From Escherichia phage phT4A: a DNA stretch of 64,000 nucleotides. The notes beneath the pieces are model-generated. The model did no database searches and was not told the DNA's origin. It saw nothing but the letters and a program-made list of their open reading frames with translations. The position numbers and the translations under genes were made by a program. The stretch lies in sequence record NC_055712.1. The stretch is one strand, 5' to 3'. Shown one piece after another: positions 1 through 64,000 of this stretch (positions are counted from its first letter, which is position 1; the number at the start of each line of letters is the position of its first letter).

Positions 1-379
1 AAAATCTAAATGTGGCGATCGTTTTCATCTGGGAGTTATCCAGGATATGCACAGCGAATGATTGCTTAGGATCATCCCACGCAACAGAGTTAAACTCGTT
101 GTAATCGTTTGTGCTCAACATCCATATGTAAATCCCAAGATACGATCTCATTTCCTCATCGACTACAAAGCGGATCATCAAAGGATCAAACTCAAAAGCC
201 GAACCAGGTACTTTACCTCGAACCATCATATTTGCAGGAATATCAACTGCTGGGAGGTTCATTGATGGTAGTGTAACCCCTTGAACTTGTAAAGTCAAAC
301 CTTTCATGTAACTGTTATCAGGAATATCAACCCGAAAGTTTGTAGGTGAGATTTGGTTTAAAATCATTTCTGTAGACAT
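1..379 (-). CDS. gp3-like tail completion / sheath stabilizer protein (partial; 3' end lies beyond window start)
   Basis: Minus-strand ORF with ATG at 379-377 (MSTEMILNQISPTNFRVDIPDNSYMKGLTLQ...), GGAG-type RBS just upstream, open to window edge; position left of gp2/gp4 matches T4 order 3-2-4-53-5. Identity by synteny only. Confidence 0.4.
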   Translation of the reverse strand, partial: MSTEMILNQISPTNFRVDIPDNSYMKGLTLQVQGVTLPSMNLPAVDIPANMMVRGKVPGSAFEFDPLMIRFVVDEEMRSYLGIYIWMLSTNDYNEFNSVAWDDPKQSFAVHILDNSQMKTIATFRF

Positions 380-458
380 AGGATCTCCTTTCCTCTATTT
401 AGCGGGGAACGGGATCAAAGCGGCCTGACGGGGTAATATAAAAATTTGAAGAAAATGC

Positions 459-487
459 TTGACCTTTTAAAATCTTTGATCTATAAT
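459..487 (+). promoter_or_regulatory. sigma70-type early promoter TTGACC-17-TATAAT
   Basis: TTGACC at 459-464, 17-nt spacer, TATAAT at 482-487, A-rich upstream; in AT-rich intergenic region upstream of the 749 gene. Confidence 0.55.
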
Positions 488-574
488 AATTATTAATTAA
501 AATTTTATCAAAAAGATCTAACAAGATCAAGTAAAATTTAATAAATAATTTATCAAAAATTTTTAGATCTGATC

Positions 575-603
575 TTGAATTCATAAATTTTATGATCTAT
601 AAT
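575..603 (+). promoter_or_regulatory. sigma70-type early promoter TTGAAT-17-TATAAT (tandem with 459-487)
   Basis: TTGAAT 575-580, 17-nt spacer, TATAAT 598-603; GATC immediately 5' of the -35; same module recurs at 35140-35168. Confidence 0.5.
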
Positions 604-748
604 ATATTAATATTTTATTTTATCATAAATTTTTATGAAGATCAATACTTAGATCTAATAAATTTTATGCTTTTTCTGAAAACTTTTCCTTTACCCCGTC
701 ACTAAATACTGGTACTATGTTCCCATATTGGAAATCAGGAAAAACAAA

Positions 749-1538
749 ATGACTCACTTGAAAAAATTCAAAGAATTTCTGACCGAAGGTAAAACCCTCG
801 CTCGTACCGTAGCACGTGGTCAACGCGCTAAAAACTTCCGATAAACATTCAATCGGTTTTCTTCACTTCAAACATGGTTCTGATTTCGAAGTTTTAGCAC
901 CGGATTCTCACGATCTGGCATACTTCGGTAAAAACATTGTACGTTTGAAAGGTATGACTACTGGTAAAGTTCAAGCGGCTTATGTCGATTGGGCTAAAGG
1001 TACTGTTTCTTTCTACAGTGGCAATCCGGATGATGATCTGGATTTCGACAAACCAGAAAAATTCAAAGCTGCTACTCTGTATGAAGAGGCGGAAGAAAAT
1101 CTGGATCTGTATAACCAGTTAGCAGAAGATTTCGAAATCGAGATCCCTATGGATGAAGCTCTGGTGAAAGGTAAAGTTTACAAACTCCCAAGCAACGATA
1201 TGCGTCTTCTGTACACTGGGCGTTCTAAAACTAAAGCAAGCGGTGAATATGCAGTGTTTACCGTAGTTGATGCTTCCGGCAAACCTCGCCTAGTATCTGG
1301 TAAAAAATTCACCCAAGAATATAAAGGCGATATGGTTTCTAAACTGGTTCTGGCTGAATCCGAAGATCTGAATGAAGCGGCTAAAGGCATTCGCGAAAAA
1401 GTTATTGCTGTGATGGTGAAACGCGGGTTTAACGAAAAAGATGCAGAAAAGATGGTTGACAAAAACCTGAAAGATGCTATGAAAGTTAGACCTGGTGCGA
1501 CCCCTGGCAAACTTGCAGAAATAGTTAGCACCCTGTAA
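749..1538 (+). CDS. hypothetical early protein; frame interrupted at A5 tract 830-834
   Basis: ATG 749 with AGGAAA RBS gives a 31-codon ORF stopping at 842-844; the long ORF (816..1538) continues in the +1 frame with no RBS of its own. Removing one A from 830-834 fuses them (~263 aa). Flanked by promoters and terminator. No recognisable family. Confidence 0.5.
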
Positions 1539-1542
1539 AAAT

Positions 1543-1573
1543 AAAGCCCCTTCCTTTCGGTTGGGGCTTTTTG
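1543..1573. terminator. bidirectional rho-independent terminator
   Basis: Hairpin AGCCCC-ttcctttcggtt-GGGGCT (1545-1568) with A-run 5' and T-run 3'; between convergent genes; same sequence recurs at 36189-36222. Confidence 0.6.
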
Positions 1574-1574
1574 A

Positions 1575-2429
1575 TTAGTATTTGCTCCAGACTTTTTTTG
1601 CGCCGTAAGGTTTCCCTTTGGACATAAATTGCTGAGTCGGTAGCCAAACAGCTTTCGCCCAATCTTTAGGGGCAATCTCTGCTAATGGTGATTTGAGGTG
1701 TGATGGTAGATATGCTTTGATCATTTCTGTTGCGCCTCGCATACCTTTCACGTTACCCCAGTTAATTTTAAGCACGGTCTTGTTAGAGAGGCGTTTAGTG
1801 GATCCGTACCCTCGCTTCAATAACTCTTCTAAAAACTCCTGTCGTGCTCTGGGTGGCGCATAGTGCAAGTTCAAACCATAGAACACTAAGTTACCCGCTT
1901 TCGATCTTCCGGATCCTAAGAAAATGATCAGTGGAAATCTATCCCAATACGGCAGGGTGTCTTTATATTTTGCATCATATGCAAACGTGTACAGGCGACC
2001 CGTTGCTGGTTTTGCCACACGGTGTGTTTTGATACTGGTTTTGATGAAATTACCAAACCATTCTGTTGAATCTTTCTGTCGCTTTGCCGCCGATACACCA
2101 ACAGTGATCTTTTTCAGACTATTACGGAAATCGTTGATGATCTCGATCCCGTGTTTTTTACGGTAGTCATTACGTTTTTTACGGGCTTCTGTCTCTGCGG
2201 AACGTCGTTCAATCTCATCATCAATCTGTTTTTTGTAACGATGCATTGACTTTGTGAACGTTGCGTAGTTTAATCCCTCAGAATCGGCAAAACGTTTAGC
2301 AGAAACACCTTTCGTTTTTGCCTTACGGAATTTGATCCCCAGTTCAACCCAATCACTCAATTTGCGTTTGGGTGGTGCTTTGGGTTTATCCTCTTCCGCG
2401 ATGATCTCAAACTCAAAAATAAAACTCAT
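1575..2429 (-). CDS. gp2: gp2 DNA end protector protein
   Basis: 284 aa, size and position as T4 gp2 (274 aa); basic protein; synteny 3-2-4. Confidence 0.75.
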   Translation of the reverse strand: MSFIFEFEIIAEEDKPKAPPKRKLSDWVELGIKFRKAKTKGVSAKRFADSEGLNYATFTKSMHRYKKQIDDEIERRSAETEARKKRNDYRKKHGIEIINDFRNSLKKITVGVSAAKRQKDSTEWFGNFIKTSIKTHRVAKPATGRLYTFAYDAKYKDTLPYWDRFPLIIFLGSGRSKAGNLVFYGLNLHYAPPRARQEFLEELLKRGYGSTKRLSNKTVLKINWGNVKGMRGATEMIKAYLPSHLKSPLAEIAPKDWAKAVWLPTQQFMSKGKPYGAKKVWSKY

Positions 2430-2444
2430 GTTTCCCTCCAGGGA

Positions 2445-2912
2445 TTACTGACCTCGCCACCCAAAAACTTTTTTGAGTGATTCTTCTGTTACGATTTTGA
2501 ACTGCCAGCCTTTTTGACGGCATAGCTCATTTGCGGCTTTCCACTTATCAATATTAACTGTATAGGTGTAAAGAGCATCAATAAATTTCTTTTTATTGTG
2601 TACGTTGTTGTTTACTGGCTTCGGTGGAGGCATGGTTTCTTTAAGGGGCTTAACCTCCCAAAGATATGTAGTACCATTTTCCATTTCCACATAGAAATCC
2701 ATGTAATAGCGTCTTCTCTTACCGTCTGCATTGCAGAAATACGGGATCACTATACATTCAGAATTCCAACGTTTTACGTGTGGGTTTTTATCCAGCCACT
2801 TCATAACGTAGCGCTCCCACGATGACCTATACGTAATCTTTCGCGGATCGCCTTTATACTTCTGTATGTTTTCGGGTACAAACGACCCTTTATACGTCTG
2901 TCTTCCAGCCAT
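2445..2912 (-). CDS. gp4: gp4 head completion protein
   Basis: 155 aa (T4 gp4 150 aa); synteny between gp2 and gp53. Confidence 0.75.
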   Translation of the reverse strand: MAGRQTYKGSFVPENIQKYKGDPRKITYRSSWERYVMKWLDKNPHVKRWNSECIVIPYFCNADGKRRRYYMDFYVEMENGTTYLWEVKPLKETMPPPKPVNNNVHNKKKFIDALYTYTVNIDKWKAANELCRQKGWQFKIVTEESLKKVFGWRGQ

Positions 2913-2962
2913 TGCGTAAATCCTAAATAGAATAATATAACGTTTAGATAGGGGAACTTATC

Positions 2963-3517
2963 GTGCTATTTTCATACTTCCCGCCTGTTGATTACAAAGG
3001 CACCCAGACAACTGATATTTTCCGAGACTATCGATTTTATTTTAATCGTGTGATTGGAAAATATAAAACCCGTAGTTACCAGATAACAGGCACACTACGA
3101 CCTGAACAACTTGCAGAATCATTATATGGAAACCAGCAATACTACTGGATCCTGTTGATGCTTAACTCTGTTTATGACCCTTTCTATGGTTGGATCTCCG
3201 ATCAGGAAGCCGCGTATCAGTGCGCTATACAGCGTTATTCTGAGGTTGGCGGTGAACAGGTTCTGTATCATGTAGATGAAAACAACAACAAGTATTATAA
3301 CCTTGTCGAAGACCCCAATAACCCTGGTCATTGGTATGACAAAGGTGACAAACCAATGCTGTATTTACAGTATCAAGGTGTATTAGCTCCTGTAGATATT
3401 TATGAAGATGCAGTGTTGCAAAATGAAGCAAAACGAACAATAAAAATCATTAGTCCGTCTGACATCCAGGCGTTTCTGAATGATTTTATTAAAGAAATGG
3501 AAAAGGCTAACTCATGA
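2963..3517 (+). CDS. gp53: gp53 baseplate wedge subunit
   Basis: 184 aa (T4 gp53 196 aa); immediately upstream of and overlapping gp5 start. Confidence 0.75.
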   Translation: MLFSYFPPVDYKGTQTTDIFRDYRFYFNRVIGKYKTRSYQITGTLRPEQLAESLYGNQQYYWILLMLNSVYDPFYGWISDQEAAYQCAIQRYSEVGGEQVLYHVDENNNKYYNLVEDPNNPGHWYDKGDKPMLYLQYQGVLAPVDIYEDAVLQNEAKRTIKIISPSDIQAFLNDFIKEMEKANS

Positions 3518-5283
3518 AATTAGGCGGAAATTTACACTCCCCTTTCTTTGATGGGGTGGTTGAAAACGTTGATGATCCGCGCGGGTTGGGCCGTGTTCAA
3601 GTCCGTGTATTTGGACAACACCCAGCCCAAAAACAAAAATCCGATGCAATCGGTGTTCCTGTTGAAGATTTACCCTGGATGATGCCTATTCAGGATATTA
3701 GAAGCGCTGCGATCTCTGGTGTGGGCTTCTCTCCAACTGGTATCACTCGCGGATCCTTTGTTGTTGGTTATTGGCGTGACAAATGGCACCAAGATGGTAT
3801 GATAATTGGTACTGTCGCTGGTGAATATGTCGAACAACCAGACACACAGAAAGGTTTTTGCGATCCTATGGGTGAATACCCTCGCTATGTTGGTAACGAT
3901 GTTAACTCCCTTGCTTTAGGTGGTTTGAAAGGCAAAGGATCATCAAGTGTCATCATTCGTGATTCAAACACAAGCATAGCAGTAAACCCAGACGATCGCC
4001 CACTGGATGAGATACCAGAAGATAACCGCCCTGATACGGGTGGATTTACGATCGAAAAGATGCTCAAGCAGGATGAGGGGATCCGTACACGATGGTATAC
4101 AGACAGTGAAGGATATCCGACAATCGGGATCGGGCATTTGCTTATCCGCGAAAAGACTCGCGACACTGCAAAAATTAACGCTGCGATCAGTAAAGCGGTA
4201 GGTCGAGAAGTAACAAACGGAACAATCACGGCAGAAGAGGTATCAACCTTATTTGCTCAAGATTTAGCCAAAGTAAGATCTGATATTCAGAGAACCGCTA
4301 ACGTCCGTGAAGTGTATGTGAACCTCAACCGTCCTCGTCAAATGGCGATCGAAAACATGTCGTTTCAAATGGGCGTCGGTGGTGTTGCTAAATTCACCAA
4401 TACCCTGAAAGCGATGAAAAATGAAGATTGGCAAGCGGCTTATAATGGTCTTCGAAATTCACTGTGGGCTAGTCAAACTCCAGGCCGTTCTTCTCGCGTG
4501 TCTAAAATAGTCCTCACGGGCAACCTTGAATCATATGGGGTACAAGTACCAGATCCGGAAGGGCGCTCTCTGAGTGCTGCTTACGCTGCGTATAACGGTG
4601 CTACATTGCTGGCGGCTAGTCCGGAAGATCCTTTTACTCCTGGTGATACCCGTGTGATGTTTGAAGAACCAGCATCATCTTATAATGCTGAATATCCGTA
4701 CAATATGGTTTTTGAATCGAGATCCGGACACATTCAGGAATTCGATGATACCCCAGGATACGAACGATATAACCGTGTTCACCCAGCAGGGAGTTACGAA
4801 GAAATTCGCCCGGATGGAACCCGCGTTGTTAAAATCGTAGGGGATGATTATCAAATTGTGATGCAGGGCCGGAAACTCAACGTTAAAGGCAACTTGCAGG
4901 TAGTTATTGAAGGCGACGCATTCATTTACAACATGGGTAACGTTCAACAAACGGTTGATGGTAACGTAACTGAGTTTGTTCGTGGCAACGTTCAACAAAC
5001 GGTTGAAGGTGAGTACGTTGGCCTGATTAAAGGCAATGCTGAACTAACTGTAAACAAAGATGCAACAGTTAACGTTGATCAGAATCTTACCGCAAATGTG
5101 AAACAGAATGCAACCGTGGCTGTAACAGAAGACGCAACGGTCACTGCAAAAAATGCGAAAATTGAGATTGAAGAAACGATGGATATCGGTGCTAAAGATA
5201 TCAATATCAAAGCAACGAATAACACGTTTATTGATTCTGGCGCATTAACAAAAATCACTGGCGGCACCGTCCAAGTGGGGTAA
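3514..5283 (+). CDS. gp5: gp5 baseplate hub subunit and tail lysozyme
   Basis: 589 aa; N-terminal OB region (GRVQVRVFGQHP), T4-lysozyme-like domain (GYPTIGIGHLL...), C-terminal beta-helix with VxGxxxxx octapeptide repeats. Confidence 0.9.
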   Translation: MKLGGNLHSPFFDGVVENVDDPRGLGRVQVRVFGQHPAQKQKSDAIGVPVEDLPWMMPIQDIRSAAISGVGFSPTGITRGSFVVGYWRDKWHQDGMIIGTVAGEYVEQPDTQKGFCDPMGEYPRYVGNDVNSLALGGLKGKGSSSVIIRDSNTSIAVNPDDRPLDEIPEDNRPDTGGFTIEKMLKQDEGIRTRWYTDSEGYPTIGIGHLLIREKTRDTAKINAAISKAVGREVTNGTITAEEVSTLFAQDLAKVRSDIQRTANVREVYVNLNRPRQMAIENMSFQMGVGGVAKFTNTLKAMKNEDWQAAYNGLRNSLWASQTPGRSSRVSKIVLTGNLESYGVQVPDPEGRSLSAAYAAYNGATLLAASPEDPFTPGDTRVMFEEPASSYNAEYPYNMVFESRSGHIQEFDDTPGYERYNRVHPAGSYEEIRPDGTRVVKIVGDDYQIVMQGRKLNVKGNLQVVIEGDAFIYNMGNVQQTVDGNVTEFVRGNVQQTVEGEYVGLIKGNAELTVNKDATVNVDQNLTANVKQNATVAVTEDATVTAKNAKIEIEETMDIGAKDINIKATNNTFIDSGALTKITGGTVQVG

Positions 5284-5287
5284 TTAA

Positions 5288-6910
5288 ATGATTATGGATT
5301 ATGAATCAATAATTGATGGAATTATGCAAAATTATCANNNNNNNNNNNNNNNNNNNNNNNNNNNNNNNNNNNNNNNNNNNNNNNNNNNNNNNNNNNNNNN
5401 NNNNNNNNNNNNNNNNNNNNNNNNNNNNNNNNNNNNNTGCAAATATACGGGTATGCAGGTTAACACCAACGCAGATACAAGCATTCCTCCTGTTCCTCCT
5501 GCAATGCCTTCCACTTATGGGGCATTACCGAGTGAATTAATCCGTGCTGATATTTCGTGCATTCCGGCAACTGTTGGTTTCGCATATACAAATATCAGTG
5601 ATGCTATGTTACAGGCATGGAACGAAACCCGTAATACGTTCAAGCTACAGTTTAACATGTTAACGGGTGCTGTACAGAATGGATTCGGGATCGCGACGAT
5701 GTTTGATGGTTTATCCGTATCGATGGAAGAAGTAATGGCGGGGGCGCTCGCATTGTCACAGCAAGCATGGCAAACTGCTATGAAAGTTTTCAGACAAGTG
5801 ATTAGCGCTGCATTTAACATTATCGGTGGTGCATGGGGATTGATTAATCAGTTCTTGCCTCAAGTAACCATCTTAGGTGTTGCGATCAACATTTACGATC
5901 TGGTGTTTGGTGATAATTCTGTTCAGACTTTGAAAGATGCGTTTAATGCAATCATCAAATCCGGACAACAAACATATGAAACCGTCATAAACGCAATATA
6001 CGGGGCCATAGGAAGCGCATACAATTACTCTGTGGAATATGTCAAAGCTGGCGCTCGCGACCTTGTGGATGCGTGTAGCGCGTTATTTGATTGGTGTTTA
6101 ACGATGTTCCAAAACGGTTGCGTTGCATTAATCGACTTATACGGTCGGATCATGCAAACATGGGCTATCCCTCCGGAAGTCCCAAACCCGTTATGGTCTG
6201 CGGTGCTGGCTATCCGTAACATCATGATGCAAATCAAACCACTTGATATAATTCTGGGCGGTAACTTCCCTGGATTCACTGCAATGGATTTGTATCAACA
6301 AGCACAGGAAAAAGTCAAGGCTTTTGTTGATGAGTCATACGAACAGATCCGAGGGCTTTATGAACAGGGGCAGGAACTTTACAAAACGTTAAAAAATCAG
6401 ATTTTCGAACGTGATACAATTCAGAGAAAATTCAACCAGTACTTAAACTGGATGTGGGGCGCTGTAACAGACGAAGCAACAGCGGCTTATCAATCTGCAT
6501 TGGATGCTGCAAACGCTGCTGTAGCTGCAACACAGGCCGCGTATGACGCTATACAGGAACAGATTGGATCTCTACAAGATGCAATGAAAGATACATACAG
6601 CATGGCGATGGAAGAATTAAAGAAATTGCCTTTGATGAGTACAATAAACGAGTTTTTAGGCTTCTGTGGTGTCGCATTTGACGATCTTCTCAAGTCATAT
6701 GAAAATGCGATTACTGGTGCTCAGTCTCTGTACAAAAATTTCATTGATAGTTCTCGCTCGTTTAAAGATCACTGCAAAGTAATCTATAACCAAATTTGTA
6801 CGTTGGCGTTGAGTAAAGTCACACAATATGTGAATAAATTGCTGTCTCTCATAGGATTAGCAATCAACTTTGGTTCGATTAGTGTATGTGTTCCAGTACT
6901 GAAATACTAA
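5288..6910 (+). CDS. hypothetical large helical protein with hydrophobic segments (ORF crosses 100-N gap; 5' part uncertain)
   Basis: Post-gap ORF 5438-6910 (~490 aa) is alpha-helical in composition with long hydrophobic stretches (e.g. ISAAFNIIGGAWGLINQFLPQVTILGVAINIY; C-terminal LLSLIGLAINFGSISVCVPVL) and an Ala/Gln-rich coiled-coil-like segment; no T4 counterpart recognised at this position. Confidence 0.4.
   Translation: MIMDYESIIDGIMQNYXXXXXXXXXXXXXXXXXXXXXXXXXXXXXXXXXXCKYTGMQVNTNADTSIPPVPPAMPSTYGALPSELIRADISCIPATVGFAYTNISDAMLQAWNETRNTFKLQFNMLTGAVQNGFGIATMFDGLSVSMEEVMAGALALSQQAWQTAMKVFRQVISAAFNIIGGAWGLINQFLPQVTILGVAINIYDLVFGDNSVQTLKDAFNAIIKSGQQTYETVINAIYGAIGSAYNYSVEYVKAGARDLVDACSALFDWCLTMFQNGCVALIDLYGRIMQTWAIPPEVPNPLWSAVLAIRNIMMQIKPLDIILGGNFPGFTAMDLYQQAQEKVKAFVDESYEQIRGLYEQGQELYKTLKNQIFERDTIQRKFNQYLNWMWGAVTDEATAAYQSALDAANAAVAATQAAYDAIQEQIGSLQDAMKDTYSMAMEELKKLPLMSTINEFLGFCGVAFDDLLKSYENAITGAQSLYKNFIDSSRSFKDHCKVIYNQICTLALSKVTQYVNKLLSLIGLAINFGSISVCVPVLKY
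5338..5437. other. assembly gap (100 N)
   Basis: Run of N. Confidence 0.95.
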
Positions 6911-6941
6911 ATAGTCGAATGATCAAGAGGAATTTATAATA

Positions 6942-8867
6942 ATGGCTACTGCTAAGACTAAGACTGTCAAAAAACAGATTAACCAAATCCCCGATATTTT
7001 TATCGGGGGTACTTTCGAAGAAATTAAAACAGATCTGATTGATTGGCTGGGTGGACAAGAAGAGTTTAAGGATTACGATTTTTCCGGCTCGCGAATGAAC
7101 GTACTGATCGACCTTCTGTCGTATGCTACTCTTTATATTCAGCAGATGGGTAACACGGCTCTATTTGAATCGTTTATTCGCACGGCTGCATTGCGTAGTT
7201 CTGTTGTACAGTCTGCTCAAGATCTGGGATATATGCCAGATTCTCGCACGGCTGCAAGCACAGCAGTAATGATTACGGCTGCTAACCCACTGACCCCAAC
7301 ATCGATCCGTATCCCGCGCGGTACAAAATTCATCGGTACTGTAAAGAATACAGACAGTTATTCTTTTGTTGTATCAGATGACGTTGTTATCGTTCGTGAT
7401 AGTAATAACAACTATACATCAATGCTGAACCTGGTGCAAGGCCGTTTAGTTCGTACTGAACTAATTTATGACGGTTCGAGTATCCTGATCCGAGATCCAA
7501 ACATTGACCGTAGTCAGGTACGTTTAACTGTAAACGGCGCACAATGGGAAGACTGGACAAACGAAAGCATTGTAAACGCAACAGGCGCAAGCACGATTTA
7601 CTACATGCGTGAAACTGTTGATGGACATACCGAAGTTTATTTCGGTGAAGGTGAAGCAAGTCAACAAGTGGCGGGTGGTGCATTAACCGCTGAATATATC
7701 GGGGGCTTGAAACCTGCTAATGGATCGACTATCGTTATTGAATACCTGTCAACCGATGGGGAAGCGGCTAACGGTGCAAAAGATTTTATCTATGTCGATA
7801 CATTAACCAATATTAGCATCACTAACATCGAAGAAAACCCGACTAAATCCCCTGATTATGTCGGTGCTGATGGTGGTGGTGATCCAGAAGATATCGAGCG
7901 TATTCGAGAACTGGCCCCTGTTATGCGTGAAACACAACGCCGTTGTGTAACTGCATCGGATTATGAATCTTTCCTGTCTCACAGATTTGGTTCTATCATC
8001 CAGGCGGTACAGTGCTTTACTGATAACGAAAAACCCGGTTATGCTTTCATTTCTGTTAAACCAAAGTCAGGTTTGCGCCTAACATCGGTACAGAAAGAAG
8101 ATATGCAAACGTATCTTTCGAAATATAACCTCGCGACGATCACCCCGTCGATTATGGATCCTAACTATCTGTATATTGTGCAATCTGTAAAAGTAACGTA
8201 TGATATCAGTAAGTTGACGGAATCAGAGGAATGGTTACGCGGTCAGGTTATTTCGTCGATCGACTCTTACTATACTGACAACGTTGAAATTTTCAACAAA
8301 TCTTTCAGTGTATCTAAGATGTTGACTTATGTCGATCAGTCTGATACCTCTATTATCGGTTCGGAAGCAGATATTAAATTGCTCCGTGAAATTGACAACT
8401 ATTACAGCGCCCCTATGTCTGGGATCCATTTCTTGAACCAGGTGGAATCTAAATCAATCATTTCCAGTACATTCAAGTTCACCAACGGAGAAGACGAAAG
8501 TTATGATGTTCGTTATGCTTCTACGGAAATGGATCAGGATGGTAACGCAAAAATTGTAATAGGCCCGTTCAAGGATGGGGATATTTCGATTGCTGCTTAT
8601 ACAGGCGATGACTTTGAAAAATTAACAGATGCAGGAACCCGTAATAAATATTACGAAGTTGGATCGGTTTCTCATTACACCGATTTCATTATCTTTGACC
8701 TGGGCGTTCTGAACGTATCCGCCGATAGTTTCAGCGCTGCTTATATCGAGCTAACCGCAAAGCCTCTCGAAGAAACCATTTTTACTCGCGATGGATCGTT
8801 GATCGTGTTTGAAAATGACCTGCGTCCTCAATACACCACATTGACTATGAATCCTATCAGTCAATAA
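6942..8867 (+). CDS. gp6: gp6 baseplate wedge subunit
   Basis: 641 aa; clear similarity to T4 gp6 (IPDIFIGGTFEEIK..., VGADGGGDPEDIERIRELAP, C-terminal DGSLIVFENDLRPQY). Confidence 0.9.
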   Translation: MATAKTKTVKKQINQIPDIFIGGTFEEIKTDLIDWLGGQEEFKDYDFSGSRMNVLIDLLSYATLYIQQMGNTALFESFIRTAALRSSVVQSAQDLGYMPDSRTAASTAVMITAANPLTPTSIRIPRGTKFIGTVKNTDSYSFVVSDDVVIVRDSNNNYTSMLNLVQGRLVRTELIYDGSSILIRDPNIDRSQVRLTVNGAQWEDWTNESIVNATGASTIYYMRETVDGHTEVYFGEGEASQQVAGGALTAEYIGGLKPANGSTIVIEYLSTDGEAANGAKDFIYVDTLTNISITNIEENPTKSPDYVGADGGGDPEDIERIRELAPVMRETQRRCVTASDYESFLSHRFGSIIQAVQCFTDNEKPGYAFISVKPKSGLRLTSVQKEDMQTYLSKYNLATITPSIMDPNYLYIVQSVKVTYDISKLTESEEWLRGQVISSIDSYYTDNVEIFNKSFSVSKMLTYVDQSDTSIIGSEADIKLLREIDNYYSAPMSGIHFLNQVESKSIISSTFKFTNGEDESYDVRYASTEMDQDGNAKIVIGPFKDGDISIAAYTGDDFEKLTDAGTRNKYYEVGSVSHYTDFIIFDLGVLNVSADSFSAAYIELTAKPLEETIFTRDGSLIVFENDLRPQYTTLTMNPISQ

Positions 8868-8872
8868 TCGTT

Positions 8873-8905
8873 AACCCCTGTCTTCGGATAGGGGTTTTTC
8901 TTTTT
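8873..8905 (+). terminator. rho-independent terminator after gp6
   Basis: Hairpin CCCCTgtcttcggatAGGGG followed by TTTTTCTTTTT. Confidence 0.55.
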
Positions 8906-8912
8906 ATAAATA
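8905..8912 (+). promoter_or_regulatory. T4-type late promoter TATAAATA
   Basis: Exact TATAAATA about 36 nt upstream of gp7 ATG. Confidence 0.5.
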
Positions 8913-8947
8913 CGTGATATACATAACCGCAAATTTGGAGAAATATA

Positions 8948-11900
8948 ATGATTAAAGCGCCTTCGATTACGAGTTTGCGCGTTGATAAGCTGGCTGCTAA
9001 CTTCGTTTACCTTAAATGGGATGATGTTGGCATGGATTTCTATTATGTGGTTGAATTGGCCCGTAGCCGTGATATGGACGGAACTATTATTCCAGACGAA
9101 GAGTTAATCTGGACGCAGTTGGGTTATAGCTACGAAAACGAATGGTTTAGCGATCAGGTTGCCCCAAATACACGTTATAAATTCCGTATTCAAACAACTC
9201 ATGAAGGGTTTGAACCTTCTGATTGGGTGATCAGCGATGAATTATGGACGTTTGATGAGAACGCCTACGCATATACAACCATGCGTGAATTCACCCCTGC
9301 TGATTCGTTTATCAATGAAAAATTCGCCAAAAACAATCGTGATTACGTCGATTTTAACGATGATGTTATTATGGCTTCTCTGATGGTTGAGGATTTTGTA
9401 TACTCTCCCCTGTATTCTGATGTAAGCCAGATCAGCGATAAGATCCTGAAACAAGAAAGCTACCATGAAATTCAAGATCACATCGAACACGTTTGTAATG
9501 ATATAGATCGCACGTTCCTGGTATACTCAAACGGATTGCTTTACCTGTTTGAACGTTTTCAGAATATGGCTAAAGTGTCAAATGACAAAGGCCAAACGTG
9601 GTATTACTACAAAGCATTAAACGATCGTGTAGGCAATCCGGTTTCCCGTACCGTTGCTTATCAGAGCGCTAACACTACGTATGTGTTAGGATACGATCGC
9701 ATATTTTACGGGCGCACGTCAACAGATATTCGTTGGTCTTCTGATGAAGTTCGTTTTTCTGCTGATGATGTAACGTTTGCGAAGCTGGGGAACCAGTCAG
9801 GGTTAGATTTTGATGTTGATTCATACAACACGTATGCGCGTCTACCGGGCGGAGTGTCGAAGTATGCCGAAGCTATAGCTTGTTCTAGTGATTGGCTCTA
9901 CGTGGCTGCTAAGAACGTTATGCGCCGTATTGCGTTACGTAACACACCAATTGATACTGATCCTGGTTCGCCGACCTTTGGTGAACGTATTTTTGATGAA
10001 GTTTCATATACCATCGTACCAGGAAATGATAAAATTGTTGTTAAAAAAATGGACGTGCTAAATGACCGTCTGTACGTTCTGGTAACTGGTGAAGTTAAAA
10101 CGGCGATGATGGATCCGACTGTCAAAGCTAACGTGATCCCATCAAACGATGCTGGCGTTTATCTGTGGGATGAGAATGCAAAGACGTTTACCCGTGTTTA
10201 TGGTAAAACCGAAGATGAACGTTTTTATATCACTCATGAATATACCAATATGTCAACCAATGGCGATGAAGTTTACATTTCTGTTGGTAACTACAAATAT
10301 CCAGGCACTTTGTCAGATCCAGATCTGGTTGAAAAGTATCCGGAAGATGTGCATTCAGCGGTGAAATACGATCTTGTTCCTGGTTATACTGCGAGCATTT
10401 CGATTAACTTTGCTACAGTTCGTGCAAATCAGAACGATCCTACAGTATGGAACTTTGGGCCGCAAGAGTACTACAATGAAGCAAACTTTAGCTGGCATTT
10501 CCGCGATAAGGTTAGCACATGGATCACCAATGATAACCGTCCTCTGGTGGTTTATCCGGAAACCCTGTATACTCTGGTTACTGATAGCGCGTCTCCTGCG
10601 TCAACGATTCGTGTAAACCATGAAGTTTGGGACAAAGGAACAGTTACTATCTACTTGAATAATATCAAGTTTACTGGTTTTACGAAGTACACAAACGGTG
10701 TTCTGTTGTATCGCTCAGGTGGTAGGATAATTGGATTCTATGAACTGTCATACCGCGCAAGGGATGAACTCACTATTTTCTGGAAACCCGATAACACTTT
10801 AATGGTGGCAAGTCTGGTTAATCAGGAACGTGAAAATCCATATACGCCGGATATTGAACCTGGATTAATCGACCCTGATCTGAGTCACATGATCACTCGT
10901 TTTGCTCCGCAAAGCTATCTGGACAACCAACAGTTCGAAAAATTTGGTGAATACTATCTGCAATACATTTCGTTGGGAAGCAACAGTTACTATAACAAAT
11001 TGCTGAACCTCATCCGGAACAAGTATCCGAGAGAGAAAAACAACGTTGAATATTTGTGGTCTGAAATTAACCGCCGTAACATTTACCTGGATAAAACCAA
11101 ACGTGAGGCAGTGGTTAGATTTTTCGAATCACGTGCAAGTGATTTCTATTCAACAAAAGGGATCGAAGCAAGTTATACGTTCCTGTTTAAATTGCTGTAT
11201 AACGAAGATGTTTCCGTTGAGATCGAAAGCTCCAACAGTCTCGAATATGATATTTTGGTTAGTTCAACAAATATCAGTCAGGATATCGTAGGCCGGACGA
11301 TCTATACACCAACTGGACGCGCTAACGTTACATACATCGAACGTGAATATGAAAATGGTCAATTGCGTTGGTCAATGACTCTGCATAATGCTCAAGGTAA
11401 CTTTATCGAAGGACAGGTTGTCAAGTCAGAAAAAACCAATTTCACCGGAATGGTAATTCGTGGTGTTCGCGGTAAACAAATGGCTAACAACTCGATCGAC
11501 TATATCAACCGTGGACGATCTTACTATGTGATGAAAATTCGTTCAAATCTACCGACTTCCCGTTATAAGGATGACGTATTGAGGTTTGTTCATCCGGTAG
11601 GATTCGGCTTTATGGGTATCACGATGTTAACAGTATTCATCAACTCTGGTTTGTCAATGACTCATAACGAGACAATCATTGATATTCTGAGAAACTACCG
11701 TTTCGATAGTGGTTATCCTAAGTTCTGGCCTGATCGCATTGCGAGTATGGACGGTAACGGAAACCAACAATTCGACCTGGTTACTGGTGAACCTCTGTAC
11801 ACCGCACACCCGCGAGCGGGGGAACCTTTTGATGTACCTCCGGAATATGACATTGAAGAAAAACCGCTTAACGGTGTTCTTCCTTCTGCGCGACGGTTCG

Positions 11901-12034
11901 ATCAAAGCCCGTTGTTCGATTGCTCAGGCGTTAAATATTCACAGTTCCGTAATTTGGTGGATAAACGACTGAAAGATGATGCAGGAAACCCACGTGATCC
12001 AAATCCTCCATCACAGATTAAGGTAGGAAATTAA
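8948..12034 (+). CDS. gp7: gp7 baseplate wedge initiator
   Basis: 1028 aa (T4 gp7 1032 aa); synteny. Confidence 0.85.
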   Translation: MIKAPSITSLRVDKLAANFVYLKWDDVGMDFYYVVELARSRDMDGTIIPDEELIWTQLGYSYENEWFSDQVAPNTRYKFRIQTTHEGFEPSDWVISDELWTFDENAYAYTTMREFTPADSFINEKFAKNNRDYVDFNDDVIMASLMVEDFVYSPLYSDVSQISDKILKQESYHEIQDHIEHVCNDIDRTFLVYSNGLLYLFERFQNMAKVSNDKGQTWYYYKALNDRVGNPVSRTVAYQSANTTYVLGYDRIFYGRTSTDIRWSSDEVRFSADDVTFAKLGNQSGLDFDVDSYNTYARLPGGVSKYAEAIACSSDWLYVAAKNVMRRIALRNTPIDTDPGSPTFGERIFDEVSYTIVPGNDKIVVKKMDVLNDRLYVLVTGEVKTAMMDPTVKANVIPSNDAGVYLWDENAKTFTRVYGKTEDERFYITHEYTNMSTNGDEVYISVGNYKYPGTLSDPDLVEKYPEDVHSAVKYDLVPGYTASISINFATVRANQNDPTVWNFGPQEYYNEANFSWHFRDKVSTWITNDNRPLVVYPETLYTLVTDSASPASTIRVNHEVWDKGTVTIYLNNIKFTGFTKYTNGVLLYRSGGRIIGFYELSYRARDELTIFWKPDNTLMVASLVNQERENPYTPDIEPGLIDPDLSHMITRFAPQSYLDNQQFEKFGEYYLQYISLGSNSYYNKLLNLIRNKYPREKNNVEYLWSEINRRNIYLDKTKREAVVRFFESRASDFYSTKGIEASYTFLFKLLYNEDVSVEIESSNSLEYDILVSSTNISQDIVGRTIYTPTGRANVTYIEREYENGQLRWSMTLHNAQGNFIEGQVVKSEKTNFTGMVIRGVRGKQMANNSIDYINRGRSYYVMKIRSNLPTSRYKDDVLRFVHPVGFGFMGITMLTVFINSGLSMTHNETIIDILRNYRFDSGYPKFWPDRIASMDGNGNQQFDLVTGEPLYTAHPRAGEPFDVPPEYDIEEKPLNGVLPSARRFDQSPLFDCSGVKYSQFRNLVDKRLKDDAGNPRDPNPPSQIKVGN

Positions 12035-13027
12035 ATGGCACAACAAAACTTGTATCGGTCGGTAATTACTGCAAAATTCCGAACCGAAAACTTGATGAAC
12101 TTCAAAGATATGATCGGCGATGCCGCCGATCTAAACACGATTTATATGTCTATTGGGCGAACTGAATCATGGGCGGATAACGAATCCGACCCTAACTTCG
12201 CCCCGCCATATCCAAATGATAGCACCGATGGTGTTAGTGATATGTGGACGCATATGATCGGGGCTACTAAAGTTCCTGGTGATATGATAGATGCAATTTT
12301 ACCACGTAAAGACTGGGGTGATACTCGTTATCCAAACCCGAAAATCTTTTACTTTAACGATATTGTCGTTGTAAACACCGCGCCTTATAACCGTACTGAT
12401 CCGGGTAAAGGTTGGATGGTTTATCGTGTAGTCGATGTTCCTGATATCGGTTCTTGCTCCATTTCGAGCATTACCGGAAAACTTGAATGTATCAGGATCG
12501 GCGGTATCTGGAGTCCGTCTCATGAATCTAGTGAACCTCCACGCGGAGAAGCTAACGGGATCGACATGGGCGACGGTTATAAATGGGAATACCTCTACAC
12601 AATCCCGCCAGATGTCGTGATCAACCGCTGTACAAACGAACATATCGTAGTTCCTTTCCCTGGCGAACTGGAAGAGGATCCGGTACGTTGGGGTTATGAT
12701 AACGTGATTCAATGGTATCCAGGACAATACGATCTAGTGTATCGGTTGAAGGTGAATTCAATGCGTTTTCGTGCATACATGGATTCTCTTTTCTTCCCGC
12801 AATCTACGCTTCCTGGTAACAAAGGGTTCCGTCAGATAAGTATTATTGTAAACCCGTTGATTAAAAAGGCAAGCCCGACCGAACCTGAAAAGAAAGCAAC
12901 TGGTGATTACTATAATGCTAACGCGCTTGAACCTGATTCCGGACGTATGATTTACATGGAAAACAGACAACCTATTATTCGCTCCCTTGATCAGACTGAG
13001 GAAGTGAGTATTGTATTCGAATTCTAA
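12035..13027 (+). CDS. gp8: gp8 baseplate wedge subunit
   Basis: 330 aa (T4 334 aa); synteny. Confidence 0.8.
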   Translation: MAQQNLYRSVITAKFRTENLMNFKDMIGDAADLNTIYMSIGRTESWADNESDPNFAPPYPNDSTDGVSDMWTHMIGATKVPGDMIDAILPRKDWGDTRYPNPKIFYFNDIVVVNTAPYNRTDPGKGWMVYRVVDVPDIGSCSISSITGKLECIRIGGIWSPSHESSEPPRGEANGIDMGDGYKWEYLYTIPPDVVINRCTNEHIVVPFPGELEEDPVRWGYDNVIQWYPGQYDLVYRLKVNSMRFRAYMDSLFFPQSTLPGNKGFRQISIIVNPLIKKASPTEPEKKATGDYYNANALEPDSGRMIYMENRQPIIRSLDQTEEVSIVFEF

Positions 13028-13036
13028 GGAAAAACA

Positions 13037-13900
13037 ATGGCTTACCAAACAGCAAAAAAACTAATTGATGTCGGTGAAATCGGCAACCCATCAACAGGCG
13101 ACCCGCTTTATGATGGTGGTGTTAAACTGAACGAAATGATCACCAACGTTTATAATGCGTTTGGTGATGTGCGTATGCTGTCTGCAAACGAAGGTGTCGG
13201 TAACATGGTGATCCATGCTACCGGATACTATCAGAAACTACCACGCACTTACTATTCAAGCACACCGATCGAACTGGGTTCCTTGCATGACATGGATACT
13301 TCAACAGGTTCGATTACCGTTGTTCTTCCTTCTGGTAAGGTTGGAGAAGGTTGCTACTTCATAAATAGTACGGGTAGTGTCTCTGTTGATCGTCCTATCG
13401 CGTTTCGTCCTCAAGTTGGCGATACTATCGCGGGGGTTGCAGACCAGTTGTATATCACGTCACCTTACACCTTTGTAAAAATCTGGTGTACCAAAAAAGA
13501 AGGTGCGGTAACAACATGGGATTATTCTGTAGAATCTATGTTCGGTTCTAAAACGATGCCTGTTGACACTACGGCGCTTGTACTGAAAGCAAACCCGACT
13601 GCTATTCCTATGTTCGGATATAGCGAATTTAGCGGGGCTAAGGTGCTCGTATACGCAGAAAACGTAGCTGGTACAGTTACCAAAATGGCAGAAGTTTTAA
13701 TGACCGTGGATCGTGTAAACAAAACGATTTATTCAACGGAATACGCTATTTTGAAAAACAGTGAAGATGAAATGTTTACATTAAACTTTACTGTCGGTGC
13801 TGGTGATGTCGTATACGCTAACGTGCAAGCGATCAAAGAAGATCGAATTAAATTCACGATTAAAGCAATCGATACGATTAAATCAGGGATCGCGTCATGA
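13037..13900 (+). CDS. gp9: gp9 baseplate wedge tail fibre connector
   Basis: 287 aa (T4 288 aa); synteny. Confidence 0.8.
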   Translation: MAYQTAKKLIDVGEIGNPSTGDPLYDGGVKLNEMITNVYNAFGDVRMLSANEGVGNMVIHATGYYQKLPRTYYSSTPIELGSLHDMDTSTGSITVVLPSGKVGEGCYFINSTGSVSVDRPIAFRPQVGDTIAGVADQLYITSPYTFVKIWCTKKEGAVTTWDYSVESMFGSKTMPVDTTALVLKANPTAIPMFGYSEFSGAKVLVYAENVAGTVTKMAEVLMTVDRVNKTIYSTEYAILKNSEDEMFTLNFTVGAGDVVYANVQAIKEDRIKFTIKAIDTIKSGIAS

Positions 13901-15714
13901 AACAAGAAATTTTAATAGGTCAGGTTGTAGACGATGGTACAGGCGATTACCTGCGTCGAGGTGGTCAAAAGACTAACAGCAACTTTACAGAATTGTATAA
14001 CATGCTGGGGGATGGTGAGATCCCCCATCCAGCAGGTGCCTGGAAAACTTTTGCGGGTACGACGCTATCACCAAAATTTGGTGAATCATGGGCGTTGAAT
14101 ACCAGTGCAAACAAAATCACCGTAAACCTCCCGAAAGGCGGCGTAGGCGATTATAACAAAGTTATTCGTCTGCGTGATGTGTGGTCGCGTTGGGCTACCA
14201 ACAACGTTAGACTGATCCCCGCAACTGGTGATACTATCAAAGGTTCCCCAACTCCTAAAGATCTGTTTAAAGATTTTATGGATGTGGAATTGGTGTATTG
14301 TTCTCCGGGCCGTTGGGAATACGTCGAAAACAAACAGATTGACAAAATCACAACTTCGGATCTGGCAACAGTAGCAAAAGAAACGTATATTGCTACTCAG
14401 GGACAAACTGACTTCCCTAACGTATTCGGTGTTGGTAATGAATACAACCTGCAATCGTTCGAAGTTTACTATCGCGGTAACTTGCTTTTCATCGATGAGA
14501 AAGACGGATTCAATGCTGATAACTCAGACTATGGATCGATTGGTTCTGCTCCTGGTGAACTGGTTGCACTTGATGGTAATTCAGTACGTCTTAAAAACCC
14601 GTGTAACGCTGGTGACACGCTTCAATTTGTTACCTATCTAGATGGGTTAGCAACATGGCGTTCGAGCTATGAAGCGTATGTGATGCGCATGTATCAGACT
14701 GGTGATACTTCTCTGGAAACCGTTCCTGGTGAACAGTGGGTAGGTGATCTGGCAACCAAAAAAGAGTTTACACCTGCTGAATTTGGTGTTAACCCTCGCG
14801 TGTTGATTAACCCTAACTCGTTTGAACTGCTTCTCAACGGTAAACAACTGGTTAAAGGCGGTGACGCTGACTATCCGGCGTTTTCCTGTGAAGGTGCGGA
14901 AGGTGTTGATGAAAGTACGTGTGTTGGTAACTCTGGTGTATGGGTTCCGTCAGGACAGGATTATAGTTTAGTATTCACTGATTCTGTAGTGACTTCAATC
15001 AAGTTTGCTCAGGAACTGGAATCCGGCGACGTTGTAACGATCCGTTGGTTTAACAATGATATTGGTACTCTGATGGATTGGGAAGGAACTGGCGGTATTA
15101 AAGAAAAAGCTGATAAGGTTTATCTCAATAACGAAGAAGAAGTTATATTGACGAACCGTATCGAATATACCGATTATAATAACCCTTCTCAGAAAACAAT
15201 GCGTAATACAGGGGAAACCTATCAGGGACGTATTCTGGATATTCAGGCTATGTTTGATATTATCCACCCGATCGGAACCATCTATGAAAACGCACACAAC
15301 CCGGCAAACCCTGCTGATTATATGGGATTTGGTGGTTGGAAACGTTACGCAGAAGGTTATTTCCTGGCTGGCTGGACATCAAATGCAGCGGATCCTGATT
15401 TCGCATTAAACAATAATGATTTAGATAGTGGTGGTCAACCGAGTCATACGGCAGGTGGTACAGGCGGTGATCGTGGTACAGAAATCAAAATCATCAACGT
15501 TCCTGAACTTGTATCAAAAGATAAAGTTCTGATTGCTGATGAAAATGGTGCTGTGATCATTGGTGGTTGTCAGTTAGATCCTGATGCTTCTGGCCCTGGA
15601 TACACTAAATACCGTGAGGATACATTGAAAGTGAATCATGGTAACACATTACCTGATAAAATCAAAACTATTCCACCGTATATGACTGCACATCGCTGGA
15701 TAAGGGTTGCATAA
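13897..15714 (+). CDS. gp10: gp10 baseplate wedge subunit and tail pin
   Basis: 605 aa (T4 602 aa); synteny. Confidence 0.8.
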   Translation: MKQEILIGQVVDDGTGDYLRRGGQKTNSNFTELYNMLGDGEIPHPAGAWKTFAGTTLSPKFGESWALNTSANKITVNLPKGGVGDYNKVIRLRDVWSRWATNNVRLIPATGDTIKGSPTPKDLFKDFMDVELVYCSPGRWEYVENKQIDKITTSDLATVAKETYIATQGQTDFPNVFGVGNEYNLQSFEVYYRGNLLFIDEKDGFNADNSDYGSIGSAPGELVALDGNSVRLKNPCNAGDTLQFVTYLDGLATWRSSYEAYVMRMYQTGDTSLETVPGEQWVGDLATKKEFTPAEFGVNPRVLINPNSFELLLNGKQLVKGGDADYPAFSCEGAEGVDESTCVGNSGVWVPSGQDYSLVFTDSVVTSIKFAQELESGDVVTIRWFNNDIGTLMDWEGTGGIKEKADKVYLNNEEEVILTNRIEYTDYNNPSQKTMRNTGETYQGRILDIQAMFDIIHPIGTIYENAHNPANPADYMGFGGWKRYAEGYFLAGWTSNAADPDFALNNNDLDSGGQPSHTAGGTGGDRGTEIKIINVPELVSKDKVLIADENGAVIIGGCQLDPDASGPGYTKYREDTLKVNHGNTLPDKIKTIPPYMTAHRWIRVA

Positions 15715-16382
15715 TGGCTTACAACAATATTTCAAAAACAAGGGAGGGCGCTCGCGTCCTCTCTAAAGAAGCAGATTACTTACAGTATGATACTTATGGT
15801 AAGTTGCCTCTGATCGGCGGTAAACGTTCGATCGGCGAACCAAACATTGACCAAACAAAACGCGGTGTTCTGTATGGAAACGTACAATCCGCAATTGATG
15901 ACCTGTATACGCTTATCGAGCAAATCCCGATTAACGGCGTTGTTACCATGACTGAGGATGCACCTCCAATCGCCGTACAGCAGGTTGAGAGCGTTTCTTT
16001 TGATGGTATTGTACAGAACATCGATTCAGACCAAGAACAGGCTGTAGTTCACGTATACGGCTTCCCTTTCATCTTTGATAATGGGACTAACGCCGCAACC
16101 GTTTGTGAAACTGCATACAACAAATTTACTGAATTCGTTGCAGCGGAAAAATATTTCGCAGAAGTTAACCGCAAAGGTGTTGATGGTACGATCCTTGAAT
16201 GTCGATTTATTGATAGTGTTCCGCACCCGGCAACAAATATCTCAGAAAACGGTATTCGTCAAATCGGAACTATCGACGTAGCCGCAAAAAATGGCTATGG
16301 TTCATGGGTTAAGTTGGGTTCTGGTTTCTTACCTGATGTTACTCCGCAAGTAACCGTGTATTACTTCAAACGAATTGCATAA
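15714..16382 (+). CDS. gp11: gp11 baseplate wedge subunit and tail pin
   Basis: 222 aa (T4 219 aa); synteny. Confidence 0.8.
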   Translation: MAYNNISKTREGARVLSKEADYLQYDTYGKLPLIGGKRSIGEPNIDQTKRGVLYGNVQSAIDDLYTLIEQIPINGVVTMTEDAPPIAVQQVESVSFDGIVQNIDSDQEQAVVHVYGFPFIFDNGTNAATVCETAYNKFTEFVAAEKYFAEVNRKGVDGTILECRFIDSVPHPATNISENGIRQIGTIDVAAKNGYGSWVKLGSGFLPDVTPQVTVYYFKRIA

Positions 16383-16391
16383 GGATAACAC

Positions 16392-17777
16392 ATGAGTAAC
16401 AATACAATCAACCACGTAAGTGATAAATCCATTTACGTGACATTTGACCCAACAGGTACTGATTGGCCTGATACCATAACCAACGTACAAGATGCGTTGG
16501 AAAAAATAGGTAGTTGGGCGCGTACTGATACTGGGCTTCCTATCGCAACAACTTCTGTTCGTGGTATTGCTCAGATCGCAACCGAAGCTGATATTGACGC
16601 TGGCACGGATAACACTAAGATTGTTACTCCGAAACTGTTAGCATATCGTATGCAGAACCCTAAAGCATCACAAACCGTATGGGGTTATACGAAGTATTCG
16701 ACTGATGCGGAATCTACAACCGTAACTAACGATGCATCGTCTATTACTCCGCGATCTCTGAACTATGTGTTCAATAACCGTAAAGGTACAGAATCGGTTT
16801 GGGGTTCTTCTAAAATTGCTACCACTGCACAGGCGGTTGCTGGTACAGATAACACTGTAACTATGACTCCGCTTAAAGTCAAGCAAGCGATCGCGTCCCT
16901 GGTTCCTGTTCAGTCAAGCGCGACCGAAAGCTCGCAAGGTTTGGTACAACTGGCAACAGTTGCACAGGTTCAGGCTGGTACGATCCGTGAAGGGTATGCA
17001 ATTTCACCTTATACGTTTATTCGTTTAACTGCAACTGAAAGCAACCTGGGCGTTATTCGTATCGCATCACAGGCAGAAGCAAACGCGGGTACTGATGACA
17101 CCAAAGCGATTACTGCGAAAAAATTAATCAATACCCGTGCAACTGGATCTCAGTTCGGTGTTGTCAAATTAGCAACAACTGTTGGTTATGTGGCAAACAC
17201 TGCACTTTCTTCAAACGCTGCTGTATTACCTAGTGATCGAAATGCGGTAATTAACGGTTCTCTTTATGAGAATAGCGCAATATATAACAACAAATATCAG
17301 ACGTGGACAGATCTTGATTGGCATTTCCCAGTAGGTGCTATTGTCATGACTGGTTTTCAGACTGACCACGGTAGTTTGTATATTTGTGATGGTCGCTCAC
17401 TGAATAAAAATAACTATCCGTTACTTTTTGAGCGTATAGGTTATACATTTGGTGGTGGCGGTGATTGGTTTAACCTTCCAGATTGTCGAGGCGTTGCAGT
17501 ACGTGGTCATGACCGTGGACGCGGATTAAACCCTAATCGTGGGTATGGTACATATGAAGGCGATATGTTGGGCTGGCACGAACACCCATTACAGCTTATC
17601 TACCAGAACGGCGGTAATATTCCGAAATGGCAAGCAGTTTATGAACTTAAAAGCGCCGAGAAAAACGATCAGAGTGCTCGCGTGTTTGATTCTTCCATAA
17701 CTAAAGCTACTGGTGTGGGCGGAGAAGAAACCCGCATGAAAAACATCGCATTAAACTACGTAATTCGCGTATTATAA
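16392..17777 (+). CDS. gp12: gp12 short tail fibre
   Basis: 461 aa; N-terminal fibre repeats (xGxAxIAT...AGTDNTKxxTPxKL) shared with gp34; synteny. Confidence 0.8.
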   Translation: MSNNTINHVSDKSIYVTFDPTGTDWPDTITNVQDALEKIGSWARTDTGLPIATTSVRGIAQIATEADIDAGTDNTKIVTPKLLAYRMQNPKASQTVWGYTKYSTDAESTTVTNDASSITPRSLNYVFNNRKGTESVWGSSKIATTAQAVAGTDNTVTMTPLKVKQAIASLVPVQSSATESSQGLVQLATVAQVQAGTIREGYAISPYTFIRLTATESNLGVIRIASQAEANAGTDDTKAITAKKLINTRATGSQFGVVKLATTVGYVANTALSSNAAVLPSDRNAVINGSLYENSAIYNNKYQTWTDLDWHFPVGAIVMTGFQTDHGSLYICDGRSLNKNNYPLLFERIGYTFGGGGDWFNLPDCRGVAVRGHDRGRGLNPNRGYGTYEGDMLGWHEHPLQLIYQNGGNIPKWQAVYELKSAEKNDQSARVFDSSITKATGVGGEETRMKNIALNYVIRVL

Positions 17778-17790
17778 CAGAGGTTATTAA

Positions 17791-19543
17791 ATGATCATCG
17801 ACAAATTAAACCCGTTGCCGAAGATCCCGTTTGTTGATGGCGTCCCAGATGACGCCACGACTCAAACGAAGATTATTTGGATCAAAAACGGTGAAACTCT
17901 GGACGGTTCGCCAGATAAAGTGTCAAACACTGGTAGTCTTAACCGAACTGGTGTAAACATCCAGCAGAACGCGGTTCAGTTAGAACAAAATACCATCACC
18001 CATAATGATAAAATCAACGAAGTAATCGATCAGGTTAACTTGATTACTGAAAACATTGATGCTATTGGTGATGAGAGCGTAATCAAAAAAAGTTAACCAG
18101 TTGGATCAGGATGTTCAGGCATTAACTTTATCTAACACCCAAACACAGAACAAGGTAGCACAGTTAACCCTTTCTGTAAATGCTCAGAACGATGAAATTG
18201 GGGAATACGATCCAGAAAAGGATCCTAAACACCGCACAATTCGTAATGATATCATTTACATTAAGAAAGAAGTTGGTTCATATCCTGGATTTAACGTTGA
18301 TGGTGATGTTGACCCCTCTTCTACTGGTACTGGCCTTAAATACCGCGTACTGAGTAACCAACGTGCTATTTCTATGCAGGAAACTCGCATAACCAAACTG
18401 GAAGATGATTGGGCGCTTTCCGAAGTAGGACAACTGACAGAAGAGGTAAAAGAACTTCGTGCTGAAATGGGTGATTCTGGTCTTGCCACAACCCGATCAA
18501 TCTATGCGCGAATCAAGATCCTTGAGGATGGTTCTATTGTAATGCAAAATGAACTTGATGCGATTAATAGTTATATCGGTCGCACGTCAGGTTCAACCAG
18601 TTCCATTAACGATCGTGTGAACAGTCTGGAAAACTCCGTTAGTTCTCTGGCTACACAAATCAATGATCCGGTAACTGGTATCACTGCACAAATTGCAACC
18701 ATTAACGGTCAAATCGGTACGGCTTCTGCTCAGGGTAGTATCCGTTATGATATTGCGGAAACTAAACGCAGATTGATGGATATGGAAATGATTCTGGGTG
18801 AATCCGGCGATGATGGATTGCAGGGACAAGTTGCGATCTTAACTGGTGACGTTGGTGAAGATTCAGATCCTACCAGTATCAAAGGCCGTTTGAGTGTTGT
18901 TGAGGGTGAATTACGCACCAACACTAGCGCACTCTGGGAACTGCAAGGCGTTGTAGGTAACTCTTCTAGTGGCCTCGTTGCAACTAGCCAGCAGATTAAC
19001 AAAGAAATCTATGGTGATGGTGTTAGTTCCGATCCTGTTACTCGCGCTGGTTTGAAAACAACAACCCGCAACCTGTTCACTCAGGTAGGAGATAACTCCG
19101 AAGGTAACGAAACGGGCATTTATGCACTGATTGCCGACCTTACTAAACGTGTTGAGGATTTAGAAGCGTTGAACATTGCACAGGCACTTGCAGATCGCGT
19201 AACTATCGAAGATCTGAATGCTAAACTGGCTCTGTACATCAAAGAAGCTGACGCCGATCTCCGTTATGAGAGCAAAAACCCGCCTCTGTCATTCGGTACT
19301 AACCTAACTGGTGATACTGAATACACTACTGGCGATCCATTGTCTCTAAGCGTAACTATGAATGGTGGTGTTTCTCCGCTGTCTTACCAGTGGACGAAAA
19401 ACGGCGTAAACGTTGGTACTGATGCTAACACATTTACCATCGATTCGCTACAGCCTTCTGATTCCGGAACTTACAAAGTAACGGTAACTGATGCAAGCCA
19501 TAAAGTCATCGTTTCTGATGAACTGGCGATCACTGTCGCTTAA
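17791..19543 (+). CDS. wac: fibritin (wac), reading frame interrupted at A7 tract 18085-18091
   Basis: ORF 17791-18096 (101 aa, LPKIPFVDGVPDD...IIWIKNGETL matches fibritin N-terminus) and ORF 18101-19543 (+1 frame, RTIRNDIIYIKKEVG matches T4 RTIRNDLLWIKRELG) fuse if one A is removed; C-terminus is Ig-like rather than a foldon. Confidence 0.75.
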
Positions 19544-19551
19544 CGATTAAC

Positions 19552-19570
19552 AAGGGGCTTCGGCCCCTTT
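19552..19570 (+). terminator. hairpin terminator after wac
   Basis: AAGGGGCttcgGCCCCTT followed by TTT. Confidence 0.45.
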
Positions 19571-19581
19571 TGAGGATCTTT

Positions 19582-20508
19582 ATGATTACGAACAACCCAG
19601 CACAATTAAAAGATGAAATTCTGCGCCGTTTAGGTGCTCCGATCGTCAAAATCGAAGTGACAACCGAACAGGTTTATGACTGCATTCAACGAGCATTAGA
19701 CCTATATGCAGAATATCATTACAATGGATCTAACAAAGGGTATATCATTCTCACCCTGGGGCCGGACAACCCGAAAAATATTTTCGATCTGAGTAAAGAA
19801 CACATTTTCGCAATTACTAAAGTGTTGCGTACTAACATGGGTTCCCTTGTATCGATGGATGGTACTGCGGTTTATCCGTGGTTTACTGATTTCCTGATGG
19901 GCCTTACTGGTGGTTCTCTGGGCGGTGGTGGTTGTGCATCACGTACCTACGGAATGAACGCATATGGCGCGGATATGGGCTATTTTACCCAGATGATGAG
20001 CTATCAGCGGTCAATGCAAGATCTCCTGTCTCCGCTTCCGGATTACTGGTATAACGACGACACAGGACAGTTTGCAGTATACGGAACCGTTAAAGATGGT
20101 GATATTGTTGTTATCGAAGCAATGATCAGATCCTTTGTTGATGTACCCAGTATGGTCGGTAACGTCGCTGGATACGCTACAGCGGGTTCTGATGGTGAAG
20201 ATAAGCCAACTATAGCAGATATATACAATAACCCCTACAAAGCCGTCTCAGGCGGCGTGAAGGCTGGTCAAGGTACAGGCGTTCAGAGTTCATCCTCTGC
20301 GTATAACAACCGTTGGGTGAAAGATTACGCAACTGCTCTTGTTAAAGAGGTAAACGGTCAGGTGCTGGCTAAGTTTCAGGGTATGCAATTGCCTGGTGGT
20401 GTTGCTCCGGATGGAACCAGACTGATTCAGGAAGCTATGCAAGAAAAAGAAAACCTCCGTCAAGAACTTCTGTTACTGTCTGATGCACTTCCAGTGTTGA
20501 TGATGTAA
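19582..20508 (+). CDS. gp13: gp13 neck protein
   Basis: ATG at 19582 with GAGGA RBS; MITNNPAQLKDEILRRLGAPIVKIEVT similar to T4 gp13 N-terminus; 308 aa. Confidence 0.85.
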   Translation: MITNNPAQLKDEILRRLGAPIVKIEVTTEQVYDCIQRALDLYAEYHYNGSNKGYIILTLGPDNPKNIFDLSKEHIFAITKVLRTNMGSLVSMDGTAVYPWFTDFLMGLTGGSLGGGGCASRTYGMNAYGADMGYFTQMMSYQRSMQDLLSPLPDYWYNDDTGQFAVYGTVKDGDIVVIEAMIRSFVDVPSMVGNVAGYATAGSDGEDKPTIADIYNNPYKAVSGGVKAGQGTGVQSSSSAYNNRWVKDYATALVKEVNGQVLAKFQGMQLPGGVAPDGTRLIQEAMQEKENLRQELLLLSDALPVLMM

Positions 20509-20517
20509 GGGGGAAAA

Positions 20518-21132
20518 ATGCAATTTAGATTATATCTAGTAGAGTTTAAAACTTCTACGGGAATAAAAATATATGGAGGTAAACGCCATTCTCCATTTAA
20601 TGATCCTAGACATGATTGTTATTGCGGATCTGGGGTATACATCAAACGAGCATTAAAAAAATATGGAAGAGAATGTATTGTTAATATACAATGGTCAAAA
20701 CCGTTTCCAAACAAGGATTTATTAGCGGAAGCCGAAGAATTACTTGTTGATGAGTTGATAGCATCTTATGATAATTGTGTTAATTTAGTTCGTGGCGGTA
20801 AAGGAGGTGCTTCTTTTTATAATCCAGAAGATAACCCTAATTTTGGTTCTAAACGATCTATTGAATCTAAAATAAAGATGTCAGAAAAGGCAAAAAATAG
20901 GGTTTATAGCGAGGAAGGACTAAAACGAAGACAGGAAGCCACTAGGGTCATGATTCAACACAGAAAGCCTCGTGATGTTTCTGGAAGCAAAAACCCAGCC
21001 GCACGAAGGGTAATTGTGGATGGAGTAGAATACTCAACATTGAAAGAATGTGGAGATCATTACGGGATAACTAAAAACTCCGTCTTTAGTCGAATAAAAT
21101 CTAAGAAATGGGAGGGATGGAATTATGCGTGA
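20518..21132 (+). CDS. GIY-YIG family homing endonuclease (Seg-like), free-standing
   Basis: 204 aa; N-terminal GIY-YIG-like YLVEF...IKIYGG and GSGVYIKRALKKYG (paralogous to the 33089 gene), NUMOD3-like basic repeats, C-terminal HTH-like VDGVEYSTLKECGDHYGITKNSVFSRIK; AT-rich; inserted between gp13 and gp14. Confidence 0.65.
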   Translation: MQFRLYLVEFKTSTGIKIYGGKRHSPFNDPRHDCYCGSGVYIKRALKKYGRECIVNIQWSKPFPNKDLLAEAEELLVDELIASYDNCVNLVRGGKGGASFYNPEDNPNFGSKRSIESKIKMSEKAKNRVYSEEGLKRRQEATRVMIQHRKPRDVSGSKNPAARRVIVDGVEYSTLKECGDHYGITKNSVFSRIKSKKWEGWNYA

Positions 21133-21871
21133 TTGGGATGATAATTTATTCGCACAGTTGGAATCTGGCGAAGGTGTTGATAATAGTTTAAAAACGGAAG
21201 TTACTAACAAATACGTTAACTGGTACAAGTATAACCCTACTCAACAGTTACATGATTCACTAACAGCCGAAGCAATTCAAATGAAATCTCCGGATATGTA
21301 TTACGTCCGTCGAGAATTTGTTAATATTGATAAAATTTTGGGTGAAGACCGTGAATCGAAGTTTACAAAATCGTGGAAAATTGCAGCATACATCGATTCG
21401 TATGCAAACTACGAAGGACAGAGAGACTTTTACAGCAAATTCGGTATGATGTCAAACGATGAAATGACACTTGTGATCAATCCTCGTTTATTTGCACATC
21501 AAACTGATGGCGGGATCCCTGTTCTGGGGGATTTGATTTATTTCCCTATGGATAATAGCCTGTTTGAAATTACATGGATTGAGTTTGATCCGTTCTTCCA
21601 GTTCGGTGATCGTCCTCAACGTAAAATCAACCTCGTTAAATTTATCTATACTGGTGAAGAATTGGATCCTAAACTGCAACGAAATGAAGGGATTAACCTT
21701 GCTCCAGATGCTGATCTGGATCTCGAACCTATTCGAAATCTTGATGGATTGGCTGATACCAATATTGAACAATACGAAGAAGATCAAGCCTTTGAAGATG
21801 AAGGCGATGAATTCATTGAATCGTTTGATGTTGTTAACGGACGCGGATCACCGTTCGCACAGTTCCCATAA
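21125..21871 (+). CDS. gp14: gp14 neck protein
   Basis: 248 aa (T4 256 aa); synteny between gp13 and gp15; start overlaps endonuclease gene end. Confidence 0.75.
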   Translation: MRDWDDNLFAQLESGEGVDNSLKTEVTNKYVNWYKYNPTQQLHDSLTAEAIQMKSPDMYYVRREFVNIDKILGEDRESKFTKSWKIAAYIDSYANYEGQRDFYSKFGMMSNDEMTLVINPRLFAHQTDGGIPVLGDLIYFPMDNSLFEITWIEFDPFFQFGDRPQRKINLVKFIYTGEELDPKLQRNEGINLAPDADLDLEPIRNLDGLADTNIEQYEEDQAFEDEGDEFIESFDVVNGRGSPFAQFP

Positions 21872-21874
21872 ATA
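21867..21874 (+). promoter_or_regulatory. possible late promoter variant CATAAATA
   Basis: 7/8 match to TATAAATA, about 80 nt upstream of gp15. Confidence 0.25.
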
Positions 21875-21951
21875 TAACCAGGGGAAACCCTATACATGTA
21901 AGGGTATAAGATTTCTCCTATACCCGCTTTAACCCATACAGGAAAAATAAA

Positions 21952-22772
21952 ATGTTTGGATTTTGGTATAATAGTTCGCTGCGAAATTATATTGTCTTGA
22001 TGGGTTGTCTTTTCAATCACGTGCAAGTTAAACGCATTCGCGGCGAACAAGAAAAATTTATCAAGGTTCCGATTACCTACGCATCAAAAGAAAAATTCCT
22101 GGCATCCATGAACAAGCTGAACTATGCATACAGTCAGGAAAATGTTGCTAAAACGGAAACAATTTTACCACGTATGAATCTATCCCTCGTTGATTTGCAG
22201 TATAACGCAATTCGTAAAACGGGGATCGCGGTAAACCAAAAAATGACGCAGTTACGCGCACCTGGAAAAACAGTAACGCAGTTTAACCCTGCTCCGTATC
22301 GTCTCATGTTCGAACTGGGAGTGTATACCCGTTACGAAGATGATGTGTTTCAGATCATAGAACAGATACTGCCATACTTCCAGCCGCATTTCAACTGTCG
22401 TATTACAGAATTACATAAAAACGACATTAAAATAGACCGAGATATTAAAATATCTCTGCAATCTGTTTCCCCTGATACCACGTTTGAAGGTGATACAACG
22501 ACACGGCGACACATTGAATGGTCTTTAATGTTTGAATTACAGGGCTACCTGTATCCGCCTGTTAACGAGATTAAAGGCGAGATCAGAACAGTATACACGG
22601 ATTTCTTTTCCAATATGAACCCGTTGGACAAAGACAATTTTGAATCCGTTGATGCTCAGGTGGATCCGGTTGATATGCCTATACAGGATTACACGGGAGA
22701 AGAATACGTTCAAACGTATGCTAATGATATCCCAATTCCTAGCGGTGATCAACCTCCTAAACCGAGGGGCCA

Positions 22773-22776
<4 letters not shown>
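21952..22776 (+). CDS. gp15: gp15 tail sheath stabilizer and completion protein
   Basis: 274 aa (T4 272 aa); synteny. Confidence 0.8.
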
Positions 22777-25116
<2,340 letters not shown>

Positions 25117-25132
25117 TAGAGGAAACTTAATA

Positions 25133-27124
25133 ATGGCTTTAATCTCTCCAGGCATTGAAACTAAAGAAACATCGGTACAATCTACCGTTGTTCGAAATTC
25201 AACTGGTCGTGCTGCTATTGTTGGTAAATTTTCATGGGGGCCAGCTTACCAGATCCGTCAGATTTCTAACGAAGTCGAACTGGTAAACTATTTTGGCTCC
25301 CCAGACAATGACACCGCTGATTATTTCATGAACGCTGTAAACTTTTTACAGTTCGGTCAGGATCTGCGTGTTGTTCGTGTCGTCGATAAAGAAGCCGCAA
25401 AAAACGCAACCGCGATCTATAATCAGATCAAAACCACGATCACCGCTGCTGGTTCTAACTATGCAGTAGACGATCAGATCAAAGTTAAACACAATAACGT
25501 TGTTATTGAAGAAGATGGTGTTGTTACCAGCGTTGATGATCAGGGTAAAATCCTGTCTGTGTTCATTCCGAGCACTAAGATCATCGCACATGCTAAACAG
25601 GTTGGTGTATATCCGGATCTATCTAGTGGCTGGACTACAGAAATCATTTCCAGTTCTTCTGGTGTTTCTGCTACGATTACAATCGACGGCGTAGAAGTTG
25701 ATCCGGGTATTACTCTGCTCAACCTTGATACCGCAAAAGAAACTATTCAGGCAACTGCTTTCCAGGAACTTTGCACCAAATACCAGCTACCGTCTGTTAT
25801 TGCAATTTATCCTGGCGAAATGGGTAGCACCGTAACGGTTGAAATTCTGTCTAAAGCTGCATACGATTCTTCGGCTGTCATTAAGTCTTATCCTTCTGGT
25901 AAGTCTGGTAAAAACAGCGGTCGCAGTTCGATGAACTTTGGCCCTCAGAATGATAACCAATACGCGTTTATCGTTCGCCGTGGTGGTATTATCCAAGAAA
26001 CGTTTATCGTGTCAACCGCTAAGGGTGATAAAGATATCTACGGTTCAACGATCTACATGGATGATTTCTTTGCAAACGGTGGTTCGCAGTATCTGTATGG
26101 TACGTCCCTAAACTGGCCTGTCGGATTCTCCGGCGTTCTGGAACTGGGCGGCGGTACTTCTGCAAACTCCACTGTAGGCGCTGATGAACTCATGGCTGGT
26201 TGGGATATGTTCGCAGATCGTGAATCTCTGCATGTTCCTCTGCTGATTGCGGGTGCTTGTGCTGGCGAAACTGCCGAAATTTCGTCTACTGTACAGAAAC
26301 ACGCTGTGTCTATCGGTGAAACCCGTTCAGATTGCGTTGTATTCGTTTCTCCGCCGCGTTCTGCTCTGGTTAATATCCCACTGGCTCAGGCCGTTGATAA
26401 CCTCGTAGAATGGCGTACAGGCTACAAAATCGGTAATACTACCCCAGTTGATAATAACATGAACGTAAGTTCAAGTTATGCGTTCATCGACGGTAACTAT
26501 AAGTTCCAGTATGATAAATACAACGATGTTAACCGTTGGATCCCGCTCGCGGGTGATATGGCTGGCCTCTGTGTTTATACCGATCAGGTATCGCAACCGT
26601 GGATGTCTCCGGCTGGCTACAACCGTGGTCAACTGCGTAACTGCATCAAACTGGCTATCGAACCGACCAACGCGCATCGCGATTCTATGTACCAGGTACA
26701 GATTAACGCGGTTACTGGTTTCTCTGGTGGTGCCGGATACATTCTGTACGGTGATAAAACCGCAACGACTGTTCCAAGCCCGTTTGACCGTATCAACGTT
26801 CGTCGCTTGTTCAACATGATCAAGAAAGACATTGGCGATAACGCAAAATATAAACTGTTTGAGAATAACGATGATTTCACTCGTTCTTCCTTCCGTATGG
26901 ATGCAGGACAGTATATGTCTAACGTTCGCGCTCTGGGCGGTGTATACGATTACCGTGTGGTTTGTGACACTACGAACAACACGCCGGATGTTATTGATCG
27001 CAATGAGTTTATTGCATCAATCTACGTCAAACCAGCACGTTCTATCAACTACATCACACTGAACTTCGTAGCAACCTCAACTGGTGCGGATTTCGATGAG
27101 TTGATTGGATCAACGTCAGTATAA
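25133..27124 (+). CDS. gp18: gp18 tail sheath protein
   Basis: ATG at 25133 with GAGGAAA RBS (MALISPGIETKETSV...); 663 aa (T4 659 aa). Confidence 0.9.
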   Translation: MALISPGIETKETSVQSTVVRNSTGRAAIVGKFSWGPAYQIRQISNEVELVNYFGSPDNDTADYFMNAVNFLQFGQDLRVVRVVDKEAAKNATAIYNQIKTTITAAGSNYAVDDQIKVKHNNVVIEEDGVVTSVDDQGKILSVFIPSTKIIAHAKQVGVYPDLSSGWTTEIISSSSGVSATITIDGVEVDPGITLLNLDTAKETIQATAFQELCTKYQLPSVIAIYPGEMGSTVTVEILSKAAYDSSAVIKSYPSGKSGKNSGRSSMNFGPQNDNQYAFIVRRGGIIQETFIVSTAKGDKDIYGSTIYMDDFFANGGSQYLYGTSLNWPVGFSGVLELGGGTSANSTVGADELMAGWDMFADRESLHVPLLIAGACAGETAEISSTVQKHAVSIGETRSDCVVFVSPPRSALVNIPLAQAVDNLVEWRTGYKIGNTTPVDNNMNVSSSYAFIDGNYKFQYDKYNDVNRWIPLAGDMAGLCVYTDQVSQPWMSPAGYNRGQLRNCIKLAIEPTNAHRDSMYQVQINAVTGFSGGAGYILYGDKTATTVPSPFDRINVRRLFNMIKKDIGDNAKYKLFENNDDFTRSSFRMDAGQYMSNVRALGGVYDYRVVCDTTNNTPDVIDRNEFIASIYVKPARSINYITLNFVATSTGADFDELIGSTSV

Positions 27125-27130
27125 CATGTA

Positions 27131-27148
27131 AGGGGCTGAAAAGCCCCT
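27131..27148 (+). other. stem-loop between gp18 and gp19 (no U-tract)
   Basis: AGGGGCT-gaaa-AGCCCCT; abuts late promoter. Confidence 0.4.
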
Positions 27149-27155
27149 ATAAATA
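27148..27155 (+). promoter_or_regulatory. T4-type late promoter TATAAATA
   Basis: Exact TATAAATA 18 nt upstream of gp19 ATG. Confidence 0.5.
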
Positions 27156-27172
27156 CACATAGAGGTTAGAAA

Positions 27173-27658
27173 ATGCTTACTGATATTGTACGCGCCTTTG
27201 AATCCGGTGATTTCGCACGTCCGAACCTGTTCGAAGTAGAGATCCCGTACCTGGGCAAAAACTTTAAATTAAAATGTAAAGCCGCTACTATGCCAGCGTC
27301 TACCGTTGAAAAAGTTCCGGTAGGTTACATGAACCGCAAAATTAACGTTGCTGGTGACCGTACCTATGATGACTGGACAATCACGGTATATAACGACGAT
27401 GCACACACAACCCGTGATGCAATCGTAGCATGGTCAAACATGCTGCATGGTATGGGTGAAGACATTACAGGGGATATCCCTGCAAACTACAAAAAAACCG
27501 CTACGGTTAAACAAAAAAACCGTAACGACGAAGTAACCGCCGAACATACCATTTATGGCCTGTTCCCGACCAACGTTGGTGAGGTTACTTTAGACTGGGA
27601 TAGCAACAACGAAGTGAGCACTTTTGAGTGTACTTTCGCGCTAGACTGGTGGGTTTAA
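27173..27658 (+). CDS. gp19: gp19 tail tube protein
   Basis: 161 aa; RAFESGDFARPNLFEVEIPYLG...MNRKINVAGDRTYDDWT nearly identical to T4 gp19. Confidence 0.95.
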   Translation: MLTDIVRAFESGDFARPNLFEVEIPYLGKNFKLKCKAATMPASTVEKVPVGYMNRKINVAGDRTYDDWTITVYNDDAHTTRDAIVAWSNMLHGMGEDITGDIPANYKKTATVKQKNRNDEVTAEHTIYGLFPTNVGEVTLDWDSNNEVSTFECTFALDWWV

Positions 27659-27662
27659 ACGC

Positions 27663-27670
27663 TATAAATA
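27663..27670 (+). promoter_or_regulatory. T4-type late promoter TATAAATA
   Basis: Exact TATAAATA upstream of gp20; followed by 5'-UTR hairpin GGGGTAGCAATACCCC. Confidence 0.5.
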
Positions 27671-27713
27671 TAGGGGTAGCAATACCCCTTATCATTATTT
27701 TTCGGAGTTGTAA

Positions 27714-29288
27714 ATGAACTTTTTTGGATTAGACAATGTGTTAGGGTTTTTCAAAAATTTCGCCAAACAGGATGAAATGGAATTTGAAGCCCAATTAAAA
27801 GATGATACAGGTTCGATTGCGCCTCCGAAAAATAACGACGGGGCGCACGAAATCGAAACGGACTTATCAAACCAGCGTTATTCTTCTGTGTTCCAACAGT
27901 TCTATTCCGGACAGGATCCGCGAATTCAGAACAAAACACAGCTAATAAATACATACCGTGGCATCATGACATACCCGGAAGTGGAAAACGCTGTTTCTGA
28001 AATCATTAACGAAGCGATTGTTAATGAACAAGGAAAAGATATTGTTACGATGGATCTTACTAAAACGAATTTTAGTAAAAATATCCAAGATAAGATCATG
28101 GAAGAACTCGATACCGTAATGAATATTCACGATTTCGATAACCGAGGCTCTCGTTTATTCCGTGATTGGTATGTTGATTCGCGTATCTATTTCCATAAAA
28201 TCATGCACAAAAATGAAGCTGACGGCATCAAAGAATTGCGCCAGTTAGATCCCCGTTGCATGGAACTGATCCGAGAATCGGTTACAGAAACCCTACCCGG
28301 TGGGGTTAAAATTTTCCGTGGCTATCGTGAATACTTCGTATACACCGCACCGAAAAACGGTTATAGCTACAACGGACAGATTTATAGTCACAATGACAAG
28401 GTAAAAATTCCTCGCTCTGCGATTGTTTACGCTCATAGCGGCCTTGAAGATTGCGACAACAACATTATAGGCTACCTGCACCGCGCGGTCAAGCCAGCTA
28501 ACCAGTTGCGTTTGCTGGAAGATGCTATGGTGATTTACCGTATTACCCGTGCGCCTGAACGTCGTGTGTTCTATATCGACGTAGGTCAGATGGGTGGCCC
28601 TAAAGCTACACAGTACGTAAATAACATTGCACAGGGCTTAAAAAACCGTGTTGTATATGACGCGAGCACTGGTAAAGTTAAGAATCAGCAAAATAACCTG
28701 TCAATGACAGAGGACTATTGGCTGATGCGTCGTGATGGTAAAGCAGTTACCGAAGTTTCAACGCTTCCTGGTGGCACTGCCTTCTCTGATATCGACGATG
28801 TTAAATGGTTTAACCGTAAGCTGTATGAAGCGTTGCGTATTCCGTTAAGCCGTATGCCTCGCGATGATGGCGGTATCCAGTTGGGTAACGATGGCGGTAT
28901 TACCCGCGACGAATTGAACTTTAGCAAATTTATTCGCGAATTGCAAATTCAATTCAACCCTGTTCTTGCGGATCCGTTAAAAACTAACTTGATCGCGAAG
29001 AAAATCATTACAGAAGATGAATGGGATGAAAACGTAAGTAAGATTGCTTTTGTATATCAGCAAGATTCTTACTATTCCGAAATCAAAGATATTGAGATTT
29101 TGGAACGCCGTTTAAACCTGATGGGCCAACTTGAAGGAGTGGTCGGCAAATATATCTCCCATAAATACGTAATGAAAGAAGTTCTCCGGATGTCTGATGA
29201 GGAAATTCAAAGCGAAGCCAAACAGATAGAAGAAGAATCAAAAGAAGAACGTTTTAAAAATCCAGAAGCGGAAGAGGAAAACTTTTGA
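27714..29288 (+). CDS. gp20: gp20 portal vertex protein
   Basis: 524 aa (T4 524 aa); synteny. Confidence 0.9.
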   Translation: MNFFGLDNVLGFFKNFAKQDEMEFEAQLKDDTGSIAPPKNNDGAHEIETDLSNQRYSSVFQQFYSGQDPRIQNKTQLINTYRGIMTYPEVENAVSEIINEAIVNEQGKDIVTMDLTKTNFSKNIQDKIMEELDTVMNIHDFDNRGSRLFRDWYVDSRIYFHKIMHKNEADGIKELRQLDPRCMELIRESVTETLPGGVKIFRGYREYFVYTAPKNGYSYNGQIYSHNDKVKIPRSAIVYAHSGLEDCDNNIIGYLHRAVKPANQLRLLEDAMVIYRITRAPERRVFYIDVGQMGGPKATQYVNNIAQGLKNRVVYDASTGKVKNQQNNLSMTEDYWLMRRDGKAVTEVSTLPGGTAFSDIDDVKWFNRKLYEALRIPLSRMPRDDGGIQLGNDGGITRDELNFSKFIRELQIQFNPVLADPLKTNLIAKKIITEDEWDENVSKIAFVYQQDSYYSEIKDIEILERRLNLMGQLEGVVGKYISHKYVMKEVLRMSDEEIQSEAKQIEEESKEERFKNPEAEEENF

Positions 29289-29531
29289 TGAAAGAATTTA
29301 TCGAAGCAATCAAAAGCGGTAATCTGGTGGAAGCTAAAAAAAACTTTTTACTCCATCATGGAAGACCGCAAAGAAGCGCTTCGTCACGAATTGCGCGTTG
29401 AACTTGCCGAAGCTGTACGCATCGAAGGCGAAGAAGACAAAGAAAAAGACGACGAAGGCGCTGATAAAGATGACGAAAATGGCGATAAAAAGCCAGCCGA
29501 GGATGATAAATCCGATAAAGATGATGAGTGA
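29288..29531 (+). CDS. gp67: gp67 prohead core protein, reading frame interrupted at A8/T5 tract 29336-29349
   Basis: ATG 29288 overlaps gp20 stop; MKEFIEAIKSGNLVEAKKNF then +1 frame SIMEDRKEALRHE...acidic tail ending 29531; fused length 80 aa equals T4 gp67. Confidence 0.6.
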
Positions 29532-29539
29532 GGTGTGTA

Positions 29540-29944
29540 ATGCAACTTGACATCGAAATCACCGCCGAAGATCTCCAGGAACATTTAGACGAAGCGAAAG
29601 CCCGTGTAGATATTCTGGGTATCGATGAAGGCACGGTTAAAATCATCGAAAATTTGGCGGTCACCGAACCAAATTTAGCCCTTGCTATGATGGCGGTTGT
29701 TGAAGGTTTAACACTTGATGAGGTAATTGTCAAGCATGTTGATTCCCGTGGCAACGTAGAACGCCTCAAAGACAGGAAAACCCGTGAGCGTAATGCGTAT
29801 CAGACGACCGGATTAACTAAATCCCAACGTCGCCAGATCGCGCGTCGTGCTCTCAAAACAAAACGTGCTAACCCGTCAATTGCTACTCGCGCACAACGTA
29901 AGCGCAAGAAAGCATTGCGTAAACGTGCTGCACTGGGGCTATAA
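29540..29944 (+). CDS. gp68: gp68 prohead core protein
   Basis: ATG 29540 with GAGG RBS; ~134 aa (T4 141 aa); basic C-terminus. Confidence 0.65.
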   Translation: MQLDIEITAEDLQEHLDEAKARVDILGIDEGTVKIIENLAVTEPNLALAMMAVVEGLTLDEVIVKHVDSRGNVERLKDRKTRERNAYQTTGLTKSQRRQIARRALKTKRANPSIATRAQRKRKKALRKRAALGL

Positions 29945-29946
29945 AT

Positions 29947-30594
29947 ATGAATGAATCCCAAATCAACGAAAACGGCGATATGCTTTTAATCGAAGAATGG
30001 GGTTTACCTTGCGGTGACGTTTCAGAATCTATTTTAGAATCTGTTGGGGAATCAAAAGACGGTAAATTGCGGATCGAAGGTATTTTCCTTCAAGCCGAAA
30101 AGGTTAACCGTAACCGTCGTTTGTATCCTAAAAACGTACTTGAAGAAGCAGTTAACGATTATATTAGAACTCAAGTTAACACCCGTCAAGCATTAGGTGA
30201 AATGAATCACCCTCCGCGCCCGAATGTGGATCCGCGAAATGCTTGCATCCTGATTGAAAAATTGTGGTGGAAGGGTAACGATGTTTGGGGCCGCGCTGTT
30301 GTTGTTGAAGGCGACGGTGGTGATGGTGACAAACTGGCGGCGTTGATTCGTGCTGGTTGGGTTCCTGGTGTTTCTTCCCGTGGATTAGGTAAGCTCTCCG
30401 ATTCCGGCAAAGGCTACGGCGTTGTACAAAAGGGCTTTAAATTAGCTGTAGGCGTTGATGTCGTCTGGGGGCCAAGCGCACCTGATGCATATGTTAAGCC
30501 TATAGTGGAAAATCAGCAAAGCAAACCGCTTGTTGAGAATAATAGTGCTGATGACGCTTTTCGGGAATTGTCCGAGCGTTTGAAAGGTCTATAA
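29947..30594 (+). CDS. gp21: gp21 prohead core scaffold protein and protease
   Basis: 215 aa (T4 212 aa); synteny. Confidence 0.85.
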   Translation: MNESQINENGDMLLIEEWGLPCGDVSESILESVGESKDGKLRIEGIFLQAEKVNRNRRLYPKNVLEEAVNDYIRTQVNTRQALGEMNHPPRPNVDPRNACILIEKLWWKGNDVWGRAVVVEGDGGDGDKLAALIRAGWVPGVSSRGLGKLSDSGKGYGVVQKGFKLAVGVDVVWGPSAPDAYVKPIVENQQSKPLVENNSADDAFRELSERLKGL

Positions 30595-30597
30595 ATA
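30590..30597 (+). promoter_or_regulatory. T4-type late promoter TATAAATA
   Basis: Exact TATAAATA 30 nt upstream of gp22 ATG. Confidence 0.5.
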
Positions 30598-30626
30598 CAT
30601 TAAACAAAACAACAGGAAAATCAAAA

Positions 30627-31415
30627 ATGCTTAAAGAACAACTGCTGGCGGAAGCCCAGAACCTGGATACTCCGGTCGAGTTAGACAGCATTTTCGAATC
30701 AGTTGAACTTTCTGATGACGTGAAAGCGACATTCACCACTGTATTCGAACAAGCTGTAAAAGCTGGCGCGGCAAAACTCGCTGAATCCCACATTACCCAG
30801 ATCGCGGAACGTTCCGACGAACTGGTCGAAGCTCAGGTAACTGAACGTGCCGCTGAAATCGAAACTAAGCTGTACGAAGATGCTGATAAATATTTTGCGC
30901 ACATTTCCGAAGAATGGCTGAAAGAAAACAAAGAAGCCGTTTCCCGTGACATCAAAGCAGATCTGTTTGAATCCCTGATCATGGGCCTCAAAGAAGTTCT
31001 GGTTGAACATAACGTTGTCATTCCGGAAGAACAGGTTGATGTAGTCGCCGAACTGGAAGACGAACTGACTGAGAATCAGCAGGAAGTTAAAACCCTGTTT
31101 GAAGCAAATCAGGAACTGACCAAAGAAATTTCAGAAATGAAACGCAATGCAGTAGTTTCAGAGAAAACTAAAGGTTTGACCGAATCTCAGGTCGAAAAAG
31201 TAGAATCTCTGATTGAAGGGCTGGAATATTCCGCAACCTTCGAAAATAAACTCAGCGCAATTGTTGAAATGGTAGCAACCAAAGCTGAAAAACCCGTTGA
31301 CGAGTCTGTAAATACTCCGCAAACGAAAGATGACTTTGTTCCGGTAGTCGAAAGTGTTCCGGCAGAGAAATCCAAGATCAATAAATATGTACAAGCGGCA
31401 AAAGCCCTTTCTTAA
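30627..31415 (+). CDS. gp22: gp22 prohead core scaffold protein
   Basis: 262 aa, acidic coiled-coil composition (T4 269 aa); synteny. Confidence 0.8.
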   Translation: MLKEQLLAEAQNLDTPVELDSIFESVELSDDVKATFTTVFEQAVKAGAAKLAESHITQIAERSDELVEAQVTERAAEIETKLYEDADKYFAHISEEWLKENKEAVSRDIKADLFESLIMGLKEVLVEHNVVIPEEQVDVVAELEDELTENQQEVKTLFEANQELTKEISEMKRNAVVSEKTKGLTESQVEKVESLIEGLEYSATFENKLSAIVEMVATKAEKPVDESVNTPQTKDDFVPVVESVPAEKSKINKYVQAAKALS

Positions 31416-31434
31416 TTTCAAAAGGTAAGAAACA

Positions 31435-33003
31435 ATGTCTAAGAAAAACGAATTGATGGAAAAATGGAACGATCTTCTGGAGTCTCAGGAAGGCTTACCG
31501 GATATCGCTACCAAATCCAAAAAACAACTGATTGCTGCCATTATGGAAGCACAGGAAAAAGACGCAGAAGTTGATCCGGTTTACCGCGACGAGAAAATCG
31601 TTGAATCCTTCGGTGGTTTCCTGGCGGAAGCTGAAATTGCTGGTGACCACGGTTACGACGCAACCAAAATCGCTTCTGGTAACTCAAGCGGTGCTATCAC
31701 CAACATCGGCCCTGCTGTAATCGGTATGGTTCGCCGTGCGATTCCTAACCTGATTGCGTTCGATATCTGCGGTGTTCAGCCTATGACTGGCCCTACTGGT
31801 CAGGTGTTCGCTCTCCGCGCAGTGTACGGCAAAGATCCGCTGGCTTCCGGTGCTAAAGAAGCATTCCATCCGATGTTCTCCCCGGATAGCATGTACTCCG
31901 GTCAGGGCGCGGCTCCGAGCAACGGCTTTAACGAACTGGCTTCCGGTACTGCTATCGCTGACGGCGCTATCGTGTTCCACGATTTCTCTGAAACTGGTCG
32001 TGTGTTCCTCCAGAACGTTTCTGGCTCTCCGGTTACTGTAACTGGTTCTACCGCCGATGCTCTGGATGCTGCTGTTATCGCCGAACAGGAAAAAGGTACT
32101 CTGGCTGAAATTTCTTACGGTATGGCTACCAGTGTAGCAGAACTGCAAGAACAGTTCAACGGTTCTACTGGCAACCCGTGGAACGAAATGGGCTTCCGTA
32201 TCGATAAGCAGGTTATCGAAGCACGTAGCCGCCAACTGAAAGCACAGTACTCTGTAGAACTGGCTCAGGATCTCCGCGCTGTTCACGGTATGGACGCTGA
32301 CGCCGAACTGTCTGCTATTCTGGCAACCGAAATCATGCTGGAAATCAACCGCGAAATCGTTGACATGATCAACTATACCGCACAGGTTGGTAAAACTGGT
32401 TTCACTCAGACCGTTGGCTCTAAAGCTGGTGCGTTTGACTTCCAGGATCCGATTGATGTTCGTGGCGCTCGTTGGGCTGGTGAAAGCTACAAAGCTCTGC
32501 TGATTCAGATCGACAAAGAAGCAAACGAAATCGCACGTCAAACTGGTCGTGGTGCTGGTAACTTCATCATCGCTTCCCGTAACGTGGTTTCCGCTCTGGC
32601 TCGTATCGATAGCGGTATCACTCCGGCAGGTCAAGGTCTCCAGAAGACTCTGAACGTTGACACCACTAAAGCAGTATTCGCTGGTGTTCTGGGTGGCGTG
32701 TACAAAGTATACATCGACCAGTATGCACGTGGTGATTACTTCACCGTGGGTTACAAAGGCGATAACGAAATGGATGCTGGTATCTACTACGCTCCGTATG
32801 TTGCGCTGACCCCGCTGCGTGGTTCTGATCCGAAGAACTTCCAGCCAGTAATGGGCTTCAAAACTCGTTACGGTGTAGGTATCAACCCGTTTGCGAACTC
32901 TCGCTCTCAGGCTCCGTCCGACCGTATCACTTCTGGTATGATTACCAAAGAAATGTTCGGTAAAAACGCATACTTCCGCAAGGTTTATGTGAAAGGCTTA
33001 TAA
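31435..33003 (+). CDS. gp23: gp23 major capsid protein
   Basis: 522 aa; long identical runs to T4 gp23 (IGPAVIGMVRRAIPNLIAFDICGVQPM, DAGIYYAPYVALTPLRGSDPKNFQPVMGFKTRYG). Confidence 0.97.
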   Translation: MSKKNELMEKWNDLLESQEGLPDIATKSKKQLIAAIMEAQEKDAEVDPVYRDEKIVESFGGFLAEAEIAGDHGYDATKIASGNSSGAITNIGPAVIGMVRRAIPNLIAFDICGVQPMTGPTGQVFALRAVYGKDPLASGAKEAFHPMFSPDSMYSGQGAAPSNGFNELASGTAIADGAIVFHDFSETGRVFLQNVSGSPVTVTGSTADALDAAVIAEQEKGTLAEISYGMATSVAELQEQFNGSTGNPWNEMGFRIDKQVIEARSRQLKAQYSVELAQDLRAVHGMDADAELSAILATEIMLEINREIVDMINYTAQVGKTGFTQTVGSKAGAFDFQDPIDVRGARWAGESYKALLIQIDKEANEIARQTGRGAGNFIIASRNVVSALARIDSGITPAGQGLQKTLNVDTTKAVFAGVLGGVYKVYIDQYARGDYFTVGYKGDNEMDAGIYYAPYVALTPLRGSDPKNFQPVMGFKTRYGVGINPFANSRSQAPSDRITSGMITKEMFGKNAYFRKVYVKGL

Positions 33004-33026
33004 GTTATTGAAAAATAACGATATTA

Positions 33027-33053
33027 AAGGGAACCTTCGGGTTCCCTTTTTCA
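33027..33053 (+). terminator. rho-independent terminator after gp23
   Basis: GGGAACCttcgGGTTCCC followed by TTTTTC. Confidence 0.65.
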
Positions 33054-33057
33054 TTTC

Positions 33058-33065
33058 TATAAATA
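33058..33065 (+). promoter_or_regulatory. T4-type late promoter TATAAATA
   Basis: Exact TATAAATA 24 nt upstream of the endonuclease ATG. Confidence 0.45.
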
Positions 33066-33088
33066 GTGAAAACAATTGAGGCTATATT

Positions 33089-33724
33089 ATGAAACATATT
33101 ATCTACAAAATAACAAATTTGGTTAATAATAAAATTTATGTTGGTGCTCATTCAACAGAAGACATCAACGATTCATACATGGGTTCAGGGGTGGCTATAA
33201 AGGCGGCTCAGAGGAAGTATGGTATCGATAAATTTATAAAAGAAATATTACATATTTTTGATACCCGTGAAGAAATGTATGAAAAAGAAAGAGAGATTGT
33301 TAATCTAGAATTTGTTAATAATCCACATACATATAATATGGGTATCGGTGGTGATGGTGGCCCTATGTTGGGTATGTTTCATTCAGAAGAGAAGAAACAA
33401 GAAATTTCCAAGATTACTAAAGAGAGAATGACAGATGAAGTAAAATCTCGTCTCTCTAAACTTAAAAAGGGTAAACCACAGTCCAAAGAATCCAACAGGA
33501 AGCGCTCAGAGACGTTAAAAGCTAAATATATGAATGGACGTATAGACAGAGAGTATAAACCTCTCACAGAAGCGCACAAGGCGAAATTAGGCCGTTCTGT
33601 ATCGATAGATGGAGTTGTATACTCATCCGGATCGGAGGCGGCAAAATCCCTTAGTATGTCCCACTCTGGTTTAAAATATCGGATTAATAGCGACAAATAC
33701 CCTACCTGGAAATTTGTTGCATAA
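33089..33724 (+). CDS. GIY-YIG homing endonuclease (SegD-like), free-standing between gp23 and gp24
   Basis: 211 aa; canonical IYKITNLVNNKIYVGAHS GIY-YIG motif, NUMOD3-like repeats, C-terminal DNA-binding segment; AT-rich; T4 has segD at the same position. Confidence 0.8.
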   Translation: MKHIIYKITNLVNNKIYVGAHSTEDINDSYMGSGVAIKAAQRKYGIDKFIKEILHIFDTREEMYEKEREIVNLEFVNNPHTYNMGIGGDGGPMLGMFHSEEKKQEISKITKERMTDEVKSRLSKLKKGKPQSKESNRKRSETLKAKYMNGRIDREYKPLTEAHKAKLGRSVSIDGVVYSSGSEAAKSLSMSHSGLKYRINSDKYPTWKFVA

Positions 33725-33727
33725 ATA
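33720..33727 (+). promoter_or_regulatory. possible late promoter variant CATAAATA
   Basis: 7/8 match, 30 nt upstream of gp24 ATG. Confidence 0.25.
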
Positions 33728-33756
33728 CCATTATACACTTTACGCAGGAACATAAA

Positions 33757-35046
33757 ATGAGTGAAAAATTTTACACAATTAACAAGCTGGTGCGTCAGTC
33801 ACAGCTACCGCCTGGCCTGTCTAAAAAGGTTCTTGATGAGGCAACCGGAACAGAAACAATTAACGTAGCTAATACCCGTCCGGATCTGGTATCTCTTACC
33901 CGTGCGGTAAACAACCTGATCTACGGTGAACTTGTAGCAATTCAGGAAACTAATTTGCCTACCGCAACTCTGTTCGGTGTGCGTTATCGTAACCCTAAAG
34001 GCGATATGACGTTTTCCAGCGCTGCTACCTATTCCGGTAAGTATGCAAGCCGTGATAACATTCCAGTTGGTGCGGTTGGTACTGCCTATACCAAAGGCCA
34101 AGTTTTTAAACATCCGACAAGCGATGTCGTATACGAAGCAACTGATAGCGTAACTCTCGCAGGTGCTGATATTGATGAAGCAATTATGGTCGCAGTATTC
34201 AGCAATAAATTACGCCTGGCAAGCGAAGCCGCGCCAACAAGTCAGTATGAAACCAGCGAAGATATTAGCACAACTTCTTTCGAAATGGATCGTTGGAATA
34301 TCAACGTTCGTTCCCGTAAATTCAAAACTGAAATGACCGTGGAACTTATGCAGGATCTGGAAGCAAACCAATTCAACGCAGAAAATGTGATTGAAGATGT
34401 TCTGGGTACTGTTGCCAGCGAAGAAGTAAACAAAGATATCATCCAGACTCTGATCAACGTATCACATCGTTACAACGTTGATGGTGTGGTAACAAATGGC
34501 ATTTTCGATGCTACAACCGCATACACTGCAAAGGATGCTCCGGCTTTAGGTCGTTTCCTGTATCAATTAGTGTGTGAAATGGGGCAGGAAATGAATAGAA
34601 CGACTTCATTTGAAGCTACCTATGTCCTGGCCTCTTCTCGCGTTGTAAGCGTTCTGTCTGCGTCTGGTTGGATGCATGAAACTGATGAAACCCACCCGTT
34701 AGCAACAGGTCGACTTAAAAACGGTTATTATGTCTATACTGACACCAATACACCGTTTGATTACCTGTTGACTGGTTGCAAGTACGATCTGGGTGAAATG
34801 GATCATGTTGGCTCTCTGTTCTATACGCCATACACAGAAGCTGATCAGGCAGGTTCTATCAAGATTTCTGTTGATCCTCAATCCTTACAGCCTAAAGTTG
34901 CTATTCTGATGCGCTACGGTTTATCGGTTAACCCGTATACCACTGCTGCTAATGAAAGACTTGTGAAAGGTGATGACTGGGTAAACCTCTCAGGCAAATC
35001 TAAAATGAGTCAGATTGTTGGTATCAAACTTCCTAAACTGGGTTGA
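33757..35046 (+). CDS. gp24: gp24 capsid vertex protein
   Basis: 429 aa (T4 427 aa); gp23-like fold; synteny. Confidence 0.9.
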   Translation: MSEKFYTINKLVRQSQLPPGLSKKVLDEATGTETINVANTRPDLVSLTRAVNNLIYGELVAIQETNLPTATLFGVRYRNPKGDMTFSSAATYSGKYASRDNIPVGAVGTAYTKGQVFKHPTSDVVYEATDSVTLAGADIDEAIMVAVFSNKLRLASEAAPTSQYETSEDISTTSFEMDRWNINVRSRKFKTEMTVELMQDLEANQFNAENVIEDVLGTVASEEVNKDIIQTLINVSHRYNVDGVVTNGIFDATTAYTAKDAPALGRFLYQLVCEMGQEMNRTTSFEATYVLASSRVVSVLSASGWMHETDETHPLATGRLKNGYYVYTDTNTPFDYLLTGCKYDLGEMDHVGSLFYTPYTEADQAGSIKISVDPQSLQPKVAILMRYGLSVNPYTTAANERLVKGDDWVNLSGKSKMSQIVGIKLPKLG

Positions 35047-35080
35047 TAGTATAACCCAACGGGGATAATATTCAATAGGT

Positions 35081-35106
35081 GGAGTAGGGAAACTTACTCC
35101 ATCTTT
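35081..35106 (+). terminator. hairpin terminator after gp24
   Basis: GGAGTAgggaaactTACTCC followed by ATCTTTT. Confidence 0.45.
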
Positions 35107-35139
35107 TAATAATTATTATAATTAATATTAAATTAGATC

Positions 35140-35168
35140 TTGAATTTATAAATGATTTATGATAAAAT
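35140..35168 (+). promoter_or_regulatory. sigma70-type promoter TTGAAT-17-TAAAAT
   Basis: Same GATC-TTGAAT module as 575-603. Confidence 0.45.
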
Positions 35169-35224
35169 TTATTAATTATAATAATTATAGATCAAACAAT
35201 TTTTGAAATCAAGTAAAAATAAAT

Positions 35225-35253
35225 TTGATTTTATAAATTAGATCATGTATAAT
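35225..35253 (+). promoter_or_regulatory. sigma70-type promoter TTGATT-17-TATAAT
   Basis: TTGATT 35225-35230, 17-nt spacer containing GATC, TATAAT 35248-35253. Confidence 0.45.
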
Positions 35254-35292
35254 TATTCTTTTAATAATATATTATATTAGATCAATTTAAAT

Positions 35293-35320
35293 TTGACTAC
35301 TAATTAATATAGTATATTAT
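35293..35320 (+). promoter_or_regulatory. sigma70-type promoter TTGACT-16-TATTAT
   Basis: About 30 nt upstream of uvsY ATG. Confidence 0.4.
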
Positions 35321-35350
35321 AGATCAACTGGGTAAATTGGTGAGTATGTT

Positions 35351-35770
35351 ATGAGTTTGAAATTAGAAGATCTACAAAATGAACTTGAAAAGGATATGCT
35401 GATAGATCCCCTCAAGTTGCAATCAGAATCAGCGGATATCCCGAAGATTTGGGCTAAATGGCTTCGATACCATTCAAACGCTAAGAAAAAATTGATCCAA
35501 CTTCATGCGAAAAAAGAAGCTGATGTGAAGGATCGTATGTTGTACTACACCGGAAGGCATGACAAAGAAATGTGCGAAGTGGTGTATACTGGGACTACTG
35601 AAATTAAAATCGCGATCGCTGGGGATCCGAAAATTGTAGAAACCAACAAGCTGATCCAGTATTATGACATGGTGGTAGATTTCACCAGCAAAGCACTGGA
35701 TATCGTCAAAAACAAAGGATACTCTATCAAAAACATGTTAGAGATCCGTAAATTAGAAAGTGGTGCATAA
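35351..35770 (+). CDS. uvsY: UvsY recombination mediator protein
   Basis: 139 aa; LEDLQNELEKDMLIDPLKLQ...YYTGRHD pattern as T4 UvsY (137 aa). Confidence 0.85.
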   Translation: MSLKLEDLQNELEKDMLIDPLKLQSESADIPKIWAKWLRYHSNAKKKLIQLHAKKEADVKDRMLYYTGRHDKEMCEVVYTGTTEIKIAIAGDPKIVETNKLIQYYDMVVDFTSKALDIVKNKGYSIKNMLEIRKLESGA

Positions 35771-35946
35771 TGTCTACTGAAAATGAAAAATGTGTAGTGT
35801 GCAAGTGTCCGGTTCCTTCTACTGGTTTTGTGACTGAATCTGGGCGCGTGTGTAGTACTATCTGTGCTGACTACATCGCAGAAAAAACAAAAAACGGCGA
35901 GATCAACGAATCCGATGATCTGAATGAAGTTCAAATGTTGCTGTAG
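35770..35946 (+). CDS. small Cys-rich protein (putative zinc-binding), translationally coupled to uvsY
   Basis: 58 aa, ATG overlaps uvsY stop (TAATG); CVVCKC...CSTIC; below the 60-aa ORF-track cutoff. Confidence 0.45.
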   Translation: MSTENEKCVVCKCPVPSTGFVTESGRVCSTICADYIAEKTKNGEINESDDLNEVQMLL

Positions 35947-36188
35947 GAGGATCTTATGATTGGATACGGTGAAGGAATTACAGATCGTGATGAACATCCT
36001 GATTTTTAGTGCATAAATACTAGCGTACCCGAAAGGGGCTTGATAAAAGAATGCTGGATGATAGGCGTACTCTTTTGCGCCGTCCGATGGAGTTTACCTT
36101 CGGCGGGGTGATTGATAATATACCTTCGATCAAGGGCATGTGAATAGAATAGCCAGAATAGTACAGCACTGGCGTTAAGCAAATGTAC

Positions 36189-36222
36189 AAAAGCCCCTTC
36201 CTTTCGGTTGGGGCTTCTTTTT
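36189..36222. terminator. bidirectional rho-independent terminator (same sequence as 1543-1573)
   Basis: AGCCCC-ttcctttcggtt-GGGGCT plus T-run; between plus-strand uvsY unit and minus-strand uvsW.1. Confidence 0.6.
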
Positions 36223-36454
36223 AGAACTTTTCTTCTTCTCCGCTTTCGAGTTCGGCCTTTAATTCTTCGGCTCGACCTTTCAGCGCATCGCGCATAGAAA
36301 TATCGTCTGACGGCGCAACATCAACTTCTTTTACACGATTTTTGTAATATTTTTCAAGCTCTTTAAGGCCGTCCATAGTACGGCAAGAGGCGACCTTGCT
36401 CATGAAATCATCAATAGCCGCCTCATAAAGTCGAAAATCGTTGAAACTCTTCAT
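36221..36454 (-). CDS. UvsW.1-like small protein
   Basis: 77 aa, acidic; immediately downstream of uvsW on minus strand as in T4. Confidence 0.55.
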   Translation of the reverse strand: MKSFNDFRLYEAAIDDFMSKVASCRTMDGLKELEKYYKNRVKEVDVAPSDDISMRDALKGRAEELKAELESGEEEKF

Positions 36455-36462
36455 TTTGACCT

Positions 36463-37962
36463 CTAAATTTCGATTTGTTTGATCACGTAGTCAAACTTTT
36501 CTTCATTGTAAATGCGTACTCGTTCGATTGCGTGTTTCATACCATAGTTTTTGTATGAATATTTATTTTTAGCATTTTTGGACTTTGCCAGCGTTGCTAA
36601 GTTATCAACCAAATCCCAAACAGTAGCAAGAGATTTAGAATCATGTTTACGCAGTACGCGCCCAATTGACTGTTTGACTATAACAGCAGATTTGCAAGGA
36701 TGTCCGAAGATGATGTGATGCAGGTTCTTGACAGAAATACCTGTACTCAGTACACCAATAGAACCGATTACGATCAGTCCCTTCGTTGATTCCGCGATCC
36801 GTTTCATTTCGTTTCGCTCATCAATCCCCGTTTCCCCAGAAATGTATACAACGTTGTCATATACCTTTTTGAGTTGCTCATACAGCCATTTACCATGTTT
36901 GATCTGATTGAACATCACAAACACGTTTTCATCTTTTTCCCTTGCCAGTTTCAACGCCAGCTTACAGATCCATGCGTTACGCCTGGTATGCGATGTTATA
37001 TACTTGATTTCGCTTTGGTAATCGGCCCCCTTCATTTTCTTAATCTCATCCTCTTTGTATCTCATGAAGATGGTATTAATTCGAAGGTTGGTAACTTGAC
37101 CTTCCTGCATCAACCGATTTGTATCAACTGGCTTGAAGATTTGACCAAAAGCGCCAATGTATTGCATCATGTTTGCTTTGCCTTCTTTCAGAGAACCAGA
37201 AAGGCCAAACTTGAAAATACACTGATCCATTGTGTTGATGATCTTCTGTATGCTTTGTCCTGTTGATTTGTGGCATTCATCCACCATCAAACACATGAAC
37301 TGTTGAAACCACTCAGGAGGCATTTTAACAGCCGATTGCCACGTAGACACGTAGATCAATGCATTACTGTTTTTAGCAGTTCCTGAACGTATTCCAAGCA
37401 TTGCCTCGCGAGGTAAAAGGCGATAGTTGACAATATCACCGATCATCTGATCAACAAGGGCGGTTGTTGGGACAATGATTAGTACTTTGCCTGTGTAATT
37501 TTCCAGACACCAACGAGATATCAACCCCTGGATAAGAGATTTACCCGCTGACGTTGGGAGGTTAAGCACAGCACGGCGGTTTTTAATCGCATGGAACACC
37601 GATTGTTTTTGATACCAATACGGATCAATCTGCTTGTTTCCGTCGTATACTGGGTGTTCTTCTAACCACTTGTCAAAATCTGGCTGGGTAATTTCTTCTG
37701 TTTCGTGGATCTTAGGATCCATCCAGATAGAATACCCGCGAGACTCCGCGAATTTTGTTACAAGATAGGCTAAACCGTAGGGCAGTTTCCCGTTATAGTC
37801 CATCAAGTATATGTAGCCGTTCCATCCACCATATTTGTATTTTGCCTGGTACTGATAACCTGGCGGCTGGAAGCTGAAATAGTCGCGCAATTCATAGACT
37901 ATGTTAGCCTCTGCCTGAATCTGCACATGACTAGTGTTAAGGAATTTGACTTCGATATCCAC
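36463..37962 (-). CDS. uvsW: UvsW RNA-DNA and DNA-DNA helicase
   Basis: 499 aa; helicase motifs (LPTSAGKS, DECH, LSGSL) and extensive similarity to T4 UvsW; GTG start. Confidence 0.92.
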   Translation of the reverse strand: MDIEVKFLNTSHVQIQAEANIVYELRDYFSFQPPGYQYQAKYKYGGWNGYIYLMDYNGKLPYGLAYLVTKFAESRGYSIWMDPKIHETEEITQPDFDKWLEEHPVYDGNKQIDPYWYQKQSVFHAIKNRRAVLNLPTSAGKSLIQGLISRWCLENYTGKVLIIVPTTALVDQMIGDIVNYRLLPREAMLGIRSGTAKNSNALIYVSTWQSAVKMPPEWFQQFMCLMVDECHKSTGQSIQKIINTMDQCIFKFGLSGSLKEGKANMMQYIGAFGQIFKPVDTNRLMQEGQVTNLRINTIFMRYKEDEIKKMKGADYQSEIKYITSHTRRNAWICKLALKLAREKDENVFVMFNQIKHGKWLYEQLKKVYDNVVYISGETGIDERNEMKRIAESTKGLIVIGSIGVLSTGISVKNLHHIIFGHPCKSAVIVKQSIGRVLRKHDSKSLATVWDLVDNLATLAKSKNAKNKYSYKNYGMKHAIERVRIYNEEKFDYVIKQIEI

Positions 37963-38032
37963 TATGTGTATCCTATATACGGTTTATATGAATATTTATA
38001 GGCTAAATAATGATAAACATTGGAGAACTACA

Positions 38033-38656
38033 ATGAGTATTGATTACGAAAAGGTTGAAGGTTTCAAAGCCTTAGAACAAAAAGAAGCCAAATTACAGCT
38101 TGCTACCTACGCGCAAGAAACGTTTGATGTCAAACTGAACCGTCAGAAGTCATTCGAAAATATGCTTGCTGATCTGGAAGCTGCCGTACCGGAAGAAAAA
38201 CCGGAACTGTTGATCGACTCCCCTGATCCTGAAATTGTTACATACGAAGGTGAACCATCTGTTCCTGATGTTGTTATTGATGTGACTAACGATTTCATGG
38301 ATTACGTTAAAGAGGTTGCTCCGGAAATCGCAGACCAGATTGAAATTGTTCCCGACGCTCTACAAGCTCCTGTAAGCGATTCTGAGACGGTTTCTGATGA
38401 ACTGGCATGGATGGAAGGGTTTACCCCGTCTATCATCATGATGGGCCGCTCTGTTTCGAATACTGGCTTTTATACGTGTCCGTATTGGATCTATGATTGG
38501 ATGAAACAAAATCCGGATTGGTACAAGCATCCTGATGGTTGCCCTCATTATTCAGCGCGTCAAACCCTCAAGTCGCTGGCATGGTACATGCACCGTGATG
38601 GGATGGTTACTGTACGCGAAACCAGAAATAGCCAGTTCGACACGTTCAAAAAATAA
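38033..38656 (+). CDS. hypothetical protein (acidic N-terminal half, Cys/Trp-rich C-terminal domain)
   Basis: ATG 38033 with GGAG RBS; ~207 aa; no family recognised. Confidence 0.5.
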   Translation: MSIDYEKVEGFKALEQKEAKLQLATYAQETFDVKLNRQKSFENMLADLEAAVPEEKPELLIDSPDPEIVTYEGEPSVPDVVIDVTNDFMDYVKEVAPEIADQIEIVPDALQAPVSDSETVSDELAWMEGFTPSIIMMGRSVSNTGFYTCPYWIYDWMKQNPDWYKHPDGCPHYSARQTLKSLAWYMHRDGMVTVRETRNSQFDTFKK

Positions 38657-38669
38657 TTTTAAAAAGTAG

Positions 38670-38698
38670 TTGACCTTACCCTGCTGTTCGAGTATATT
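38670..38698 (+). promoter_or_regulatory. sigma70-type early promoter TTGACC-17-TATATT
   Basis: A-rich upstream; 50 nt upstream of the 38749 gene. Confidence 0.5.
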
Positions 38699-38748
38699 TG
38701 TATTCGAAGGCGGGGGAATGGCTCTCGCAGTGAAGAAGGAAATACAAA

Positions 38749-39060
38749 ATGAACATGATGAAAAATGCTTACTACCCAGTTCTGTTTGTTTGGACTAATG
38801 GTGAAGTTAAGAAAATAGTCAATTCTAAAGCTCCTTATTACACTGTAGGTGAAGCACTTCGCCACGCTGCGGAAGCAAATTATCCTGTTCATGCTGAACC
38901 TGGTTATGCTCGTTGGAACGGTTCTAAATGGGTTGCTGATACCTGGGACAACTACGAAGAAGAAAGAATGGAGTGTGATCCTGATTACGTATCTCGTCAA
39001 ATGGAAGCTCATATGATTGCAGATCGTAGACTGGATAATGAAGCTCGCGGATTTTATTGA
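38749..39060 (+). CDS. hypothetical protein
   Basis: 103 aa ORF with promoter and terminator; no family recognised. Confidence 0.5.
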   Translation: MNMMKNAYYPVLFVWTNGEVKKIVNSKAPYYTVGEALRHAAEANYPVHAEPGYARWNGSKWVADTWDNYEEERMECDPDYVSRQMEAHMIADRRLDNEARGFY

Positions 39061-39065
39061 TTAAC

Positions 39066-39090
39066 AAGGGGCTACGGCCCCTTTTCTTTT
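39066..39090 (+). terminator. rho-independent terminator
   Basis: GGGGCtacgGCCCC followed by TTTTCTTTT. Confidence 0.6.
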
Positions 39091-39099
39091 AGGTGAAAT

Positions 39100-39669
39100 A
39101 TGAACTTAAATCACGAATGTTTAAAAGATTTGAGCGATGGTAACGAGATTGGTAACGTTATTTTTCTTGATATCGATGGCGTTCTAAATAATATGCGGTG
39201 CATGAAATTTGGTGAACATATGGACATCGAATGCGCACGACACTTACGCCGGATAGTGAATCACGCTAATTGTGATATCGTCATTTCCTCTACGTGGAGA
39301 ATCGGCAACAGTACCCATAATCTACGTGAAATATTTTATCCGTGGGGATTGTATCGGATCATTGGTAAAACTTGCACTAACTTCCCTCATAGCACTGGAA
39401 TGCGTGGTGATGAAATCAAGGCATGGATCGATACTTTCGGATGTAAAAACTATCTCATTCTTGATGATGACACCGATATGCTTTCTTCACAAAAAGATCA
39501 TTTTATTAACACTGATGGGTTTGTTGGGTTGACCGAAGAACAATCCACTTATGCGATCCGTAACATTTTCGGGGTTACTACTCCGTTTTGTCCTGAATGC
39601 AATGGGTATGGACGTGTTAACGGCTACGACAAATGCGGAACGTGTAACGGTAAAATACTCCGGCTATAA
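39100..39669 (+). CDS. HAD-superfamily phosphatase-like protein with C-terminal zinc ribbon
   Basis: 189 aa; motif I FLDIDGVLN, later LILDDDTD; C-terminal CPECNGYGRVNGYDKCGTCNGK. Confidence 0.5.
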   Translation: MNLNHECLKDLSDGNEIGNVIFLDIDGVLNNMRCMKFGEHMDIECARHLRRIVNHANCDIVISSTWRIGNSTHNLREIFYPWGLYRIIGKTCTNFPHSTGMRGDEIKAWIDTFGCKNYLILDDDTDMLSSQKDHFINTDGFVGLTEEQSTYAIRNIFGVTTPFCPECNGYGRVNGYDKCGTCNGKILRL

Positions 39670-39672
39670 ATA
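39665..39672 (+). promoter_or_regulatory. T4-type late promoter TATAAATA
   Basis: Exact TATAAATA 26 nt upstream of the 39698 ATG. Confidence 0.45.
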
Positions 39673-39697
39673 CCAATAAACATAAGAGGTTAAATTT

Positions 39698-40231
39698 ATG
39701 GCAATTCCTTCTGTAACAATTAGCGCCAACAAAAACGAACTTTTGATTGGTGAAACTTTGACCTTAGAGGTTAAAAATACTGAACTAGATCCGGGTGATG
39801 TGTTTCTGGCCTACCGTTGGCAAAAAGATGGTGTAGATATTCCAGGCGCAACCGCCGATACTTACACAACTACGGTTGACGGTACAACTGCTGGTGATTA
39901 TACCCTGATCTTAAAACACGGTGCTGATGAAGAATCAGCAACAGAAACCACGTCAGATACAATCACCGTGACCACTTATTCTGATGATCTCGTTTCTAAA
40001 TGGACGGTTCACCCGATTCCGTGGCGTGATACCAGCTTTACCCCGATCGGTTATTGGGTACTTGATGAAATTCTGTATCAGAAAGCACAGGGTAAAGATT
40101 GGAAAACTGATTATGCTGATTACAAGTATAGTGAGGAAGTACAAACGATCCTGAAAGCGTTCATGGAAAACGGTGAATGTGAGATCCAGGATTCACGAAA
40201 CGGCTATATTCATAAAATGAGTGAAATCTAA
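39698..40231 (+). CDS. Ig-like domain protein (possible virion decoration protein)
   Basis: 177 aa; N-terminal Ig-like segment (LAYRWQKDGVDIPGATADTYTT...GDYTLILKHGADEE) resembling the wac C-terminus; C-terminal domain paralogous to the next gene (HPIPWRDTSF); late promoter. Confidence 0.45.
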   Translation: MAIPSVTISANKNELLIGETLTLEVKNTELDPGDVFLAYRWQKDGVDIPGATADTYTTTVDGTTAGDYTLILKHGADEESATETTSDTITVTTYSDDLVSKWTVHPIPWRDTSFTPIGYWVLDEILYQKAQGKDWKTDYADYKYSEEVQTILKAFMENGECEIQDSRNGYIHKMSEI

Positions 40232-40241
40232 GAGGCTTTAA

Positions 40242-40517
40242 ATGGCAACTGAAAAATGGACTACGGTTCATCCTATTCCGTGGAGAAATACCAGTTTTAC
40301 ATATCTTCCATACTGGCTATACGATATTATCGTTGATGCTTTTGAGAAAGGCGACGACTGGCGCGATTATGCGGAAGAAAAATATAAATTAGAGTTTGAT
40401 ACTCTGAAAGAGGCGTTTGAAGATTATGGTGATATTCATGTAATCGAATCTCGTAATGGTAAACTGGTTAGTCTGTTGTCATTGACTCCTGCTCCTGAAC
40501 CAGATCCTGACCAATAA
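40242..40517 (+). CDS. hypothetical protein, paralog of C-terminal domain of the 39698 gene
   Basis: 91 aa; shared HPIPWR(N/D)TSF...DW(R/K)xDYAxxKY...SRNG motif. Confidence 0.45.
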   Translation: MATEKWTTVHPIPWRNTSFTYLPYWLYDIIVDAFEKGDDWRDYAEEKYKLEFDTLKEAFEDYGDIHVIESRNGKLVSLLSLTPAPEPDPDQ

Positions 40518-40530
40518 AATAAGGCAAACA

Positions 40531-41049
40531 ATGAATACACTTCTTTTTGATTTCGACGACACTTTAGCAGAATTTTCTCAGACTTTTTATGATAAGTTCG
40601 GTGTACGTCCGGAAGGAACGCCAAAAGAACGATATGACGAAATGGCGGCTTCTTTGGTGCGTACTGATTTTTATAAAAACCTTCCCCGTATTCAGGCTGG
40701 GATTGACCTCCTTCAATGGAGTTTCCAACGCCGAATCGGTGATCCTGCTACTTTGCTGCTTCGCGCGGAAGCGGTCAGCCCTCTTTGGGTTATGAAAGAA
40801 AAACTGAACTATACAGATAAGATTTGCGCTGAACTGGGGATCCCTCGTCTCGATTTTAGTCGCATTGACTATCCGGAACAGTTCGCAGAACATGCCTATC
40901 GTGGTGTTCTGATTTCCCGCAACCAGAAACATCTTGAAATCTGGAACAATTCTCATCTAGCTAATAAAGTTCCTGGTATTTTCCTTGCGGAAACCCTGGA
41001 AGAAAATATTCAGCTAGTCACGGAAGCGCTTGCAAAGGCTAATCAATAA
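40531..41049 (+). CDS. HAD-superfamily 5'(3')-nucleotidase-like protein
   Basis: 172 aa; motif I LLFDFDDTLAEF; paralog of the convergent 41082 gene (TDFY(K/E)NL(P/E)xI). Confidence 0.5.
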   Translation: MNTLLFDFDDTLAEFSQTFYDKFGVRPEGTPKERYDEMAASLVRTDFYKNLPRIQAGIDLLQWSFQRRIGDPATLLLRAEAVSPLWVMKEKLNYTDKICAELGIPRLDFSRIDYPEQFAEHAYRGVLISRNQKHLEIWNNSHLANKVPGIFLAETLEENIQLVTEALAKANQ

Positions 41050-41050
41050 C

Positions 41051-41083
41051 AAAAAAGGGAACCGCAATGGTTCCCTTTCTTTT
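41051..41083. terminator. bidirectional rho-independent terminator
   Basis: A-run, GGGAACCgcaatGGTTCCC, T-run; between convergent HAD paralogs. Confidence 0.6.
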
Positions 41084-41546
41084 ACAATCTTTTTAATTCA
41101 TCAAGCGCTGTTTTCTTATCACCAACAAAGAGGATTGCTTTACCTCCTGCTTTTCTGAAAGGCAACACCGCTTTTGCCCGATCGTCAAACAGAATTCCTT
41201 TACCAGCGAATGCTGCTTTTTCATGGCTACTTTTAACGTAGTGGAATTCTGGAACGTAACCCAATACTTTTTGTAATGCTTTACGTTTTTGTTCGGCAAC
41301 ACCGTCAGAATTGAATTTACCGACACTGGTTAGTATTGCTACATCACCAAGTGTTCTTAAATGATGGAATAATTCAAATCCTTCTTTGATTGGTTCCAGA
41401 TTTTCGTAGAAATCAGTTTTGGCAATTTTTGCTTTGCACTTTTTCAACTCATCTTCTGTCATCATAGAGGGTTCGCCATACATTGGCACAAATGAACCTT
41501 CCCAGTCGAACAATACACCATCCATATCAAAGAAAAACTTATTCAT
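41082..41546 (-). CDS. HAD-superfamily 5'(3')-nucleotidase-like protein
   Basis: 154 aa; motif I FFFDMDGVLFDW. Confidence 0.5.
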   Translation of the reverse strand: MNKFFFDMDGVLFDWEGSFVPMYGEPSMMTEDELKKCKAKIAKTDFYENLEPIKEGFELFHHLRTLGDVAILTSVGKFNSDGVAEQKRKALQKVLGYVPEFHYVKSSHEKAAFAGKGILFDDRAKAVLPFRKAGGKAILFVGDKKTALDELKRL

Positions 41547-41595
41547 ATCAATTCCTCAGTTTGTGTATGCATACTATAATGTTTAATCATTAATG

Positions 41596-42435
41596 TCAAC
41601 CCCAAGTGTCAGTTTTCGGTGCGTATGCTGCAACTTTAGCCACAATTTCCTTATCCAGTTCAGCTACAGATTTCTGAGGCTTACCACGGGCTTTAACTTT
41701 GATGTAGTTTGACTTAACAACAAACATCCCTTTGTTACTTGATTTCTTGATCTCGCTATCAACACCAACTTTGTTAAAGCTGATCCAAATGTCGCCGTCC
41801 ATATACTGTTTAAGAGAATCACCCATGTTCAGGATCTTCGCCATAGTAAGGGCCGCGCCTTCGTGGGTATCCATGAGAATTTCTTTAGGAACTACACGAT
41901 CGCGTTTCTGGTTCTGCTGCATAGCAATATGCACATCGTTCATAACCCATACGATATGTACGTTTTCTTTTTTGTATCCCAGCGTTTCGACATCACGTGC
42001 GATGCTTGCCAGCTTGCTCATGCCTTTTAACGTTACGTCAAAGATGAGGTTAGGTTTACGATCTTCTGGTGCTGCCATAATACCGGAATAAACACGGTTT
42101 TGGTTTTTGTTGGAAATGTTGAAAACGTCGGCGATCACATGATGGAGGGTAGATACGTTTTCTGGGTTTTTGAGGTTCATTGTTTTGACATCATGACCCG
42201 TTTGTTTCTTGATCTCTGCTGCGAGTTTATCGCTACCCATTACAAGTTTTTTCAGGGCGTCAACGTCCAGGGTAATACCTTCGATGCCTAGCAGTTTTTC
42301 CAGTGTGAATCCTTTACCGGAACCAGCACCGCCAGCCAGAATAACAACCTGACCGAACTTAGGATAAGCACGGCCCCCGAAGGTGATCAGCGCTTCGGTT
42401 AAGGTGCTTTCTGTGAATTGTTTAAATGACTTCAT
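41596..42435 (-). CDS. P-loop NMP-kinase-like protein
   Basis: 279 aa; ILAGGAGSGKGFT resembles the adenylate/NMP kinase P-loop GxPGxGKGT; function inferred from motif only. Confidence 0.4.
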   Translation of the reverse strand: MKSFKQFTESTLTEALITFGGRAYPKFGQVVILAGGAGSGKGFTLEKLLGIEGITLDVDALKKLVMGSDKLAAEIKKQTGHDVKTMNLKNPENVSTLHHVIADVFNISNKNQNRVYSGIMAAPEDRKPNLIFDVTLKGMSKLASIARDVETLGYKKENVHIVWVMNDVHIAMQQNQKRDRVVPKEILMDTHEGAALTMAKILNMGDSLKQYMDGDIWISFNKVGVDSEIKKSSNKGMFVVKSNYIKVKARGKPQKSVAELDKEIVAKVAAYAPKTDTWG

Positions 42436-42467
42436 GTAAAATTCTCCAGTTTATTTTCTATTATTTA

Positions 42468-42497
42468 TTGACATGCTTTCTGACAGTGGTGTATGGT
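42468..42497 (+). promoter_or_regulatory. sigma70-type promoter TTGACA-18-TATGGT
   Basis: In divergent intergenic region upstream of the 42550 gene. Confidence 0.35.
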
Positions 42498-42549
42498 TAT
42501 GGTGTTCGACGGATAGGCCGGAAGAACTTTAAACCATAAGGTATACGAT

Positions 42550-43425
42550 ATGAAAATCAATTTACATCGCTTCATTGTAGAATTTTCCCGCGACCGCGAC
42601 ATGGACTCTTTCAACTACTACTCCCGTGAAATTGAAGATCGTTTTGCGGCTCATGTTGGGTTCCGTCGCCACCATACTCCTAAAATGCGCCCTGACCACG
42701 ATCCGAAGTATAGCCCTATCACATGGCAAGCCCCGATCAATGGTTACGTTGAAGGGATCCGGATCATGACTTTTAACGCGATGTATGGAAACGCTTTGAT
42801 CCATATTGCACGTGAGAAAAGGGCAGAATTCCCTAACGGCTGGCGTATTGATGAAGTGATTCAAACCCTTATGCAGTTACGACGTGAATACAAAGCTGGT
42901 ATGTGTCTGCGTAATGAACAGTATCCGATGTATAAAACGTATGCCTATATCTCTAAGCATCTAATTAATTCCATGTTTTACATCGTTGGTAATCATGGTT
43001 CCGCTATAGATATCGGTTCTTATGAAATCGTGGCTTATGCTCGCGAACAAGGAAAGGCCGCTGCACTGAAAATCATTGAATCTGGTGCTATCATTCTTAA
43101 CCATCGCATTGATACTATTGCTTACTATGGCGATCAGGTTGAGGTTGAAGGCGTACACCATGAACGATTCAACAAAGCCGTATTTGCTAAAAATGGTTAT
43201 GCTTATGGTAATGACATTATAACTTCTGCTATTCCTTTCGTTCGTCTAACTGTTGAAGGATTTGGAGAAAGGTTGCCTTATAAACTGTCAGAAGCTCAAA
43301 TGTGTGCGGCTGCTGAAAGAATCGCCAAAAAGCGGAAAATGTATACCGATGAATACCTGGCGTATGTCAACAAGACAAAAGAAGATGTAGATCGAGAAAT
43401 TTCTTGCATGGATTTGTGCCTTTGA
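42550..43425 (+). CDS. hypothetical protein
   Basis: 291 aa; no family recognised. Confidence 0.5.
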   Translation: MKINLHRFIVEFSRDRDMDSFNYYSREIEDRFAAHVGFRRHHTPKMRPDHDPKYSPITWQAPINGYVEGIRIMTFNAMYGNALIHIAREKRAEFPNGWRIDEVIQTLMQLRREYKAGMCLRNEQYPMYKTYAYISKHLINSMFYIVGNHGSAIDIGSYEIVAYAREQGKAAALKIIESGAIILNHRIDTIAYYGDQVEVEGVHHERFNKAVFAKNGYAYGNDIITSAIPFVRLTVEGFGERLPYKLSEAQMCAAAERIAKKRKMYTDEYLAYVNKTKEDVDREISCMDLCL

Positions 43426-43457
43426 TATAATGTAAGCATCTTTTAAAGGGAGGATGC

Positions 43458-43775
43458 ATGAAAACGATACATTGCAGAAATGAAAACGTTGTTTACTATC
43501 ACGGTTCGTGTACTGCTGCTGGTATTGAAAGCATGTTATTGCCTCCCTGTGATTCTGATACTCTGTCTGAAAAAGGCAGGAAGAAAAATTTAGACCGTGT
43601 TTTCTTTACCGCTGATATCGGGTTAGCTCGTATATACGCTGGAAGGGCCGCGCGTTCTATAGGTGGGGAACCTGTTCTGTACAGGGTTGTGTGTCCGGTT
43701 GATGTTGTATGCATGAACGAAGACAAAGGCGCGAGCGTTTACCATGCAGCATGGGCGTTTTGTGAGGAATTATGA
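43458..43775 (+). CDS. small ADP-ribosyltransferase-like protein (Arr-like candidate)
   Basis: 105 aa, strong GGGAGGA RBS; motif series YYHGS ... VFFTAD ... LYRVVCPVD resembles the HGT ... YFSA ... YxVEP pattern of Arr-type minimal ADP-ribosyltransferases; recalled similarity, not searched. Confidence 0.3.
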   Translation: MKTIHCRNENVVYYHGSCTAAGIESMLLPPCDSDTLSEKGRKKNLDRVFFTADIGLARIYAGRAARSIGGEPVLYRVVCPVDVVCMNEDKGASVYHAAWAFCEEL

Positions 43776-43948
43776 ATGATAAAGTGTTGGCGTATCTCGT
43801 TTTCTTGCTGGGATATCGCTTAGAAGTGATGGGCGCGTATTCATCAATGTATGGTGATTTAACGGCTATCTGGATGGTTGGGTTAGGGGTTGCTTTTACA
43901 TTCCTTTCCTTTGCAATTGTTAATGAATCGGAAAAGGATATTGTATGA
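43772..43948 (+). CDS. small membrane protein (two predicted TM helices)
   Basis: 58 aa, ATG overlaps preceding stop and its stop overlaps next ATG (ATGA); hydrophobic VLAYLVFLLGY and LTAIWMVGLGVAFTFLSFAIV; below ORF-track cutoff. Confidence 0.4.
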   Translation: MNDKVLAYLVFLLGYRLEVMGAYSSMYGDLTAIWMVGLGVAFTFLSFAIVNESEKDIV

Positions 43949-44271
43949 AACTATATCATGTGATCTACTCTGGTGTTTTAGGCATTGACAAACAAATGTT
44001 AGTTGATGTAATGTGTAAAAAACTCGATGAGCGAATTGGAACCCGATACAAAAATCATGTATCGGAAAGTATCTTCATCAACGTTGACCATCCAAATGAC
44101 ATGGAAGAAATGGTTAATACTCTTGATGATCAGCAGATCCCGTTTGTTGACAATTTCAACATGAGCGCTGGAGTGTATACGGTAGTAACTTTTGTTCTAA
44201 AAAATGTTGACAGCCGAAACGATAGCGTGTTGAATGTAGTTGCAAAAATCGATTCTACCAAAGGAAAATAA
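43945..44271 (+). CDS. hypothetical protein
   Basis: 108 aa; translationally coupled. Confidence 0.5.
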   Translation: MKLYHVIYSGVLGIDKQMLVDVMCKKLDERIGTRYKNHVSESIFINVDHPNDMEEMVNTLDDQQIPFVDNFNMSAGVYTVVTFVLKNVDSRNDSVLNVVAKIDSTKGK

Positions 44272-44272
44272 T

Positions 44273-44629
44273 ATGAAAATTGTACACCGTAGCATTTCCG
44301 AACTGTCTCAAGCTGAAAAAGTGCAAATTCATTTCAAATTCAATGATTTGCGTAAAGGTTATGCCGAAATTGCCCGTGAACATGGGTTAGATAACGGCGA
44401 TATTTACCAGGTAGTACAGGAAATTGAACGTATCCGCGCGTTCCGTTCTGCAAATCTCCCTGTTAAAAATGCAATGCGCCGCGAAGCGATCGAAATCCAT
44501 CGTAAGCGTGTGTACAATTTAGAACGTGCTAAACGTCCGATGAAGAAAGAAAAGAAACCTCGTCCGTTTAAACGTGAACATCTTAACACCTCTATGGCGC
44601 TGGCGTTTCAAGATGCGGGGATTATCTAA
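44273..44629 (+). CDS. hypothetical protein with basic C-terminus
   Basis: ATG 44273 with GGAAA RBS; 118 aa. Confidence 0.5.
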   Translation: MKIVHRSISELSQAEKVQIHFKFNDLRKGYAEIAREHGLDNGDIYQVVQEIERIRAFRSANLPVKNAMRREAIEIHRKRVYNLERAKRPMKKEKKPRPFKREHLNTSMALAFQDAGII

Positions 44630-45153
44630 TGCGTAAATCTGCGATGGATCGTTGGGCTAGTATTGCTACTTCAAACGTAAAACCAAATCAAGCCGCACCT
44701 GATGTAGAAGCGGTTCGTAAAGCAAAAGAACCTGAGATCGTGGCCCTTAGCCCTGAACTCATCGAGCATCGCCGTCGTGCGTCTGCTATTGAACTGGATC
44801 TGCGTATTGCGCGTTCATATAATCTCAAGCATGAACACGCCGCAAAGAACAACCATTCTTTTGACCTTACTCTGGAAGATTGGAAAGTGTTGATGACAAC
44901 TGAACGTTGTCAGTATTCCGGCAAGATGTTTAGCAATAAACCAGGTAGCCCATATGCCCGTACAATGGAACGTATTAATCCACGTCTGGGATATACACAA
45001 GAAAATACAATAGCGGTTATCAACGCCGCTAATGCCGAAAAATCACAGCTTGATGCATTCGTTAAGGGTGATGTCATTCTGGATGAAGTAAAAGTGAAGT
45101 TGCTGCGTAAAGCACTTTATCAAGTCGAAAAACGTGTGAAAATGAAAGGTTAA
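44629..45153 (+). CDS. hypothetical protein with degenerate HNH-like segment
   Basis: 174 aa; CQYSGK...MERINPRLGYTQENTIAVINAANAEKSQ resembles the HNH spacing but lacks the His/Cys ligands. Confidence 0.45.
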   Translation: MRKSAMDRWASIATSNVKPNQAAPDVEAVRKAKEPEIVALSPELIEHRRRASAIELDLRIARSYNLKHEHAAKNNHSFDLTLEDWKVLMTTERCQYSGKMFSNKPGSPYARTMERINPRLGYTQENTIAVINAANAEKSQLDAFVKGDVILDEVKVKLLRKALYQVEKRVKMKG

Positions 45154-45156
45154 ATT

Positions 45157-46176
45157 ATGTTTAAGAAATATTCTTCTCTGACTAACCATTATGAAGGTAA
45201 GTTCATCAATGGTGTAATTATGAACGGGCTTACTGGCGGTGTGTGGGTTGCACGTGAAAAGATCCACGGTGCTAACTTTAGTTTTATCACCGATGACGGT
45301 ATTACCGTTACCCCCGCAAAGCGTACTGATGTTGTTAAGCCAGCCGAAGATTTTTATGGCTGTTCAGCAGTAGTTGCAAAGTATTCCCCAGGGATCCGTA
45401 AGATGTGGGAAACCCTCAAAAAGACCGGAACTTATGATGATTTGGTTATTCAAGTCTACGGTGAATTTGCGGGGCGCGGTGTACAGAAAGATGTTGATTA
45501 CGGCGAAAAAGATTTCTATGTATTCGATATCCGTGTAAATGGTGAATTCCTTCCGGATAACCTGTGCTCGCTGATCTCTCGATCTCATGGCCTGAAAATG
45601 GCCCCGCTGTTGGGATATGGTACTTTTGAAGAGATCAAAGAACTGCCGATCACGTTTGAATCTGTTGTGAATAAAGCAAATAGCGGCATTGGTAGCGATA
45701 ATACAGTATATGGTGAATTCGTATATCCTATCATGGAAGTTGAAGAGGGCAACATTGCAGAAGGTTTTGTAATGAAACCTGTTTCACCTGCTTTTATGCC
45801 AAACGGTGAACGCGTTGCAATCAAATGCAAAACAACCAAATTCACTGAGAAGAAAGCGAAGAAAGCAACCCGCTTTAATGCTCCGGTTTCATTGTCAGAA
45901 AAAGACAAAAACCAACTCGATGAGTTTGTTTGTTACCTTACAGAGAACCGTGTGAAAAACGTTCTTTCGAAACTGGATCTGGCTTCGATCACTGCGAAAG
46001 ATTTTGGTCGCATTATGGGCTTAACTGTTCAGGATGCTATCGAAGAAATCAGCCGTAATCACGGGCCTTTCCTCGAACAGTTCGAAGACCCAGCAATGGC
46101 TAAGAAGCTGTTTGTAACCGAAGCCCAAAACATGATTCGCCCTGTATGGGGCAAAATCCTGAACCATGAATTTTAA
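45157..46176 (+). CDS. rnlB: RNA ligase 2 (RnlB)
   Basis: 339 aa; MFKKYSSL...GGVWVAREKIHGANFS (ligase motif I K-x-H-G), KDFGRIMGLTVQD; close to T4 Rnl2 (334 aa). Confidence 0.88.
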   Translation: MFKKYSSLTNHYEGKFINGVIMNGLTGGVWVAREKIHGANFSFITDDGITVTPAKRTDVVKPAEDFYGCSAVVAKYSPGIRKMWETLKKTGTYDDLVIQVYGEFAGRGVQKDVDYGEKDFYVFDIRVNGEFLPDNLCSLISRSHGLKMAPLLGYGTFEEIKELPITFESVVNKANSGIGSDNTVYGEFVYPIMEVEEGNIAEGFVMKPVSPAFMPNGERVAIKCKTTKFTEKKAKKATRFNAPVSLSEKDKNQLDEFVCYLTENRVKNVLSKLDLASITAKDFGRIMGLTVQDAIEEISRNHGPFLEQFEDPAMAKKLFVTEAQNMIRPVWGKILNHEF

Positions 46177-46747
46177 TCAGATTCTGGTTGATGCAAAAGC
46201 GGCTACCCTGATCGGTAGCCGTAAACCTCCTGAACGTATCGCAAACATTGCTGTTAAAATCGGACGTGCTTTGAACGAACGCGGGATCAGGGCTTATTCT
46301 GGCGGCGCTCCTGGTATGGATAGTCACTTTCTGTTTGACTATAGTCCGGATAACAGATGTATAATCCTTCCTGATAACGGGTTTAACGGCCTTTTCTCAA
46401 ACGGAAAGGATATCATCGACTTTCGAGATTTAAACACACAGAAAGCTGCTGACGAAGCCAGAAAGGTAGCAGGTAACTTCGATACACAGAATGAATACGT
46501 TCAAAGAAGGTATGCGCGAAACACGATTCAAGTTCTTCGTGAAAATCTTGACAATCCAACTGATTTTGTTTTATTTTGGGCGGAAGAACGTGAAGGATGT
46601 GTTAAAGGTGGAACCGCGATCGCTGTAAGATTGGCTAGGTTGTACAGGGTTCCATGTTTCAATCTCTTCAAAGAAAGTGTATTGAACGATGTGTGTGATA
46701 CGTTAGGGATCAATATCAAACCCCCAACGTTGGATTTTTTATGGTAA
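46166..46747 (+). CDS. DprA/SLOG-like Rossmann-fold protein
   Basis: 193 aa; GSRKPP ... YSGGAPGMDSHF ... CIILPDNG matches the DprA/Smf/SLOG motif pattern (GSR, SGGAxGxD). Confidence 0.45.
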   Translation: MNFNQILVDAKAATLIGSRKPPERIANIAVKIGRALNERGIRAYSGGAPGMDSHFLFDYSPDNRCIILPDNGFNGLFSNGKDIIDFRDLNTQKAADEARKVAGNFDTQNEYVQRRYARNTIQVLRENLDNPTDFVLFWAEEREGCVKGGTAIAVRLARLYRVPCFNLFKESVLNDVCDTLGINIKPPTLDFLW

Positions 46748-47259
46748 TTGAACATGCGCCCTTACTTCGTGAAACATACGAAAGATGGGCTGTTAATAAC
46801 GCAATAGGTGAAAATATGATTCATGTACGTAGTATCGGTGCTGACGGCGAAACTCCAGTAGAAGGCCGATCGCCCACTCTCGCAGAACGAGCAAGAGAAA
46901 TTATCAACGATCAGAATGCTAAGATGATCGAACATGCGCGGGATACAATCACAAAAGGTGTTCTGAAACACGCGACACAACAAAACCTTATCTATGATAT
47001 GAAGCACGATATCGGCTCTTGTCTGGGTATTGAATGTACTCGCTATGCATTCCAACGAGTTTCTGAATGGTTGGAAGAAGAAGGGCTAAAATTCGATACA
47101 GAAGAAAAACGCAACGCCGCTAAGATCACAAATTCTCTGGCTAGTAAGTACAATCAAACGTATAGAAACCAGGAAGAACGTGAAGTGTTCGGTTTCAAAA
47201 TTCCTGAAAGGAAAACAGATCGCCGTGTAAGTGAATTCACTTTTTACATTAGTTGGTAA
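46741..47259 (+). CDS. hypothetical protein
   Basis: 172 aa. Confidence 0.5.
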   Translation: MVIEHAPLLRETYERWAVNNAIGENMIHVRSIGADGETPVEGRSPTLAERAREIINDQNAKMIEHARDTITKGVLKHATQQNLIYDMKHDIGSCLGIECTRYAFQRVSEWLEEEGLKFDTEEKRNAAKITNSLASKYNQTYRNQEEREVFGFKIPERKTDRRVSEFTFYISW

Positions 47260-47266
47260 AAAGGTG

Positions 47267-47295
47267 TTGACGGGGGTTGGTTATAGTAGTATTCT
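47267..47295 (+). promoter_or_regulatory. sigma70-type promoter TTGACG-17-TATTCT
   Basis: Intergenic, upstream of the 47337 gene. Confidence 0.35.
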
Positions 47296-47336
47296 AACTC
47301 CCGTAGACAAGACACTAACTCAGAAGGATAAACATC

Positions 47337-47597
47337 ATGGAAATCGTAATGAAAGCAACTTATGCTGGATACTGCCTGGAAGCAAAAGGTGTTGCTAACA
47401 ATGGTAAAGGCTTACGGGCCAATGTTGAAGCAATGCTGGATGAATTACATGCAATGTACGAATATGACAACGTAGCGGGTAGTGTTCTTATCCAGGCGTT
47501 GGAAGTCGATGGTGTTGATTGTGCTGGTTGGTGGGATGCTTACATTGACTACAACGATAACCGGGTTTACCTGTTGAGCAACAAAGATTATTTCTAA
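47337..47597 (+). CDS. hypothetical protein
   Basis: 86 aa; AAGGA RBS. Confidence 0.5.
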   Translation: MEIVMKATYAGYCLEAKGVANNGKGLRANVEAMLDELHAMYEYDNVAGSVLIQALEVDGVDCAGWWDAYIDYNDNRVYLLSNKDYF

Positions 47598-47606
47598 GGA
47601 ACCATT

Positions 47607-48056
47607 ATGAGCGATGAAGCTGAGGCTTTAGAAGATTGGGCTGATTTTGATGACGAAGAAGACGGTGAATATTTCTGCGTTAATCGTGGTGCTTATAAAG
47701 ACCGTTTAGAACTCCGTAAACTTTTATCGGGTTCCTCTCAAATATCAGGATCCAAACGAAAAAGTAGTAAACAAAAAGTTCAGTATAGTGATGGTTCTGT
47801 ACGTGATGAAACTGTTGTTGCTGAATTCCGTGGTCGGGTTATCACAAAAGAAAGACAAATTGATGTAAAGAACTTGTATGAAGTGGCTAAGGCTGCTAAA
47901 ATAGGTTCTGTGATTGTTTGCCCTGTGTGCAAAGAAAAACACACAAAGACAACGTATCACAAAGTTTTCTGTTCGAATGGCAGAAAAACCAGTAAGGATT
48001 GTAAGTCTAAATATCACAATACAATCCATCCCGAACGACTGGATCGGGTATTTTAA
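47607..48056 (+). CDS. hypothetical protein with acidic N-terminus and C-terminal Cys-rich zinc-ribbon-like region
   Basis: 149 aa; CPVCKEKH...CSNGRKTSKDCKSKYH. Confidence 0.5.
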   Translation: MSDEAEALEDWADFDDEEDGEYFCVNRGAYKDRLELRKLLSGSSQISGSKRKSSKQKVQYSDGSVRDETVVAEFRGRVITKERQIDVKNLYEVAKAAKIGSVIVCPVCKEKHTKTTYHKVFCSNGRKTSKDCKSKYHNTIHPERLDRVF

Positions 48057-48083
48057 AATAAACCTAAAACGTGGAGTACGTTT

Positions 48084-49517
48084 ATGAACAACAAAACTTT
48101 CGAAGAACTGAACAGCATCATCACTTCCGTAGATTCCTATAAGGTTTCTCACTGGTCGCAATATCCAACTGGCTCCGAAGAGGCGCTGTTTTATATTGAA
48201 TCTCGTGGTGGTAAATTTGATCAAGTAGTTACGGCTGGCTGTAACCGCCTTGCGCAAATCCTATCACGTCCGGTGACTATGGAAAACGTAGATTTTGCTA
48301 ATCGGTTGTACAAAATGCACTTTGGGCGCGAAATCTTCAACTACAAAGGTTGGAAAGAAATTGCAGAACTGGGTTACATCCCTCTTGAATTCAGAGCGAT
48401 TCCGGAAGGAACCCCAGTAGCGGTTAAAAATCCGGTTGCAACTTTCCATGCTGGGAAAAATGCGCTGTGGTTAGCAGGACACGTAGAAACCCTGGCGATC
48501 AGGGGAGTATGGTTCCCTTCAACCGTAGCAACTCTATCCCGCGAATGTAAAAAAGTGTTGAAGAAATATCTCAAGAAAACCTCCGATCTCGAAGGTGAAG
48601 CATTTGATATGGTATTACGTACCCGTTTGCATGACTTCGGCGCACGTGGAACCTCTTCTGCTGAATCTGCTGGTATTGGTGGCCTTGCTCATCTGTATAA
48701 CTTCCTCGGTACTGATACCGTAGAAGCGCTGATTATGGCTATCTCTCTGTTTGAAGATTGTCAGAAAGCGTTTGATGATGGTGAAATGGCGGCTGGTATT
48801 TCAATTCCTGCTCGCGAACATTCCACTACCGTTTCTTACGGCAAAGAAAACGAAGACCTTGCATACAAAAACAGTATTGAGATCTTCGGTGAAGGGATGT
48901 ATGCATGTGTGTATGATTCCTGGGATTTTAAAGCGGCGGTTCGCCGTATCGCAGAATATAAAGATTCTATTCTTTCTAAGGGCGGTACTCTGGTAGTTCG
49001 TCCGGATTCTGGCGATATGGTAGACAATATCATGTACGCTCTTGAAGAACTGGGCCGTATCTTTGGCTATACAGTGAACTCAAAAGGGTATAAAGTACTA
49101 CACCCAGCAGTAAGGATCATTCAAGGCGATGAAATTCATGGCCCTGAAACAATCAATCGGGTGTTGAACTGGATGGAGTCTAACCGTTGGGCGTCTGAAA
49201 ACATCGCGTTTGGTATGGGCGGCGGATTGCTTCAAGAAGTTACCCGCGACACTCAAAAATATGCGATGAAAATGTGCGCAATCAAAATTAACGGTGTGTG
49301 GACTGGTGTGTATAAATGTCCAAAAGGCGCTGAATGGAAAAAGAGTAAAAAAGGGTTGTTAATGACTATCACTGATGGTGTTAACTTTAAAACCATTGAT
49401 ACTCTGGAACAGAAAGTGCCGGAAGGCTGGAAAGATGCTATGATCACATACTATGTCAACGGAAAGATTACTGCCCGTGACACTTTAGAGGAAATTAGGA
49501 ACCGTGCCGGGATTTAG
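48084..49517 (+). CDS. nadV: nicotinamide phosphoribosyltransferase (NadV / NAMPT family)
   Basis: 477 aa; NAMPT-type motifs (RLHDFGARGTSSAESAGIGGLAHL, GMGGGLLQ). Confidence 0.8.
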   Translation: MNNKTFEELNSIITSVDSYKVSHWSQYPTGSEEALFYIESRGGKFDQVVTAGCNRLAQILSRPVTMENVDFANRLYKMHFGREIFNYKGWKEIAELGYIPLEFRAIPEGTPVAVKNPVATFHAGKNALWLAGHVETLAIRGVWFPSTVATLSRECKKVLKKYLKKTSDLEGEAFDMVLRTRLHDFGARGTSSAESAGIGGLAHLYNFLGTDTVEALIMAISLFEDCQKAFDDGEMAAGISIPAREHSTTVSYGKENEDLAYKNSIEIFGEGMYACVYDSWDFKAAVRRIAEYKDSILSKGGTLVVRPDSGDMVDNIMYALEELGRIFGYTVNSKGYKVLHPAVRIIQGDEIHGPETINRVLNWMESNRWASENIAFGMGGGLLQEVTRDTQKYAMKMCAIKINGVWTGVYKCPKGAEWKKSKKGLLMTITDGVNFKTIDTLEQKVPEGWKDAMITYYVNGKITARDTLEEIRNRAGI

Positions 49518-49806
49518 TATCCGCAAAAACGACAAAGGAACCGTGATTTTCTATGACAACATGCCCCTTGTAGCTCGCAAGGGGCTTTTTGCTAAAATCG
49601 CTGGGTATTCCTTTAAACTGGAAGAAGTCAACGACGAAACACTAAAAGAGATCGTAAGAATTGCCTTACAGTTAAGAGGTAAGAAAGACGAACAAAAAGC
49701 TATTGACATGATCAATAAATTGGGTGAAACTCAATGCTTCATAGTGAATCGTGGTTACAAGTACGATACCATTGCAAAATTTGAAAAAGGGCTTTGTGAA
49801 TTATGA
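49504..49806 (+). CDS. hypothetical protein
   Basis: 100 aa; GTG start with AGGAA RBS, overlaps nadV end. Confidence 0.4.
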   Translation: MPGFSIRKNDKGTVIFYDNMPLVARKGLFAKIAGYSFKLEEVNDETLKEIVRIALQLRGKKDEQKAIDMINKLGETQCFIVNRGYKYDTIAKFEKGLCEL

Positions 49807-50654
49807 GTTATTATGGTGTGATCCCATACACAGGAAACAAGCAAAAGCTACTTCCTGAACTGTTCAAATTATTTCCAGACAGAAACAGCTATATGCGATT
49901 CATCGACTGTTTTTGTGGTGGTTTGAGTGTGTCGCTAAACGTCCCTAAACCCGTTCTAAGCAACGATTACGATCGGACGTTGATTGATATGTATAAGCGC
50001 CTTCAAATGCTTCCTGACCTCTCTCCTGTGCGAGAATTGATTAAACAGCATGGTCTGGGTAAGAACGAGAAAGAAGCGTATCTCACATTTCGTGATGCGT
50101 ATAATAAGAACAAGGATCCTCTATGGCTCTACGTTCTGATCCTTCATTCGTTTAGTAATGTTAATCGAACCAACGATAAAGGCGATTTTAACGCCAATTT
50201 TGGTTGTAGAACGTTGAATGATTCTACCGTTAAACGGTTTGAACACTTCAAAAATAATGTTCGGGGGATTGAATTCTCTAGCGCATCGTTTAAGGATCTT
50301 GATATCTGTTTGAATGATTTTGTGTACTGCGATCCGCCGTACCTGATCACTGATGCAGTTTATAACAAGTTCTGGAACGAAGAACGCGAGCATGAATTAT
50401 ATGATTTTCTCGATAATTTAAACTCTGATGGTATCAAGTTTGGTTTATCAAACGTGACACATCATGCAGGAAAGCAAAATGATATCCTGATCGAGTGGAT
50501 GCAAAAATATAATGTGCATAACCTCGATAAAAAGTATCTGTTAGGCCAGCATACTGATTCTTACGAACAAAATAAAACGCAAGAAGTCTACGTGTGCAAC
50601 TACCAGAAACGCGACGTAAATACATACCCTGAAACACTGGATGACTTAATGTAA
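49803..50654 (+). CDS. dam: DNA adenine methyltransferase (Dam, GATC-specific)
   Basis: 283 aa; extensive similarity to T4 Dam (YTGNKQKLLPEL, FCGGLSVSLNV, DPPY motif VYCDPPYLIT). Confidence 0.9.
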   Translation: MSYYGVIPYTGNKQKLLPELFKLFPDRNSYMRFIDCFCGGLSVSLNVPKPVLSNDYDRTLIDMYKRLQMLPDLSPVRELIKQHGLGKNEKEAYLTFRDAYNKNKDPLWLYVLILHSFSNVNRTNDKGDFNANFGCRTLNDSTVKRFEHFKNNVRGIEFSSASFKDLDICLNDFVYCDPPYLITDAVYNKFWNEEREHELYDFLDNLNSDGIKFGLSNVTHHAGKQNDILIEWMQKYNVHNLDKKYLLGQHTDSYEQNKTQEVYVCNYQKRDVNTYPETLDDLM

Positions 50655-50662
50655 GGTAACAT

Positions 50663-50938
50663 ATGTTTAAGATTTTTGGTTATATCCCTTCTGTTTACAA
50701 TTGCGCTCCATGCCTGAATTCTAAACGTCTCCTGGACGCAAAACGAAAAGAATATGAGTTTGTTTCTGTAGCCGATGAAAAAGACGCAGACGGCAAACCG
50801 ATCCTGAATGAAACGGTCATTTCTGAACTCGAAAGCCTGTTAGGTACTCGTAGACTGACCATGCCTCAAATTTTCCACGATGGTAAGCACATCGGCGGCT
50901 TTGACCAACTGCGTGAGTACGTTCGCACGTTGGGATAA
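50663..50938 (+). CDS. nrdC: NrdC thioredoxin/glutaredoxin
   Basis: 91 aa; CAPC active site; MPQIFHDGKHIGGFDQLREY matches T4 NrdC. Confidence 0.85.
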   Translation: MFKIFGYIPSVYNCAPCLNSKRLLDAKRKEYEFVSVADEKDADGKPILNETVISELESLLGTRRLTMPQIFHDGKHIGGFDQLREYVRTLG

Positions 50939-50969
50939 ATATTAACACCTTTATTTGATTGGTGTTATT

Positions 50970-51452
50970 ATGCTCACTAAACGTATTACTAAGAAAGATT
51001 ATCCATCCATTAAACAAGCTCTTTTTGAACAGCAAAACGGCTTGTGCGCGTTATGTGGTCGCCCTTTAGAGGGTGACCTTGAAAAGCATCACCTTGACCA
51101 TGATCATGCTCTATCTGGCTCTAATGCCGGACGTGTGCGCGGCCTCCTATGTAACCTATGCAACGGTACAGAAGGTATTGTAAAGCACAAATTTAATCGT
51201 TCTGGTCTGGTTTCCCGTGATGTTGATTACATCGAATGGCTAGAAAGCCTGGTAGCATACCTCAAACGCGACTATTCACAAAACCGTATGCACGACAAAT
51301 TTATACCCGATAAGGTTAAATGGTTTACACGCCTGACTAAATCGGATATGATAGCCGAAATGATTTCTATGGGCTTTGAGTACTCAGAAACTGAGGATCG
51401 CAAGGCTTTAGCAAAGAGCTATAGAAGACAATTAATGAAGGCAACCAAATGA
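50970..51452 (+). CDS. gp49: endonuclease VII (gp49, Holliday junction resolvase)
   Basis: ATG 50970; QQNGLCALCGRPLE...HHLDHDHALSG...VRGLLCNLCNGTEGIVKHKFNRSGL matches T4 endo VII. Confidence 0.88.
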   Translation: MLTKRITKKDYPSIKQALFEQQNGLCALCGRPLEGDLEKHHLDHDHALSGSNAGRVRGLLCNLCNGTEGIVKHKFNRSGLVSRDVDYIEWLESLVAYLKRDYSQNRMHDKFIPDKVKWFTRLTKSDMIAEMISMGFEYSETEDRKALAKSYRRQLMKATK

Positions 51453-51711
51453 AAGTAGAAAAANNNNNNNNNNNNNNNNNNNNNNNNNNNNNNNNNNNNN
51501 NNNNNNNNNNNNNNNNNNNNNNNNNNNNNNNNNNNNNNNNNNNNNNNNNNNNNNNNNNNNNNNAAAACGTAGGTTATGGACAGGATATACCCTGGAGGCT
51601 TTACAGGCCGACCCAGAACGTTCTAAGCTACTTCCTTACATTGATGTTCTGATTGATGGTAAGTATGAAAAAGATTTGCCAACAGAAAAAGCCGTTTCGC
51701 GGTTCAGATAA
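51449..51711 (+). CDS. nrdG: NrdG anaerobic ribonucleotide reductase activase (fragmented by assembly gap)
   Basis: ATG 51449 overlaps gp49 stop; post-gap frame encodes LWTGYTLEALQADPERSKLLPYIDVLIDGKYEKDLPTEKAVSRFR, matching the NrdG C-terminus; the radical-SAM CxxxCxxC region is missing in the gap. Confidence 0.55.
51464..51563. other. assembly gap (100 N)
   Basis: Run of N inside nrdG. Confidence 0.95.
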
Positions 51712-51764
51712 TCAACGTATGATCGAATTCGCAATAAAAATTCGATAGAAATTAAAAATATTGC

Positions 51765-51792
51765 TTGACCTAATGTGTAACTATGGTAATCT
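51765..51792 (+). promoter_or_regulatory. sigma70-type promoter TTGACC-16-TAATCT (extended -10 TGg)
   Basis: TGCTTGACC as at 456-464; 45 nt upstream of the 51838 gene. Confidence 0.4.
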
Positions 51793-51837
51793 TACCACAT
51801 CGTAAATGACGATTAACTTTAATTGAGAGATAATATC

Positions 51838-52806
51838 ATGATCCTGAATTTCAAAACCCGTAAAGAAGCGCGTAACTACTGCTGGAAGTGGAACATTCCC
51901 CTGAAAACCATCCGTAATACAGGGCGCGGTTCTTGCCCGTGGACAGTTCAAGCAAATGAACTGAAAACGTTCGTGGTTGGTAAAACTTACAAACTGGTTG
52001 ACCGTGAAGGGTTTACTACCAATTCACACGGCGGATCTAACACCGCAAACACTATCCAGGCGAGACAGATCGAAAAATTCCTGAATAACGAGGTAAAAAT
52101 TATCTCGAAAACCAATTCAGATACTTTCAAAATTGAGCATACTCCGGAAATGACTTTTAGCTCTCTGCGTTCGTGGGAAGCTCGTTATTTCGTCGAAGTT
52201 GGCGCGGCTCCGGTTAAGAAAACGAAAGCTAAACCGAAAAAAGCCAACGTTACGGCTCCGGTCGCACCTGTTGCACCAGTAACAGCAGTAACAGCAGATC
52301 TTGATCAAATGCTTGATGGTGGTTCGGCAATGTCGGTTGAACTGGATCCGACTAAATTTGTTGAAGGCCGTTCGTATGTTCTGGTTAAACCGCAGCAATT
52401 TAAAAATCGTTGTGGCGCTAACCACGGGATCAAATCATATACCGATGAACACAGTAATGGTGTATACACCGTTTACCATACGACTTCGCTCGGTCATCAT
52501 CAATTGAGCAAAACGGTAGAAACCATTGATTCCCAGACCGGAAAAGTTGGTTACTATCTGCTTGATTCTGAACGTTCGTTCTTCCGTGAACTGGCGACAG
52601 GAATTGTTGATGAACCTGTTAGCGTTTCCGGTAATAGCGCTATCGCTATCAATGTAGACGAAGCGGCTAAGAAAGAAGAAATCGCAAAAGCAATGACACA
52701 GCTTGAAGAAGCGGTTAAGGCCCATGATGACGCTCTTCAAAATCTGCGTACTGCTTCCGACCTGGTTCGCAAAGCTGCTCGAAAAGTAGCAGAAGTAAGC
52801 AAGTAA
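51838..52806 (+). CDS. hypothetical protein (two domains joined by Pro/Ala/Val-rich linker, C-terminal coiled coil)
   Basis: ATG 51838; ~322 aa; own promoter and terminator. Confidence 0.5.
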   Translation: MILNFKTRKEARNYCWKWNIPLKTIRNTGRGSCPWTVQANELKTFVVGKTYKLVDREGFTTNSHGGSNTANTIQARQIEKFLNNEVKIISKTNSDTFKIEHTPEMTFSSLRSWEARYFVEVGAAPVKKTKAKPKKANVTAPVAPVAPVTAVTADLDQMLDGGSAMSVELDPTKFVEGRSYVLVKPQQFKNRCGANHGIKSYTDEHSNGVYTVYHTTSLGHHQLSKTVETIDSQTGKVGYYLLDSERSFFRELATGIVDEPVSVSGNSAIAINVDEAAKKEEIAKAMTQLEEAVKAHDDALQNLRTASDLVRKAARKVAEVSK

Positions 52807-52812
52807 ATTAAA

Positions 52813-52837
52813 CTGGGTGCTCCGGCACCCTTTTTTA
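52813..52837 (+). terminator. rho-independent terminator
   Basis: GGGTGCtccgGCACCC followed by TTTTTT. Confidence 0.65.
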
Positions 52838-52848
52838 TGAGGTGACAC

Positions 52849-53517
52849 ATGGAATTATTAGAAGGTAAATCTTATACCCTGAACATCGACGCTAAAGAAT
52901 TTGCAGAAAAAACCTGGCGAAATGCTTTAGCTGAATTGATCAAAAACAACGGCTATATTACAATCGATCGTATTGCGATTGGGGATACTGAGGACATTGC
53001 TTATGTTCTGCAAGATGATTTCGAATATGAGATCCCTAGCCATATCTGGAAATACTTTAAACCATATGATTTACCGGAAGAAGAACCGAAGATTGCTACT
53101 AAAGAAGAAATCGCCGCGCCTGATTTAAATTTCGTATCTTCCGATCCTAAAATGTGGATGACTGTAAAACCTGTTCAACAAGATATCAATGATCTGCGAT
53201 TTGATTATCCTTTTGTCAAGCGGATCACTTCGATTTCTGTACTACCAGCGCCGACGGATTCACAGGCACTTGAATTTGCATTACAGCATGTTTTCGGTGA
53301 TAATAAGCTGTACGCGATTGACAAGGAAGCTGCTATTGATGAACAGAAAAAGGAAATCATCAACCTTCTTTCTCTGCATCAACAACTTGAAGCGGTGGAA
53401 TTGATTGAGCGTATGCTTTCTGATACAAAGAAAGATATCATTAGCAAAATCACTCCGGCACGAAGGAAAGCAATTGATGAAAATCGAGATTTACGGTATT
53501 CCCGAATCGCTTCATAA
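52849..53517 (+). CDS. hypothetical protein
   Basis: 222 aa. Confidence 0.5.
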   Translation: MELLEGKSYTLNIDAKEFAEKTWRNALAELIKNNGYITIDRIAIGDTEDIAYVLQDDFEYEIPSHIWKYFKPYDLPEEEPKIATKEEIAAPDLNFVSSDPKMWMTVKPVQQDINDLRFDYPFVKRITSISVLPAPTDSQALEFALQHVFGDNKLYAIDKEAAIDEQKKEIINLLSLHQQLEAVELIERMLSDTKKDIISKITPARRKAIDENRDLRYSRIAS

Positions 53518-53758
53518 ATGTTATGGTTGTATTGAAGCTCGGAAATTACTTGATGAGCATGGATTAGAATACGAATTTTATTCTGTTCTAAAGCCAGCAA
53601 ATAACAGTGTGGGGTTTGATTACGATCGGCCCCGCATTGAAGAGTTAGCGAAACGTGTTCGTAGTCGAAGCATGGCATTTACTTACCCTCGGATCTTTGT
53701 AGATGGTAATTTTATTGGCGGTTATATGCAATTGAAAGAGTATTTGGGTGAAGCATGA
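53477..53758 (+). CDS. glutaredoxin-like protein
   Basis: ATG 53477; CYGC active-site motif, YPRIFVDGNFIGGYMQLKEY typical of glutaredoxin/NrdH. Confidence 0.6.
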   Translation: MKIEIYGIPESLHKCYGCIEARKLLDEHGLEYEFYSVLKPANNSVGFDYDRPRIEELAKRVRSRSMAFTYPRIFVDGNFIGGYMQLKEYLGEA

Positions 53759-54054
53759 ATAAAGAATACATTCGCAAAGTAGCAAACGCTATTCACGCAA
53801 CAACGATTGATTTTCTGGAAGGGTTTGATCATATTATCCATCCCGAAACGTTGGATAGTTGGGAAGCCAAACTGTTTAAAAGTATCAATGAACAGTTTCC
53901 GGAAAAGGTTAAGCGCTGGTTTATCAGACAGGAAATCGTAGCAACGATCCTTAATGAACGTGGTGTTGAGGCGTTCGGTGTAACCCCTCTATATAAACGA
54001 AACCAGATTACAGACGAAACAATCAAGAAATATAAAAAGATGGTTCGGAAGTAA
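53755..54054 (+). CDS. hypothetical protein
   Basis: 99 aa, ATGA coupling. Confidence 0.5.
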   Translation: MNKEYIRKVANAIHATTIDFLEGFDHIIHPETLDSWEAKLFKSINEQFPEKVKRWFIRQEIVATILNERGVEAFGVTPLYKRNQITDETIKKYKKMVRK

Positions 54055-54067
54055 TAAATAATCAGTT

Positions 54068-54091
54068 AAATGGCCTTCGGGCCATTTTTTG
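54068..54091 (+). terminator. rho-independent terminator
   Basis: TGGCCttcgGGCCA followed by TTTTTT. Confidence 0.65.
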
Positions 54092-54093
54092 TA

Positions 54094-54101
54094 TATAAAT
54101 A
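54094..54101 (+). promoter_or_regulatory. T4-type late promoter TATAAATA
   Basis: Exact TATAAATA 33 nt upstream of gp34 ATG. Confidence 0.5.
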
Positions 54102-54133
54102 TTGGTATTGAATACAATATAGGAAAAAAGATA

Positions 54134-57100
54134 ATGGTAGCTAAATCATTCCGCGCACGAAGTGGCCTTGATGCTGCTGGTGAAAAAGTTATCAACGTTG
54201 GGAAGGCTGATCGTAATACGCTGAGTGACGGCGTTAACGTTGACTTTTTCAATGAATTTAACGGAATCCAGCAGTATGACCCGACCCGTGGTTATTCTCA
54301 AGACATGGCGATCATTTATGCGCGTCGTATCTGGTACGCAAAACAGAATATTGCTTCCCCTGCTGGGGCTTTCGACGAATCCAAATGGATCGCAACTCGT
54401 AATGACCCGAAATGGGTTTATAGTAACGTAACCACTCCGGACGGTAGTATTATCGATTCTGGTAGTTACATTATGGCTGATGGGCGTTTTACCGAACTTC
54501 TGTACCTGCTGCCGGACAACCCGACAGAAGGCGACGTAATCACGTTTAAAGATTGCGGTGGTTTGGTTGGTGTAAACAGTATCCTCGTTAAGTCTAACAC
54601 TCGTCAGATCCGTTTACGTGCGGTACAATCAGCGCAATATAGATTAACTCATCCTTACATGATCGCAACGTTTATCTATAACGGTAACGTGTGGCGTGTT
54701 TCTGAGGCGCTGGATAACCGTGATTCTGAAATAGTAAATGCAACCGGAACAGGTTCATTCCAGTTACAATCTGGCATGACAGTTTTCCGTAATAGCGCTA
54801 CAGGTAAAATCACTCTCCAGTTACCAAAATATGCAAACGACGGTGATGTGATCACAACCTACGACGCTGATAAAATGAACTCTATCAACGTAGCCGTTTT
54901 GCAGATATATCCGGGTAGCGGACACACTATTTCTGATGGTGCAAGTACTGGTGTTACTTCGGTAACTAGCCAGAAATCCGGCTTTGGCATGTTCATCTTT
55001 GATGCACAGAATAGCCAATGGAAAGTATACGATGCGGATAACCGTGTTCGTCTACGTCGTATCTATAGTGATTTAAACGCAGTTCCAAATGATTATGTTT
55101 TTGTTACTGCAAACCCTTCTGGGGCTGTACCAAACGTTACTGTTACTCTCCCAACTGATGTTGCTGATGGTGACCGTGTTTACGTATCCCTGTATATGAT
55201 GGGTAAAAACCAGAACTGTACAATCAAAGTTAAAGATGGTACTACGGATAAGATCCGAACCAATAAAAACATGATGCAGTTCCCGCAGCGCAAAGATTAT
55301 CCGCCCGATGATTGGTTTAGCGTAACGTCTCTTGCTTTTAACGCAGGTAGCGATTACCTCCCTTATATCGAGTTTTCTTACCTGAAAGCTACGAAAGAAT
55401 GGGTTGTTGCTAACTATCGTCCGATTGTTGAACGCGTTGATGCAACAAACCGTACTCGTACTGGTGTTATTGCTCTGGCTGCTCAGGCAGAAGTTAACAA
55501 AAACCTGGAAGATAACCCGAACGACGAAACGGCTATTACTCCGATGACGTTAGCAAATAAAACAGCTACTGAAACGCGTCGTGGTATTGCGAGACTGGCA
55601 ACTACTGCCGAAGTTAACAAACTATCTACAGATACCTATCTGGATGATGTGATTGTTACTCCTAAGAAGCTGAACGAAAGAACAGCTACTGAAACGCGTC
55701 GTGGTTTGGCTGAGATTGCAACCCAGGCAGAAACAAACGGAAGTACCGATGACATTACGATCGTGACTCCTAAAAAGCTGCATAATCGTATCGCATCACC
55801 AACATTAACGGGGATCCTTGCTCTTGTTGCAACTGGTGGTACTGCAAACACCAACACAGACCGTGCTCAGGCTGGTACTGGAATTTACGATCACTCAGAT
55901 TATCAAAAGGCGGTAACGCCTAAAACACTGCGTGAATATAAAGCAACTGAATTACAATCCGGTGCTGTATGGCTGGCAAACCTGAATGAAGTTATTAACG
56001 GTACTGTTGCAAGTTCTAACATTCCGACCGTCGTTACTCCGGAAATGTTACACAAGAAAACTTCTACTGATGCGCGTATTGGTTTGATTGAGATCGCGAC
56101 TCAGGCAGAAACCAACGCAGGGACTGATTACACGCGAGCGGTAACGCCTAAAACGCTTAATGATCGTACTGCTACCGAAGGTCTAACCGGGATTATTGCA
56201 ATTGCAACCACTGCCGAAGTATCAGCAGGTACTGTAACGAATAAAGCGATCGTACCGTCTAAACTGAAAGGTTATCTGGACGATACAAGTCATATTACTG
56301 TTGCTACTGCTGACGGGTTAACTCAATCTGGTACTATCTGGACTACGGTTAACATCGGTATTCAATCAGCAACTGAAACTCAACGTGGTACTTTACGCGT
56401 TGCTACGCAGTCTGAGACGAACGCAGGGACATTAGATACAGTATTTGTCACCCCTAAGAAGTTACACGCTAAGAAAGCGACTGAGAGCGCAGAAGGTATC
56501 ATTCAGGTGGCTACGGCTGCTGAAACTACCGCTGGCACCGTTGCAAACAAAGCTGTTTCTCCTAAGAACTTGAAAAATACGATTCAGGTTGATACTTCAT
56601 GGCAAGCTACCGATCTGGTACGTGGTACGGTGAAACTGTCTAAAGGTGCTGGTACTTGGTCTGGTAATGATGTGGCTGGTTCTACTCTTCCTGATGATGG
56701 TTACGCCGCTGTAGGTGTTGCTGTTTCTCCGTATGAATTGAACTTAACGCTGAAACATTATCTGCCTATCGGTGCTAAAGCTGTTGATGCTGATAAACTT
56801 GATAATCTGGATTCTTCTCAGTTTATTCGTCGTGATGTTGCACAAACTGTTAATGGTGCGTTGACCCTGACACAAACAACCACTGTACAAGCTAACATCA
56901 ACTCAACTGCTGATGCATCTTTTCGTGTGATGAATGTCAACGGTGATTTAAACGTTGGCGACGGTTCGTCGATGGGTAAACTTCGTCTGAATGGTGGTTC
57001 AGCTAACGACTGGTCTATTCAAGCCAGTGCTGCTTCTGGGCGTATTGCGATGATTTCGACGGGTAATACTAGCACAGTTCATCTTTCTGTGTATAATGAT

Positions 57101-57907
57101 ACTCGCGGCGTTGTAGCTAACGTTAAATTTCAGGCTCCTGAAATTCAGGCAACTAGCAAAGTGTCTTTAGGTAGTGATAGCGTTATTTCTGCAAGCGGTT
57201 CTAACCTTTTACTGGGGGTGAACAGTAAGACAACGCAGATCAATACATCCGATGCAGGTAACATTGTAGCGGCTGAATCTGGGAACTCTTACAAAGTCTT
57301 TACTGAGAAGAACGCGCAAACCTTGCTGAATCCTACGTATGTACGTAAAGCAGGTGATACGATGTCTGGACGGTTGACAATCAACAACAGTTCTCTTATC
57401 ATCGCAGGTCAAGCGGCTTGGTCAACTCAGGATGCAGTAAACGAAGCATCACGGGGATACTGGACAGCAGAAATTACCTCTGCTGCACAATACAACTTGC
57501 TTCCTGGTTATGCGGTTCCGGTTCTCGAACCAGATCCGATTAACCCAGATATTATGATTGTAACCCGTTATACCTACGTTAAAGCACCTGGTACGTTAAC
57601 TCAGTTTGGTAACGGAACCGCATACACTTATCAGATTTGGGCACCTCGTCCGACCTCTGGTACTGGTGTTAACGCGTTGGCGCAATCCTTCTGGATCCGT
57701 CAAATGAATCCAATTACAGGTAAATTTGATGAATGGGGCCGCATGTATACGAGCAACAACCCGCCTACTGCTGGTGAAATTGGGGCAACGTCTGCTGTTG
57801 GTACTACGGTTAAAAACATGACTGTTACTGATTGGATCAAAGTTGGTAATGTTAAGATTTACCCAGATCCGGTTACTCAGACAGTTAAATTTGAGTGGGT
57901 GGCATAA
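54134..57907 (+). CDS. gp34: gp34 long tail fibre proximal subunit
   Basis: ATG 54134 (MVAKSFRARSGLDAAGEKVINV...); N-terminus, internal ATETRRGxAxxAT repeats and C-terminus (GNVKIYPDPVTQTVKFEWVA) match T4 gp34. Confidence 0.92.
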   Translation: MVAKSFRARSGLDAAGEKVINVGKADRNTLSDGVNVDFFNEFNGIQQYDPTRGYSQDMAIIYARRIWYAKQNIASPAGAFDESKWIATRNDPKWVYSNVTTPDGSIIDSGSYIMADGRFTELLYLLPDNPTEGDVITFKDCGGLVGVNSILVKSNTRQIRLRAVQSAQYRLTHPYMIATFIYNGNVWRVSEALDNRDSEIVNATGTGSFQLQSGMTVFRNSATGKITLQLPKYANDGDVITTYDADKMNSINVAVLQIYPGSGHTISDGASTGVTSVTSQKSGFGMFIFDAQNSQWKVYDADNRVRLRRIYSDLNAVPNDYVFVTANPSGAVPNVTVTLPTDVADGDRVYVSLYMMGKNQNCTIKVKDGTTDKIRTNKNMMQFPQRKDYPPDDWFSVTSLAFNAGSDYLPYIEFSYLKATKEWVVANYRPIVERVDATNRTRTGVIALAAQAEVNKNLEDNPNDETAITPMTLANKTATETRRGIARLATTAEVNKLSTDTYLDDVIVTPKKLNERTATETRRGLAEIATQAETNGSTDDITIVTPKKLHNRIASPTLTGILALVATGGTANTNTDRAQAGTGIYDHSDYQKAVTPKTLREYKATELQSGAVWLANLNEVINGTVASSNIPTVVTPEMLHKKTSTDARIGLIEIATQAETNAGTDYTRAVTPKTLNDRTATEGLTGIIAIATTAEVSAGTVTNKAIVPSKLKGYLDDTSHITVATADGLTQSGTIWTTVNIGIQSATETQRGTLRVATQSETNAGTLDTVFVTPKKLHAKKATESAEGIIQVATAAETTAGTVANKAVSPKNLKNTIQVDTSWQATDLVRGTVKLSKGAGTWSGNDVAGSTLPDDGYAAVGVAVSPYELNLTLKHYLPIGAKAVDADKLDNLDSSQFIRRDVAQTVNGALTLTQTTTVQANINSTADASFRVMNVNGDLNVGDGSSMGKLRLNGGSANDWSIQASAASGRIAMISTGNTSTVHLSVYNDTRGVVANVKFQAPEIQATSKVSLGSDSVISASGSNLLLGVNSKTTQINTSDAGNIVAAESGNSYKVFTEKNAQTLLNPTYVRKAGDTMSGRLTINNSSLIIAGQAAWSTQDAVNEASRGYWTAEITSAAQYNLLPGYAVPVLEPDPINPDIMIVTRYTYVKAPGTLTQFGNGTAYTYQIWAPRPTSGTGVNALAQSFWIRQMNPITGKFDEWGRMYTSNNPPTAGEIGATSAVGTTVKNMTVTDWIKVGNVKIYPDPVTQTVKFEWVA
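55561..55705 (+). repeat. direct repeats inside gp34 (25-nt exact repeat AACAGCTACTGAAACGCGTCGTGGT at 55561 and 55681)
   Basis: Encodes repeated ATETRRG(I/L)A fibre motif. Confidence 0.7.
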
Positions 57908-58843
57908 TGTCAAACTTAATGGCGGGGTTCGGCCCCGATTTTGTAGAAACGCAAATTCTATCGGAAACAAACAGCGTAACTTACAGAATAACCGCAAAGG
58001 CAACACATCCCAATGCGGTTCCTAATCAGTATGAGTTTACACTAAATCAAAAGGCGGTAGGGACACCGCCTAGTGTTGGGATCAACGTATGGAGAATTAA
58101 CAATGCTGTAGTTGATCCAATTAAAACCTTCACATTATCGAATGATAATTCAGCAACTGCAAACAAAGCGTTTGTTGAATATATGGATGCTCAACCTTCT
58201 GGGCTGTATTTGATAATGACTAACGGTGAATACAAAACAAGCCAAATCGTTGATGATTGGTTTGCTAAAAACAGATCCGTTATGTGGCAAGGCGCTGATT
58301 TCGCTCAGAGATTCCCAAATTCTGCATATGTTGCATTGTATGGGGCTTCAAAATCTCGTATACTGATTGAATCGTTTTACGCGAACGATGGAGTTTTAAA
58401 AGAAGATTCACGCGCATCAATCGATCTTGTCTATGATAACGTTGGTGATGTTGGGCGAACTGGTGTACCTTTCCGATCTGTTGAAGATACGGAAGAATAC
58501 AATTCAACCAATGGATCTGAATATAAAGTATATCCTGTTGCAAACCCAGTGATCTCTAAACTGGCTGATTATGGTATGGCTCCTGGATTAGCTATGATGA
58601 TTGCTGGTGATTTTTACGCCAGCAAAGCATTATTGGATGCTGGATCAACAACAAGGGTTACTGTTCGATGGTTTACGGGTACTGCTCAAACTTCATCATC
58701 GGTGATTGAAGTTCCTGCAAATAAACCTGATGAGTGGTTACGATTTGAACAGTTCTATACGATCCCTAGTGGTTGTGATGGATTTAACGTTGCTGTATCT
58801 CGTTATCCTAAACCCGCTACGGATAGTTTATCTGCGTATCCGT
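57907..58843 (+). CDS. gp35: gp35 long tail fibre hinge connector (3' end runs into gap)
   Basis: ATG 57907 overlaps gp34 stop; >=312 aa before the N run; position as T4 gp35. Confidence 0.6.
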
Positions 58844-58943
58844 NNNNNNNNNNNNNNNNNNNNNNNNNNNNNNNNNNNNNNNNNNNNNNNNNNNNNNNNN
58901 NNNNNNNNNNNNNNNNNNNNNNNNNNNNNNNNNNNNNNNNNNN
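58844..58943. other. assembly gap (100 N)
   Basis: Run of N; probably hides gp35 3' end, a gp36-like gene and the first codons of the next fibre gene. Confidence 0.9.
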
Positions 58944-59215
58944 TTTAGCAAAAATTCAATTCCTACGTAGCACAGTTGCGGGGAAAACACCTACTACAAG
59001 TCAGCTTGCAGATGGTGAACTGGCGATCAACATGGCTGATTATGCCATTTACACGAAAAATGGTTCTTCGATCGTTCAGTTAGCGGGTAAAGGTATCCCA
59101 GAAACAAATACCAAAAAATTAACAGTAAATGGGCCTAGTGCTCTTAATGATACCGTTACCGTAGCGGAAGGTAAAACTATTACTTTCACCAACGCGGATT
59201 TGAGCGGGGGTATGG
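58944..59215 (+). repeat. fibre 5' module, copy 1 (near-identical to 63446-63717)
   Basis: About 250 nt nearly identical (2-3 mismatches), then divergent but homologous. Confidence 0.85.
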
Positions 59216-62200
59216 TTCGTCATATCACTGGTAAAAACGCGCTTAATGATGGTTGGTACATCGGTTCTGGTGGTGAGAGCAATAAAGGGTTTTTAGAAAT
59301 CGGTACAATTGATGACGGTGATGAAGAGATCCGTTTCGTTTCCCGTGGTTCTGGTGATACTGTTCGTCGTACTCTGAAACTTATTGATTCCGGTGGTAAC
59401 ACTCGCGTACCAGGTAACATCTATATTGATGAAGCTATGGGCGGTGGTGGTTCTGCTTTTATTTCAAAAAACAAAGCATATTTCGGTGCTGGCGGTGCTG
59501 ATATCTATATGCGTAACACTGCTGGCGGTGCGACAAATCAGTTAACGATCACTGATGGCGGTGAATTGCTGTTTCAAGCAAAACCTGTATACTGGGACGG
59601 TCGTAAACCGACTTTAACCGAATTGGGGATCGGGCGGGTTGAAAACGCGCGTCAAATGCAGCAAGACAATTGGCCTATAACTACAGGTAATGAAACCCGA
59701 TGGGTTAAAGTTGCTCTTTTAAAAGATCCTGGCTCAGGTCATAGTCGCTTGCAACTGATGGTGACTAACGGCGGTAACTATGGTTCTACACGCGGATCGT
59801 TCGATTTTATCGATTGTTCTGCTCGTAGTATGCCTTCAACATTAACGGCTGCAAATATTCGTTCTTATCTGCAAATTCGTCGATTGGGCGATCCGGCAAT
59901 GGATGACACTAACCAGATGCGTTATAGTTTGGTTCGCACATCCGAAGGTTTGGAATTGTGGTTTACTCAAAGATCGTTCATCGGTAGTACAAAAATTGCT
60001 CTGTTATCTACGGCTGGCGTGACTGAATATTATATTCCTAGTGGATATACATCACAAACAACCGCTCCGGATGGTTTGATCGAGAGTAAGCCTATTCGTA
60101 TCTATGACGAAATGAACAAACCTAGCCTTGACGATGGTACTGATGGTATTCTGTCTGTTGCTAAAGGTGGTACAGGCGCAAGTACAGCGGCTGCTGCTCG
60201 CACAAACTTAGGTTTGGGTACTGCTGCAACCCGTGATGTTGGTACAGGTTCCGGACAAGTAATGCTTGTTGGTGCTTACGGTTTAGGCGGTAAGGGTACA
60301 TCATATAGCATCGCAAATGCTCGCGACTTCCTGAAACAACTGCGTACTGATGGTTCTCAGTTCATGCGAAATACGCTTGGTACTGACATTAACTATGGTA
60401 TGGGCGCAAGTTTTTATAGTTCCGTATCAGATGTTCATGCAGTGATCTCGGTTGATTGGAATACTGGTCGCGTTAAAGTTGGTGCAACTAATGATACTAA
60501 CCTTAACTCAGATACAGGAAGAATCAACTTCCAGGAACTGTACGGTACTGCATTTAAACCGACTCCGGATGACGTAGGGGCTGTTGCACGTGCTGGTGAT
60601 ACGATGTCTGGTGATCTGACGATCTCTAAAGTGTCGCCTGGTTTCCATTTGAATGCTGAGAGCGGAAACTCCGTAATTTGGTTTAAGTATAAAGGGGTTG
60701 AAAGTGGTGCTGTGTGGGCGTTGCCTAATACTGCCTCTTCTGGTGAAGTTCGCATTCGTGCCAGAACGTCGGGCGGAACGACTGGGGGCGAATTCTCATT
60801 TAAATCAGACGGTACATTTACATCACCTGGTAATATCAATATTACTAGCGGCGCTTTCAACGGTAAAAGTGTCAATACTCAGTATGCGAACTTTAATAAC
60901 ACAAGTTCAACAACAACCGAACAAACCGTTTCTATTAGTGGTTCGCAGCACACTCCTCTGTTACTGAATAGACCGACTAACTCGAACTTGTCTATCGGGT
61001 TTAAACTTTCCGGAATGAACATGAAACGTTTGGGTATCGATGTAAACGGTGATATTCGTTACGGTGAAGCCGAAAACCAGACACAAAACGCATGGCTGTT
61101 GACTTCGGATACCATAAACAGATGGAGTGTTAACTTCGGGCGTGATATTAACGTTGCAGGTGTAGTTAATTCAACTGGTGGATTTACTGGCCCTGTTACT
61201 GCATATGATTTGACCGGGGTAACTCAGGATCTTGATGCTTTAACATTGAACAATGCCGAACCAGGACATATTAAAGTTTATTCGTGCCGTAGTATGGGTG
61301 GCGGTGATAACATCACCAATAAACCTTCCGGCGTAGGTGGTAACTTTATTGTTATCGTTGAATGTCTCCGTAAAGTCGGCGATACTGATTACACTAACCG
61401 TCAAGTATTACGCGCATCGGACAATAAACGCAGTTGGGAACGTTGGTTTACTGTTAGCGGTACTGCTAAAGCCTGGACACCGTGGAGAATGAACGTTGTT
61501 AGCGGAAACGATGACGATGTATCATTTAAATCTGTTACCACAACTACAGGAAACCTGAACAGTGGAAACGATCTGATTGTTGCGAACAACGCTCGCGTAG
61601 GTGGCAACTTAGGGTTAGGTGGTGCTTCTTCCACGACATACACTGATAAAGGTGTTGTGATTGGTAACGGTAGTGCGCTGTTAGAATCCACTGATGGTCG
61701 CATGATTATTGGTAGTTCTGGTGCTGGTCGTGCTGTTGAATTGCGTCCTGGTGGCCCAACTCAAACCAACAACGGGATCAAAGTGACTGCTACCTCTGGA
61801 AGTGGTGGTGATACTGCGATCGAGTATGCGCAAGGGGTGAAAATCCGGGCAAATAACGGTGGTGCGTTGATTATTTCTGCTAAAGCTGGACAAACGATTT
61901 ATCTACGTCCTCAAGGAGATACATCCAGCACAAACGAAACAAGGATTGATTCTAGTGGTAACATGATAGTTAATGGTAATATCAGTGCAAACGGAAATAT
62001 GTCTGCTACTGGTACGTTAACTGTTTCTGGTGCTACTACATTAAACAACACATTAACGGTTAATAATGTAGGGCCAATCGAGAAACGGGGGATCAGGACG
62101 TATACAGAAGGTTCTGTTACTGTCAACGAAACCGACGGCATTACGATGTTTGGTAATGGCACAATTCATGGCACAATGCGATTAGTTGAGAGAGTGAATA

Positions 62201-62817
62201 ATACTACTTTCATCGGTCTGCAAACTTCCATTAATGACACTACAAACGGTTGGTTTGAATTCCACCACACAGGAAAATTCAAATCAAACAATATCGAAGC
62301 CTCTGGTAATATTGTTAGTTTGACTGGTTCCATTGGTGCTGTTGGTGCATTGACTGTAACGGCTCCTTCTTCTGATAACGGTACTGACCATATTTGGTTC
62401 CGTAACTCTGATGGATCTGAACGTGGTGTTATCTATATGCCAGGCAATGCTAATATTGGCGGTTTCCGCGTTCGTGGTGTGGAATGGCAATTTGATGGCG
62501 GTGCTAGTCAGTTTATCGGCCCTGGTGCTCGTTGGCGTATTCACCCTGATGGTAATATTCAGGCTGATGTTTTTAGCGGTTATCTGAATAACTACATCAA
62601 TGATCGGTTTAACGCGTGTGCTCAGTGGGTTCGTACTGGTGCTCAACAGGACTTTGGTCAGATCGGTCGTCCTGCTCCTGGTTTAACAGTTCCTGCTGGT
62701 TGGGTTTTAGTTGGTCTTAACGCCAACGGTAACGAAGCTAACCAGAACATGCAGTTAATCGGTGGTCGTTTGCAGGTATGGAAGAATAACGTTCAATGGG
62801 TTGATTCTGCAACTTGA
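58944..62817 (+). CDS. gp37: gp37-like long tail fibre distal subunit (5' end in gap)
   Basis: Post-gap frame begins LAKIQFLRSTVAGKTPTTSQLADGELAINMAD, matching T4 gp37 residues 3-35 ([32 protein letters not shown]); ~1290 aa; C-terminal receptor region unlike T4. Confidence 0.8.
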
Positions 62818-62822
62818 TAAAA

Positions 62823-62847
62823 TAGGGGCTTCGGCCCCTTCATTCTT
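62823..62847 (+). terminator. hairpin terminator after gp37-like gene
   Basis: GGGGCttcgGCCCC followed by TTCATTCTT. Confidence 0.5.
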
Positions 62848-62859
62848 AAAGGTAAAATA

Positions 62860-63261
62860 ATGATTGTTAAACAAATGAAAGGTATTCGCTGGCATCATAA
62901 TTTTGAAGGTGGTGCTTACTATCGTGATTGTAATGACAAGTGCTGGTATGAATTTCGTAATTCTTTGGATAAAAATTCCCATATCATTATAGTTGATGCT
63001 AAAACCAATAAAATCATTAACTATTATAACGGTGATGATCCTACGATGATTGGATTGTTTGCTGATAAAGAAATGATTCTTAATGTGTATCAGCTATCAG
63101 AATTTCCTGTTAATGACTGGGGAGAATTCTCTAAGCGAGAATTTAAGTTCGAAGATGATAAGGTAGTCATGACGAAAGATGTTGAACTTCCGAAATCTCG
63201 AACAAAAGAAGATATCATGGCAGATTTGATAAAACTTCAAAAAGAGCTAGAGGTAATGTAA
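62860..63261 (+). CDS. hypothetical protein, low-GC insert between tandem fibre genes
   Basis: 133 aa; visibly AT-rich codon usage relative to neighbours; terminators on both sides. Confidence 0.5.
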   Translation: MIVKQMKGIRWHHNFEGGAYYRDCNDKCWYEFRNSLDKNSHIIIVDAKTNKIINYYNGDDPTMIGLFADKEMILNVYQLSEFPVNDWGEFSKREFKFEDDKVVMTKDVELPKSRTKEDIMADLIKLQKELEVM

Positions 63262-63266
63262 TTTCT

Positions 63267-63296
63267 AAGGCTACCTATATGGTAGCCTTTTTGTTG
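63267..63296 (+). terminator. rho-independent terminator
   Basis: AAGGCTACCtatatGGTAGCCTT followed by TTTGTTG. Confidence 0.6.
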
Positions 63297-63339
63297 TATG
63301 CTAAATATACCTATAGCAACCTAAGAAGAGTCTTATAAA

Positions 63340-64000
63340 ATGGCTNNNNNNNNNNNNNNNNNNNNNNNNNNNNNNNNNNNNNNNNNNNNNNNNNNNNNNN
63401 NNNNNNNNNNNNNNNNNNNNNNNNNNNNNNNNNNNNNNNNNNNNNGGCTGATTTAGCAAAAATTCAATTCCTACGTAGCACAGTTACGGGGAAAACACCT
63501 ACTACAAGTCAGCTTGCAGATGGTGAACTGGCGATCAACATGGCTGATTATGCCATTTACACGAAAAATGGTTCTTCGATCGTTCAGTTAGCGGGTAAAG
63601 GTATCCCAGAAACAAATACCAAAAAATTAACAGTTGATGGGCCTAGTGCTCTTAATGATACCGTTACCGTAGCGGAAGGTAAAACTATTACTTTCACCAA
63701 CGAGGATTTAAGTGGTGGAATAACTCGTCATATCGTTGGCAAATGCGCCACTAATGATGGTTGGTACATCGGTTCCGGTGGTACAAGCAACAATGGTATT
63801 CTTGAAATCGGTACTATTGATGACGGCGTTGAAACCATCCAGATCGTACAGCGCGGCGCAGGCAACGTTGAAGCCAGAAAGTTAGTCTTGCTTGATGGTT
63901 CGGGTAATACGAATCTTCCTGGTGATTTAAGATTAACCACCAATAAAGCTGTTAAAATTTCGAATGGAAGCACTCTTACACTAGAAATGGGCGTAGGTGC
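63340..64000 (+). CDS. second gp37-like distal tail fibre gene (partial; interrupted by 100-N run; open to window end)
   Basis: ATGGCT before the gap, then GGCTGATTTAGCAAAAATTCAATTCCTACGTAGC = (M)ADLAKIQFLRS..., same N-terminal module as 58944 copy, then a divergent sequence. Confidence 0.7.
63346..63445. other. assembly gap (100 N), possibly spurious
   Basis: Flanks share GGCT; joining them gives ATG GCT GAT TTA ... in frame with the T4 gp37 N-terminus. Confidence 0.85.
63446..63717 (+). repeat. fibre 5' module, copy 2
   Basis: See 58944-59215. Confidence 0.85.

Follow-up and report, generated by a model that had tools for sequence, protein, structure and literature searches.

What is a plus-strand gene with early-type promoters of its own doing between genes 3 and 2, among the late genes of a T4-like phage? 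The question arose from a first-pass annotation of a 64,000-nucleotide stretch of Escherichia phage phT4A (NC_055712.1; hereafter, the window), which described two tandem sigma-70-type promoters, a single gene on the strand opposite to gp3 and gp2, and a bidirectional terminator as a moron-like insert. All of these components are present (Table 1), in the gene order gp3(-)/X(+)/gp2(-)/gp4(-)/gp53(+)/gp5(+), where X denotes the inserted gene. The RefSeq record of phage KP27 agrees, listing at the same place two plus-strand promoters, the coding sequence KP27_206, and a terminator on both strands; thus, the unit is not new as an annotation. Using the region from 380 to 1600 as a query against a phage collection, 205 phage records were matched, 129 of them at 99% identity or more. 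The latter are Klebsiella Slopekviruses (KP15, KP27, PMBT1, Miro, and the Roth series), and RB43/RB16-like phages share 80 to 90% identity with the region. By these matches, the window is that of a T4-like phage, a Slopekvirus (KP15/KP27-like). Four masked runs of 100 N are present in the window.

Table 1. Features of the interval between gp3 and gp2, with positions in the window
Feature	Position	Strand	Basis or remark
Divergent intergenic region	379..748		Between gp3 start (minus strand) and gene X start
Late-promoter-like box CTAAATA, 24 nt upstream of gp3 start	396..402	-	Box also in L021
Inverted repeat, left arm TGACGGGGTAA	426..436		Brackets AT-rich promoter block
Promoter P1, TTGACC-17-TATAAT (11/12), GATC just before	459..487	+	Scan; annotated in KP27
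Candidate sigma-70-like site TTGATA-17-TATTAT (10/12), facing gp3 and gp1 (dNMP kinase)	483..511	-	Scan
Promoter P2, TTGAAT-17-TATAAT (10/12)	575..603	+	Scan; annotated in KP27
Proximal promoter-like site P3, TTTACC-17-TACTAT (8/12, T4-early type)	690..718	+	Position-homolog in RB16
Inverted repeat, right arm TTACCCCGTCA, overlapping P3 -35	691..701		Brackets AT-rich promoter block
Late-promoter-like box CTAAATAC in P3 spacer, 41 nt upstream of ATG	702..709	+	TAAATA core invariant in five lineages
Gene X (KP27_206 ortholog), ATG 749, stop TAA 1536-1538	749..1538	+	262 aa with A4
Codons 1-13, MTHLKKFKEFLTE, propeptide like T4 capsid-targeting sequence (CTS), ending at conserved L-T-E	749..787	+	Family alignment; T4 comparison
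A5 homopolymer, A4 in three aligned relatives	830..834	+	Frameshifting insertion or sequencing error
Bidirectional intrinsic terminator hairpin AAAGCCCC..TTCGG..GGGGCTTT plus T-run	1543..1572 (hairpin 1543-1570)		Folding; KP27 annotation, both strands

In the window, gene X is split into a stretch of 31 codons (749 to 844) and a second frame (816 to 1538), the run of five A's leading to a premature TAA at 842 to 844. Roth22, Snake_ER16, and PMBT1 have four A's at this point and an intact 262-amino-acid open reading frame, so that both the frameshift and a product of about 263 residues after its repair had been predicted correctly. The frameshift reflects either an error in sequencing the homopolymer or the genuine inactivation of a gene that the phage can do without. 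It is quite possible, at somewhat less than an even chance, that the latter applies and the isolate carries a pseudogene, a dispensable accessory gene having been inactivated by a true +1 insertion in the A-run: the run differs from that in the three aligned relatives, no record among the 205 matches in the phage collection is identical (100%) over the region, and the internal proteins of T4, to which the product is compared below, are dispensable in laboratory hosts, as established by T4 genetics. The masked runs in the window can be counted on the same side. Homopolymer length errors are, however, the commonest sequencing artifact, and the remainder of the open reading frame is free of other lesions and approximately 99.9% identical to the intact copies. 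Programmed frameshifting at the A-run was rejected as unnecessary, since four A's suffice to keep the reading frame open in the three aligned relatives.

To establish the age of the insert, its presence or absence in related genomes was examined, as had been proposed. Genes 3 and 2 of T4 are adjacent, with a gap of 106 nt and, as claimed, nothing between them, and the Aeromonas Biquartavirus UP87 likewise has them side by side. The gp2 match extends as far as the tail completion gene in two Jiaodavirus records. Pectobacterium phage POP12 was discarded as an outgroup for the insertion site, as its genome has undergone rearrangement and gp2 is followed by a gene other than gp3. RB16, RB43, and the Slopekviruses examined (KP15/KP27 group) all have gene X in the gp3-gp2 interval, as do three metagenomic contigs with products of only 47 to 57% identity; every genome and metagenomic contig of the RB43/RB16/KP15 clade that was examined has it at this locus. 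The coding G+C content of 0.40 to 0.44 is the same as that of the flanks, and the dN/dS of the gene is 0.10 against RB16 and 0.14 against RB43, with 0.06 between RB16 and RB43. Synteny across the clade, host-like composition, and dN/dS values of 0.06 to 0.14 together indicate that the insertion is old. On these comparisons the unit was acquired long ago by the RB43/KP15 clade, in which it has become fixed and is under selection; it is not a recent moron. Of the moron-like description, the autonomous promoters and terminator and the position between genes that are adjacent in T4 and UP87 stand, whereas a recent or private origin does not. A well-characterized conserved homolog at this position in related phages had been named as the finding that would count against that description; the homolog is indeed conserved there but is uncharacterized.

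A sigma-70 scan returned P1 and P2 as the best two promoter matches within the first 3.6 kb. They are the two copies of a tandem duplication of approximately 116 nt, with 458 to 488 and 574 to 604 being 77% identical. As a control for chance, plus-strand matches were counted in dinucleotide shuffles of 421 to 748: two or more matches of at least 10/12 occurred in 2.6% of shuffles, and a match of at least 11/12 in 1.5%. Closer to the gene, the site in RB16 that corresponds in position to P3 is a stronger match (TTGACC-17-TATCAT, 10/12), and both P3 hexamers as well as the TAAATA core in its spacer are kept in all five aligned lineages. The arrangement appears to be an ancestral composite early and late promoter to which two strong sigma-70 promoters were added in the Slopekviruses. 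P3 with its embedded late box and the minus-strand sigma-70-like sites were absent from the first-pass annotation. Two small open reading frames annotated within the AT-rich block in some records (399 to 584, minus strand; 592 to 705, plus strand) were judged to be spurious, the DNA being promoter DNA.

The block, which forms the core (421 to 710) of the divergent intergenic region, has a G+C content below 25% (18 to 25%) and is one of only two long stretches this AT rich in the window; the other lies at 35061 to 35380, and TTGATCTATAAT motifs are common to both. The bracketing inverted repeat is G+C rich and perfect over 11 nt, and its extended arms (426 to 467 and 660 to 701) are 74% complementary. 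RB16, RB43, and the metagenomic contig L021 have the same arrangement with a different G+C-rich inverted repeat (GAGCGAAGCGA/TCGCTTCGCTC in RB16 and L021). GATC occurs nine times in 360 nt, against about 2.5 expected at the average density of the window. RNA of T4 gene 1 is early (PMC9697503 supplement), and the block may thus act in both directions. These properties raise the question of whether the locus is primarily a DNA-level element, that is, a replication origin (promoter plus unwinding element) or a bidirectional early promoter hub serving gene 1, with the gene being incidental. The low G+C content, the density of GATC, the bracketing by repeats that differ in sequence between lineages, and the minus-strand promoter-like sites facing gp3 and gp1 all accord with this, and T4 oriE is located nearby, in gene 5. 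We nevertheless regard it as very improbable, as no iterons or genes for origin proteins were found, an origin function is not demonstrated by sequence, the second block with the same motifs suggests a general type of promoter cluster, and the strong purifying selection on gene X means that the gene is not incidental. A role of the block at the DNA level is in any case compatible with, and not opposed to, the explanation in terms of an internal protein that is developed below.

The late-promoter-like box within P3 varies around its invariant core, being CTAAATAC in the window, AATAAATAG in RB16 and RB43, CTAAATAG in the metagenomic contig L023, and a perfect TATAAATA in L021. TAAATA is strongly biased in strand across the late-gene window, with 39 copies on the plus strand and 7 on the minus strand, and the bias of CTAAATA is 10:1. 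Four of the 11 copies of CTAAATA lie 24 to 41 nt upstream of a start, namely, those of gene X, gp53, the open reading frame at 6942, and, on the minus strand, gp3. The CTAAATA form is typical of Aeh1 and rare among late promoters of the RB43 type (PMC1524935); the box at gene X in the window is of this weaker form, in comparison with the perfect TATAAATA of L021. A description of the gene as early only is probably incomplete, and judging from its upstream sequences it is probably transcribed both early and late.

Downstream of the gene, the hairpin at 1543 to 1570 has folding energies of -16.9 kcal/mol on the plus strand and -16.4 kcal/mol on the minus strand (z of about -3), with an A-run on its 5' side and a T-run on its 3' side, and sits within the 36-nt gap ahead of the convergent gp2 stop. 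It escaped a simple scanner on account of its internal bulges; the terminator that had been called bidirectional in the first-pass annotation is nonetheless corroborated by folding and by the KP27 record. Many promoters annotated in KP27 are paired with overlapping terminators as composites of the form AAAGCCC-TTGACT/TTGCAT-loop-GGGGCTTT-TATATT (promoter-early stem-loops, or PeSLs, with the -35 box inside the hairpin). The hairpin below gene X has the stem and the TTCGG loop of the phage's own PeSLs with degenerate -35 and -10 boxes, and is kept in L021. It is best called a PeSL-type stem-loop that is predicted to terminate transcription in both directions where two units converge.

The body of the protein offers little by way of relatives. 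Protein X had no match in Pfam even at an E value of 10 and none in the PDB by sequence below an E value of 0.35, and in PHROGs it matched unknown-function families only (7322 over the full length and 9411 over residues 214 to 259). A search of 5.8 billion proteins returned 14 clusters, all uncharacterized; a profile search of 1.84 billion representatives gave 13 matches with no named relative, and fold searches with the model of the protein gave no interpretable or informative match. Rfam and tRNA scans were empty. The statement that the product belongs to no recognizable family consequently holds for the protein body by Pfam, PDB, and fold searches, but not for its N terminus, which matches the T4 CTS. 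The AF2 model (pLDDT, 74) comprises a disordered N terminus (residues 1 to 15), a beta-rich domain with an acidic helix (20 to 127), a small beta domain (143 to 200), and a three-helix bundle (214 to 261), joined by low-confidence linkers at 127 to 136 and 204 to 211. The constant part of the family is a core of approximately 130 residues with strongly conserved motifs, e.g., DSHDLAYFGK; the middle domain can be absent, and C-terminal modules of at least three unrelated types are swapped among relatives. RB43-like phages and an Acinetobacter phage also encode the C-terminal module of protein X in a small gene of its own, and the core domain recurs at the C terminus of gp193 of Aeromonas phage CC2.

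The N termini of the family follow the pattern MK[STNQ]FK[EQ][LFYM][LIM]xE, followed by S, V, or G. T4 IPI, annotated as an internal virion protein, begins MKTFKEF...ITE/A, and T4 IPII and IPIII begin MKTYQEFIAE/A. The first 10 residues of IPIII constitute the CTS, with residues 4 and 7 responsible for targeting and residues 8 and 10 for processing (reviewed in PMC9026906). Across the family, residue 4 is an invariant F, residue 7 is hydrophobic, residue 8 is L, I, or M, and residue 10 is an invariant E; the [L/I]-x-E cleavage site is kept in all 14 members. In the Slopekviruses the motif is offset by three residues, as the annotated ATG, which is backed by a Shine-Dalgarno sequence, puts MTH ahead of it, and the exact T4 register is obtained only when counting from a TTG at 758 that has no Shine-Dalgarno sequence.

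To gauge the specificity of the motif, open reading frames of at least 35 amino acids in all six frames of the T4 genome were searched with the expression MK.[FY][KQ][ED][FLIM]. Five were found: IPI, IPII, IPIII, the 54-amino-acid gp61.1 (MKTFKEFIKE), and Td (MKQYQDLIKD, in which position 10 is D instead of E). The motif is short, its specificity is incomplete, and the match to Td, the T4 thymidylate synthase, demonstrates that it can arise by chance. The same search of a KP27-equivalent genome retrieved two open reading frames, gene X and a zeta-toxin-like P-loop protein of 279 amino acids (window 42435 to 41596, minus strand; PF06414, E value of 2.8e-7). The latter has the N terminus MKSFKQFTESTLTE, then A, and a AATAAATA late box upstream. 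The window also encodes a homolog of the gp21-type prohead protease at 29947 to 30594 (phrog_207, head maturation protease; E value of 9.7e-74).

In T4, a separate GTTTAC-N17-TAYWAT promoter with an inverted repeat precedes each of ipI, ipII, and ipIII, and ipI lies four genes from gene 3 (ipI-57B-57A-1-3-2). All three were classed as "early-RNA_late-Protein" in a T4 time course (PMC9697503 supplement). The internal proteins of T-even phages were described by Rao and Black as diverse defense-countering proteins that have only the CTS in common (PMC3012670). Given the CTS-like N terminus, an early gene among late genes would be the normal pattern of a T4 internal-protein gene and not an oddity. 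Protein X, at 262 amino acids with a net charge of about +2 and an acidic linker, is not the small, basic protein by which T4-type internal proteins are recognized; Alt, with its 682 amino acids, shows that size is not strictly defining. A literature search found no virion proteomics for any family member or for a Slopekvirus or RB43-like virion, and no transcriptome of the RB43/KP15 clade.

Weighing the offset ATG, the shortness of the motif, the size and charge of the protein, the weaker late box, and the outcome of the literature search, we place slightly better than even confidence in protein X being a new, unusually large, and modular internal (injected head) protein of the T4 type. The same considerations leave some room for an early host-takeover or antidefense protein that is expressed from P1 and P2 during the first minutes of infection, stays in the cytoplasm, perhaps binding a host protein via an SH3/Tudor-like domain, and is never packaged. 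Such a protein would fit the strong promoters P1 and P2 equally well, and the resemblance to the CTS would then be coincidental; we consider this unlikely, though not negligibly so.

With protein X taken as an internal protein, we infer the timing of its expression, its packaging, cleavage, and injection, and its target as follows. Soon after infection, host RNA polymerase would transcribe the gene from P1, P2, and the ancestral proximal P3, and the TAAATA late box inside P3 would allow transcription to be continued by the gp55 late polymerase. The hairpin would end this transcript as well as the converging gp4-gp2 late transcript. The N-terminal propeptide would take the 262-amino-acid product into the scaffold core of the prohead, where the gp21-type protease would cut it off after the conserved L/I-x-E (LTE13, followed by G) and might make further cuts at the LAE126 and LAE203 junctions, which are likewise conserved. 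The mature domains would remain in the head, enter the next host with the DNA, and most likely counter host defense there, as does T4 IPI*. The unit would accordingly represent a gene cassette of the internal-protein type belonging to the T4-like RB43/KP15 clade.

Beyond LTE13, L-x-E sites are conserved at LAE126 (12 of 14 members), LAE203 (13 of 13), and LNE209 (10 of 12), and LTE13, LAE126, and LAE203/LNE209 are located at low-confidence linkers and at the joins of alternative modules. This distribution is compatible with a more speculative extension, which we think improbable, in which protein X is a poly-internal-protein precursor that is packaged via its CTS and cut by the protease at L-x-E sites, LNE209 being an alternative to LAE203, into two or three small injected domains, the last position serving as a slot for swappable cargo. 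Recombination at conserved linkers is equally compatible with the placement of these sites.

Slopekviruses and RB43-like phages are frequent isolates in phage therapy work directed at Klebsiella, Enterobacter, and Cronobacter. In T4, the range of restriction-armed hosts open to infection is set by the injected internal proteins; the KP27 regions examined carry no annotation of such a protein. If protein X and the zeta-toxin-like protein are packaged and injected, they would be candidate determinants of host range and antidefense and would provide a handle for packaging foreign proteins. If the precursor is in addition cut into several domains, the locus would serve a therapeutic Klebsiella/Enterobacter phage clade as a modular platform from which injected effectors are delivered; if the protein is not packaged, X is an already annotated accessory gene without an assigned function.

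Among known systems, the unit resembles the morons of lambdoid and other temperate phages in being an autonomous promoter-gene-terminator unit between genes that are adjacent in relatives. It differs from them in that the phage is virulent, the composition of the unit is not atypical, and its distribution among close relatives is not patchy, the unit being conserved in the RB43/RB16 (Pseudotevenvirus) and KP15/KP27 (Slopekvirus) groups and in metagenomic relatives; in addition, expression of the gene probably serves the infection cycle of the phage itself and does not take place from a prophage. A second comparison is with the PeSL cassettes of T4-like phages (Arbiol et al. 2010, PMC2839356; Comeau et al. 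2014, PMC4122927). The likeness here lies in a small accessory gene between strong sigma-70-like promoters and a stem-loop terminator, inside a conserved block, and in the downstream hairpin, which is of the sequence type of the phage's own PeSLs (AAAGCCC...GGGGCTTT). In a PeSL proper, however, a stem-loop terminator and a sigma-70-like promoter are directly fused or overlap, and a Shine-Dalgarno sequence and a start codon come next, whereas P1 and P2 lack a fused compact stem-loop, the arms of the bracketing inverted repeat being approximately 250 nt apart, and the downstream hairpin has lost or never had -35 and -10 boxes. Recent shuffling of the whole unit is likewise not seen, as only the C-terminal module varies.

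The third comparison, with IPI, IPII, and IPIII of T4, carries the reading of protein X as an internal protein. The T4 proteins are CTS-bearing, gp21-processed head proteins that are injected, and IPI* inhibits the GmrS/GmrD restriction enzyme. Similarity of sequence or fold between them and protein X ends after the first 10 or so residues, and protein X has 262 amino acids in three domains, compared with 95 to 193 amino acids, and is not basic. Gene X also runs antiparallel to genes 3 and 2, its family has alternative C-terminal modules, and packaging of its product is a prediction. The T4 ip genes are early as RNA and late as protein, and for gene X the corresponding early-type promoters and late box are predicted from sequence. 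What the two share is an N-terminal propeptide motif including the L/I-x-E site, a sigma-70-type promoter directly upstream and an inverted repeat for each gene, and the status of accessory genes that vary between related phages, with T4 ipI lying in the very neighborhood that gene X occupies.

The AT-rich block (421-710) upstream of the plus-strand gene at 749-1538 carries a sigma-70-like site on the minus strand which could provide early transcription of the kind that T4 gene 1 receives. Two short hypothetical proteins annotated within this block in some public records look like spurious gene calls. The tetranucleotide GATC occurs 439 times in the whole window, compared with 236 expected from base composition (approximately 1.9-fold excess), and is densest at 400-760; the AT-rich promoter block of 360 nt holds nine copies, of which several lie directly 5' of -10 hexamers (GATCTATAAT). 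An unknown modification has been reported in KP15/KP27 DNA (PMC5219037), and DNA methyltransferases are annotated in the KP27 record.

A second block with a G+C content below 25% was identified, sharing with 421-710 promoter motifs of the TTGATCTATAAT type in both orientations. Its minus-strand promoters (e.g., 35212 to 35184) face a hairpin (GGAGTA..TACTCC) and the 3' end of a gp24-like gene; Rfam and tRNA scans of this block returned no match. The window also contains four runs of N, the first of which depresses the apparent G+C content at approximately 5.3 to 5.4 kb and could pass for an AT-rich block. In composites of the PeSL type (promoter-early stem-loop of T4-like phages) from this phage group, the terminator hairpin contains the -35 hexamer, with the tight consensus AAAGCCC-TTGACT/TTGCAT-loop-GGGGCTTT-(g)TATATT.

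Features of the window and of related phage genomes
Feature	Position	Strand	Remark
TTGATA-17-TATTAT	483-511	-	10/12; faces gp3 and dNMP kinase gene
Hypothetical protein, 61 aa	399-584	-	e.g., Roth22
Hypothetical protein, 37 aa	592-705	+	e.g., Roth22
Second AT-rich block	35061-35380		
Zeta-toxin-like gene	41596-42435	-	279 aa
N runs, each exactly 100	5338-5437, 51464-51563, 58844-58943, 63346-63445		Masked or unresolved sequence
PeSL-type composites	KP27 loci L009-L012, e.g., L009 10501-10533, L011 31987-32019		
CC2 gp193	L006 1856-2770		304 aa
T4 gene 61.1	NC_000866 18966-19130	-	54 aa, hypothetical protein

Parts of the 749-1538 product recur in other proteins. Its family's conserved core domain has a homologue in the final ~90 residues of gp193 of Aeromonas phage CC2 (PDSHDTKYFGK...); INE|S, a junction that some family members share, precedes these residues. 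The C-terminal module of the 749-1538 product is also a stand-alone gene in RB43 (at ~10.7 kb) and Acinetobacter phage BUCT628.

The capsid-targeting motif of the T4 internal proteins (IPs) was likewise found elsewhere. In T4 itself, the N terminus of gp61.1 (MKTFKEFIKE) matches it perfectly. Td, which starts MKQYQDLIKD, comes close to the motif, position 10 being D. In the window, a second gene has a late-promoter box (AATAAATA) ~30 nt upstream, and its product contains a P-loop kinase domain of the zeta-toxin type (PF06414; E value, 2.8e-7). This product is a candidate zeta-like kinase that would be packaged in the capsid and injected. Its N terminus, MKSFKQFTESTLTE|A, is close to that of T4 IPI, MKTFKEFTSTTTPVSTITE|A.

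Follow-up and report, generated by a model that had tools for sequence, protein, structure and literature searches.

The GATC-rich promoter array upstream of an early ORF in Escherichia phage phT4A is one of three paralogous elements of Slopekvirus genomes

To my knowledge, almost nothing is known about where replication starts in T4-like phages beyond T4 itself. In T4, oriF and oriG each combine a promoter with an A+T-rich unwinding element and oriE needs an early promoter, the origins lie in late-gene regions near strand switches, and they have no common sequence motif (PMC3016281), which has blocked the prediction of origins from sequence. According to the T4 record, oriF lies at the start of uvsY and the uvsY transcript is the primer, oriE corresponds to an early transcript that runs antisense to gene 5, within the late-gene block 3-2-4-53-5, and oriG is located inside gene 34, 2.2 kb from rnh. 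The RB43-type clade of T4 relatives lacks MotA and middle promoters (PMC1524935), and consequently a sigma70 promoter would have to do the origin-priming job in these phages.

The window analyzed here is a stretch of 64,000 nucleotides from Escherichia phage phT4A (NC_055712.1), assigned to Slopekvirus (the KP15/KP27 group) and belonging to a T4-like Klebsiella phage, and genome-wide counts were taken on a composite 173-kb genome. Slopekviruses are widely used Klebsiella therapy phages, and I know of no role for their Dam gene beyond anti-restriction. Some promoters with GATC in the -10 or -35 are known to be Dam-sensitive, IS10 pIN and dnaA P2 among them. Clustered GATC is also a property of E. 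coli oriC, with its 11 SeqA-binding sites (PMC5145175). A literature search returned no description of GATC arrays or origins in Slopekvirus or in the sister genus Pseudotevenvirus.

The array and its surroundings

The GATC-rich array, hereafter R2, is located between late gene 3 and an early-type ORF, and its features (window positions, with the strand where there is one) are the following:

394–401, minus strand: late-promoter-like CTAAATAG, read from the sequence, adjoining the RBS and start codon (377–379) of late gene 3 on their upstream side
426–467: left arm of the inverted repeat (TGACGGGGTAA...), 42 nt, overlapping the -35 of P1 and the A-tract upstream of it
459–487, plus strand: predicted promoter P1, TTGACC-17-TATAAT, consensus scan 11/12, annotated in KP27, aimed at the ORF at 749
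478–655: eight GATC (Dam) sites, five tied to promoter hexamers and three forming AGATCT palindromes
502–530, minus strand: leftward promoter-like site facing P1, TTGATC-17-TAAAAT with TG, scan 9/12 plus TG, also from the unit alignment
575–603, plus strand: predicted promoter P2, TTGAAT-17-TATAAT, consensus scan 10/12, annotated in KP27
617–645, minus strand: leftward promoter-like site facing P2, TTGATC-17-TAAAAT with TG, scan 9/12 plus TG, with palindromes I7 and I10
660–701: right arm of the inverted repeat (...TTACCCCGTCA), from the repeat search and fold
749–1538, plus strand: early ORF downstream of P1 and P2, 262 aa in relatives, family phrog_7322
1545–1566: bidirectional intrinsic terminator, annotated at the corresponding position in KP27 and visible as a hairpin, closing the early cassette before gene 2

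The original prediction listed eight GATC at 478, 515, 525, 566, 571, 594, 640 and 652, and all are found at exactly these positions (spaced by 37, 10, 41, 5, 23, 46 and 12 bp), as are the three AGATCT palindromes that it described (514–519, 565–570 and 651–656); its repeated TAGATC(A/T) units are exact at 564 and 650, while the other sites read AAGATC(T/A), TTGATCT, CTGATCT and ATGATCT. The cluster is real and far beyond chance. From its base composition (A84 C15 G11 T82), the segment 468–659 is expected to hold 0.16 GATC and holds 8 (50-fold), none of 20,000 shuffles contained more than 3, the GATC sites take up eight of its 11 G and eight of its 15 C, and each of the other 23 orderings of G, A, T and C occurs 0–1 times. 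Eight GATC per 180 bp is the maximum of the window and the second highest value in the composite genome, for which a Poisson expectation at the genome-wide 6.45 GATC per kb gives 0.03 such 180-bp windows. It had been proposed that the GATC density of the array be compared with that of the genome and its other intergenic regions, and 13 other AT-rich segments turn out to carry 0–1 GATC each, so that a chance or compositional artefact is ruled out; in the composite genome, the density is matched only by two sister regions.

R2 is a 276-bp quasi-palindrome of 19% GC, bounded by the 42-nt inverted repeats and containing two homologous units, each a face-to-face pair of sigma70-like promoters. In the repeat search, the arms are 74% complementary with an 11-nt perfect GC-rich core, and in the ssDNA fold (z = -6.5) they pair as its outer stem. 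The P2 unit is a tandem copy of the P1 unit placed 116 bp downstream, with direct repeats D1 and D2 spaced by 115–116. That two sigma70-type promoters are embedded in the array had been predicted, and the consensus scan and the KP27 GenBank record agree on both: P1 and P2 are near TTGACA/TATAAT with 17-bp spacers, are oriented toward an ORF with an RBS, and point into DNA of 14% GC. The GATC seen directly 5' of one -35 is the one at 571–574, abutting the -35 of P2, and it had been overlooked that GATC also abuts the -10 of both P1 (478–481) and P2 (594–597) as TGATCTATAAT. The sites at 525–528 and 640–643 lie inside the -35 of the two leftward promoter-like sites (TTGATC), the first of which has a predicted start roughly coinciding with that of P1, and the AGATCT sites at 515, 566 and 652 are found between or after the units.

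The ORF at 749 has an AGGA RBS upstream and is antisense to late genes 3 and 2 on its two sides, and its family is confined to the RB43/KP15 clade. In the window, one A too many in the run 829–833 shifts the frame of the ORF, which means that loss of the ORF is tolerated by the phT4A isolate, unless the extra base is a sequencing error. It has no Pfam match, no functional annotation in PHROG and no relative among the PDB sequences searched, and its AlphaFold model (pLDDT 70) gave uninformative Foldseek results against PDB and BFVD, with no DNA-binding fold detected. On the other side of the array, the gene 3 CDS and RBS are annotated in KLB23, and RB43 and its relatives have TATAAATA at the place equivalent to the late-promoter-like site of gene 3; this site lies outside the AT-rich array, so gene 3 expression would be independent of it, and no match to a T4 late promoter was found within the array. 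An Rfam search of 300–1700 with E up to 1 returned no structured-RNA match.

Sister elements and a possible Dam connection

The original prediction treated the array as unique, and on this point it has to be corrected, since Slopekvirus genomes contain three such paralogous cis-elements, each an extremely AT-rich quasi-palindrome: R1 is flanked by rnh and gene 55, R2 is placed between genes 3 and 2, and R3 lies upstream of uvsY. Two further features of the window are needed here:

35062–35380: sister element R3, directly upstream of uvsY (ATG 35351), 18% GC, 6 GATC
49803–50654, plus strand: phage Dam gene, a D12-class N6-adenine DNA methyltransferase (PF02086) that would act in trans on GATC

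All five copies of TGATCTATAAT in the composite genome are in R1–R3, and so are 9 of the 13 copies of TAGATCT. Four homologous face-to-face units of approximately 75–88 bp, with two sigma70-type promoters facing each other, can be aligned at 76% mean column identity, and across them GATC keeps a fixed register with the -10 and -35 hexamers; the unit of R3 occupies 35140–35168 (plus) and 35212–35184 (minus), its GATC spacing is about 40–54 bp, and its GATC-TATAAT promoter points in the direction opposite to uvsY, on a strand that is antisense to late gene 24 (gp24) and encodes no gene there. The motif ACGGGG(T/A)TAAT recurs at the left edge of R1 and R3, and both inverted-repeat arms are present only in R2. 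The genome has only three long AT-rich regions, the same three that carry the GATC clusters, and no 150-bp duplex windows of the genome are less stable than those of R1–R3 (-145, -147 and -153 kcal/mol), compared with -168.5 for the next window and a genome mean of -198.8 (sd 8.1) kcal/mol. An IMG/VR scan for TTTATGATCTATAAT was non-specific; the matches listed included two loci of the KP15 genome contig.

Ordinary early promoters in this genome belong to the stem-loop (PeSL) type (TTGCATTCGTGCAGGGGCTTTGTTATATT) and have no GATC. Only 5 of the 36 annotated KP27 promoters contain GATC, 4 of these 5 being in R1 or R2, and GATC as a general early-promoter consensus is ruled out, as promoters outside R1 and R2 are of the stem-loop type and almost never contain it. 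The register of GATC with the hexamers is what a methylation-sensitive promoter would look like, and from it I infer a possible Dam dependence. A close parallel is IS10 pIN/pOUT, which likewise has GATC directly at the promoter hexamers and opposed, overlapping promoters, but in R2 the GATC lies next to the -10 and not within it, the module exists in four copies at three loci, and there is no transposase context.

A Dam gene at 49803–50654 was part of the original prediction and is recovered by Pfam (PF02086, D12 N6-adenine methyltransferase, E = 1.9e-34). KP15 virion DNA is almost completely degraded by DpnI (PMC3620542), which means that one close relative at least has methylated GATC, and KP27 DNA was reported to be DpnI-resistant (PMC3620542), so isolates may not all be methylated alike. 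The GATC sites of the error-rich CPRSB assembly make up 3.3% of its bases and take 18% of its substitutions (5.5-fold), most of these being G>A or C>T; as an indirect sign of methylation, this excess fits basecalling errors at modified sites. As a separate observation, R1–R3 break short-read assemblies and collect GATC-specific basecalling errors in the error-rich record.

In Pseudotevenvirus genomes, the positions of R1–R3 are taken by a different module, present in exactly three copies, each an AT-rich core flanked by inverted repeats, unrelated in sequence to the Slopekvirus module and carrying 2–3 GATC, with AGATC invariant at the left edge of all three copies. The region upstream of the ORF has been wholly replaced between the genera while the ORF was retained, and in RB43, leB, Phynn and metagenomic relatives the ORF promoter is TTGATC-17-TATCAT, in which the GATC-containing -35 is kept. 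No intermediates of the upstream region were found among IMG/VR and protein-database relatives, all of which are of the Slopekvirus or the Pseudotevenvirus type. Considering these 2–3 GATC per module and the lack of a GATC cluster at T4 oriF, dense GATC is no general requirement at these positions.

Possible replication origins and rival explanations

The positions of R1–R3 suggest replication start sites. R3 is an exact positional match to oriF (the uvsY promoter), R2 shares the late-gene block of oriE at an offset of 2.6–4.5 kb, and R1 is a loose match to oriG, being beside rnh while oriG is 2.2 kb off with a different neighboring gene. As in T4, R1–R3 are in or beside late-gene regions and strand switches (PMC3016281). 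They resemble oriF in having a promoter that would fire into very AT-rich, easily melted DNA, whereas T4 oriF and oriG use MotA-dependent middle promoters and R1–R3 a sigma70 consensus, the oriF region has no GATC cluster, and the T4 origins are motif-less among themselves while R1–R3 are paralogous. With oriE, R2 shares a predicted early sigma70-type transcript and a small early ORF antisense in 3-2-4-53-5, with no phage transcription factor needed; it differs in lying between genes 3 and 2 instead of inside gene 5, in having no 12-nt iterons, and in an ORF (phrog_7322) that is unrelated to RepEA/RepEB by name and size. In the KP27 record, P1 bears the label 'putative middle promoter'; a MotA-type middle promoter was rejected because the sole TGCTTGA overlaps the -35 of P1 at the wrong spacing to the -10 and the clade has no MotA.

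The best reading, which I hold only tentatively, is that R2 is a promoter-plus-unwinding module, a T4-type transcription-primed origin with Dam-coupled promoters. Host RNA polymerase would bind the R1–R3 modules on the infecting, fully Dam-methylated DNA, and P1 and P2 would transcribe the downstream early ORF; as their starts lie within the DNA that melts most easily in the whole genome, the transcripts are proposed to also open and prime the module DNA, as at T4 transcription-primed origins. The first replication pass would leave the clustered GATC hemimethylated, which could alter the binding of polymerase or SeqA and so reset or silence the module until full methylation is restored by the phage Dam. 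The steps that I infer here are the activity of the promoters, the effect of Dam, the R-loop or origin function and the involvement of SeqA. The origin-like element named in the original prediction is indirectly supported by the existence of three sister elements, their least stable duplexes, the place of R3 at the oriF position and the positional match in Pseudotevenvirus. One minimum of the cumulative GC skew, at 31.5 kb, falls at R1 and another, at 103.2 kb, is 2.6 kb from R2, which was set aside because the minima coincide with transcription strand switches and are thus confounded as independent evidence for origins.

A second explanation, only slightly less probable, holds that R1–R3 are special early promoters of high strength that serve gene 55 and rnh, the phrog_7322 ORF and uvsY, with no replication role, the AT-rich DNA acting as UP elements and the GATC either conferring a Dam-sensitivity that tells parental from new DNA or having no function. 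All three elements are upstream of promoter-needing genes (gene 55 and rnh, the ORF, and uvsY), and promoter function alone explains these positions; the hexamers are near consensus and correctly oriented to the genes, the GATC-containing -35 is kept at the ORF promoter across the wider clade, the GATC are in register with the hexamers, and Dam-sensitive promoters of the IS10 pIN kind are established. What this explanation leaves unaccounted for is the face-to-face pairing within each unit, the aim of the best GATC-TATAAT promoter of R3 away from uvsY, and a three-site family co-evolving in two genera while approximately 40 other promoters differ in type.

It is unlikely that the array serves as a protein-binding site, with (T)AGATC(T/A) and TTTATCA in curved AT-rich DNA bound, for instance, by SeqA when hemimethylated, by a nucleoid protein like H-NS or by a phage regulator and the promoters controlled by occupancy rather than by methylation as such. 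The concentration of TAGATCT in R1–R3 (9 of 13), the three AGATCT palindromes of R2, the invariant AGATC of Pseudotevenvirus and a GATC density at about the level of E. coli oriC all speak for such an array, but the GATC spacing is irregular and without helical phasing, the GATC flanks vary, and no candidate binding protein was found, the adjacent ORF having no DNA-binding fold.

Of similarly low probability is a recombination or mobile cassette, in which R2 would be a MITE-like or PeSL-like regulatory element that recombination or gene conversion carried to three sites and the GATC excess the result of amplifying a founder unit that happened to carry GATC. Inverted repeats do bound the array, its units are tandemly duplicated with a 116-bp period, isolates differ in copy number (Squirrel and KpCCP1 have a 28-bp duplication and the isolate named R2_1 an extra unit), and the upstream region was exchanged between genera around a retained ORF. 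PeSL cassettes mediate shuffling in RB49 and phi1 and, like R2 and its ORF, comprise a self-contained early cassette (promoter, ORFan and terminator) among conserved genes with a regulatory region that is replaced between relatives (PMC2839356). Against this, the spacers of P1 and P2 are AT-rich with no GC-rich stem-loop in or beside them, which is the defining PeSL feature, and the PeSL-type promoters of this genome form a separate class; furthermore, both inverted-repeat arms occur in R2 alone, founder amplification does not explain the three AGATCT outside the units or the persistence of exactly three positions in two genera, and approximately 110 Slopekvirus records are at least 95% identical at R2.

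Two other known types of site were rejected. R2 resembles E. coli oriC in its GATC density in AT-rich DNA (8 in 178 bp, compared with 11 in oriC; PMC5145175) and resembles both oriC and the P1 plasmid origin in the availability of a Dam enzyme, but an oriC-like or P1 oriR-like origin was dismissed, as there are no iterons, R1–R3 contain no DnaA box with up to 1 mismatch and no IHF consensus, and the GATCTnTTnTTTT 13-mers (up to 2 mismatches) are found 1–2 times per region against 143 times genome-wide, which is not above chance. A P1 pac-like packaging site was also rejected, there being no clustered TGATC(A/G) in R2 or R3 and three TGATCA in R1 only.

What the elements may mean for the clade

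A three-copy element with fixed positions and turning-over sequence provides concrete, clonable origin candidates, one of them at the position of T4 oriF. Taking both genera together, one can picture, as a possible though doubtful extension of the origin reading, that the MotA-less RB43/KP15 clade marks its origins with a genus-specific, concertedly evolving cis-module at three positions, and that in Slopekvirus the GATC would couple firing to the Dam state, such that the methylated parental module fires and the hemimethylated daughter is sequestered or switched. If true, T4 relatives would have their first origin family defined by sequence, and oriC sequestration would have a counterpart encoded by a phage; the locking of GATC to promoter hexamers offers a testable regulatory function for the Slopekvirus Dam gene.

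Promoter anatomy and GATC excess of the array

The first 2.5 kb of the window matches the Klebsiella phages Kiwi_ER50 and KLB23 at 100% identity and KP27 at 99.5% or more, all of them Slopekviruses (T4-like Straboviridae of ~175 kb, the former 'KP15virus' group), and the GATC array under study, R2 (~420-700), lies there between late gene 3 and a plus-strand ORF of family phrog_7322. The gene order makes R2 the head of a small early-type cassette, antisense inside a late-gene block, and the late-type signal of gene 3 (CTAAATAG, 394-401) falls outside the GATC array.

Features in and around R2 (window coordinates)
Start codon 377-379, minus strand: gene 3 (tail-tube terminator), late
426-467 and 660-701: 42-nt inverted repeat (core TGACGGGGTAA / TTACCCCGTCA) bounding the AT-rich stretch
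459-487, plus strand: promoter P1, opposite the leftward site 530-502
478 and 594: GATC adjoining the -10 (TGATCTATAAT)
525 and 640: GATC forming the TTGATC -35 of the leftward sites
571: GATC adjoining the -35 of P2
575-603, plus strand: promoter P2, opposite the leftward site 645-617
Remaining three GATC of R2: AGATCT palindromes
Start 749, plus strand: phrog_7322 ORF, 262 aa in relatives
~1545-1566: bidirectional terminator after the phrog_7322 ORF
Beyond the terminator, minus strand: late genes 2 and 4
Beyond genes 2 and 4, plus strand: genes 53 and 5

The original prediction placed eight GATC sites and two embedded sigma70-type promoters here, in a phage encoding its own Dam, and all of this was confirmed, the enzyme being a D12-class adenine methyltransferase; 13 other AT-rich segments of the genome contain 0-1 GATC, and R2 contains 8. 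With the base counts of 468-659 (A84, C15, G11, T82), 0.16 GATC would be expected and 8 are observed, more than three were seen in none of 20,000 shuffles of this segment, 8 of its 11 G and 8 of its 15 C lie inside GATC, and the other 23 orderings of the same four bases occur 0-1 times each. No 180-bp stretch of the window has more than eight, and stretches as dense as R2 are expected only 0.03 times per genome, even at the elevated genome-wide GATC rate. The window as a whole has 439 GATC against 239 ± 12.5 in dinucleotide-preserving shuffles, a strong over-representation that is unusual for a phage. Its second-densest cluster (25400-25620, 7 in 180 bp, 41% GC) lies within a 686-aa coding ORF (25064-27124), is free of AT-rich context and promoter features, and holds the sole GATCTATAAT outside R2 and its sister AT-rich regions, R1 and R3.

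The AT-rich stretch (423-699, 19% GC) is built of two homologous units repeated in tandem every 115-116 bp, each a quasi-palindrome CTTGAnn-N17-TATAAT-N13-14-(ATTTTA)-N17-GATCAAG in which a near-consensus rightward promoter faces a weaker leftward promoter-like site (TTGATC-17-TAAAAT with TG in both units), such that the predicted starts almost coincide. Of the eight GATC, five adjoin a promoter hexamer or form part of one, and as single-stranded DNA R2 folds far better than shuffles (z = -6.5).

Downstream, the phrog_7322 ORF has no Pfam family and belongs to a PHROG family of unknown function, and the AlphaFold model of its protein (pLDDT 70), with tandem small beta-barrels and helices, gave no informative Foldseek match. 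The 262-aa frame (749-1538) is divided in the window into 728-844 and 816-1538 by a +1 frameshift, AAAAA at 829-833 versus AAAA in KLB23 and KP27, which is either a true disruption in the phT4A isolate or a homopolymer sequencing error. Further along, 99 N occupy 5339-5437, just past gene 5, within another AT-rich stretch (5269-5481), and a free-standing 211-aa ORF (33089-33724) that by its sequence looks like a GIY-YIG homing endonuclease sits between the genes taken as 23 (major capsid) and 24, flanked by short AT-rich segments without GATC.

Three related loci and their counterparts in other genera

A composite genome of 173 kb was assembled from KP27 1-100,057, the window and the KP27 tail. 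Long AT-rich regions with a GC content of 21% or less number only three in it, and precisely these carry the GATC clusters.

The three AT-rich loci
R1, KP27 31,173-31,483: between rnh (-) and gene 55 (+), 9 GATC
R2, the array under study: 8 GATC
R3, window 35,062-35,380: directly upstream of uvsY, 6 GATC

With R2 as the query, BLAST matches most Slopekvirus records at three places, all five genomic occurrences of TGATCTATAAT are in R1-R3, the two of AGATCTGATC are in R1 and R2, and both R2 units align with one face-to-face unit from R1 and one from R3 at 76% mean column identity. Duplex stability over 150 bp is also lowest in the genome at these three loci (-145, -147 and -153 kcal/mol), the next value being -168.5 kcal/mol and the genome mean -198.8 (sd 8.1). 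The ordinary early promoters are of a separate class, whose spacer holds a GC-rich stem-loop like that of the promoter-early stem-loop cassettes of RB49 and phi1 (PMC2839356), and they almost never carry GATC, which is present in 5 of the 36 annotated KP27 promoters, four of those five within R1 or R2. The GATC-TATAAT promoter of R3 is directed away from uvsY, into the strand opposite late gene 24, which carries no gene there.

Several public assemblies have a terminus or a break inside R2 (LC768470/71, LC768475, LC768479 and MZ612130 among them), the two contigs of phiKp_15 (LC768477/LC768478) have junctions inside R2 (~581) and R3 (~35232), and the 33.5-kb contig of a metagenomic relative (Logan contig L027) begins inside the R2 equivalent; the breaks in R2 and R3 likely arise from coverage loss in DNA of 14-18% GC, or from repeat collapse.

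R2 is at least 95% identical in ~110 Slopekvirus records and varies in copy number, Squirrel (Squirrel_ER27, L004) and KpCCP1 having a 28-bp tandem duplication (GATCTAACAAGATCAAGTAAAATTTAAT) with two more GATC, and R2_1 (L003) an additional ~116-bp promoter unit beside an N gap/assembly gap. In Pseudotevenvirus (RB43, Miller, leB, GAP161) the phrog_7322 ORF, at 73-81% amino-acid identity, still lies between genes 3 and 2, and the region upstream of it is unrelated to R2 (33% GC, 1-3 GATC). This upstream module, composed of GC-rich inverted repeats (GAGCGAAGCGA ... TCGCTTCGCTC) around an AT-rich core, is found at three places per record in 30 of the 30 records listed, of 66 matching, and its ~200-bp copies in leB (L008:1254-1509, L019:627-891 and L022:4842-5163) lie at rnh/55, at gene 3/ORF and ahead of uvsY, the positions that R1-R3 hold in Slopekvirus. 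The leB core carries TATAAATA on the minus strand, which is absent from R2. Modules of the Pseudotevenvirus type also precede the phrog_7322 ORF in metagenomic relatives and Pantoea phage Phynn, and uvsY in Buttiauxella phage GuL6.

GATC methylation in related phages

KP15 DNA is almost fully degraded by DpnI (PMC3620542), so GATC in the KP15 virion is methylated, and KP27 DNA showed unexpected resistance to DpnI and most other enzymes, despite 1130 GATC sites and a Dam gene (PMC3620542). In the record of Klebsiella phage CPRSB (OM971649), where many genes are in pieces, GATC accounts for 3.3% of the bases and for 27 of the 149 substitutions (18%) relative to the window over 16.9 kb; 22 of the 27 are G>A or C>T, and five of the eight array sites are changed. 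These differences look like basecalling error at modified sites and not true divergence.

Candidate functions and the T4 origins

The reading that I tentatively prefer is that of an origin-like element combining promoter and unwinding functions with Dam coupling, in which the R1-R3 modules would be active early, may prime replication and may alter their activity with methylation state. In T4, early synthesis begins in late-gene-dominated regions and near strand switches, and the origins have no common motif; a promoter and an A+T-rich unwinding element, where the transcript forms an R-loop, make up both oriF and oriG, and oriE is early-promoter-dependent (PMC3016281). In the T4 record, oriF is at the uvsY start and primed by the uvsY transcript, oriE falls within gene 5, where repEA and repEB are early antisense ORFs, and is primed by RNA complementary to the gene 5 transcript, and oriG falls within gene 34, at a distance of 2.2 kb from the rnh start. 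R3 is exactly syntenic with oriF; R2 resembles oriE in that a putative early transcript runs antisense within the 3-2-4-53-5 block but differs by an offset of 2.6-4.5 kb, and R1 matches oriG only loosely. Since RB43-type phages are without MotA and middle promoters (PMC1524935), a transcription-primed origin there would need a sigma70 promoter, the type present at R2. Cumulative GC skew has its minima at R1 (31.5 kb) and at 103.2 kb, which are not independent evidence because they coincide with transcription strand switches. The T4 oriF region between gene 25 and uvsY (L020:850-890) has, just ahead of uvsY, three tandem CATCCAATAA and a fourth copy that differs at one position (CAACCAATAA), and no GATC cluster.

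The R2 promoters are not new, being already annotated in KP27, and that the loci are promoters only is a serious possibility, ranked second here. Two further readings, a recombination cassette and an array of protein-binding sites, share the remainder and are unlikely. R2 contains no DnaA boxes, IHF consensus or P1-pac TGATC(A/G) hexamers, its oriC-type 13-mers are not above chance, and it has no Rfam matches. A MotA-type middle promoter was rejected, the single MotA-box-like TGCTTGA having the wrong spacing.

The GATC-in-register architecture, the three-locus family and its Pseudotevenvirus counterpart appear undescribed in the searchable literature. Across genera, positions are kept, sequence is replaced and copies stay alike within each genome, a pattern that points to a cis-acting function common to the three positions, beyond that of three independent promoters.

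Follow-up and report, generated by a model that had tools for sequence, protein, structure and literature searches.

Three frame-splitting A-runs in a Slopekvirus genome are very probably indel errors of a draft assembly

Three conserved genes in the DNA analysed here, a stretch of 64,000 nucleotides referred to as the window, are each interrupted by a change of reading frame inside a run of A. These frame changes very probably arose as errors in base calling or consensus in a scaffolded, low-quality draft of an ordinary Slopekvirus genome. We favor an artefact because the extra bases are unique to the window, each gene is otherwise unaltered, and gaps and additional indel errors occur in the assembly. 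The true lengths of the runs would be A4, A6 and A7, presented as A5, A7 and A8 with one A too many in each, and in the real phage the 262-aa phrog_7322 gene (located behind early-type promoters), the fibritin gene wac, and gene 67 are most likely intact. The technical cause may have been, for example, low coverage combined with an indel-prone platform.

Three A-runs at the junctions of split genes

Each of the runs forms the junction between two plus-strand open reading frames (ORFs) in differing frames, with the pairs occupying 749..844 and 816..1538, 17791..18096 and 18101..19543, and 29288..29401 and 29358..29531. The runs and the parts of the genes on either side of them are as follows.

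830..834, plus strand: A5 run, A4 in relatives; the added A puts a conserved 262-aa gene of unassigned function out of frame
749..844, plus strand: 5' fragment of the 262-aa gene; 28 native codons, 3 out-of-frame codons, TAA
831..1538, plus strand: 3' part of the 262-aa gene, read in the next frame; corresponds to residues 28-262 in the relatives
18085..18091, plus strand: A7 run in wac (fibritin), A6 in relatives
17791..18096, plus strand: fibritin 5' fragment; 101 aa, ending ...VIKKS and a stop
18086..19543, plus strand: fibritin 3' part; 100% identical to aa 99-583 in the relatives
29336..29343, plus strand: A8 run in gene 67 (prohead core protein), A7 in relatives
29288..29401, plus strand: gp67 5' fragment; 18 native codons, then 19 out-of-frame codons
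29337..29531, plus strand: gp67 3' part; 100% identical to the relatives over aa 17-80

The original prediction had placed the runs and the gene splits correctly to the base, and deletion of one A does restore all three frames as it proposed: translation of the edited window gives uninterrupted products of 262, 583, and 80 aa. Its further claim of a common +1 direction was borne out by alignment with three close relatives (VAC13, Roth22, and PTP25), in which the window carries a single-base insertion at each of the three runs. The pattern is not due to chance: of all the relatives' ORFs that reach 70 aa, no others are divided between two frames in the window. The A8 run, which is followed by a C and then by T5 at 29345-29349, is also the only homopolymer of at least 8 bases within the 64 kb.

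Once repaired, all three genes resemble known phage families. The intact 262-aa protein is an end-to-end match to phrog_7322, a family whose function is not known; residues 1-28 of its 5' fragment are identical (100%) to the relatives, and sigma-70-like promoters lie upstream of the gene at 459-487 and 575-603. The Fibritin_C and Ig-like domains seen in intact fibritin lie within its 3' part, and repaired fibritin matches PF07921 (Fibritin_C) at 50.6 bits and phrog_1056 with E = 4.5e-164. Like T4 wac, the repaired ORF has the short tail fibre gene 12 on one side and the neck gene 13 on the other (T4 order 12-wac-13). In the repaired frame the junction reads ...DESVIKK followed by VNQLDQDVQALTLSNTQTQNK, with ...DESVIKKVNQLDQDVQALTLSNTQTQNK as an example of a junction-spanning peptide.

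The intact 80-aa gp67 matches the Pfam family GP67 (PF17634) at 38.1 bits against a gathering cutoff of 27, covering positions 1-80 of 80, and gene 67 is flanked by the portal gene 20 and by gene 68 in the T4 order 20-67-68-21, such that both the full-length family assignment and the gene order are shared with T4 gene 67. The only unusual point relative to T4 wac and 67 is the C-terminal Ig-like domain carried by the Slopekvirus fibritin. The T4 core proteins that are non-essential for assembly are IPI-III, gp68, and gpAlt, a list from which gp67 is absent (PMC9958956), implying that gp67 is needed for T4 head assembly; a clonal phage with gp67 cut at codon 18 should therefore not propagate. 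The T4 prohead protease breaks gp67 down into small peptides (PMC9958956), and virion proteomics is consequently unsuited as a test for this protein.

Comparison with related phages

The window derives from a Slopekvirus (KP15/KP27-like T4-type Klebsiella phages) and exceeds 99% identity to more than 100 GenBank genomes. At each site we sampled approximately 100 GenBank records (the top 60 and a spread over the full ranking) out of 108-174 matching records, and every record listed spans 120 nt for a 121-nt query, corresponding to a run one base shorter, with no variation in run length at the three sites among the sampled records. For gp67, the records with the shorter span include the distant phages RB43, RB16, IME-CF2, and GAP161. 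None of the GenBank phage records is fully identical to the window across the sites, and the wac run pattern had 0 matches in a scan of genome contigs. Shorter runs were also found in five environmental contigs, two from IMG/VR and three from metagenomes, and in all five the gp67 run is A7. The two-frame layout is likewise absent, as every relative inspected encodes a single ORF. On both sides of every break the protein is 100% identical to that of VAC13 and PTP25, and no further disabling changes are present in the three genes, leaving the inserted A as the sole protein-altering difference.

The window-specific differences outside these runs were assessed by the same comparison. Across 59,017 shared columns, 134 substitutions are private to the window, 98 of them synonymous and 33 non-synonymous. 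Codon position 3 accounts for 100 of 131, and the pattern indicates strong purifying selection. Of its private indel events, six of seven break conserved reading frames. The private indels of VAC13, Roth22, and PTP25 are located between annotated genes, have lengths divisible by three, or affect short hypothetical ORFs or the divergent tail-fibre gene.

Two other candidates for assembly error were rejected. A G5/G6 difference at 47272, considered as a fourth homopolymer error, occurs only in VAC13, at a position between annotated genes. The segments 20523-21215 and 32996-33742, which appear as insertions relative to the three references and were considered as misassemblies, are present in other Slopekviruses and are GIY-YIG/I-TevI-type homing endonuclease genes.

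Gaps and indels in the assembly

The window contains four runs of exactly 100 N and a fourth broken gene, nrdG, that directly abuts one of them.

5338..5437, no strand: 100 N within a 688-aa gene after gene 5; 544 bp in relatives
51464..51563, no strand: 100 N starting 15 nt into nrdD; 4,951 bp in relatives
51564..51768, plus strand: nrdG 3' end, directly after the N gap
58844..58943, no strand: 100 N; about 930 bp in relatives
63346..63445, no strand: 100 N between ATGGCT and GGCTGATTTAGC, with edges that overlap by GGCT

The idea that these N runs are length-preserving masking was discarded, as three of them replace 544, 4,951, and 930 bp of the relatives' sequence. The relatives' DNA at the second gap holds nrdD, seven small ORFs, and most of nrdG, and that at the third runs from the end of the proximal-connector gene through the distal connector into the start of the distal tail-fibre gene. 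The GGCT shared by the edges of the last gap points to a contig break at the boundary of a repeat common to two tail-fibre genes. In nrdG, three indels that are private to the window and break the frame (-T at 51571/2, +A at 51684, and +AA at 51733-4) are all located within 170 nt of the gap edge, with no window-unique substitution among them. None of these extends an existing run: a T is lost, while the A and the AA are inserted beside A5 runs. The original suggestion that other homopolymer-containing ORFs may be affected is accordingly not supported within the window, where these nrdG changes are the remaining private frame-breaking indels.

The combination of features resembles known homopolymer miscalls in draft phage and bacterial assemblies (flow-based, long-read, or low-coverage), in which single-base run changes also split intact conserved ORFs, are unique to one assembly, and occur alongside N gaps and contig-end indels. 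It departs from typical miscalls in that run extension affects only 3 of about 810 A/T runs of at least 4 bases (2 of the 51 of at least 6 bases), that one of these is a short A4, and that all are over-calls of A. The over-calling proposed at the outset is thus supported, but its description as systematic is not, given how few of the A/T runs are affected. An overcall from A4 to A5 that survives consensus is uncommon on most platforms and counts against an artefact. All five insertion events, including the two in nrdG, add A on the plus strand and none hits a T-run, which could hint at a strand-specific process. As proof of a strand-specific biological process, this bias was rejected as not significant: given the counts of A- and T-runs, the all-A outcome for the three run events has a joint probability of about 0.4 and is compatible with chance.

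The significance of these observations is confined to annotation quality control. Automatic annotation of such a record would show truncated or split fibritin, gp67, and nrdG together with one conserved gene without known function, and the gaps would cost the annotation approximately 6.4 kb, nrdD included. Records of this type seed protein databases with false pseudogenes and "split genes", and the artefacts can be misread as recoding sites or as phage contingency loci, which were proposed only recently. Comparing private indels with private substitutions against close relatives offers a screen that requires no reads.

Alternative explanations

The original preference for an artefact over pseudogenes or programmed frameshifts is supported by the uniqueness of the extra bases, the intact protein flanking them, the implied requirement for gp67, and the marks of a draft assembly. 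One alternative is that the changes are real, having arisen by Streisinger-type replication slippage as the OFF states of a "contingency locus" that became the majority in the stock and knocked out at least wac and perhaps the 262-aa gene. We consider this unlikely. T4-type polymerases do gain or lose single bases in A-runs at a measurable frequency, and in T2, T4, and T6, runs of at least 6 bases yield +/-1 variants at about 3e-4 per population that revert approximately 1,000-10,000 times faster than point mutants (bioRxiv 10.1101/2025.10.21.683753). The phage contingency loci described by Gomez, Barrick & Waters (bioRxiv 10.1101/2025.10.21.683753) are, like the present sites, reversible +/-1 A-run switches inside ORFs of T4-type phages. 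Two of the three runs in the window derive from A6 and A7, so that wac (A6/A7) and gp67 (A7/A8) reach the 6-base repeat length used in that study, while the 262-aa gene (A4/A5) falls short of it.

Contingency-locus variants, however, are minority alleles (about 3e-4) unless selected, whereas here no listed isolate varies and phages outside the genus do not conserve the gp67 run. With variant frequencies of about 1e-4 to 1e-3, far below consensus, slippage would need three independent sweeps, and among more than 100 independent isolates no listed record shows length variation. One of these sweeps would have to involve gp67, which is implied to be necessary for T4 head assembly (PMC9958956). Replication slippage also leaves unexplained both the non-run indels beside a gap and the four N gaps.

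A narrower version, in which at least one of the three changes is real, is improbable in our assessment; the most plausible case would be the A6 to A7 change in wac, as an OFF state that swept through the sequenced stock. That gene loss is tolerated and of conditional use is plausible for wac and implausible for gp67. Fibritin is generally known to be non-essential in T4, where wac is dispensable under laboratory conditions. If the A7 in wac were real, the result would be a whisker-less Slopekvirus that reverts at high frequency.

Programmed or "saviour" recoding, in which a genuinely frameshifted gene would still yield full-length protein through a +1 ribosomal frameshift on AAA-AAA-A or through loss of one A by RNA-polymerase slippage, is highly improbable and, by its absent conservation, close to refuted. 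tRNA-Lys could re-pair in the +1 frame on the A7 and A8 runs, and RNA polymerase slips on A/T runs, with 8 A used productively in some IS elements and selection against slippage-prone A/T runs typically evident at 9 nt (PMC1088944). As in known transcriptional slippage and ribosomal frameshifting (Baranov et al. 2005, PMC1088944; Atkins et al. 2016, PMC5009743), the A-run is positioned at the exact point where the frames join. Unlike those systems, the layout is not conserved, being found in 0 of the relatives inspected, and the A5, A7, and A8 runs are all under the typical 9-nt slippage length, with A5 and A7 also below known efficient lengths. The shift required (+1, or -1 nt in the RNA) further differs from the -1 shift of the classical A-AAA-AAG site. 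In RB43, IME-CF2, and GAP161, the A-run of gp67 contains interruptions (AAAAAGCAA or AAGAAGCAA), and the protein frame is nonetheless retained. No stimulatory RNA structure was detected, as the 80 nt downstream of the runs fold no better than shuffles (z of +0.81, -0.01, and +1.39), and an Rfam scan of the whole window returned 0 matches.

It is equally hard to credit that the three genes are old pseudogenes, dispensable in this lineage, or truly split genes working as two polypeptides. A possible start codon does lie near each downstream piece (GTG at 816, TTG at 18101, and ATG at 29358). The exact truncated products (101-aa fibritin and 37-aa gp67) are absent from a collection of 153 billion gene positions, in which close relatives seem sparse, and a homologue search of the same collection with the fibritin fragment returned only two distant matches at 62-72% identity. 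A split is contradicted by the relatives, none of which shows such an arrangement, and decay by the 100% protein identity of both halves to intact relatives, with no added damage, and by the strong purifying selection evident in the private substitutions elsewhere in the window.

Three genes interrupted at A-runs

The window belongs to the genus Slopekvirus (KP15/KP27 group), T4-type Klebsiella phages, and follows the T4 gene order 3, 2, 4, 53, 5 ... 12, wac, 13, 14 ... 20, 67, 68, 21, 22, 23, 24. More than 100 GenBank phage genomes match each of three separate stretches, mostly at 95% identity or higher and often above 99%. The original prediction described a single-base frame change within a homopolymer in each of three genes, and all three runs lie exactly where it had placed them, each at the meeting point of two open reading frames (ORFs) in different frames:

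Site 1, 262-aa gene: A5 at 830-834; ORFs 749..844 (upstream) and 816..1538 (downstream), + strand
Site 2, wac (fibritin): A7 at 18085-18091; ORFs 17791..18096 and 18101..19543, + strand
Site 3, gene 67 (prohead core): A8 at 29336-29343, then C and T5; ORFs 29288..29401 and 29358..29531, + strand

Deleting one A from each run restores uninterrupted proteins of 262, 583 and 80 aa, as had been proposed. The 262-aa protein aligns end to end with phrog_7322 (function unknown), and the 80-aa protein covers the full Pfam GP67 profile (positions 1-80 of 80). Matches to Fibritin_C and phrog_1056 (E = 4.5e-164) identify the 583-aa protein as fibritin, which also has an Ig-like domain at its C-terminus. 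When every ORF of at least 70 aa from the close relatives VAC13, Roth22 and PTP25 was translated and searched against the window by tblastn, only these three were split between frames, and both sides of each break were 100% identical to VAC13 and PTP25.

The label "early gene" for the 262-aa gene appears reasonable because two near-consensus predicted sigma-70 promoters precede it in an AT-rich spacer (TTGACC-17-TATAAT, 459-487; TTGAAT-17-TATAAT, 575-603). This spacer (420-748) separates the 262-aa gene from the divergently oriented gene 3 side and carries repeated GATC-containing units as well as sigma-70-like promoters on both strands (10 found versus 3.3 expected). The VAC13 record in GenBank (L004) names the 262-aa gene "deoxynucleoside monophosphate kinase" (ORF28, 965-1753), a label without support from Pfam, and the 37-aa ORF27 (808-921) "tail tube protein"; both look like annotation carry-over errors.

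Run lengths in related phages and the origin of the extra base

Aligned over its whole length with the three relatives, the window has one extra nucleotide at each run, where the relatives have A4, A6 and A7 at sites 1, 2 and 3; this bears out the claim that the error has the same direction throughout. When the run was placed at the centre of a 121-nt query, all records listed, both among the 60 best and in samples drawn from throughout the 108-174 matching records, spanned 120 nt, and the other genera in the gene 67 sample (RB43, RB16, IME-CF2, GAP161) were also one base shorter. Pattern scans permitting any run length found the shorter form only, in two IMG/VR contigs (one of them KP15) and three contigs from metagenomes; the genome-contig scan for the wac run gave no matches. 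None of the sequences inspected carries the extra base. The gp67 run is broken up in RB43, IME-CF2 and GAP161 (GCT AAA AAG CAA or GCG AAG AAG CAA) with the A-K-K-x-F-Y-S-I-M-E-D-R frame kept, so that as a signal the run is not conserved.

We consider it very likely that the three frame breaks are artefact rather than biology. Real slippage mutations in the sequenced phage are an unlikely source, and most of the little weight they retain falls on wac, a gene that laboratory T4 can do without. T4-type phages do yield +/-1 variants in runs of at least 6 bases, named contingency loci, with rapid reversion (bioRxiv preprint 10.1101/2025.10.21.683753), but a consensus call would require a frequency three orders of magnitude higher than the roughly 3e-4 mutant reads per run measured there. 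Moreover, three independent sweeps would be required, one run is merely A4, and the isolates listed, out of more than 100, are uniform in length at all three runs. According to the T4 head review, the core proteins that can be dispensed with are IPI-III, gp68 and gpAlt, leaving gp67 among those required (PMC9958956).

Programmed +1 frameshifting or RNA-polymerase slippage is highly improbable, as the two-frame layout is not conserved, the runs fall short of the roughly 9 nt at which slippage is efficient in many bacteria (PMC1088944), the RNA downstream of the runs folds no better than shuffles, and an Rfam search returned no matches. Old pseudogenes or truly split genes deserve scarcely any credence, since the three genes show no further decay; no record of the exact truncated products was found, and a protein homology search gave only two distant, uninformative matches. 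The preference for an artefact over pseudogenes or programmed frameshifts is thus supported by an extra base that is unshared, the lack of decay and the draft state of the assembly.

Draft assembly and the distribution of indels

Four runs of exactly 100 N each, 400 N in all, interrupt the window:

5338-5437: replaces 544 bp of the relatives
51464-51563: replaces 4,951 bp
58844-58943: replaces about 930 bp
63346-63445: between ATGGCT and GGCTGATTTAGC, with overlapping edges (GGCT on both sides)

Because 100 N stand for 544, 4,951 and about 930 bp, the first three are gaps of unknown size and not length-preserving masks, and the four together show that the sequence is a scaffolded draft. The fourth lies at the start of a repeat of about 380 nt common to two tail-fibre genes; such repeat boundaries are the usual contig break points for assemblers. 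Lost in the second gap are nrdD, seven small ORFs and most of nrdG. The start of nrdD, the anaerobic ribonucleotide reductase gene, at 51449 (MKVEK; 51449-51463) runs straight into it; the phage itself may still have nrdD and the small ORFs that the assembly lacks.

Directly after this gap, the 3' end of nrdG (51564-51768) holds three frame-breaking indels within 170 nt, each private, that is, carried by one genome only among the window and its three relatives:

51571/2: -T
51684: +A, adjoining an A5 run
51733-4: +AA, adjoining an A5 run

Together they scramble the last 68 codons, and no existing run is made longer by any of them. The window-unique differences in this part of nrdG consist of these indels alone, without any private substitution. 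Errors at a contig end with falling coverage would be a natural explanation. nrdG is thus a fourth broken gene, absent from the original list; the expectation that other ORFs would be affected holds for it alone, its errors are of another kind, and the window has no further homopolymer-broken ORF.

The over-calling is accordingly not very systematic: three runs are lengthened, each an A-run and each by one base, among 538 A-runs and 272 T-runs of at least 4 bases (40 and 11 of at least 6), and no other homopolymer differs privately from the relatives over the 59 kb comparable. Calculated from the run counts, the probability that three affected runs would all be A-runs is about 0.4, and no strand effect can therefore be claimed. 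The underlying problem is general draft quality, with gaps and indel errors, rather than a systematic homopolymer bias.

Private differences over the 59,017 columns common to all four genomes
Window: 134 substitutions, 7 indel events
VAC13: 130 substitutions, 1 indel event
PTP25: 78 substitutions, 3 indel events
Roth22: 618 substitutions, about 7 indel events

Purifying selection is evident in the window's 134 private substitutions (98 synonymous versus 33 non-synonymous; 100/131 at third codon positions). Of its seven indel events, by contrast, six disrupt conserved frames; the exception is a 9-bp tandem duplication (CAGTAACAG) at 52277-52285, which stays in frame. In the relatives, private indels either have lengths divisible by three or are found between annotated genes (e.g. 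47272, 27170, 39684), in short hypothetical ORFs (36138) or in the divergent tail-fibre gene. Four knocked-out conserved genes should not be expected in a genome whose substitutions are so well filtered, and the indels therefore stand apart from the remaining divergence. The frame breaks are very probably not a real biological feature.

Other features of the window

The 52277-52285 duplication sits in an Ala/Pro/Val-rich linker of a 327-aa protein encoded downstream of nrdG. A 1-nt deletion private to Roth22 lies at window position 36138 (35140-35503 of the Roth22 record, L006), where its small hypothetical ORFs are annotated otherwise than in VAC13 and PTP25; it may represent a further frameshift in a relative, whether genuine or technical. 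A Hoc-like head decoration gene (39698-40231) encodes 177 aa versus 353 aa in all three relatives, an in-frame loss of 528 bp. Repeated Ig-like domains may really have been deleted here, or the assembler may have collapsed a repeat.

In the region 58944-63345 the distal tail-fibre gene is followed by a gene for its assembly and by a hairpin resembling a terminator (about 63270-63295). A second tail-fibre gene then starts (63341-64000), which shares 91.6% identity with the first over 382 nt. Because this second copy was not seen at the same position in VAC13, Roth22 or PTP25, this phage may have two cassettes encoding receptor-binding fibres.

Two free-standing homing endonuclease genes are also present:

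20518-21132: between neck genes 13 and 14
33089-33724: between capsid genes 23 and 24

Both encode an I-TevI-type DNA-binding domain, combined in one of them with GIY-YIG. Both are absent from the three relatives and present in other Slopekviruses, with matches to Earwig_ER32 (99.5%) and the KP15 SegD gene.

What the first reader, a model, noticed from the sequence alone, without database searches (positions are those of the whole stretch)
35107..35345. Second copy of the GATC/TTGAAT promoter module, upstream of uvsY (possible oriF-like region)
This AT-rich region holds 5 GATC sites (35136, 35190, 35241, 35280, 35322) and at least three sigma70-type promoters. The block GATCTTGAATT(T/C)ATAAAT is shared almost exactly with 571-589. 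In T4, one replication origin (oriF) coincides with the promoter region of uvsY, so this conserved module may be promoter plus origin.
Basis: partly seen in the sequence, partly recalled or inferred. Interest (0 to 1): 0.5.

Follow-up and report, generated by a model that had tools for sequence, protein, structure and literature searches.

The report
GATC-dense AT-rich promoter island upstream of uvsY
The stretch before the recombination gene uvsY of this Klebsiella T4-like phage is a real, conserved, very AT-rich cluster of host-type promoters studded with GATC methylation sites; it is one of three related islands in the genome, and it may also be a replication origin, but nothing here shows that.

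Summary
The window is a Slopekvirus (KP15/KP27/Miro-like Klebsiella phage). Positions 35104-35345 lie between the gp24 terminator and uvsY. They are 87% A+T and carry five GATC sites (0.40 expected; 0/2000 shuffles reach five) and 11 sigma70-like promoter matches (4.0 expected).

This is one of exactly three such islands in the genome:
- A: rnh|gp55.
- B: window 426-701, gp3|hypothetical gene.
- C: the finding.

They are the three least stable 200-bp stretches of the genome. All share a ~100-bp quasi-palindromic module, a predicted face-to-face promoter pair (CTTGAnnT-N11-TGATCTATAAT facing TTGAny-N-TATGATAAAAT).

The phage's ordinary early promoters carry no GATC, and the phage encodes a T4-type Dam.

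The sister genus Pseudotevenvirus has an unrelated iteron/palindrome element at the same three loci.

The origin idea is untested. C is not a T4 oriF-type origin in the strict sense (no MotA box, no MotA/AsiA) and is not oriC-like (no DnaA boxes). The promoter-plus-unwinding-element layout upstream of uvsY keeps an origin role open, at about 0.25.

The parts
35078..35103 (+). Intrinsic terminator of gp24 (GGAGTA-loop-TACTCC followed by a T run). Marks the left edge of the island.
   Evidence: Annotated as a terminator in KP27 and Miro at the matching position. Sequence read. Invariant in 10 genomes, apart from one substitution in the T-rich tail in Miro.
35104..35345 (.). Island C: 242-bp non-coding tract, 13% G+C, five GATC sites. 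The least stable 200-bp stretch of the genome.
   Evidence: No ORF of 30 aa or more apart from one antisense ORF overlapping the uvsY start. No Rfam match within the island.
35125..35226 (-). Complete copy of the ~100-bp quasi-palindromic module shared with islands A and B. Best alignment is on the minus strand.
   Evidence: Alignment A5 has 75% mean column identity. C(-) against the B units gives z = 6.4-6.6 versus dinucleotide shuffles; C(+) gives 3.5-4.4.
35140..35168 (+). P1, a type II promoter: GATC-TTGAAT-17-(TG)a-TAAAAT. It reads rightward, with a predicted start near 35175.
   Evidence: Both hexamers are invariant in 10 genomes.
35184..35212 (-). C1, a type I promoter: CTTGATT-N-TTTGATC-TATAAT. 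It reads leftward (antisense to gp24), with a predicted start near 35177, so it faces P1.
   Evidence: Both hexamers are invariant in 10 genomes.
35225..35253 (+). P2: TTGATT-17-TATAAT, with GATC 35241 in the spacer.
   Evidence: The -10 hexamer is changed to TAAAAT in Matisse, and GATC 35241 is lost in Matisse and RCIP0021.
35257..35327 (.). Shorter, diverged second copy of the left half of the island. Internal repeats: TCTTTTAATAAT, ATATTAWATTAGATC, ATTATAGATCAA.
   Evidence: Direct repeat families D1, D3 and D4, spaced 132-155 bp.
35293..35320 (+). P3: TTGACT-16-TATTAT, the promoter nearest uvsY. It is flanked by the two invariant GATC sites (35280, 35322). Its predicted start is about 23 nt before the ATG.
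   Evidence: Annotated as a promoter in the KP27 record. Invariant in 10 genomes.
35351..35770 (+). uvsY (139 aa), followed by a uvsY.-2-like gene at 35770-35946.
426..701 (.). Island B: 276 bp, 19% G+C, eight GATC sites. It holds two tandem module copies (446-545, 562-660). It is bracketed by the inverted repeat TGACGGGGTAA / TTACCCCGTCA.
   Evidence: As single-stranded DNA it folds far better than shuffles (z = -6.7).
49803..50654 (+). Phage Dam methyltransferase, T4 Dam-like. It would methylate the GATC sites.
   Evidence: TIGR00571, E = 1.9e-43. T4 Dam structures 1YFJ/1YF3/1Q0S, E about 1e-84. A Dam gene is reported for this genus in PMC5219037.

Best explanation
Region C is one of three paralogous intergenic islands of Slopekvirus genomes. 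The islands are very AT-rich, GATC-dense, and built from sigma70-type promoter modules.

Most likely function. C acts as an entry point for unmodified host RNA polymerase early in infection, inside a block of late structural genes.
- The proximal promoter P3, and upstream P1 and P2, would transcribe uvsY and uvsY.-2.
- The facing promoter C1 would send transcripts leftward, antisense to gp24.
- P1 and C1 form a face-to-face pair whose predicted start sites coincide, so polymerase bound at either one would melt the same central AT tract.

The GATC sites. They are mostly in the form TAGATC. They are substrates of the phage's own T4-type Dam, so they are probably fully methylated in infecting DNA. 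I infer that methylation tunes promoter use and/or helix opening at these islands specifically, because the phage's ordinary early promoters lack GATC.

Shown here: the sequence anatomy, the statistics, the paralogy, the conservation, and the presence of Dam.
Inferred: promoter activity, promoter timing, the antisense transcript, and any role of methylation.
For: Promoter-like sites are 11 versus 4.0 +/- 2.3 expected in C, and 12 versus 2.8 +/- 1.5 in B.

The hexamers of P1, C1 and P3 are invariant in 10 Slopekvirus genomes, although the island has about 13 variable sites or indels. P3 and a minus-strand promoter were predicted independently in the KP27 GenBank record.

Module homology among A, B (two copies) and C gives z = 4.8-7.6 against dinucleotide shuffles. 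Families I and II align in register.

GATCTATAAT occurs five times in the window against 0.22 expected. Four of those are in B and C, one more is in A, and only one lies elsewhere in the 166.7 kb examined.

GATC counts are 9, 8 and 5 in A, B and C, against 0.99, 0.91 and 0.40 in shuffles.

TAGATC occurs 17 times in the 794 bp of islands and 48 times in the other 165 kb.

Ordinary early promoters (AAAAAG..TTGACw, often inside terminator hairpins) have no GATC.

C has no canonical late promoter TATAAATA, so uvsY needs another promoter type.

Dam is present (PMC5219037).
Against: There are no transcription data, and consensus matches arise easily in AT-rich DNA.

Two facing promoters with coincident start sites cannot both be occupied, which is odd for plain gene expression.

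Individual GATC sites are not protected. GATC1 is deleted in K14-2, GATC2 is mutated in RCIP0021, and GATC3 is mutated in RCIP0021 and Matisse. That is 4 of about 13 events falling on 8% of the positions.

Three 250-bp islands look like more than is needed to express a few genes.

The sister genus keeps an invariant iteron-flanked core at the same loci. That level of constraint suggests a function beyond promoters.
Confidence: 0.6

Rival explanations
1. The island is, alone or in addition, a replication origin. Transcription from its promoters would open the extremely AT-rich tract or leave an R-loop in it. The RNA would then prime leading-strand synthesis, as at T4 oriF (uvsY) or the early-promoter-dependent oriE. 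Islands A, B and C would be the origins of this phage group. This is compatible with the promoter explanation.
For: In T4, oriF is annotated at the 5' end of uvsY, with the uvsY transcript as primer. [quoted passage not shown]

C, B and A are the three least stable 200-bp stretches of the genome. Their dG values are -194, -200 and -208, against a median of -265 and a fourth-lowest of -231.

A and B sit at or near switches of transcription and GC skew, as T4 oriE, oriF and oriG do.

The same three loci in Pseudotevenvirus hold a repeated element. It has four 13-mers (CGARCGAAGYGAG, two direct and two inverted) around an invariant AT core, which is an origin-like layout.

GATC density (19-34 per kb) is of the order seen at oriC (own knowledge).
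Against: There is no replication data of any kind.

There is no MotA box and no MotA/AsiA.

There are no DnaA boxes and no oriC-type 13-mers.

The position matches to T4 are loose. oriG is 2.2 kb from rnh and oriE is 3.4 kb from gene 3.

GC skew follows transcription direction, and C is not a skew extremum.

Pure A/T hybrids make poor persistent R-loops (own knowledge).
Confidence: 0.25
2. The repeated TAGATC/GATC motifs are the functional core. They would be a binding platform for a GATC-reading protein, either host SeqA on hemimethylated DNA or an unidentified phage protein. That protein would sequester or mark the islands after replication, for example to shut off early transcription. On this view the promoter-like hexamers are secondary.
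For: GATC is enriched 9- to 12-fold over dinucleotide shuffles in all three islands.

15 of 22 island GATC sites carry a TA flank, against 4.4% elsewhere and 29% expected from island composition.

All five sites in C read GATCTAnnnT on the minus strand.

A and B contain closely spaced GATC pairs, 5-14 bp apart.

The phage encodes Dam.
Against: In C the sites are 39-54 bp apart. That is beyond the roughly 31 bp that SeqA cooperativity tolerates (own knowledge).

Three of the five sites are lost in one or another natural isolate.

About a third of the island GATC sites are simply part of the promoter hexamers (TTGATC) or of the TGATCTATAAT motif.

No candidate binding protein was found. The conserved neighbouring gene has no known domain.
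Confidence: 0.1
3. The island is functionally neutral AT-rich spacer. The similarity to B would be low-complexity coincidence or a recombination scar, and the GATC sites would be hitch-hikers of a duplicated segment.
For: AT-rich DNA yields many spurious alignments in both orientations.

The 19-bp perfect inverted repeat in the window is not conserved in other isolates.

Several GATC sites are dispensable.
Against: Dinucleotide-preserving shuffles never reach the observed GATC counts or module alignment scores.

There are exactly three such islands per genome, all outliers in stability.

The island is retained at 95-99% identity or better in 112 of 113 matching isolate records, with invariant promoter hexamers.

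The same three positions hold a constrained element in another genus.
Confidence: 0.05

Closest known systems
T4 oriF / ori(uvsY), an R-loop origin
   Same: It lies directly upstream of, or at the 5' end of, uvsY. It sits behind a late gene read in the same direction. It consists of a promoter followed by easily unwound A+T-rich DNA.
   Different: T4 uses a MotA-dependent middle promoter (ATGCTTCA-N12-TATAAT) in a 76-bp spacer, with its unwinding element inside uvsY and no GATC cluster. Here there is no MotA box, MotA or AsiA. The spacer is 304 bp, with several sigma70 promoters on both strands and five GATC sites. Origin activity is unknown.
T4 oriE
   Same: It depends on an early (sigma70) promoter, and its primer RNA is antisense to a late gene. 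The T4 record says the primer is the complement of the gene 5 transcript. The predicted leftward C1 transcript would likewise be antisense to gp24. Repeated short motifs are present.
   Different: oriE has evenly spaced 12-nt iterons and lies inside gene 5. The repeats in C are TAGATC-type and unevenly spaced (39-54 bp).
PeSL cassettes (promoter-early stem-loops) of RB49/phi1 (PMC2839356)
   Same: They are families of near-identical sigma70 early promoters with AT-rich upstream DNA, repeated around a T4-type genome, and able to act as recombination substrates.
   Different: PeSLs pair one promoter with a G/C-rich terminator stem-loop and sit among ORFans in hyperplastic regions. This phage has such promoters elsewhere, without GATC. 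The islands are 250-bp multi-promoter tracts next to core genes, and only three exist.
GATC-rich unwinding regions of E. coli oriC and the P1 plasmid origin (own knowledge)
   Same: There is a high density of Dam sites within the most AT-rich, easily melted DNA, with GATC leading AT-rich repeats in one orientation.
   Different: There are no DnaA boxes and no GATCTnTTnTTTT 13-mers. GATC spacing in C is too wide for SeqA pairs. T4-type phages do not use DnaA.
Face-to-face promoter pairs of coliphages 186 and P2 (own knowledge)
   Same: Two convergent sigma70 promoters lie a few tens of bp apart and must interfere with each other.
   Different: Those pairs are lysis-lysogeny switches with repressor operators. 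Here the phage is virulent, the predicted start sites coincide, and the pair is repeated four times in the genome.
Pseudotevenvirus (RB16/RB43/GAP161) intergenic element at rnh|55, gp3|p185 and 24|uvsY
   Same: It occupies the same three intergenic positions. The flanking proteins are 81-82% identical to the Slopekvirus ones. It is also repeated three times per genome, has an AT-rich centre, overall dyad symmetry, and outward promoters carrying a GATC in the spacer.
   Different: There is no detectable sequence similarity to the Slopekvirus islands (z about 0). It is 31-32% G+C, has four G/C-rich 13-mers and an invariant ~55-nt core, and carries only 1-2 GATC sites.

Membership tests
T4 oriF/oriG-type R-loop origin | MotA-dependent middle promoter: a MotA box (a/t)(a/t)TGCTT(t/c)A near -30 plus a -10 hexamer, with MotA and AsiA encoded by the phage. 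| tested here: not met
   There is no TGCTT on either strand of 35047-35350. The T4 oriF promoter does have it. tblastn with T4 MotA and AsiA finds nothing better than E = 1.5 in the 166.7 kb of genome examined.
T4 oriF/oriG-type R-loop origin | An A+T-rich DNA unwinding element downstream of the promoter. | tested here: met
   The 200 bp starting at window 35103 is the least stable stretch of the genome (dG -193.6 against a median of -265). This is an in-silico result only.
T4 oriF/oriG-type R-loop origin | Location at the uvsY promoter or 5' end, with the uvsY transcript as primer. | tested here: inconclusive
   The position upstream of uvsY matches. The neighbouring genes differ (gp24 here, gene 25 in T4), and no transcript or primer is known.
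T4 oriF/oriG-type R-loop origin | A persistent R-loop, and autonomous replication of a plasmid carrying the fragment during infection. | not testable with these tools
   This needs DRIP or S1 mapping, plasmid amplification assays, 2-D gels or marker-frequency sequencing.
Sigma70-type early promoter of T4-related phages | TTGACA-like and TATAAT-like hexamers 16-18 bp apart, in an AT-rich upstream context. | tested here: met
   P1, P2, P3 and C1 score 9-10 of 12. There are 11 sites against 4.0 expected.
Sigma70-type early promoter of T4-related phages | Conservation of the hexamers among related genomes. | tested here: met
   The P1, C1 and P3 hexamers are invariant in 10 genomes. The P2 -10 hexamer varies in one genome.
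Sigma70-type early promoter of T4-related phages | A mapped early transcription start, sensitive to rifampicin. | not testable with these tools
   No transcriptome of this genus was found in the searchable literature.
PeSL cassette (RB49/phi1) | A single early promoter joined to a G/C-rich stem-loop terminator, flanking ORFans in hyperplastic regions. | tested here: not met
   The island contains no G/C-rich stem-loop, and the gp24 terminator lies outside it. The flanking genes are core genes. PeSL-like promoters do exist elsewhere in the genome.
oriC / P1 oriR-type Dam-controlled origin | A cluster of GATC sites in the AT-rich unwinding region. | tested here: met
   Five GATC sites in 242 bp against 0.40 expected.
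oriC / P1 oriR-type Dam-controlled origin | DnaA boxes (TTWTNCACA) and GATCTnTTnTTTT 13-mers. | tested here: not met
   No DnaA box with one mismatch or fewer in A, B or C. No 13-mer match within one mismatch; only four loose two-mismatch matches, two of which do not begin with GATC.
oriC / P1 oriR-type Dam-controlled origin | GATC pairs close enough for cooperative SeqA binding (up to about 31 bp, own knowledge). | tested here: not met
   Spacings in C are 54, 51, 39 and 42 bp. A and B do have pairs 5-14 bp apart.
Slopekvirus AT-rich GATC island family (defined here: A, B, C) | About 250 bp at 21% G+C or less, GATC enriched about ten-fold, and at least one copy of the ~100-bp facing-promoter module with TGATCTATAAT. 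| tested here: met
   C carries one full and one partial module copy.

The most novel reading that the evidence does not exclude
Islands A, B and C are the replication origins of RB43-type T4 relatives, in a MotA-independent form. Face-to-face sigma70 promoters would melt a Dam-methylated, TAGATC-studded AT tract to start replication. The sister genus would do the same job at the same three loci with an unrelated iteron-flanked element. If so, origin position is conserved while origin sequence and mechanism turn over. That would give the first sequence-defined origins outside T4 itself.
Probability: 0.2. Interest if true: 0.75.

Novelty: new variant of a known kind. Interest (0 to 1): 0.5.

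Why it matters
Outside T4 itself, I know of no mapped replication origins or early transcription entry points for T4-related phages, and my literature searches found none. The T4 origins share no motif that can be searched for.

This work defines a compact, easily recognised class of element. There are three per genome. They are extreme in helix instability, dense in Dam sites, and built from a facing-promoter module. They sit at positions that are also special in a sister genus.

That gives precise targets for marker-frequency, R-loop, start-site and methylation experiments in a phage genus now widely used for Klebsiella therapy.

There is also a practical point. These islands are where many public assemblies of these phages break.

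Tried and rejected
- Raw blastn between the islands. It gave dozens of overlapping hits in both orientations and was uninformative because of AT-richness. I replaced it with module alignments scored against dinucleotide shuffles.
- The 19-bp perfect inverted repeat 35109-35127 / 35170-35188 as a cruciform. It is not conserved, since other isolates have a mismatch or indels. The whole-island fold has z of only -2.65.
- Canonical T4 late promoter in C. There is none; only TATAAATG and TATAAATT occur, and the latter is variable.
- Rfam scan of 34900-35500. Nothing fell within the island.
- DnaA boxes, IHF consensus and oriC 13-mers. None were found.
- Sequence homology between the Slopekvirus islands and the Pseudotevenvirus element. 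None was found.
- A repeat-driven explanation for assembly breaks in Slopekvirus. The longest exact B-C match is only 11 nt, and the break points scatter over 35156-35281, so AT-bias coverage loss is more likely.
- An IMG/VR scan for the type I promoter pattern. It found 37 stretches. Slopekvirus contigs gave the expected copies. I judged the other hits to be chance and did not inspect them.
- Function of the conserved gene next to island B. No Pfam domain, and the PHROG family has unknown function.
- Literature searches for Slopekvirus promoters, GATC or transcriptomes. Nothing relevant turned up beyond the KP15/KP27 genome paper.

Full report
**Identity and setting**

The window is about 99% identical to Klebsiella phages of the genus Slopekvirus (Miro, KP27, KP15; family Straboviridae). 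The finding lies between gp24, the capsid vertex protein (33757-35046, +), and uvsY (35351-35770, +). The gp24 terminator is at 35078-35103.

**The observation**

The island 35104-35345 is 13% G+C. Dinucleotide-preserving shuffles give a mean of 0.40 GATC and never reach five (0/2000).

Sigma70-like promoter matches number 11 in 34900-35500, against 4.0 +/- 2.3 expected. The + strand promoters are:
- P1: TTGAAT-17-TAAAAT with TG, 35140-35168.
- P2: TTGATT-17-TATAAT, 35225-35253.
- P3: TTGACT-16-TATTAT, 35293-35320.

P3 and a minus-strand site are annotated as promoters in the KP27 record.

A match of that length between the two islands arose in only 2 of 300 shuffles.

The region is present at 95-99% identity or better in 112 of 113 matching public phage records. 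It is neither an artefact nor a private oddity.

**A family of three islands**

I scanned 166.7 kb of the ~176-kb genome, joining Miro pieces to the window; the remaining ~9 kb at the Miro end (L006) was covered only by the AT-rich tract scan. Only three tracts of about 260 bp have 20% G+C or less:
- A: Miro 31834-32100, between rnh and gp55.
- B: window 432-688, between the gp3-like tail gene and a conserved hypothetical gene.
- C: window 35082-35338, the finding.

Their GATC counts are 9, 8 and 5, against shuffle means of 0.99, 0.91 and 0.40.

They are also the three least stable 200-bp stretches of the genome. Nearest-neighbour dG is -208, -200 and -194 kcal/mol. The fourth-lowest is -231 and the median is -265.

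The hexamer TAGATC/GATCTA occurs 17 times in the 794 bp of islands and 48 times in the other 165 kb. Of the 22 island GATC sites, 15 carry a TA flank. Elsewhere the figure is 4.4%, and island composition predicts 29%.

GATCTATAAT occurs five times in the window (0.22 expected): twice in B on the + strand, twice in C on the minus strand, and once by chance inside a gene. It occurs once more in A.

**Anatomy: a facing-promoter module**

Aligning the pieces shows a ~100-bp quasi-palindromic module. It consists of two predicted promoters facing each other:
- Type I: CTTGAnnT-N11-TGATCTATAAT.
- Type II: TTGAny-N-T(A/T)TGATAAAAT.

The distance from one -35 hexamer to the other is 72-74 bp, so the predicted start sites coincide in the central AT tract.

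Copies of the module:

| Island | Coordinates | Strand |
|---|---|---|
| A | Miro 31851-31952 | + |
| B | window 446-545 | + |
| B | window 562-660 | + |
| C | window 35125-35226 | best on - |

Global alignment scores against dinucleotide shuffles:

| Comparison | z |
|---|---|
| Among A and B units | 6.3-7.6 |
| C(-) vs B units | 6.4-6.6 |
| C(+) vs B units | 3.5-4.4 |
| C(-) vs A | 4.8 |
| C(+) vs A | 5.4 |

C also contains a shorter second copy at 35257-35327, marked by the repeats TCTTTTAATAAT, ATATTAWATTAGATC and ATTATAGATCAA. This second copy carries P3.

B is bracketed by TGACGGGGTAA / TTACCCCGTCA. As single-stranded DNA it folds far better than shuffles (z = -6.7). C does so only mildly (z = -2.65).

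**What sets the islands apart from ordinary promoters**

A genome-wide consensus scan shows the phage's usual early promoters. They are AAAAAG..TTGAC(A/T) types, several of them embedded in terminator hairpins in the PeSL manner. None carries a GATC (PMC2839356). GATC is therefore an island feature, not a promoter feature.

The phage encodes a close relative of T4 Dam at 49803-50654 (PMC5219037). The sites are therefore expected to be methylated.

**Conservation**

In 10 Slopekvirus genomes, the hexamers of P1, C1 and P3 and the GATC sites at 35280 and 35322 are invariant. The other three GATC sites are each lost in some isolate:
- 35136: removed by a 5-nt deletion in K14-2.
- 35190: mutated in RCIP0021.
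- 35241: mutated in RCIP0021 and in Matisse.

That makes 4 of about 13 events falling on 8% of the positions. There is no sign of selection on each individual site. Any function would act at the level of the cluster.

**Sister genus**

Pseudotevenvirus (RB16, GAP161, Xman) and two more distant metagenomic relatives carry a quite different element at the gp24|uvsY spot. It has:
- outward-facing promoters TTGACyTCTTGATC...TATAAT;
- four copies of a 13-mer CGARCGAAGYGAG, two direct and two inverted;
- an invariant AT core TTATATTTTATATATAGAG...TTTTTAACC, bracketed by a short inverted repeat that differs between genomes while staying complementary.

These features are seen.

RB16 has copies of this element at rnh|55 and gp3|p185 as well. 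Those are exactly the three loci of the Slopekvirus islands.

The flanking proteins are 81-82% identical between the genera. The elements themselves share no detectable similarity. Position is conserved and sequence is not.

**The origin hypothesis**

T4 oriF is annotated at the 5' end of uvsY, with the uvsY transcript as primer. A T4 origin is defined as a MotA-dependent middle promoter plus an A+T-rich unwinding element of non-specific sequence. oriE instead uses an early promoter (PMC3016281).

Against strict membership:
- C has no MotA box.
- The phage has no detectable MotA or AsiA.
- C is not oriC-like. It has no DnaA boxes and no 13-mers, and its GATC spacing of 39-54 bp is too wide for SeqA pairs.

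Still compatible with an origin role:
- Promoters next to the most meltable DNA of the genome.
- A location upstream of uvsY.
- A and B at or near transcription and skew switches.
- The origin-like iteron layout at the same loci in the sister genus.

No result here measures replication. I put the origin role at about 0.25, and it is not exclusive of the promoter role.

**Verdict**

Promoter module: yes. Second copy: yes, but it is one of three islands and is best aligned inverted. oriF-like origin: not a member of that family, and function untested.

The best-supported mechanism is an early sigma70 transcription entry point serving uvsY, with a facing antisense promoter, in a Dam-methylated and unusually meltable tract. 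I found no description of these islands in the searchable literature.

Noticed in passing
window 426-701 and 35156-35281; loci L012, L015, L056: Many public assemblies break or start inside islands B and C. phiKp_9, phiKp_15 and phiKp_23 are deposited as 140.9-kb plus 35-kb records cut at B and C. PSKm2DI, PSKm4DII, phiKp_26 and phiKp_18 start or end there. Two IMG/VR contigs of 142 and 144 kb start inside C, or inside its Pseudotevenvirus counterpart. The break points scatter, so AT-bias coverage loss is the likely cause in Slopekvirus. In Pseudotevenvirus the near-identical repeated core could also break assemblies.
   Followed up: partly
L007 1046-1305, L021 770-1000, L022 3096-3345 (RB16); L008, L009, L017, L018: Pseudotevenvirus and relatives carry a conserved ~200-bp element at rnh|55, gp3|p185 and 24|uvsY. 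It has four 13-mers CGARCGAAGYGAG (two direct, two inverted). These surround an invariant core TTATATTTTATATATAGAG..TTTTTAACC. A short inverted repeat around the core changes between genomes while keeping its complementarity: CTACAT/ATGTAG, GTACTG/CAGTAC, TGTCC/GGACA. Outward promoters carry GATC in the spacer. The layout looks like an origin or an operator. I found no description of it in the papers searched.
   Followed up: partly
window 749-1538 (extra A near 830): The conserved hypothetical gene next to island B (Miro192, 262 aa; PHROG 7322, unknown function) is split here by a one-base insertion in an A run, relative to Miro. This is either a sequencing error or a real frameshift.
   Followed up: partly
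window 5338-5437, 51464-51563, 58844-58943, 63346-63445: There are four runs of exactly 100 N (masked stretches). Their flanks are ordinary coding-like sequence, not AT-rich islands.
   Followed up: no
L012 1-45 (IMG/VR contig 3300045988_041714): The first 39 nt of this 142-kb contig match nothing in the phage. They are joined to island C at the GATC at window 35280 (…TTTTGCA|TCAATTTAAATTTGAC). This looks like an assembly chimera.
   Followed up: partly
Miro L004 11167(-), L005 6276(+), 16867(-), 33675(-), L006 7498(-): A repeated compact terminator-promoter cassette has its -35 hexamer inside the hairpin: AAAAAGCCCTTGACTTCGGTCAGGGGCTTTT..TATATT. It is PeSL-like, occurs at least five times, and has no GATC.
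   Followed up: no
whole window: GATC is 1.9 times its mononucleotide expectation genome-wide (439 against 231), although this is explained by trinucleotide content (ratio 1.05). CTAG is strongly avoided (44 against 231, and 0.5 of the Markov expectation).
   Followed up: no
window 33089-33724: A GIY-YIG (SegD-like) homing endonuclease gene sits between gp23 and gp24. An AP2/HNH-type one follows the gene next to island B in Miro.
   Followed up: no
window 37993 (-): A canonical late promoter TATAAATA lies just upstream of uvsW (start at 37962, minus strand). This fits late expression of the helicase that unwinds origin R-loops in T4.
   Followed up: no
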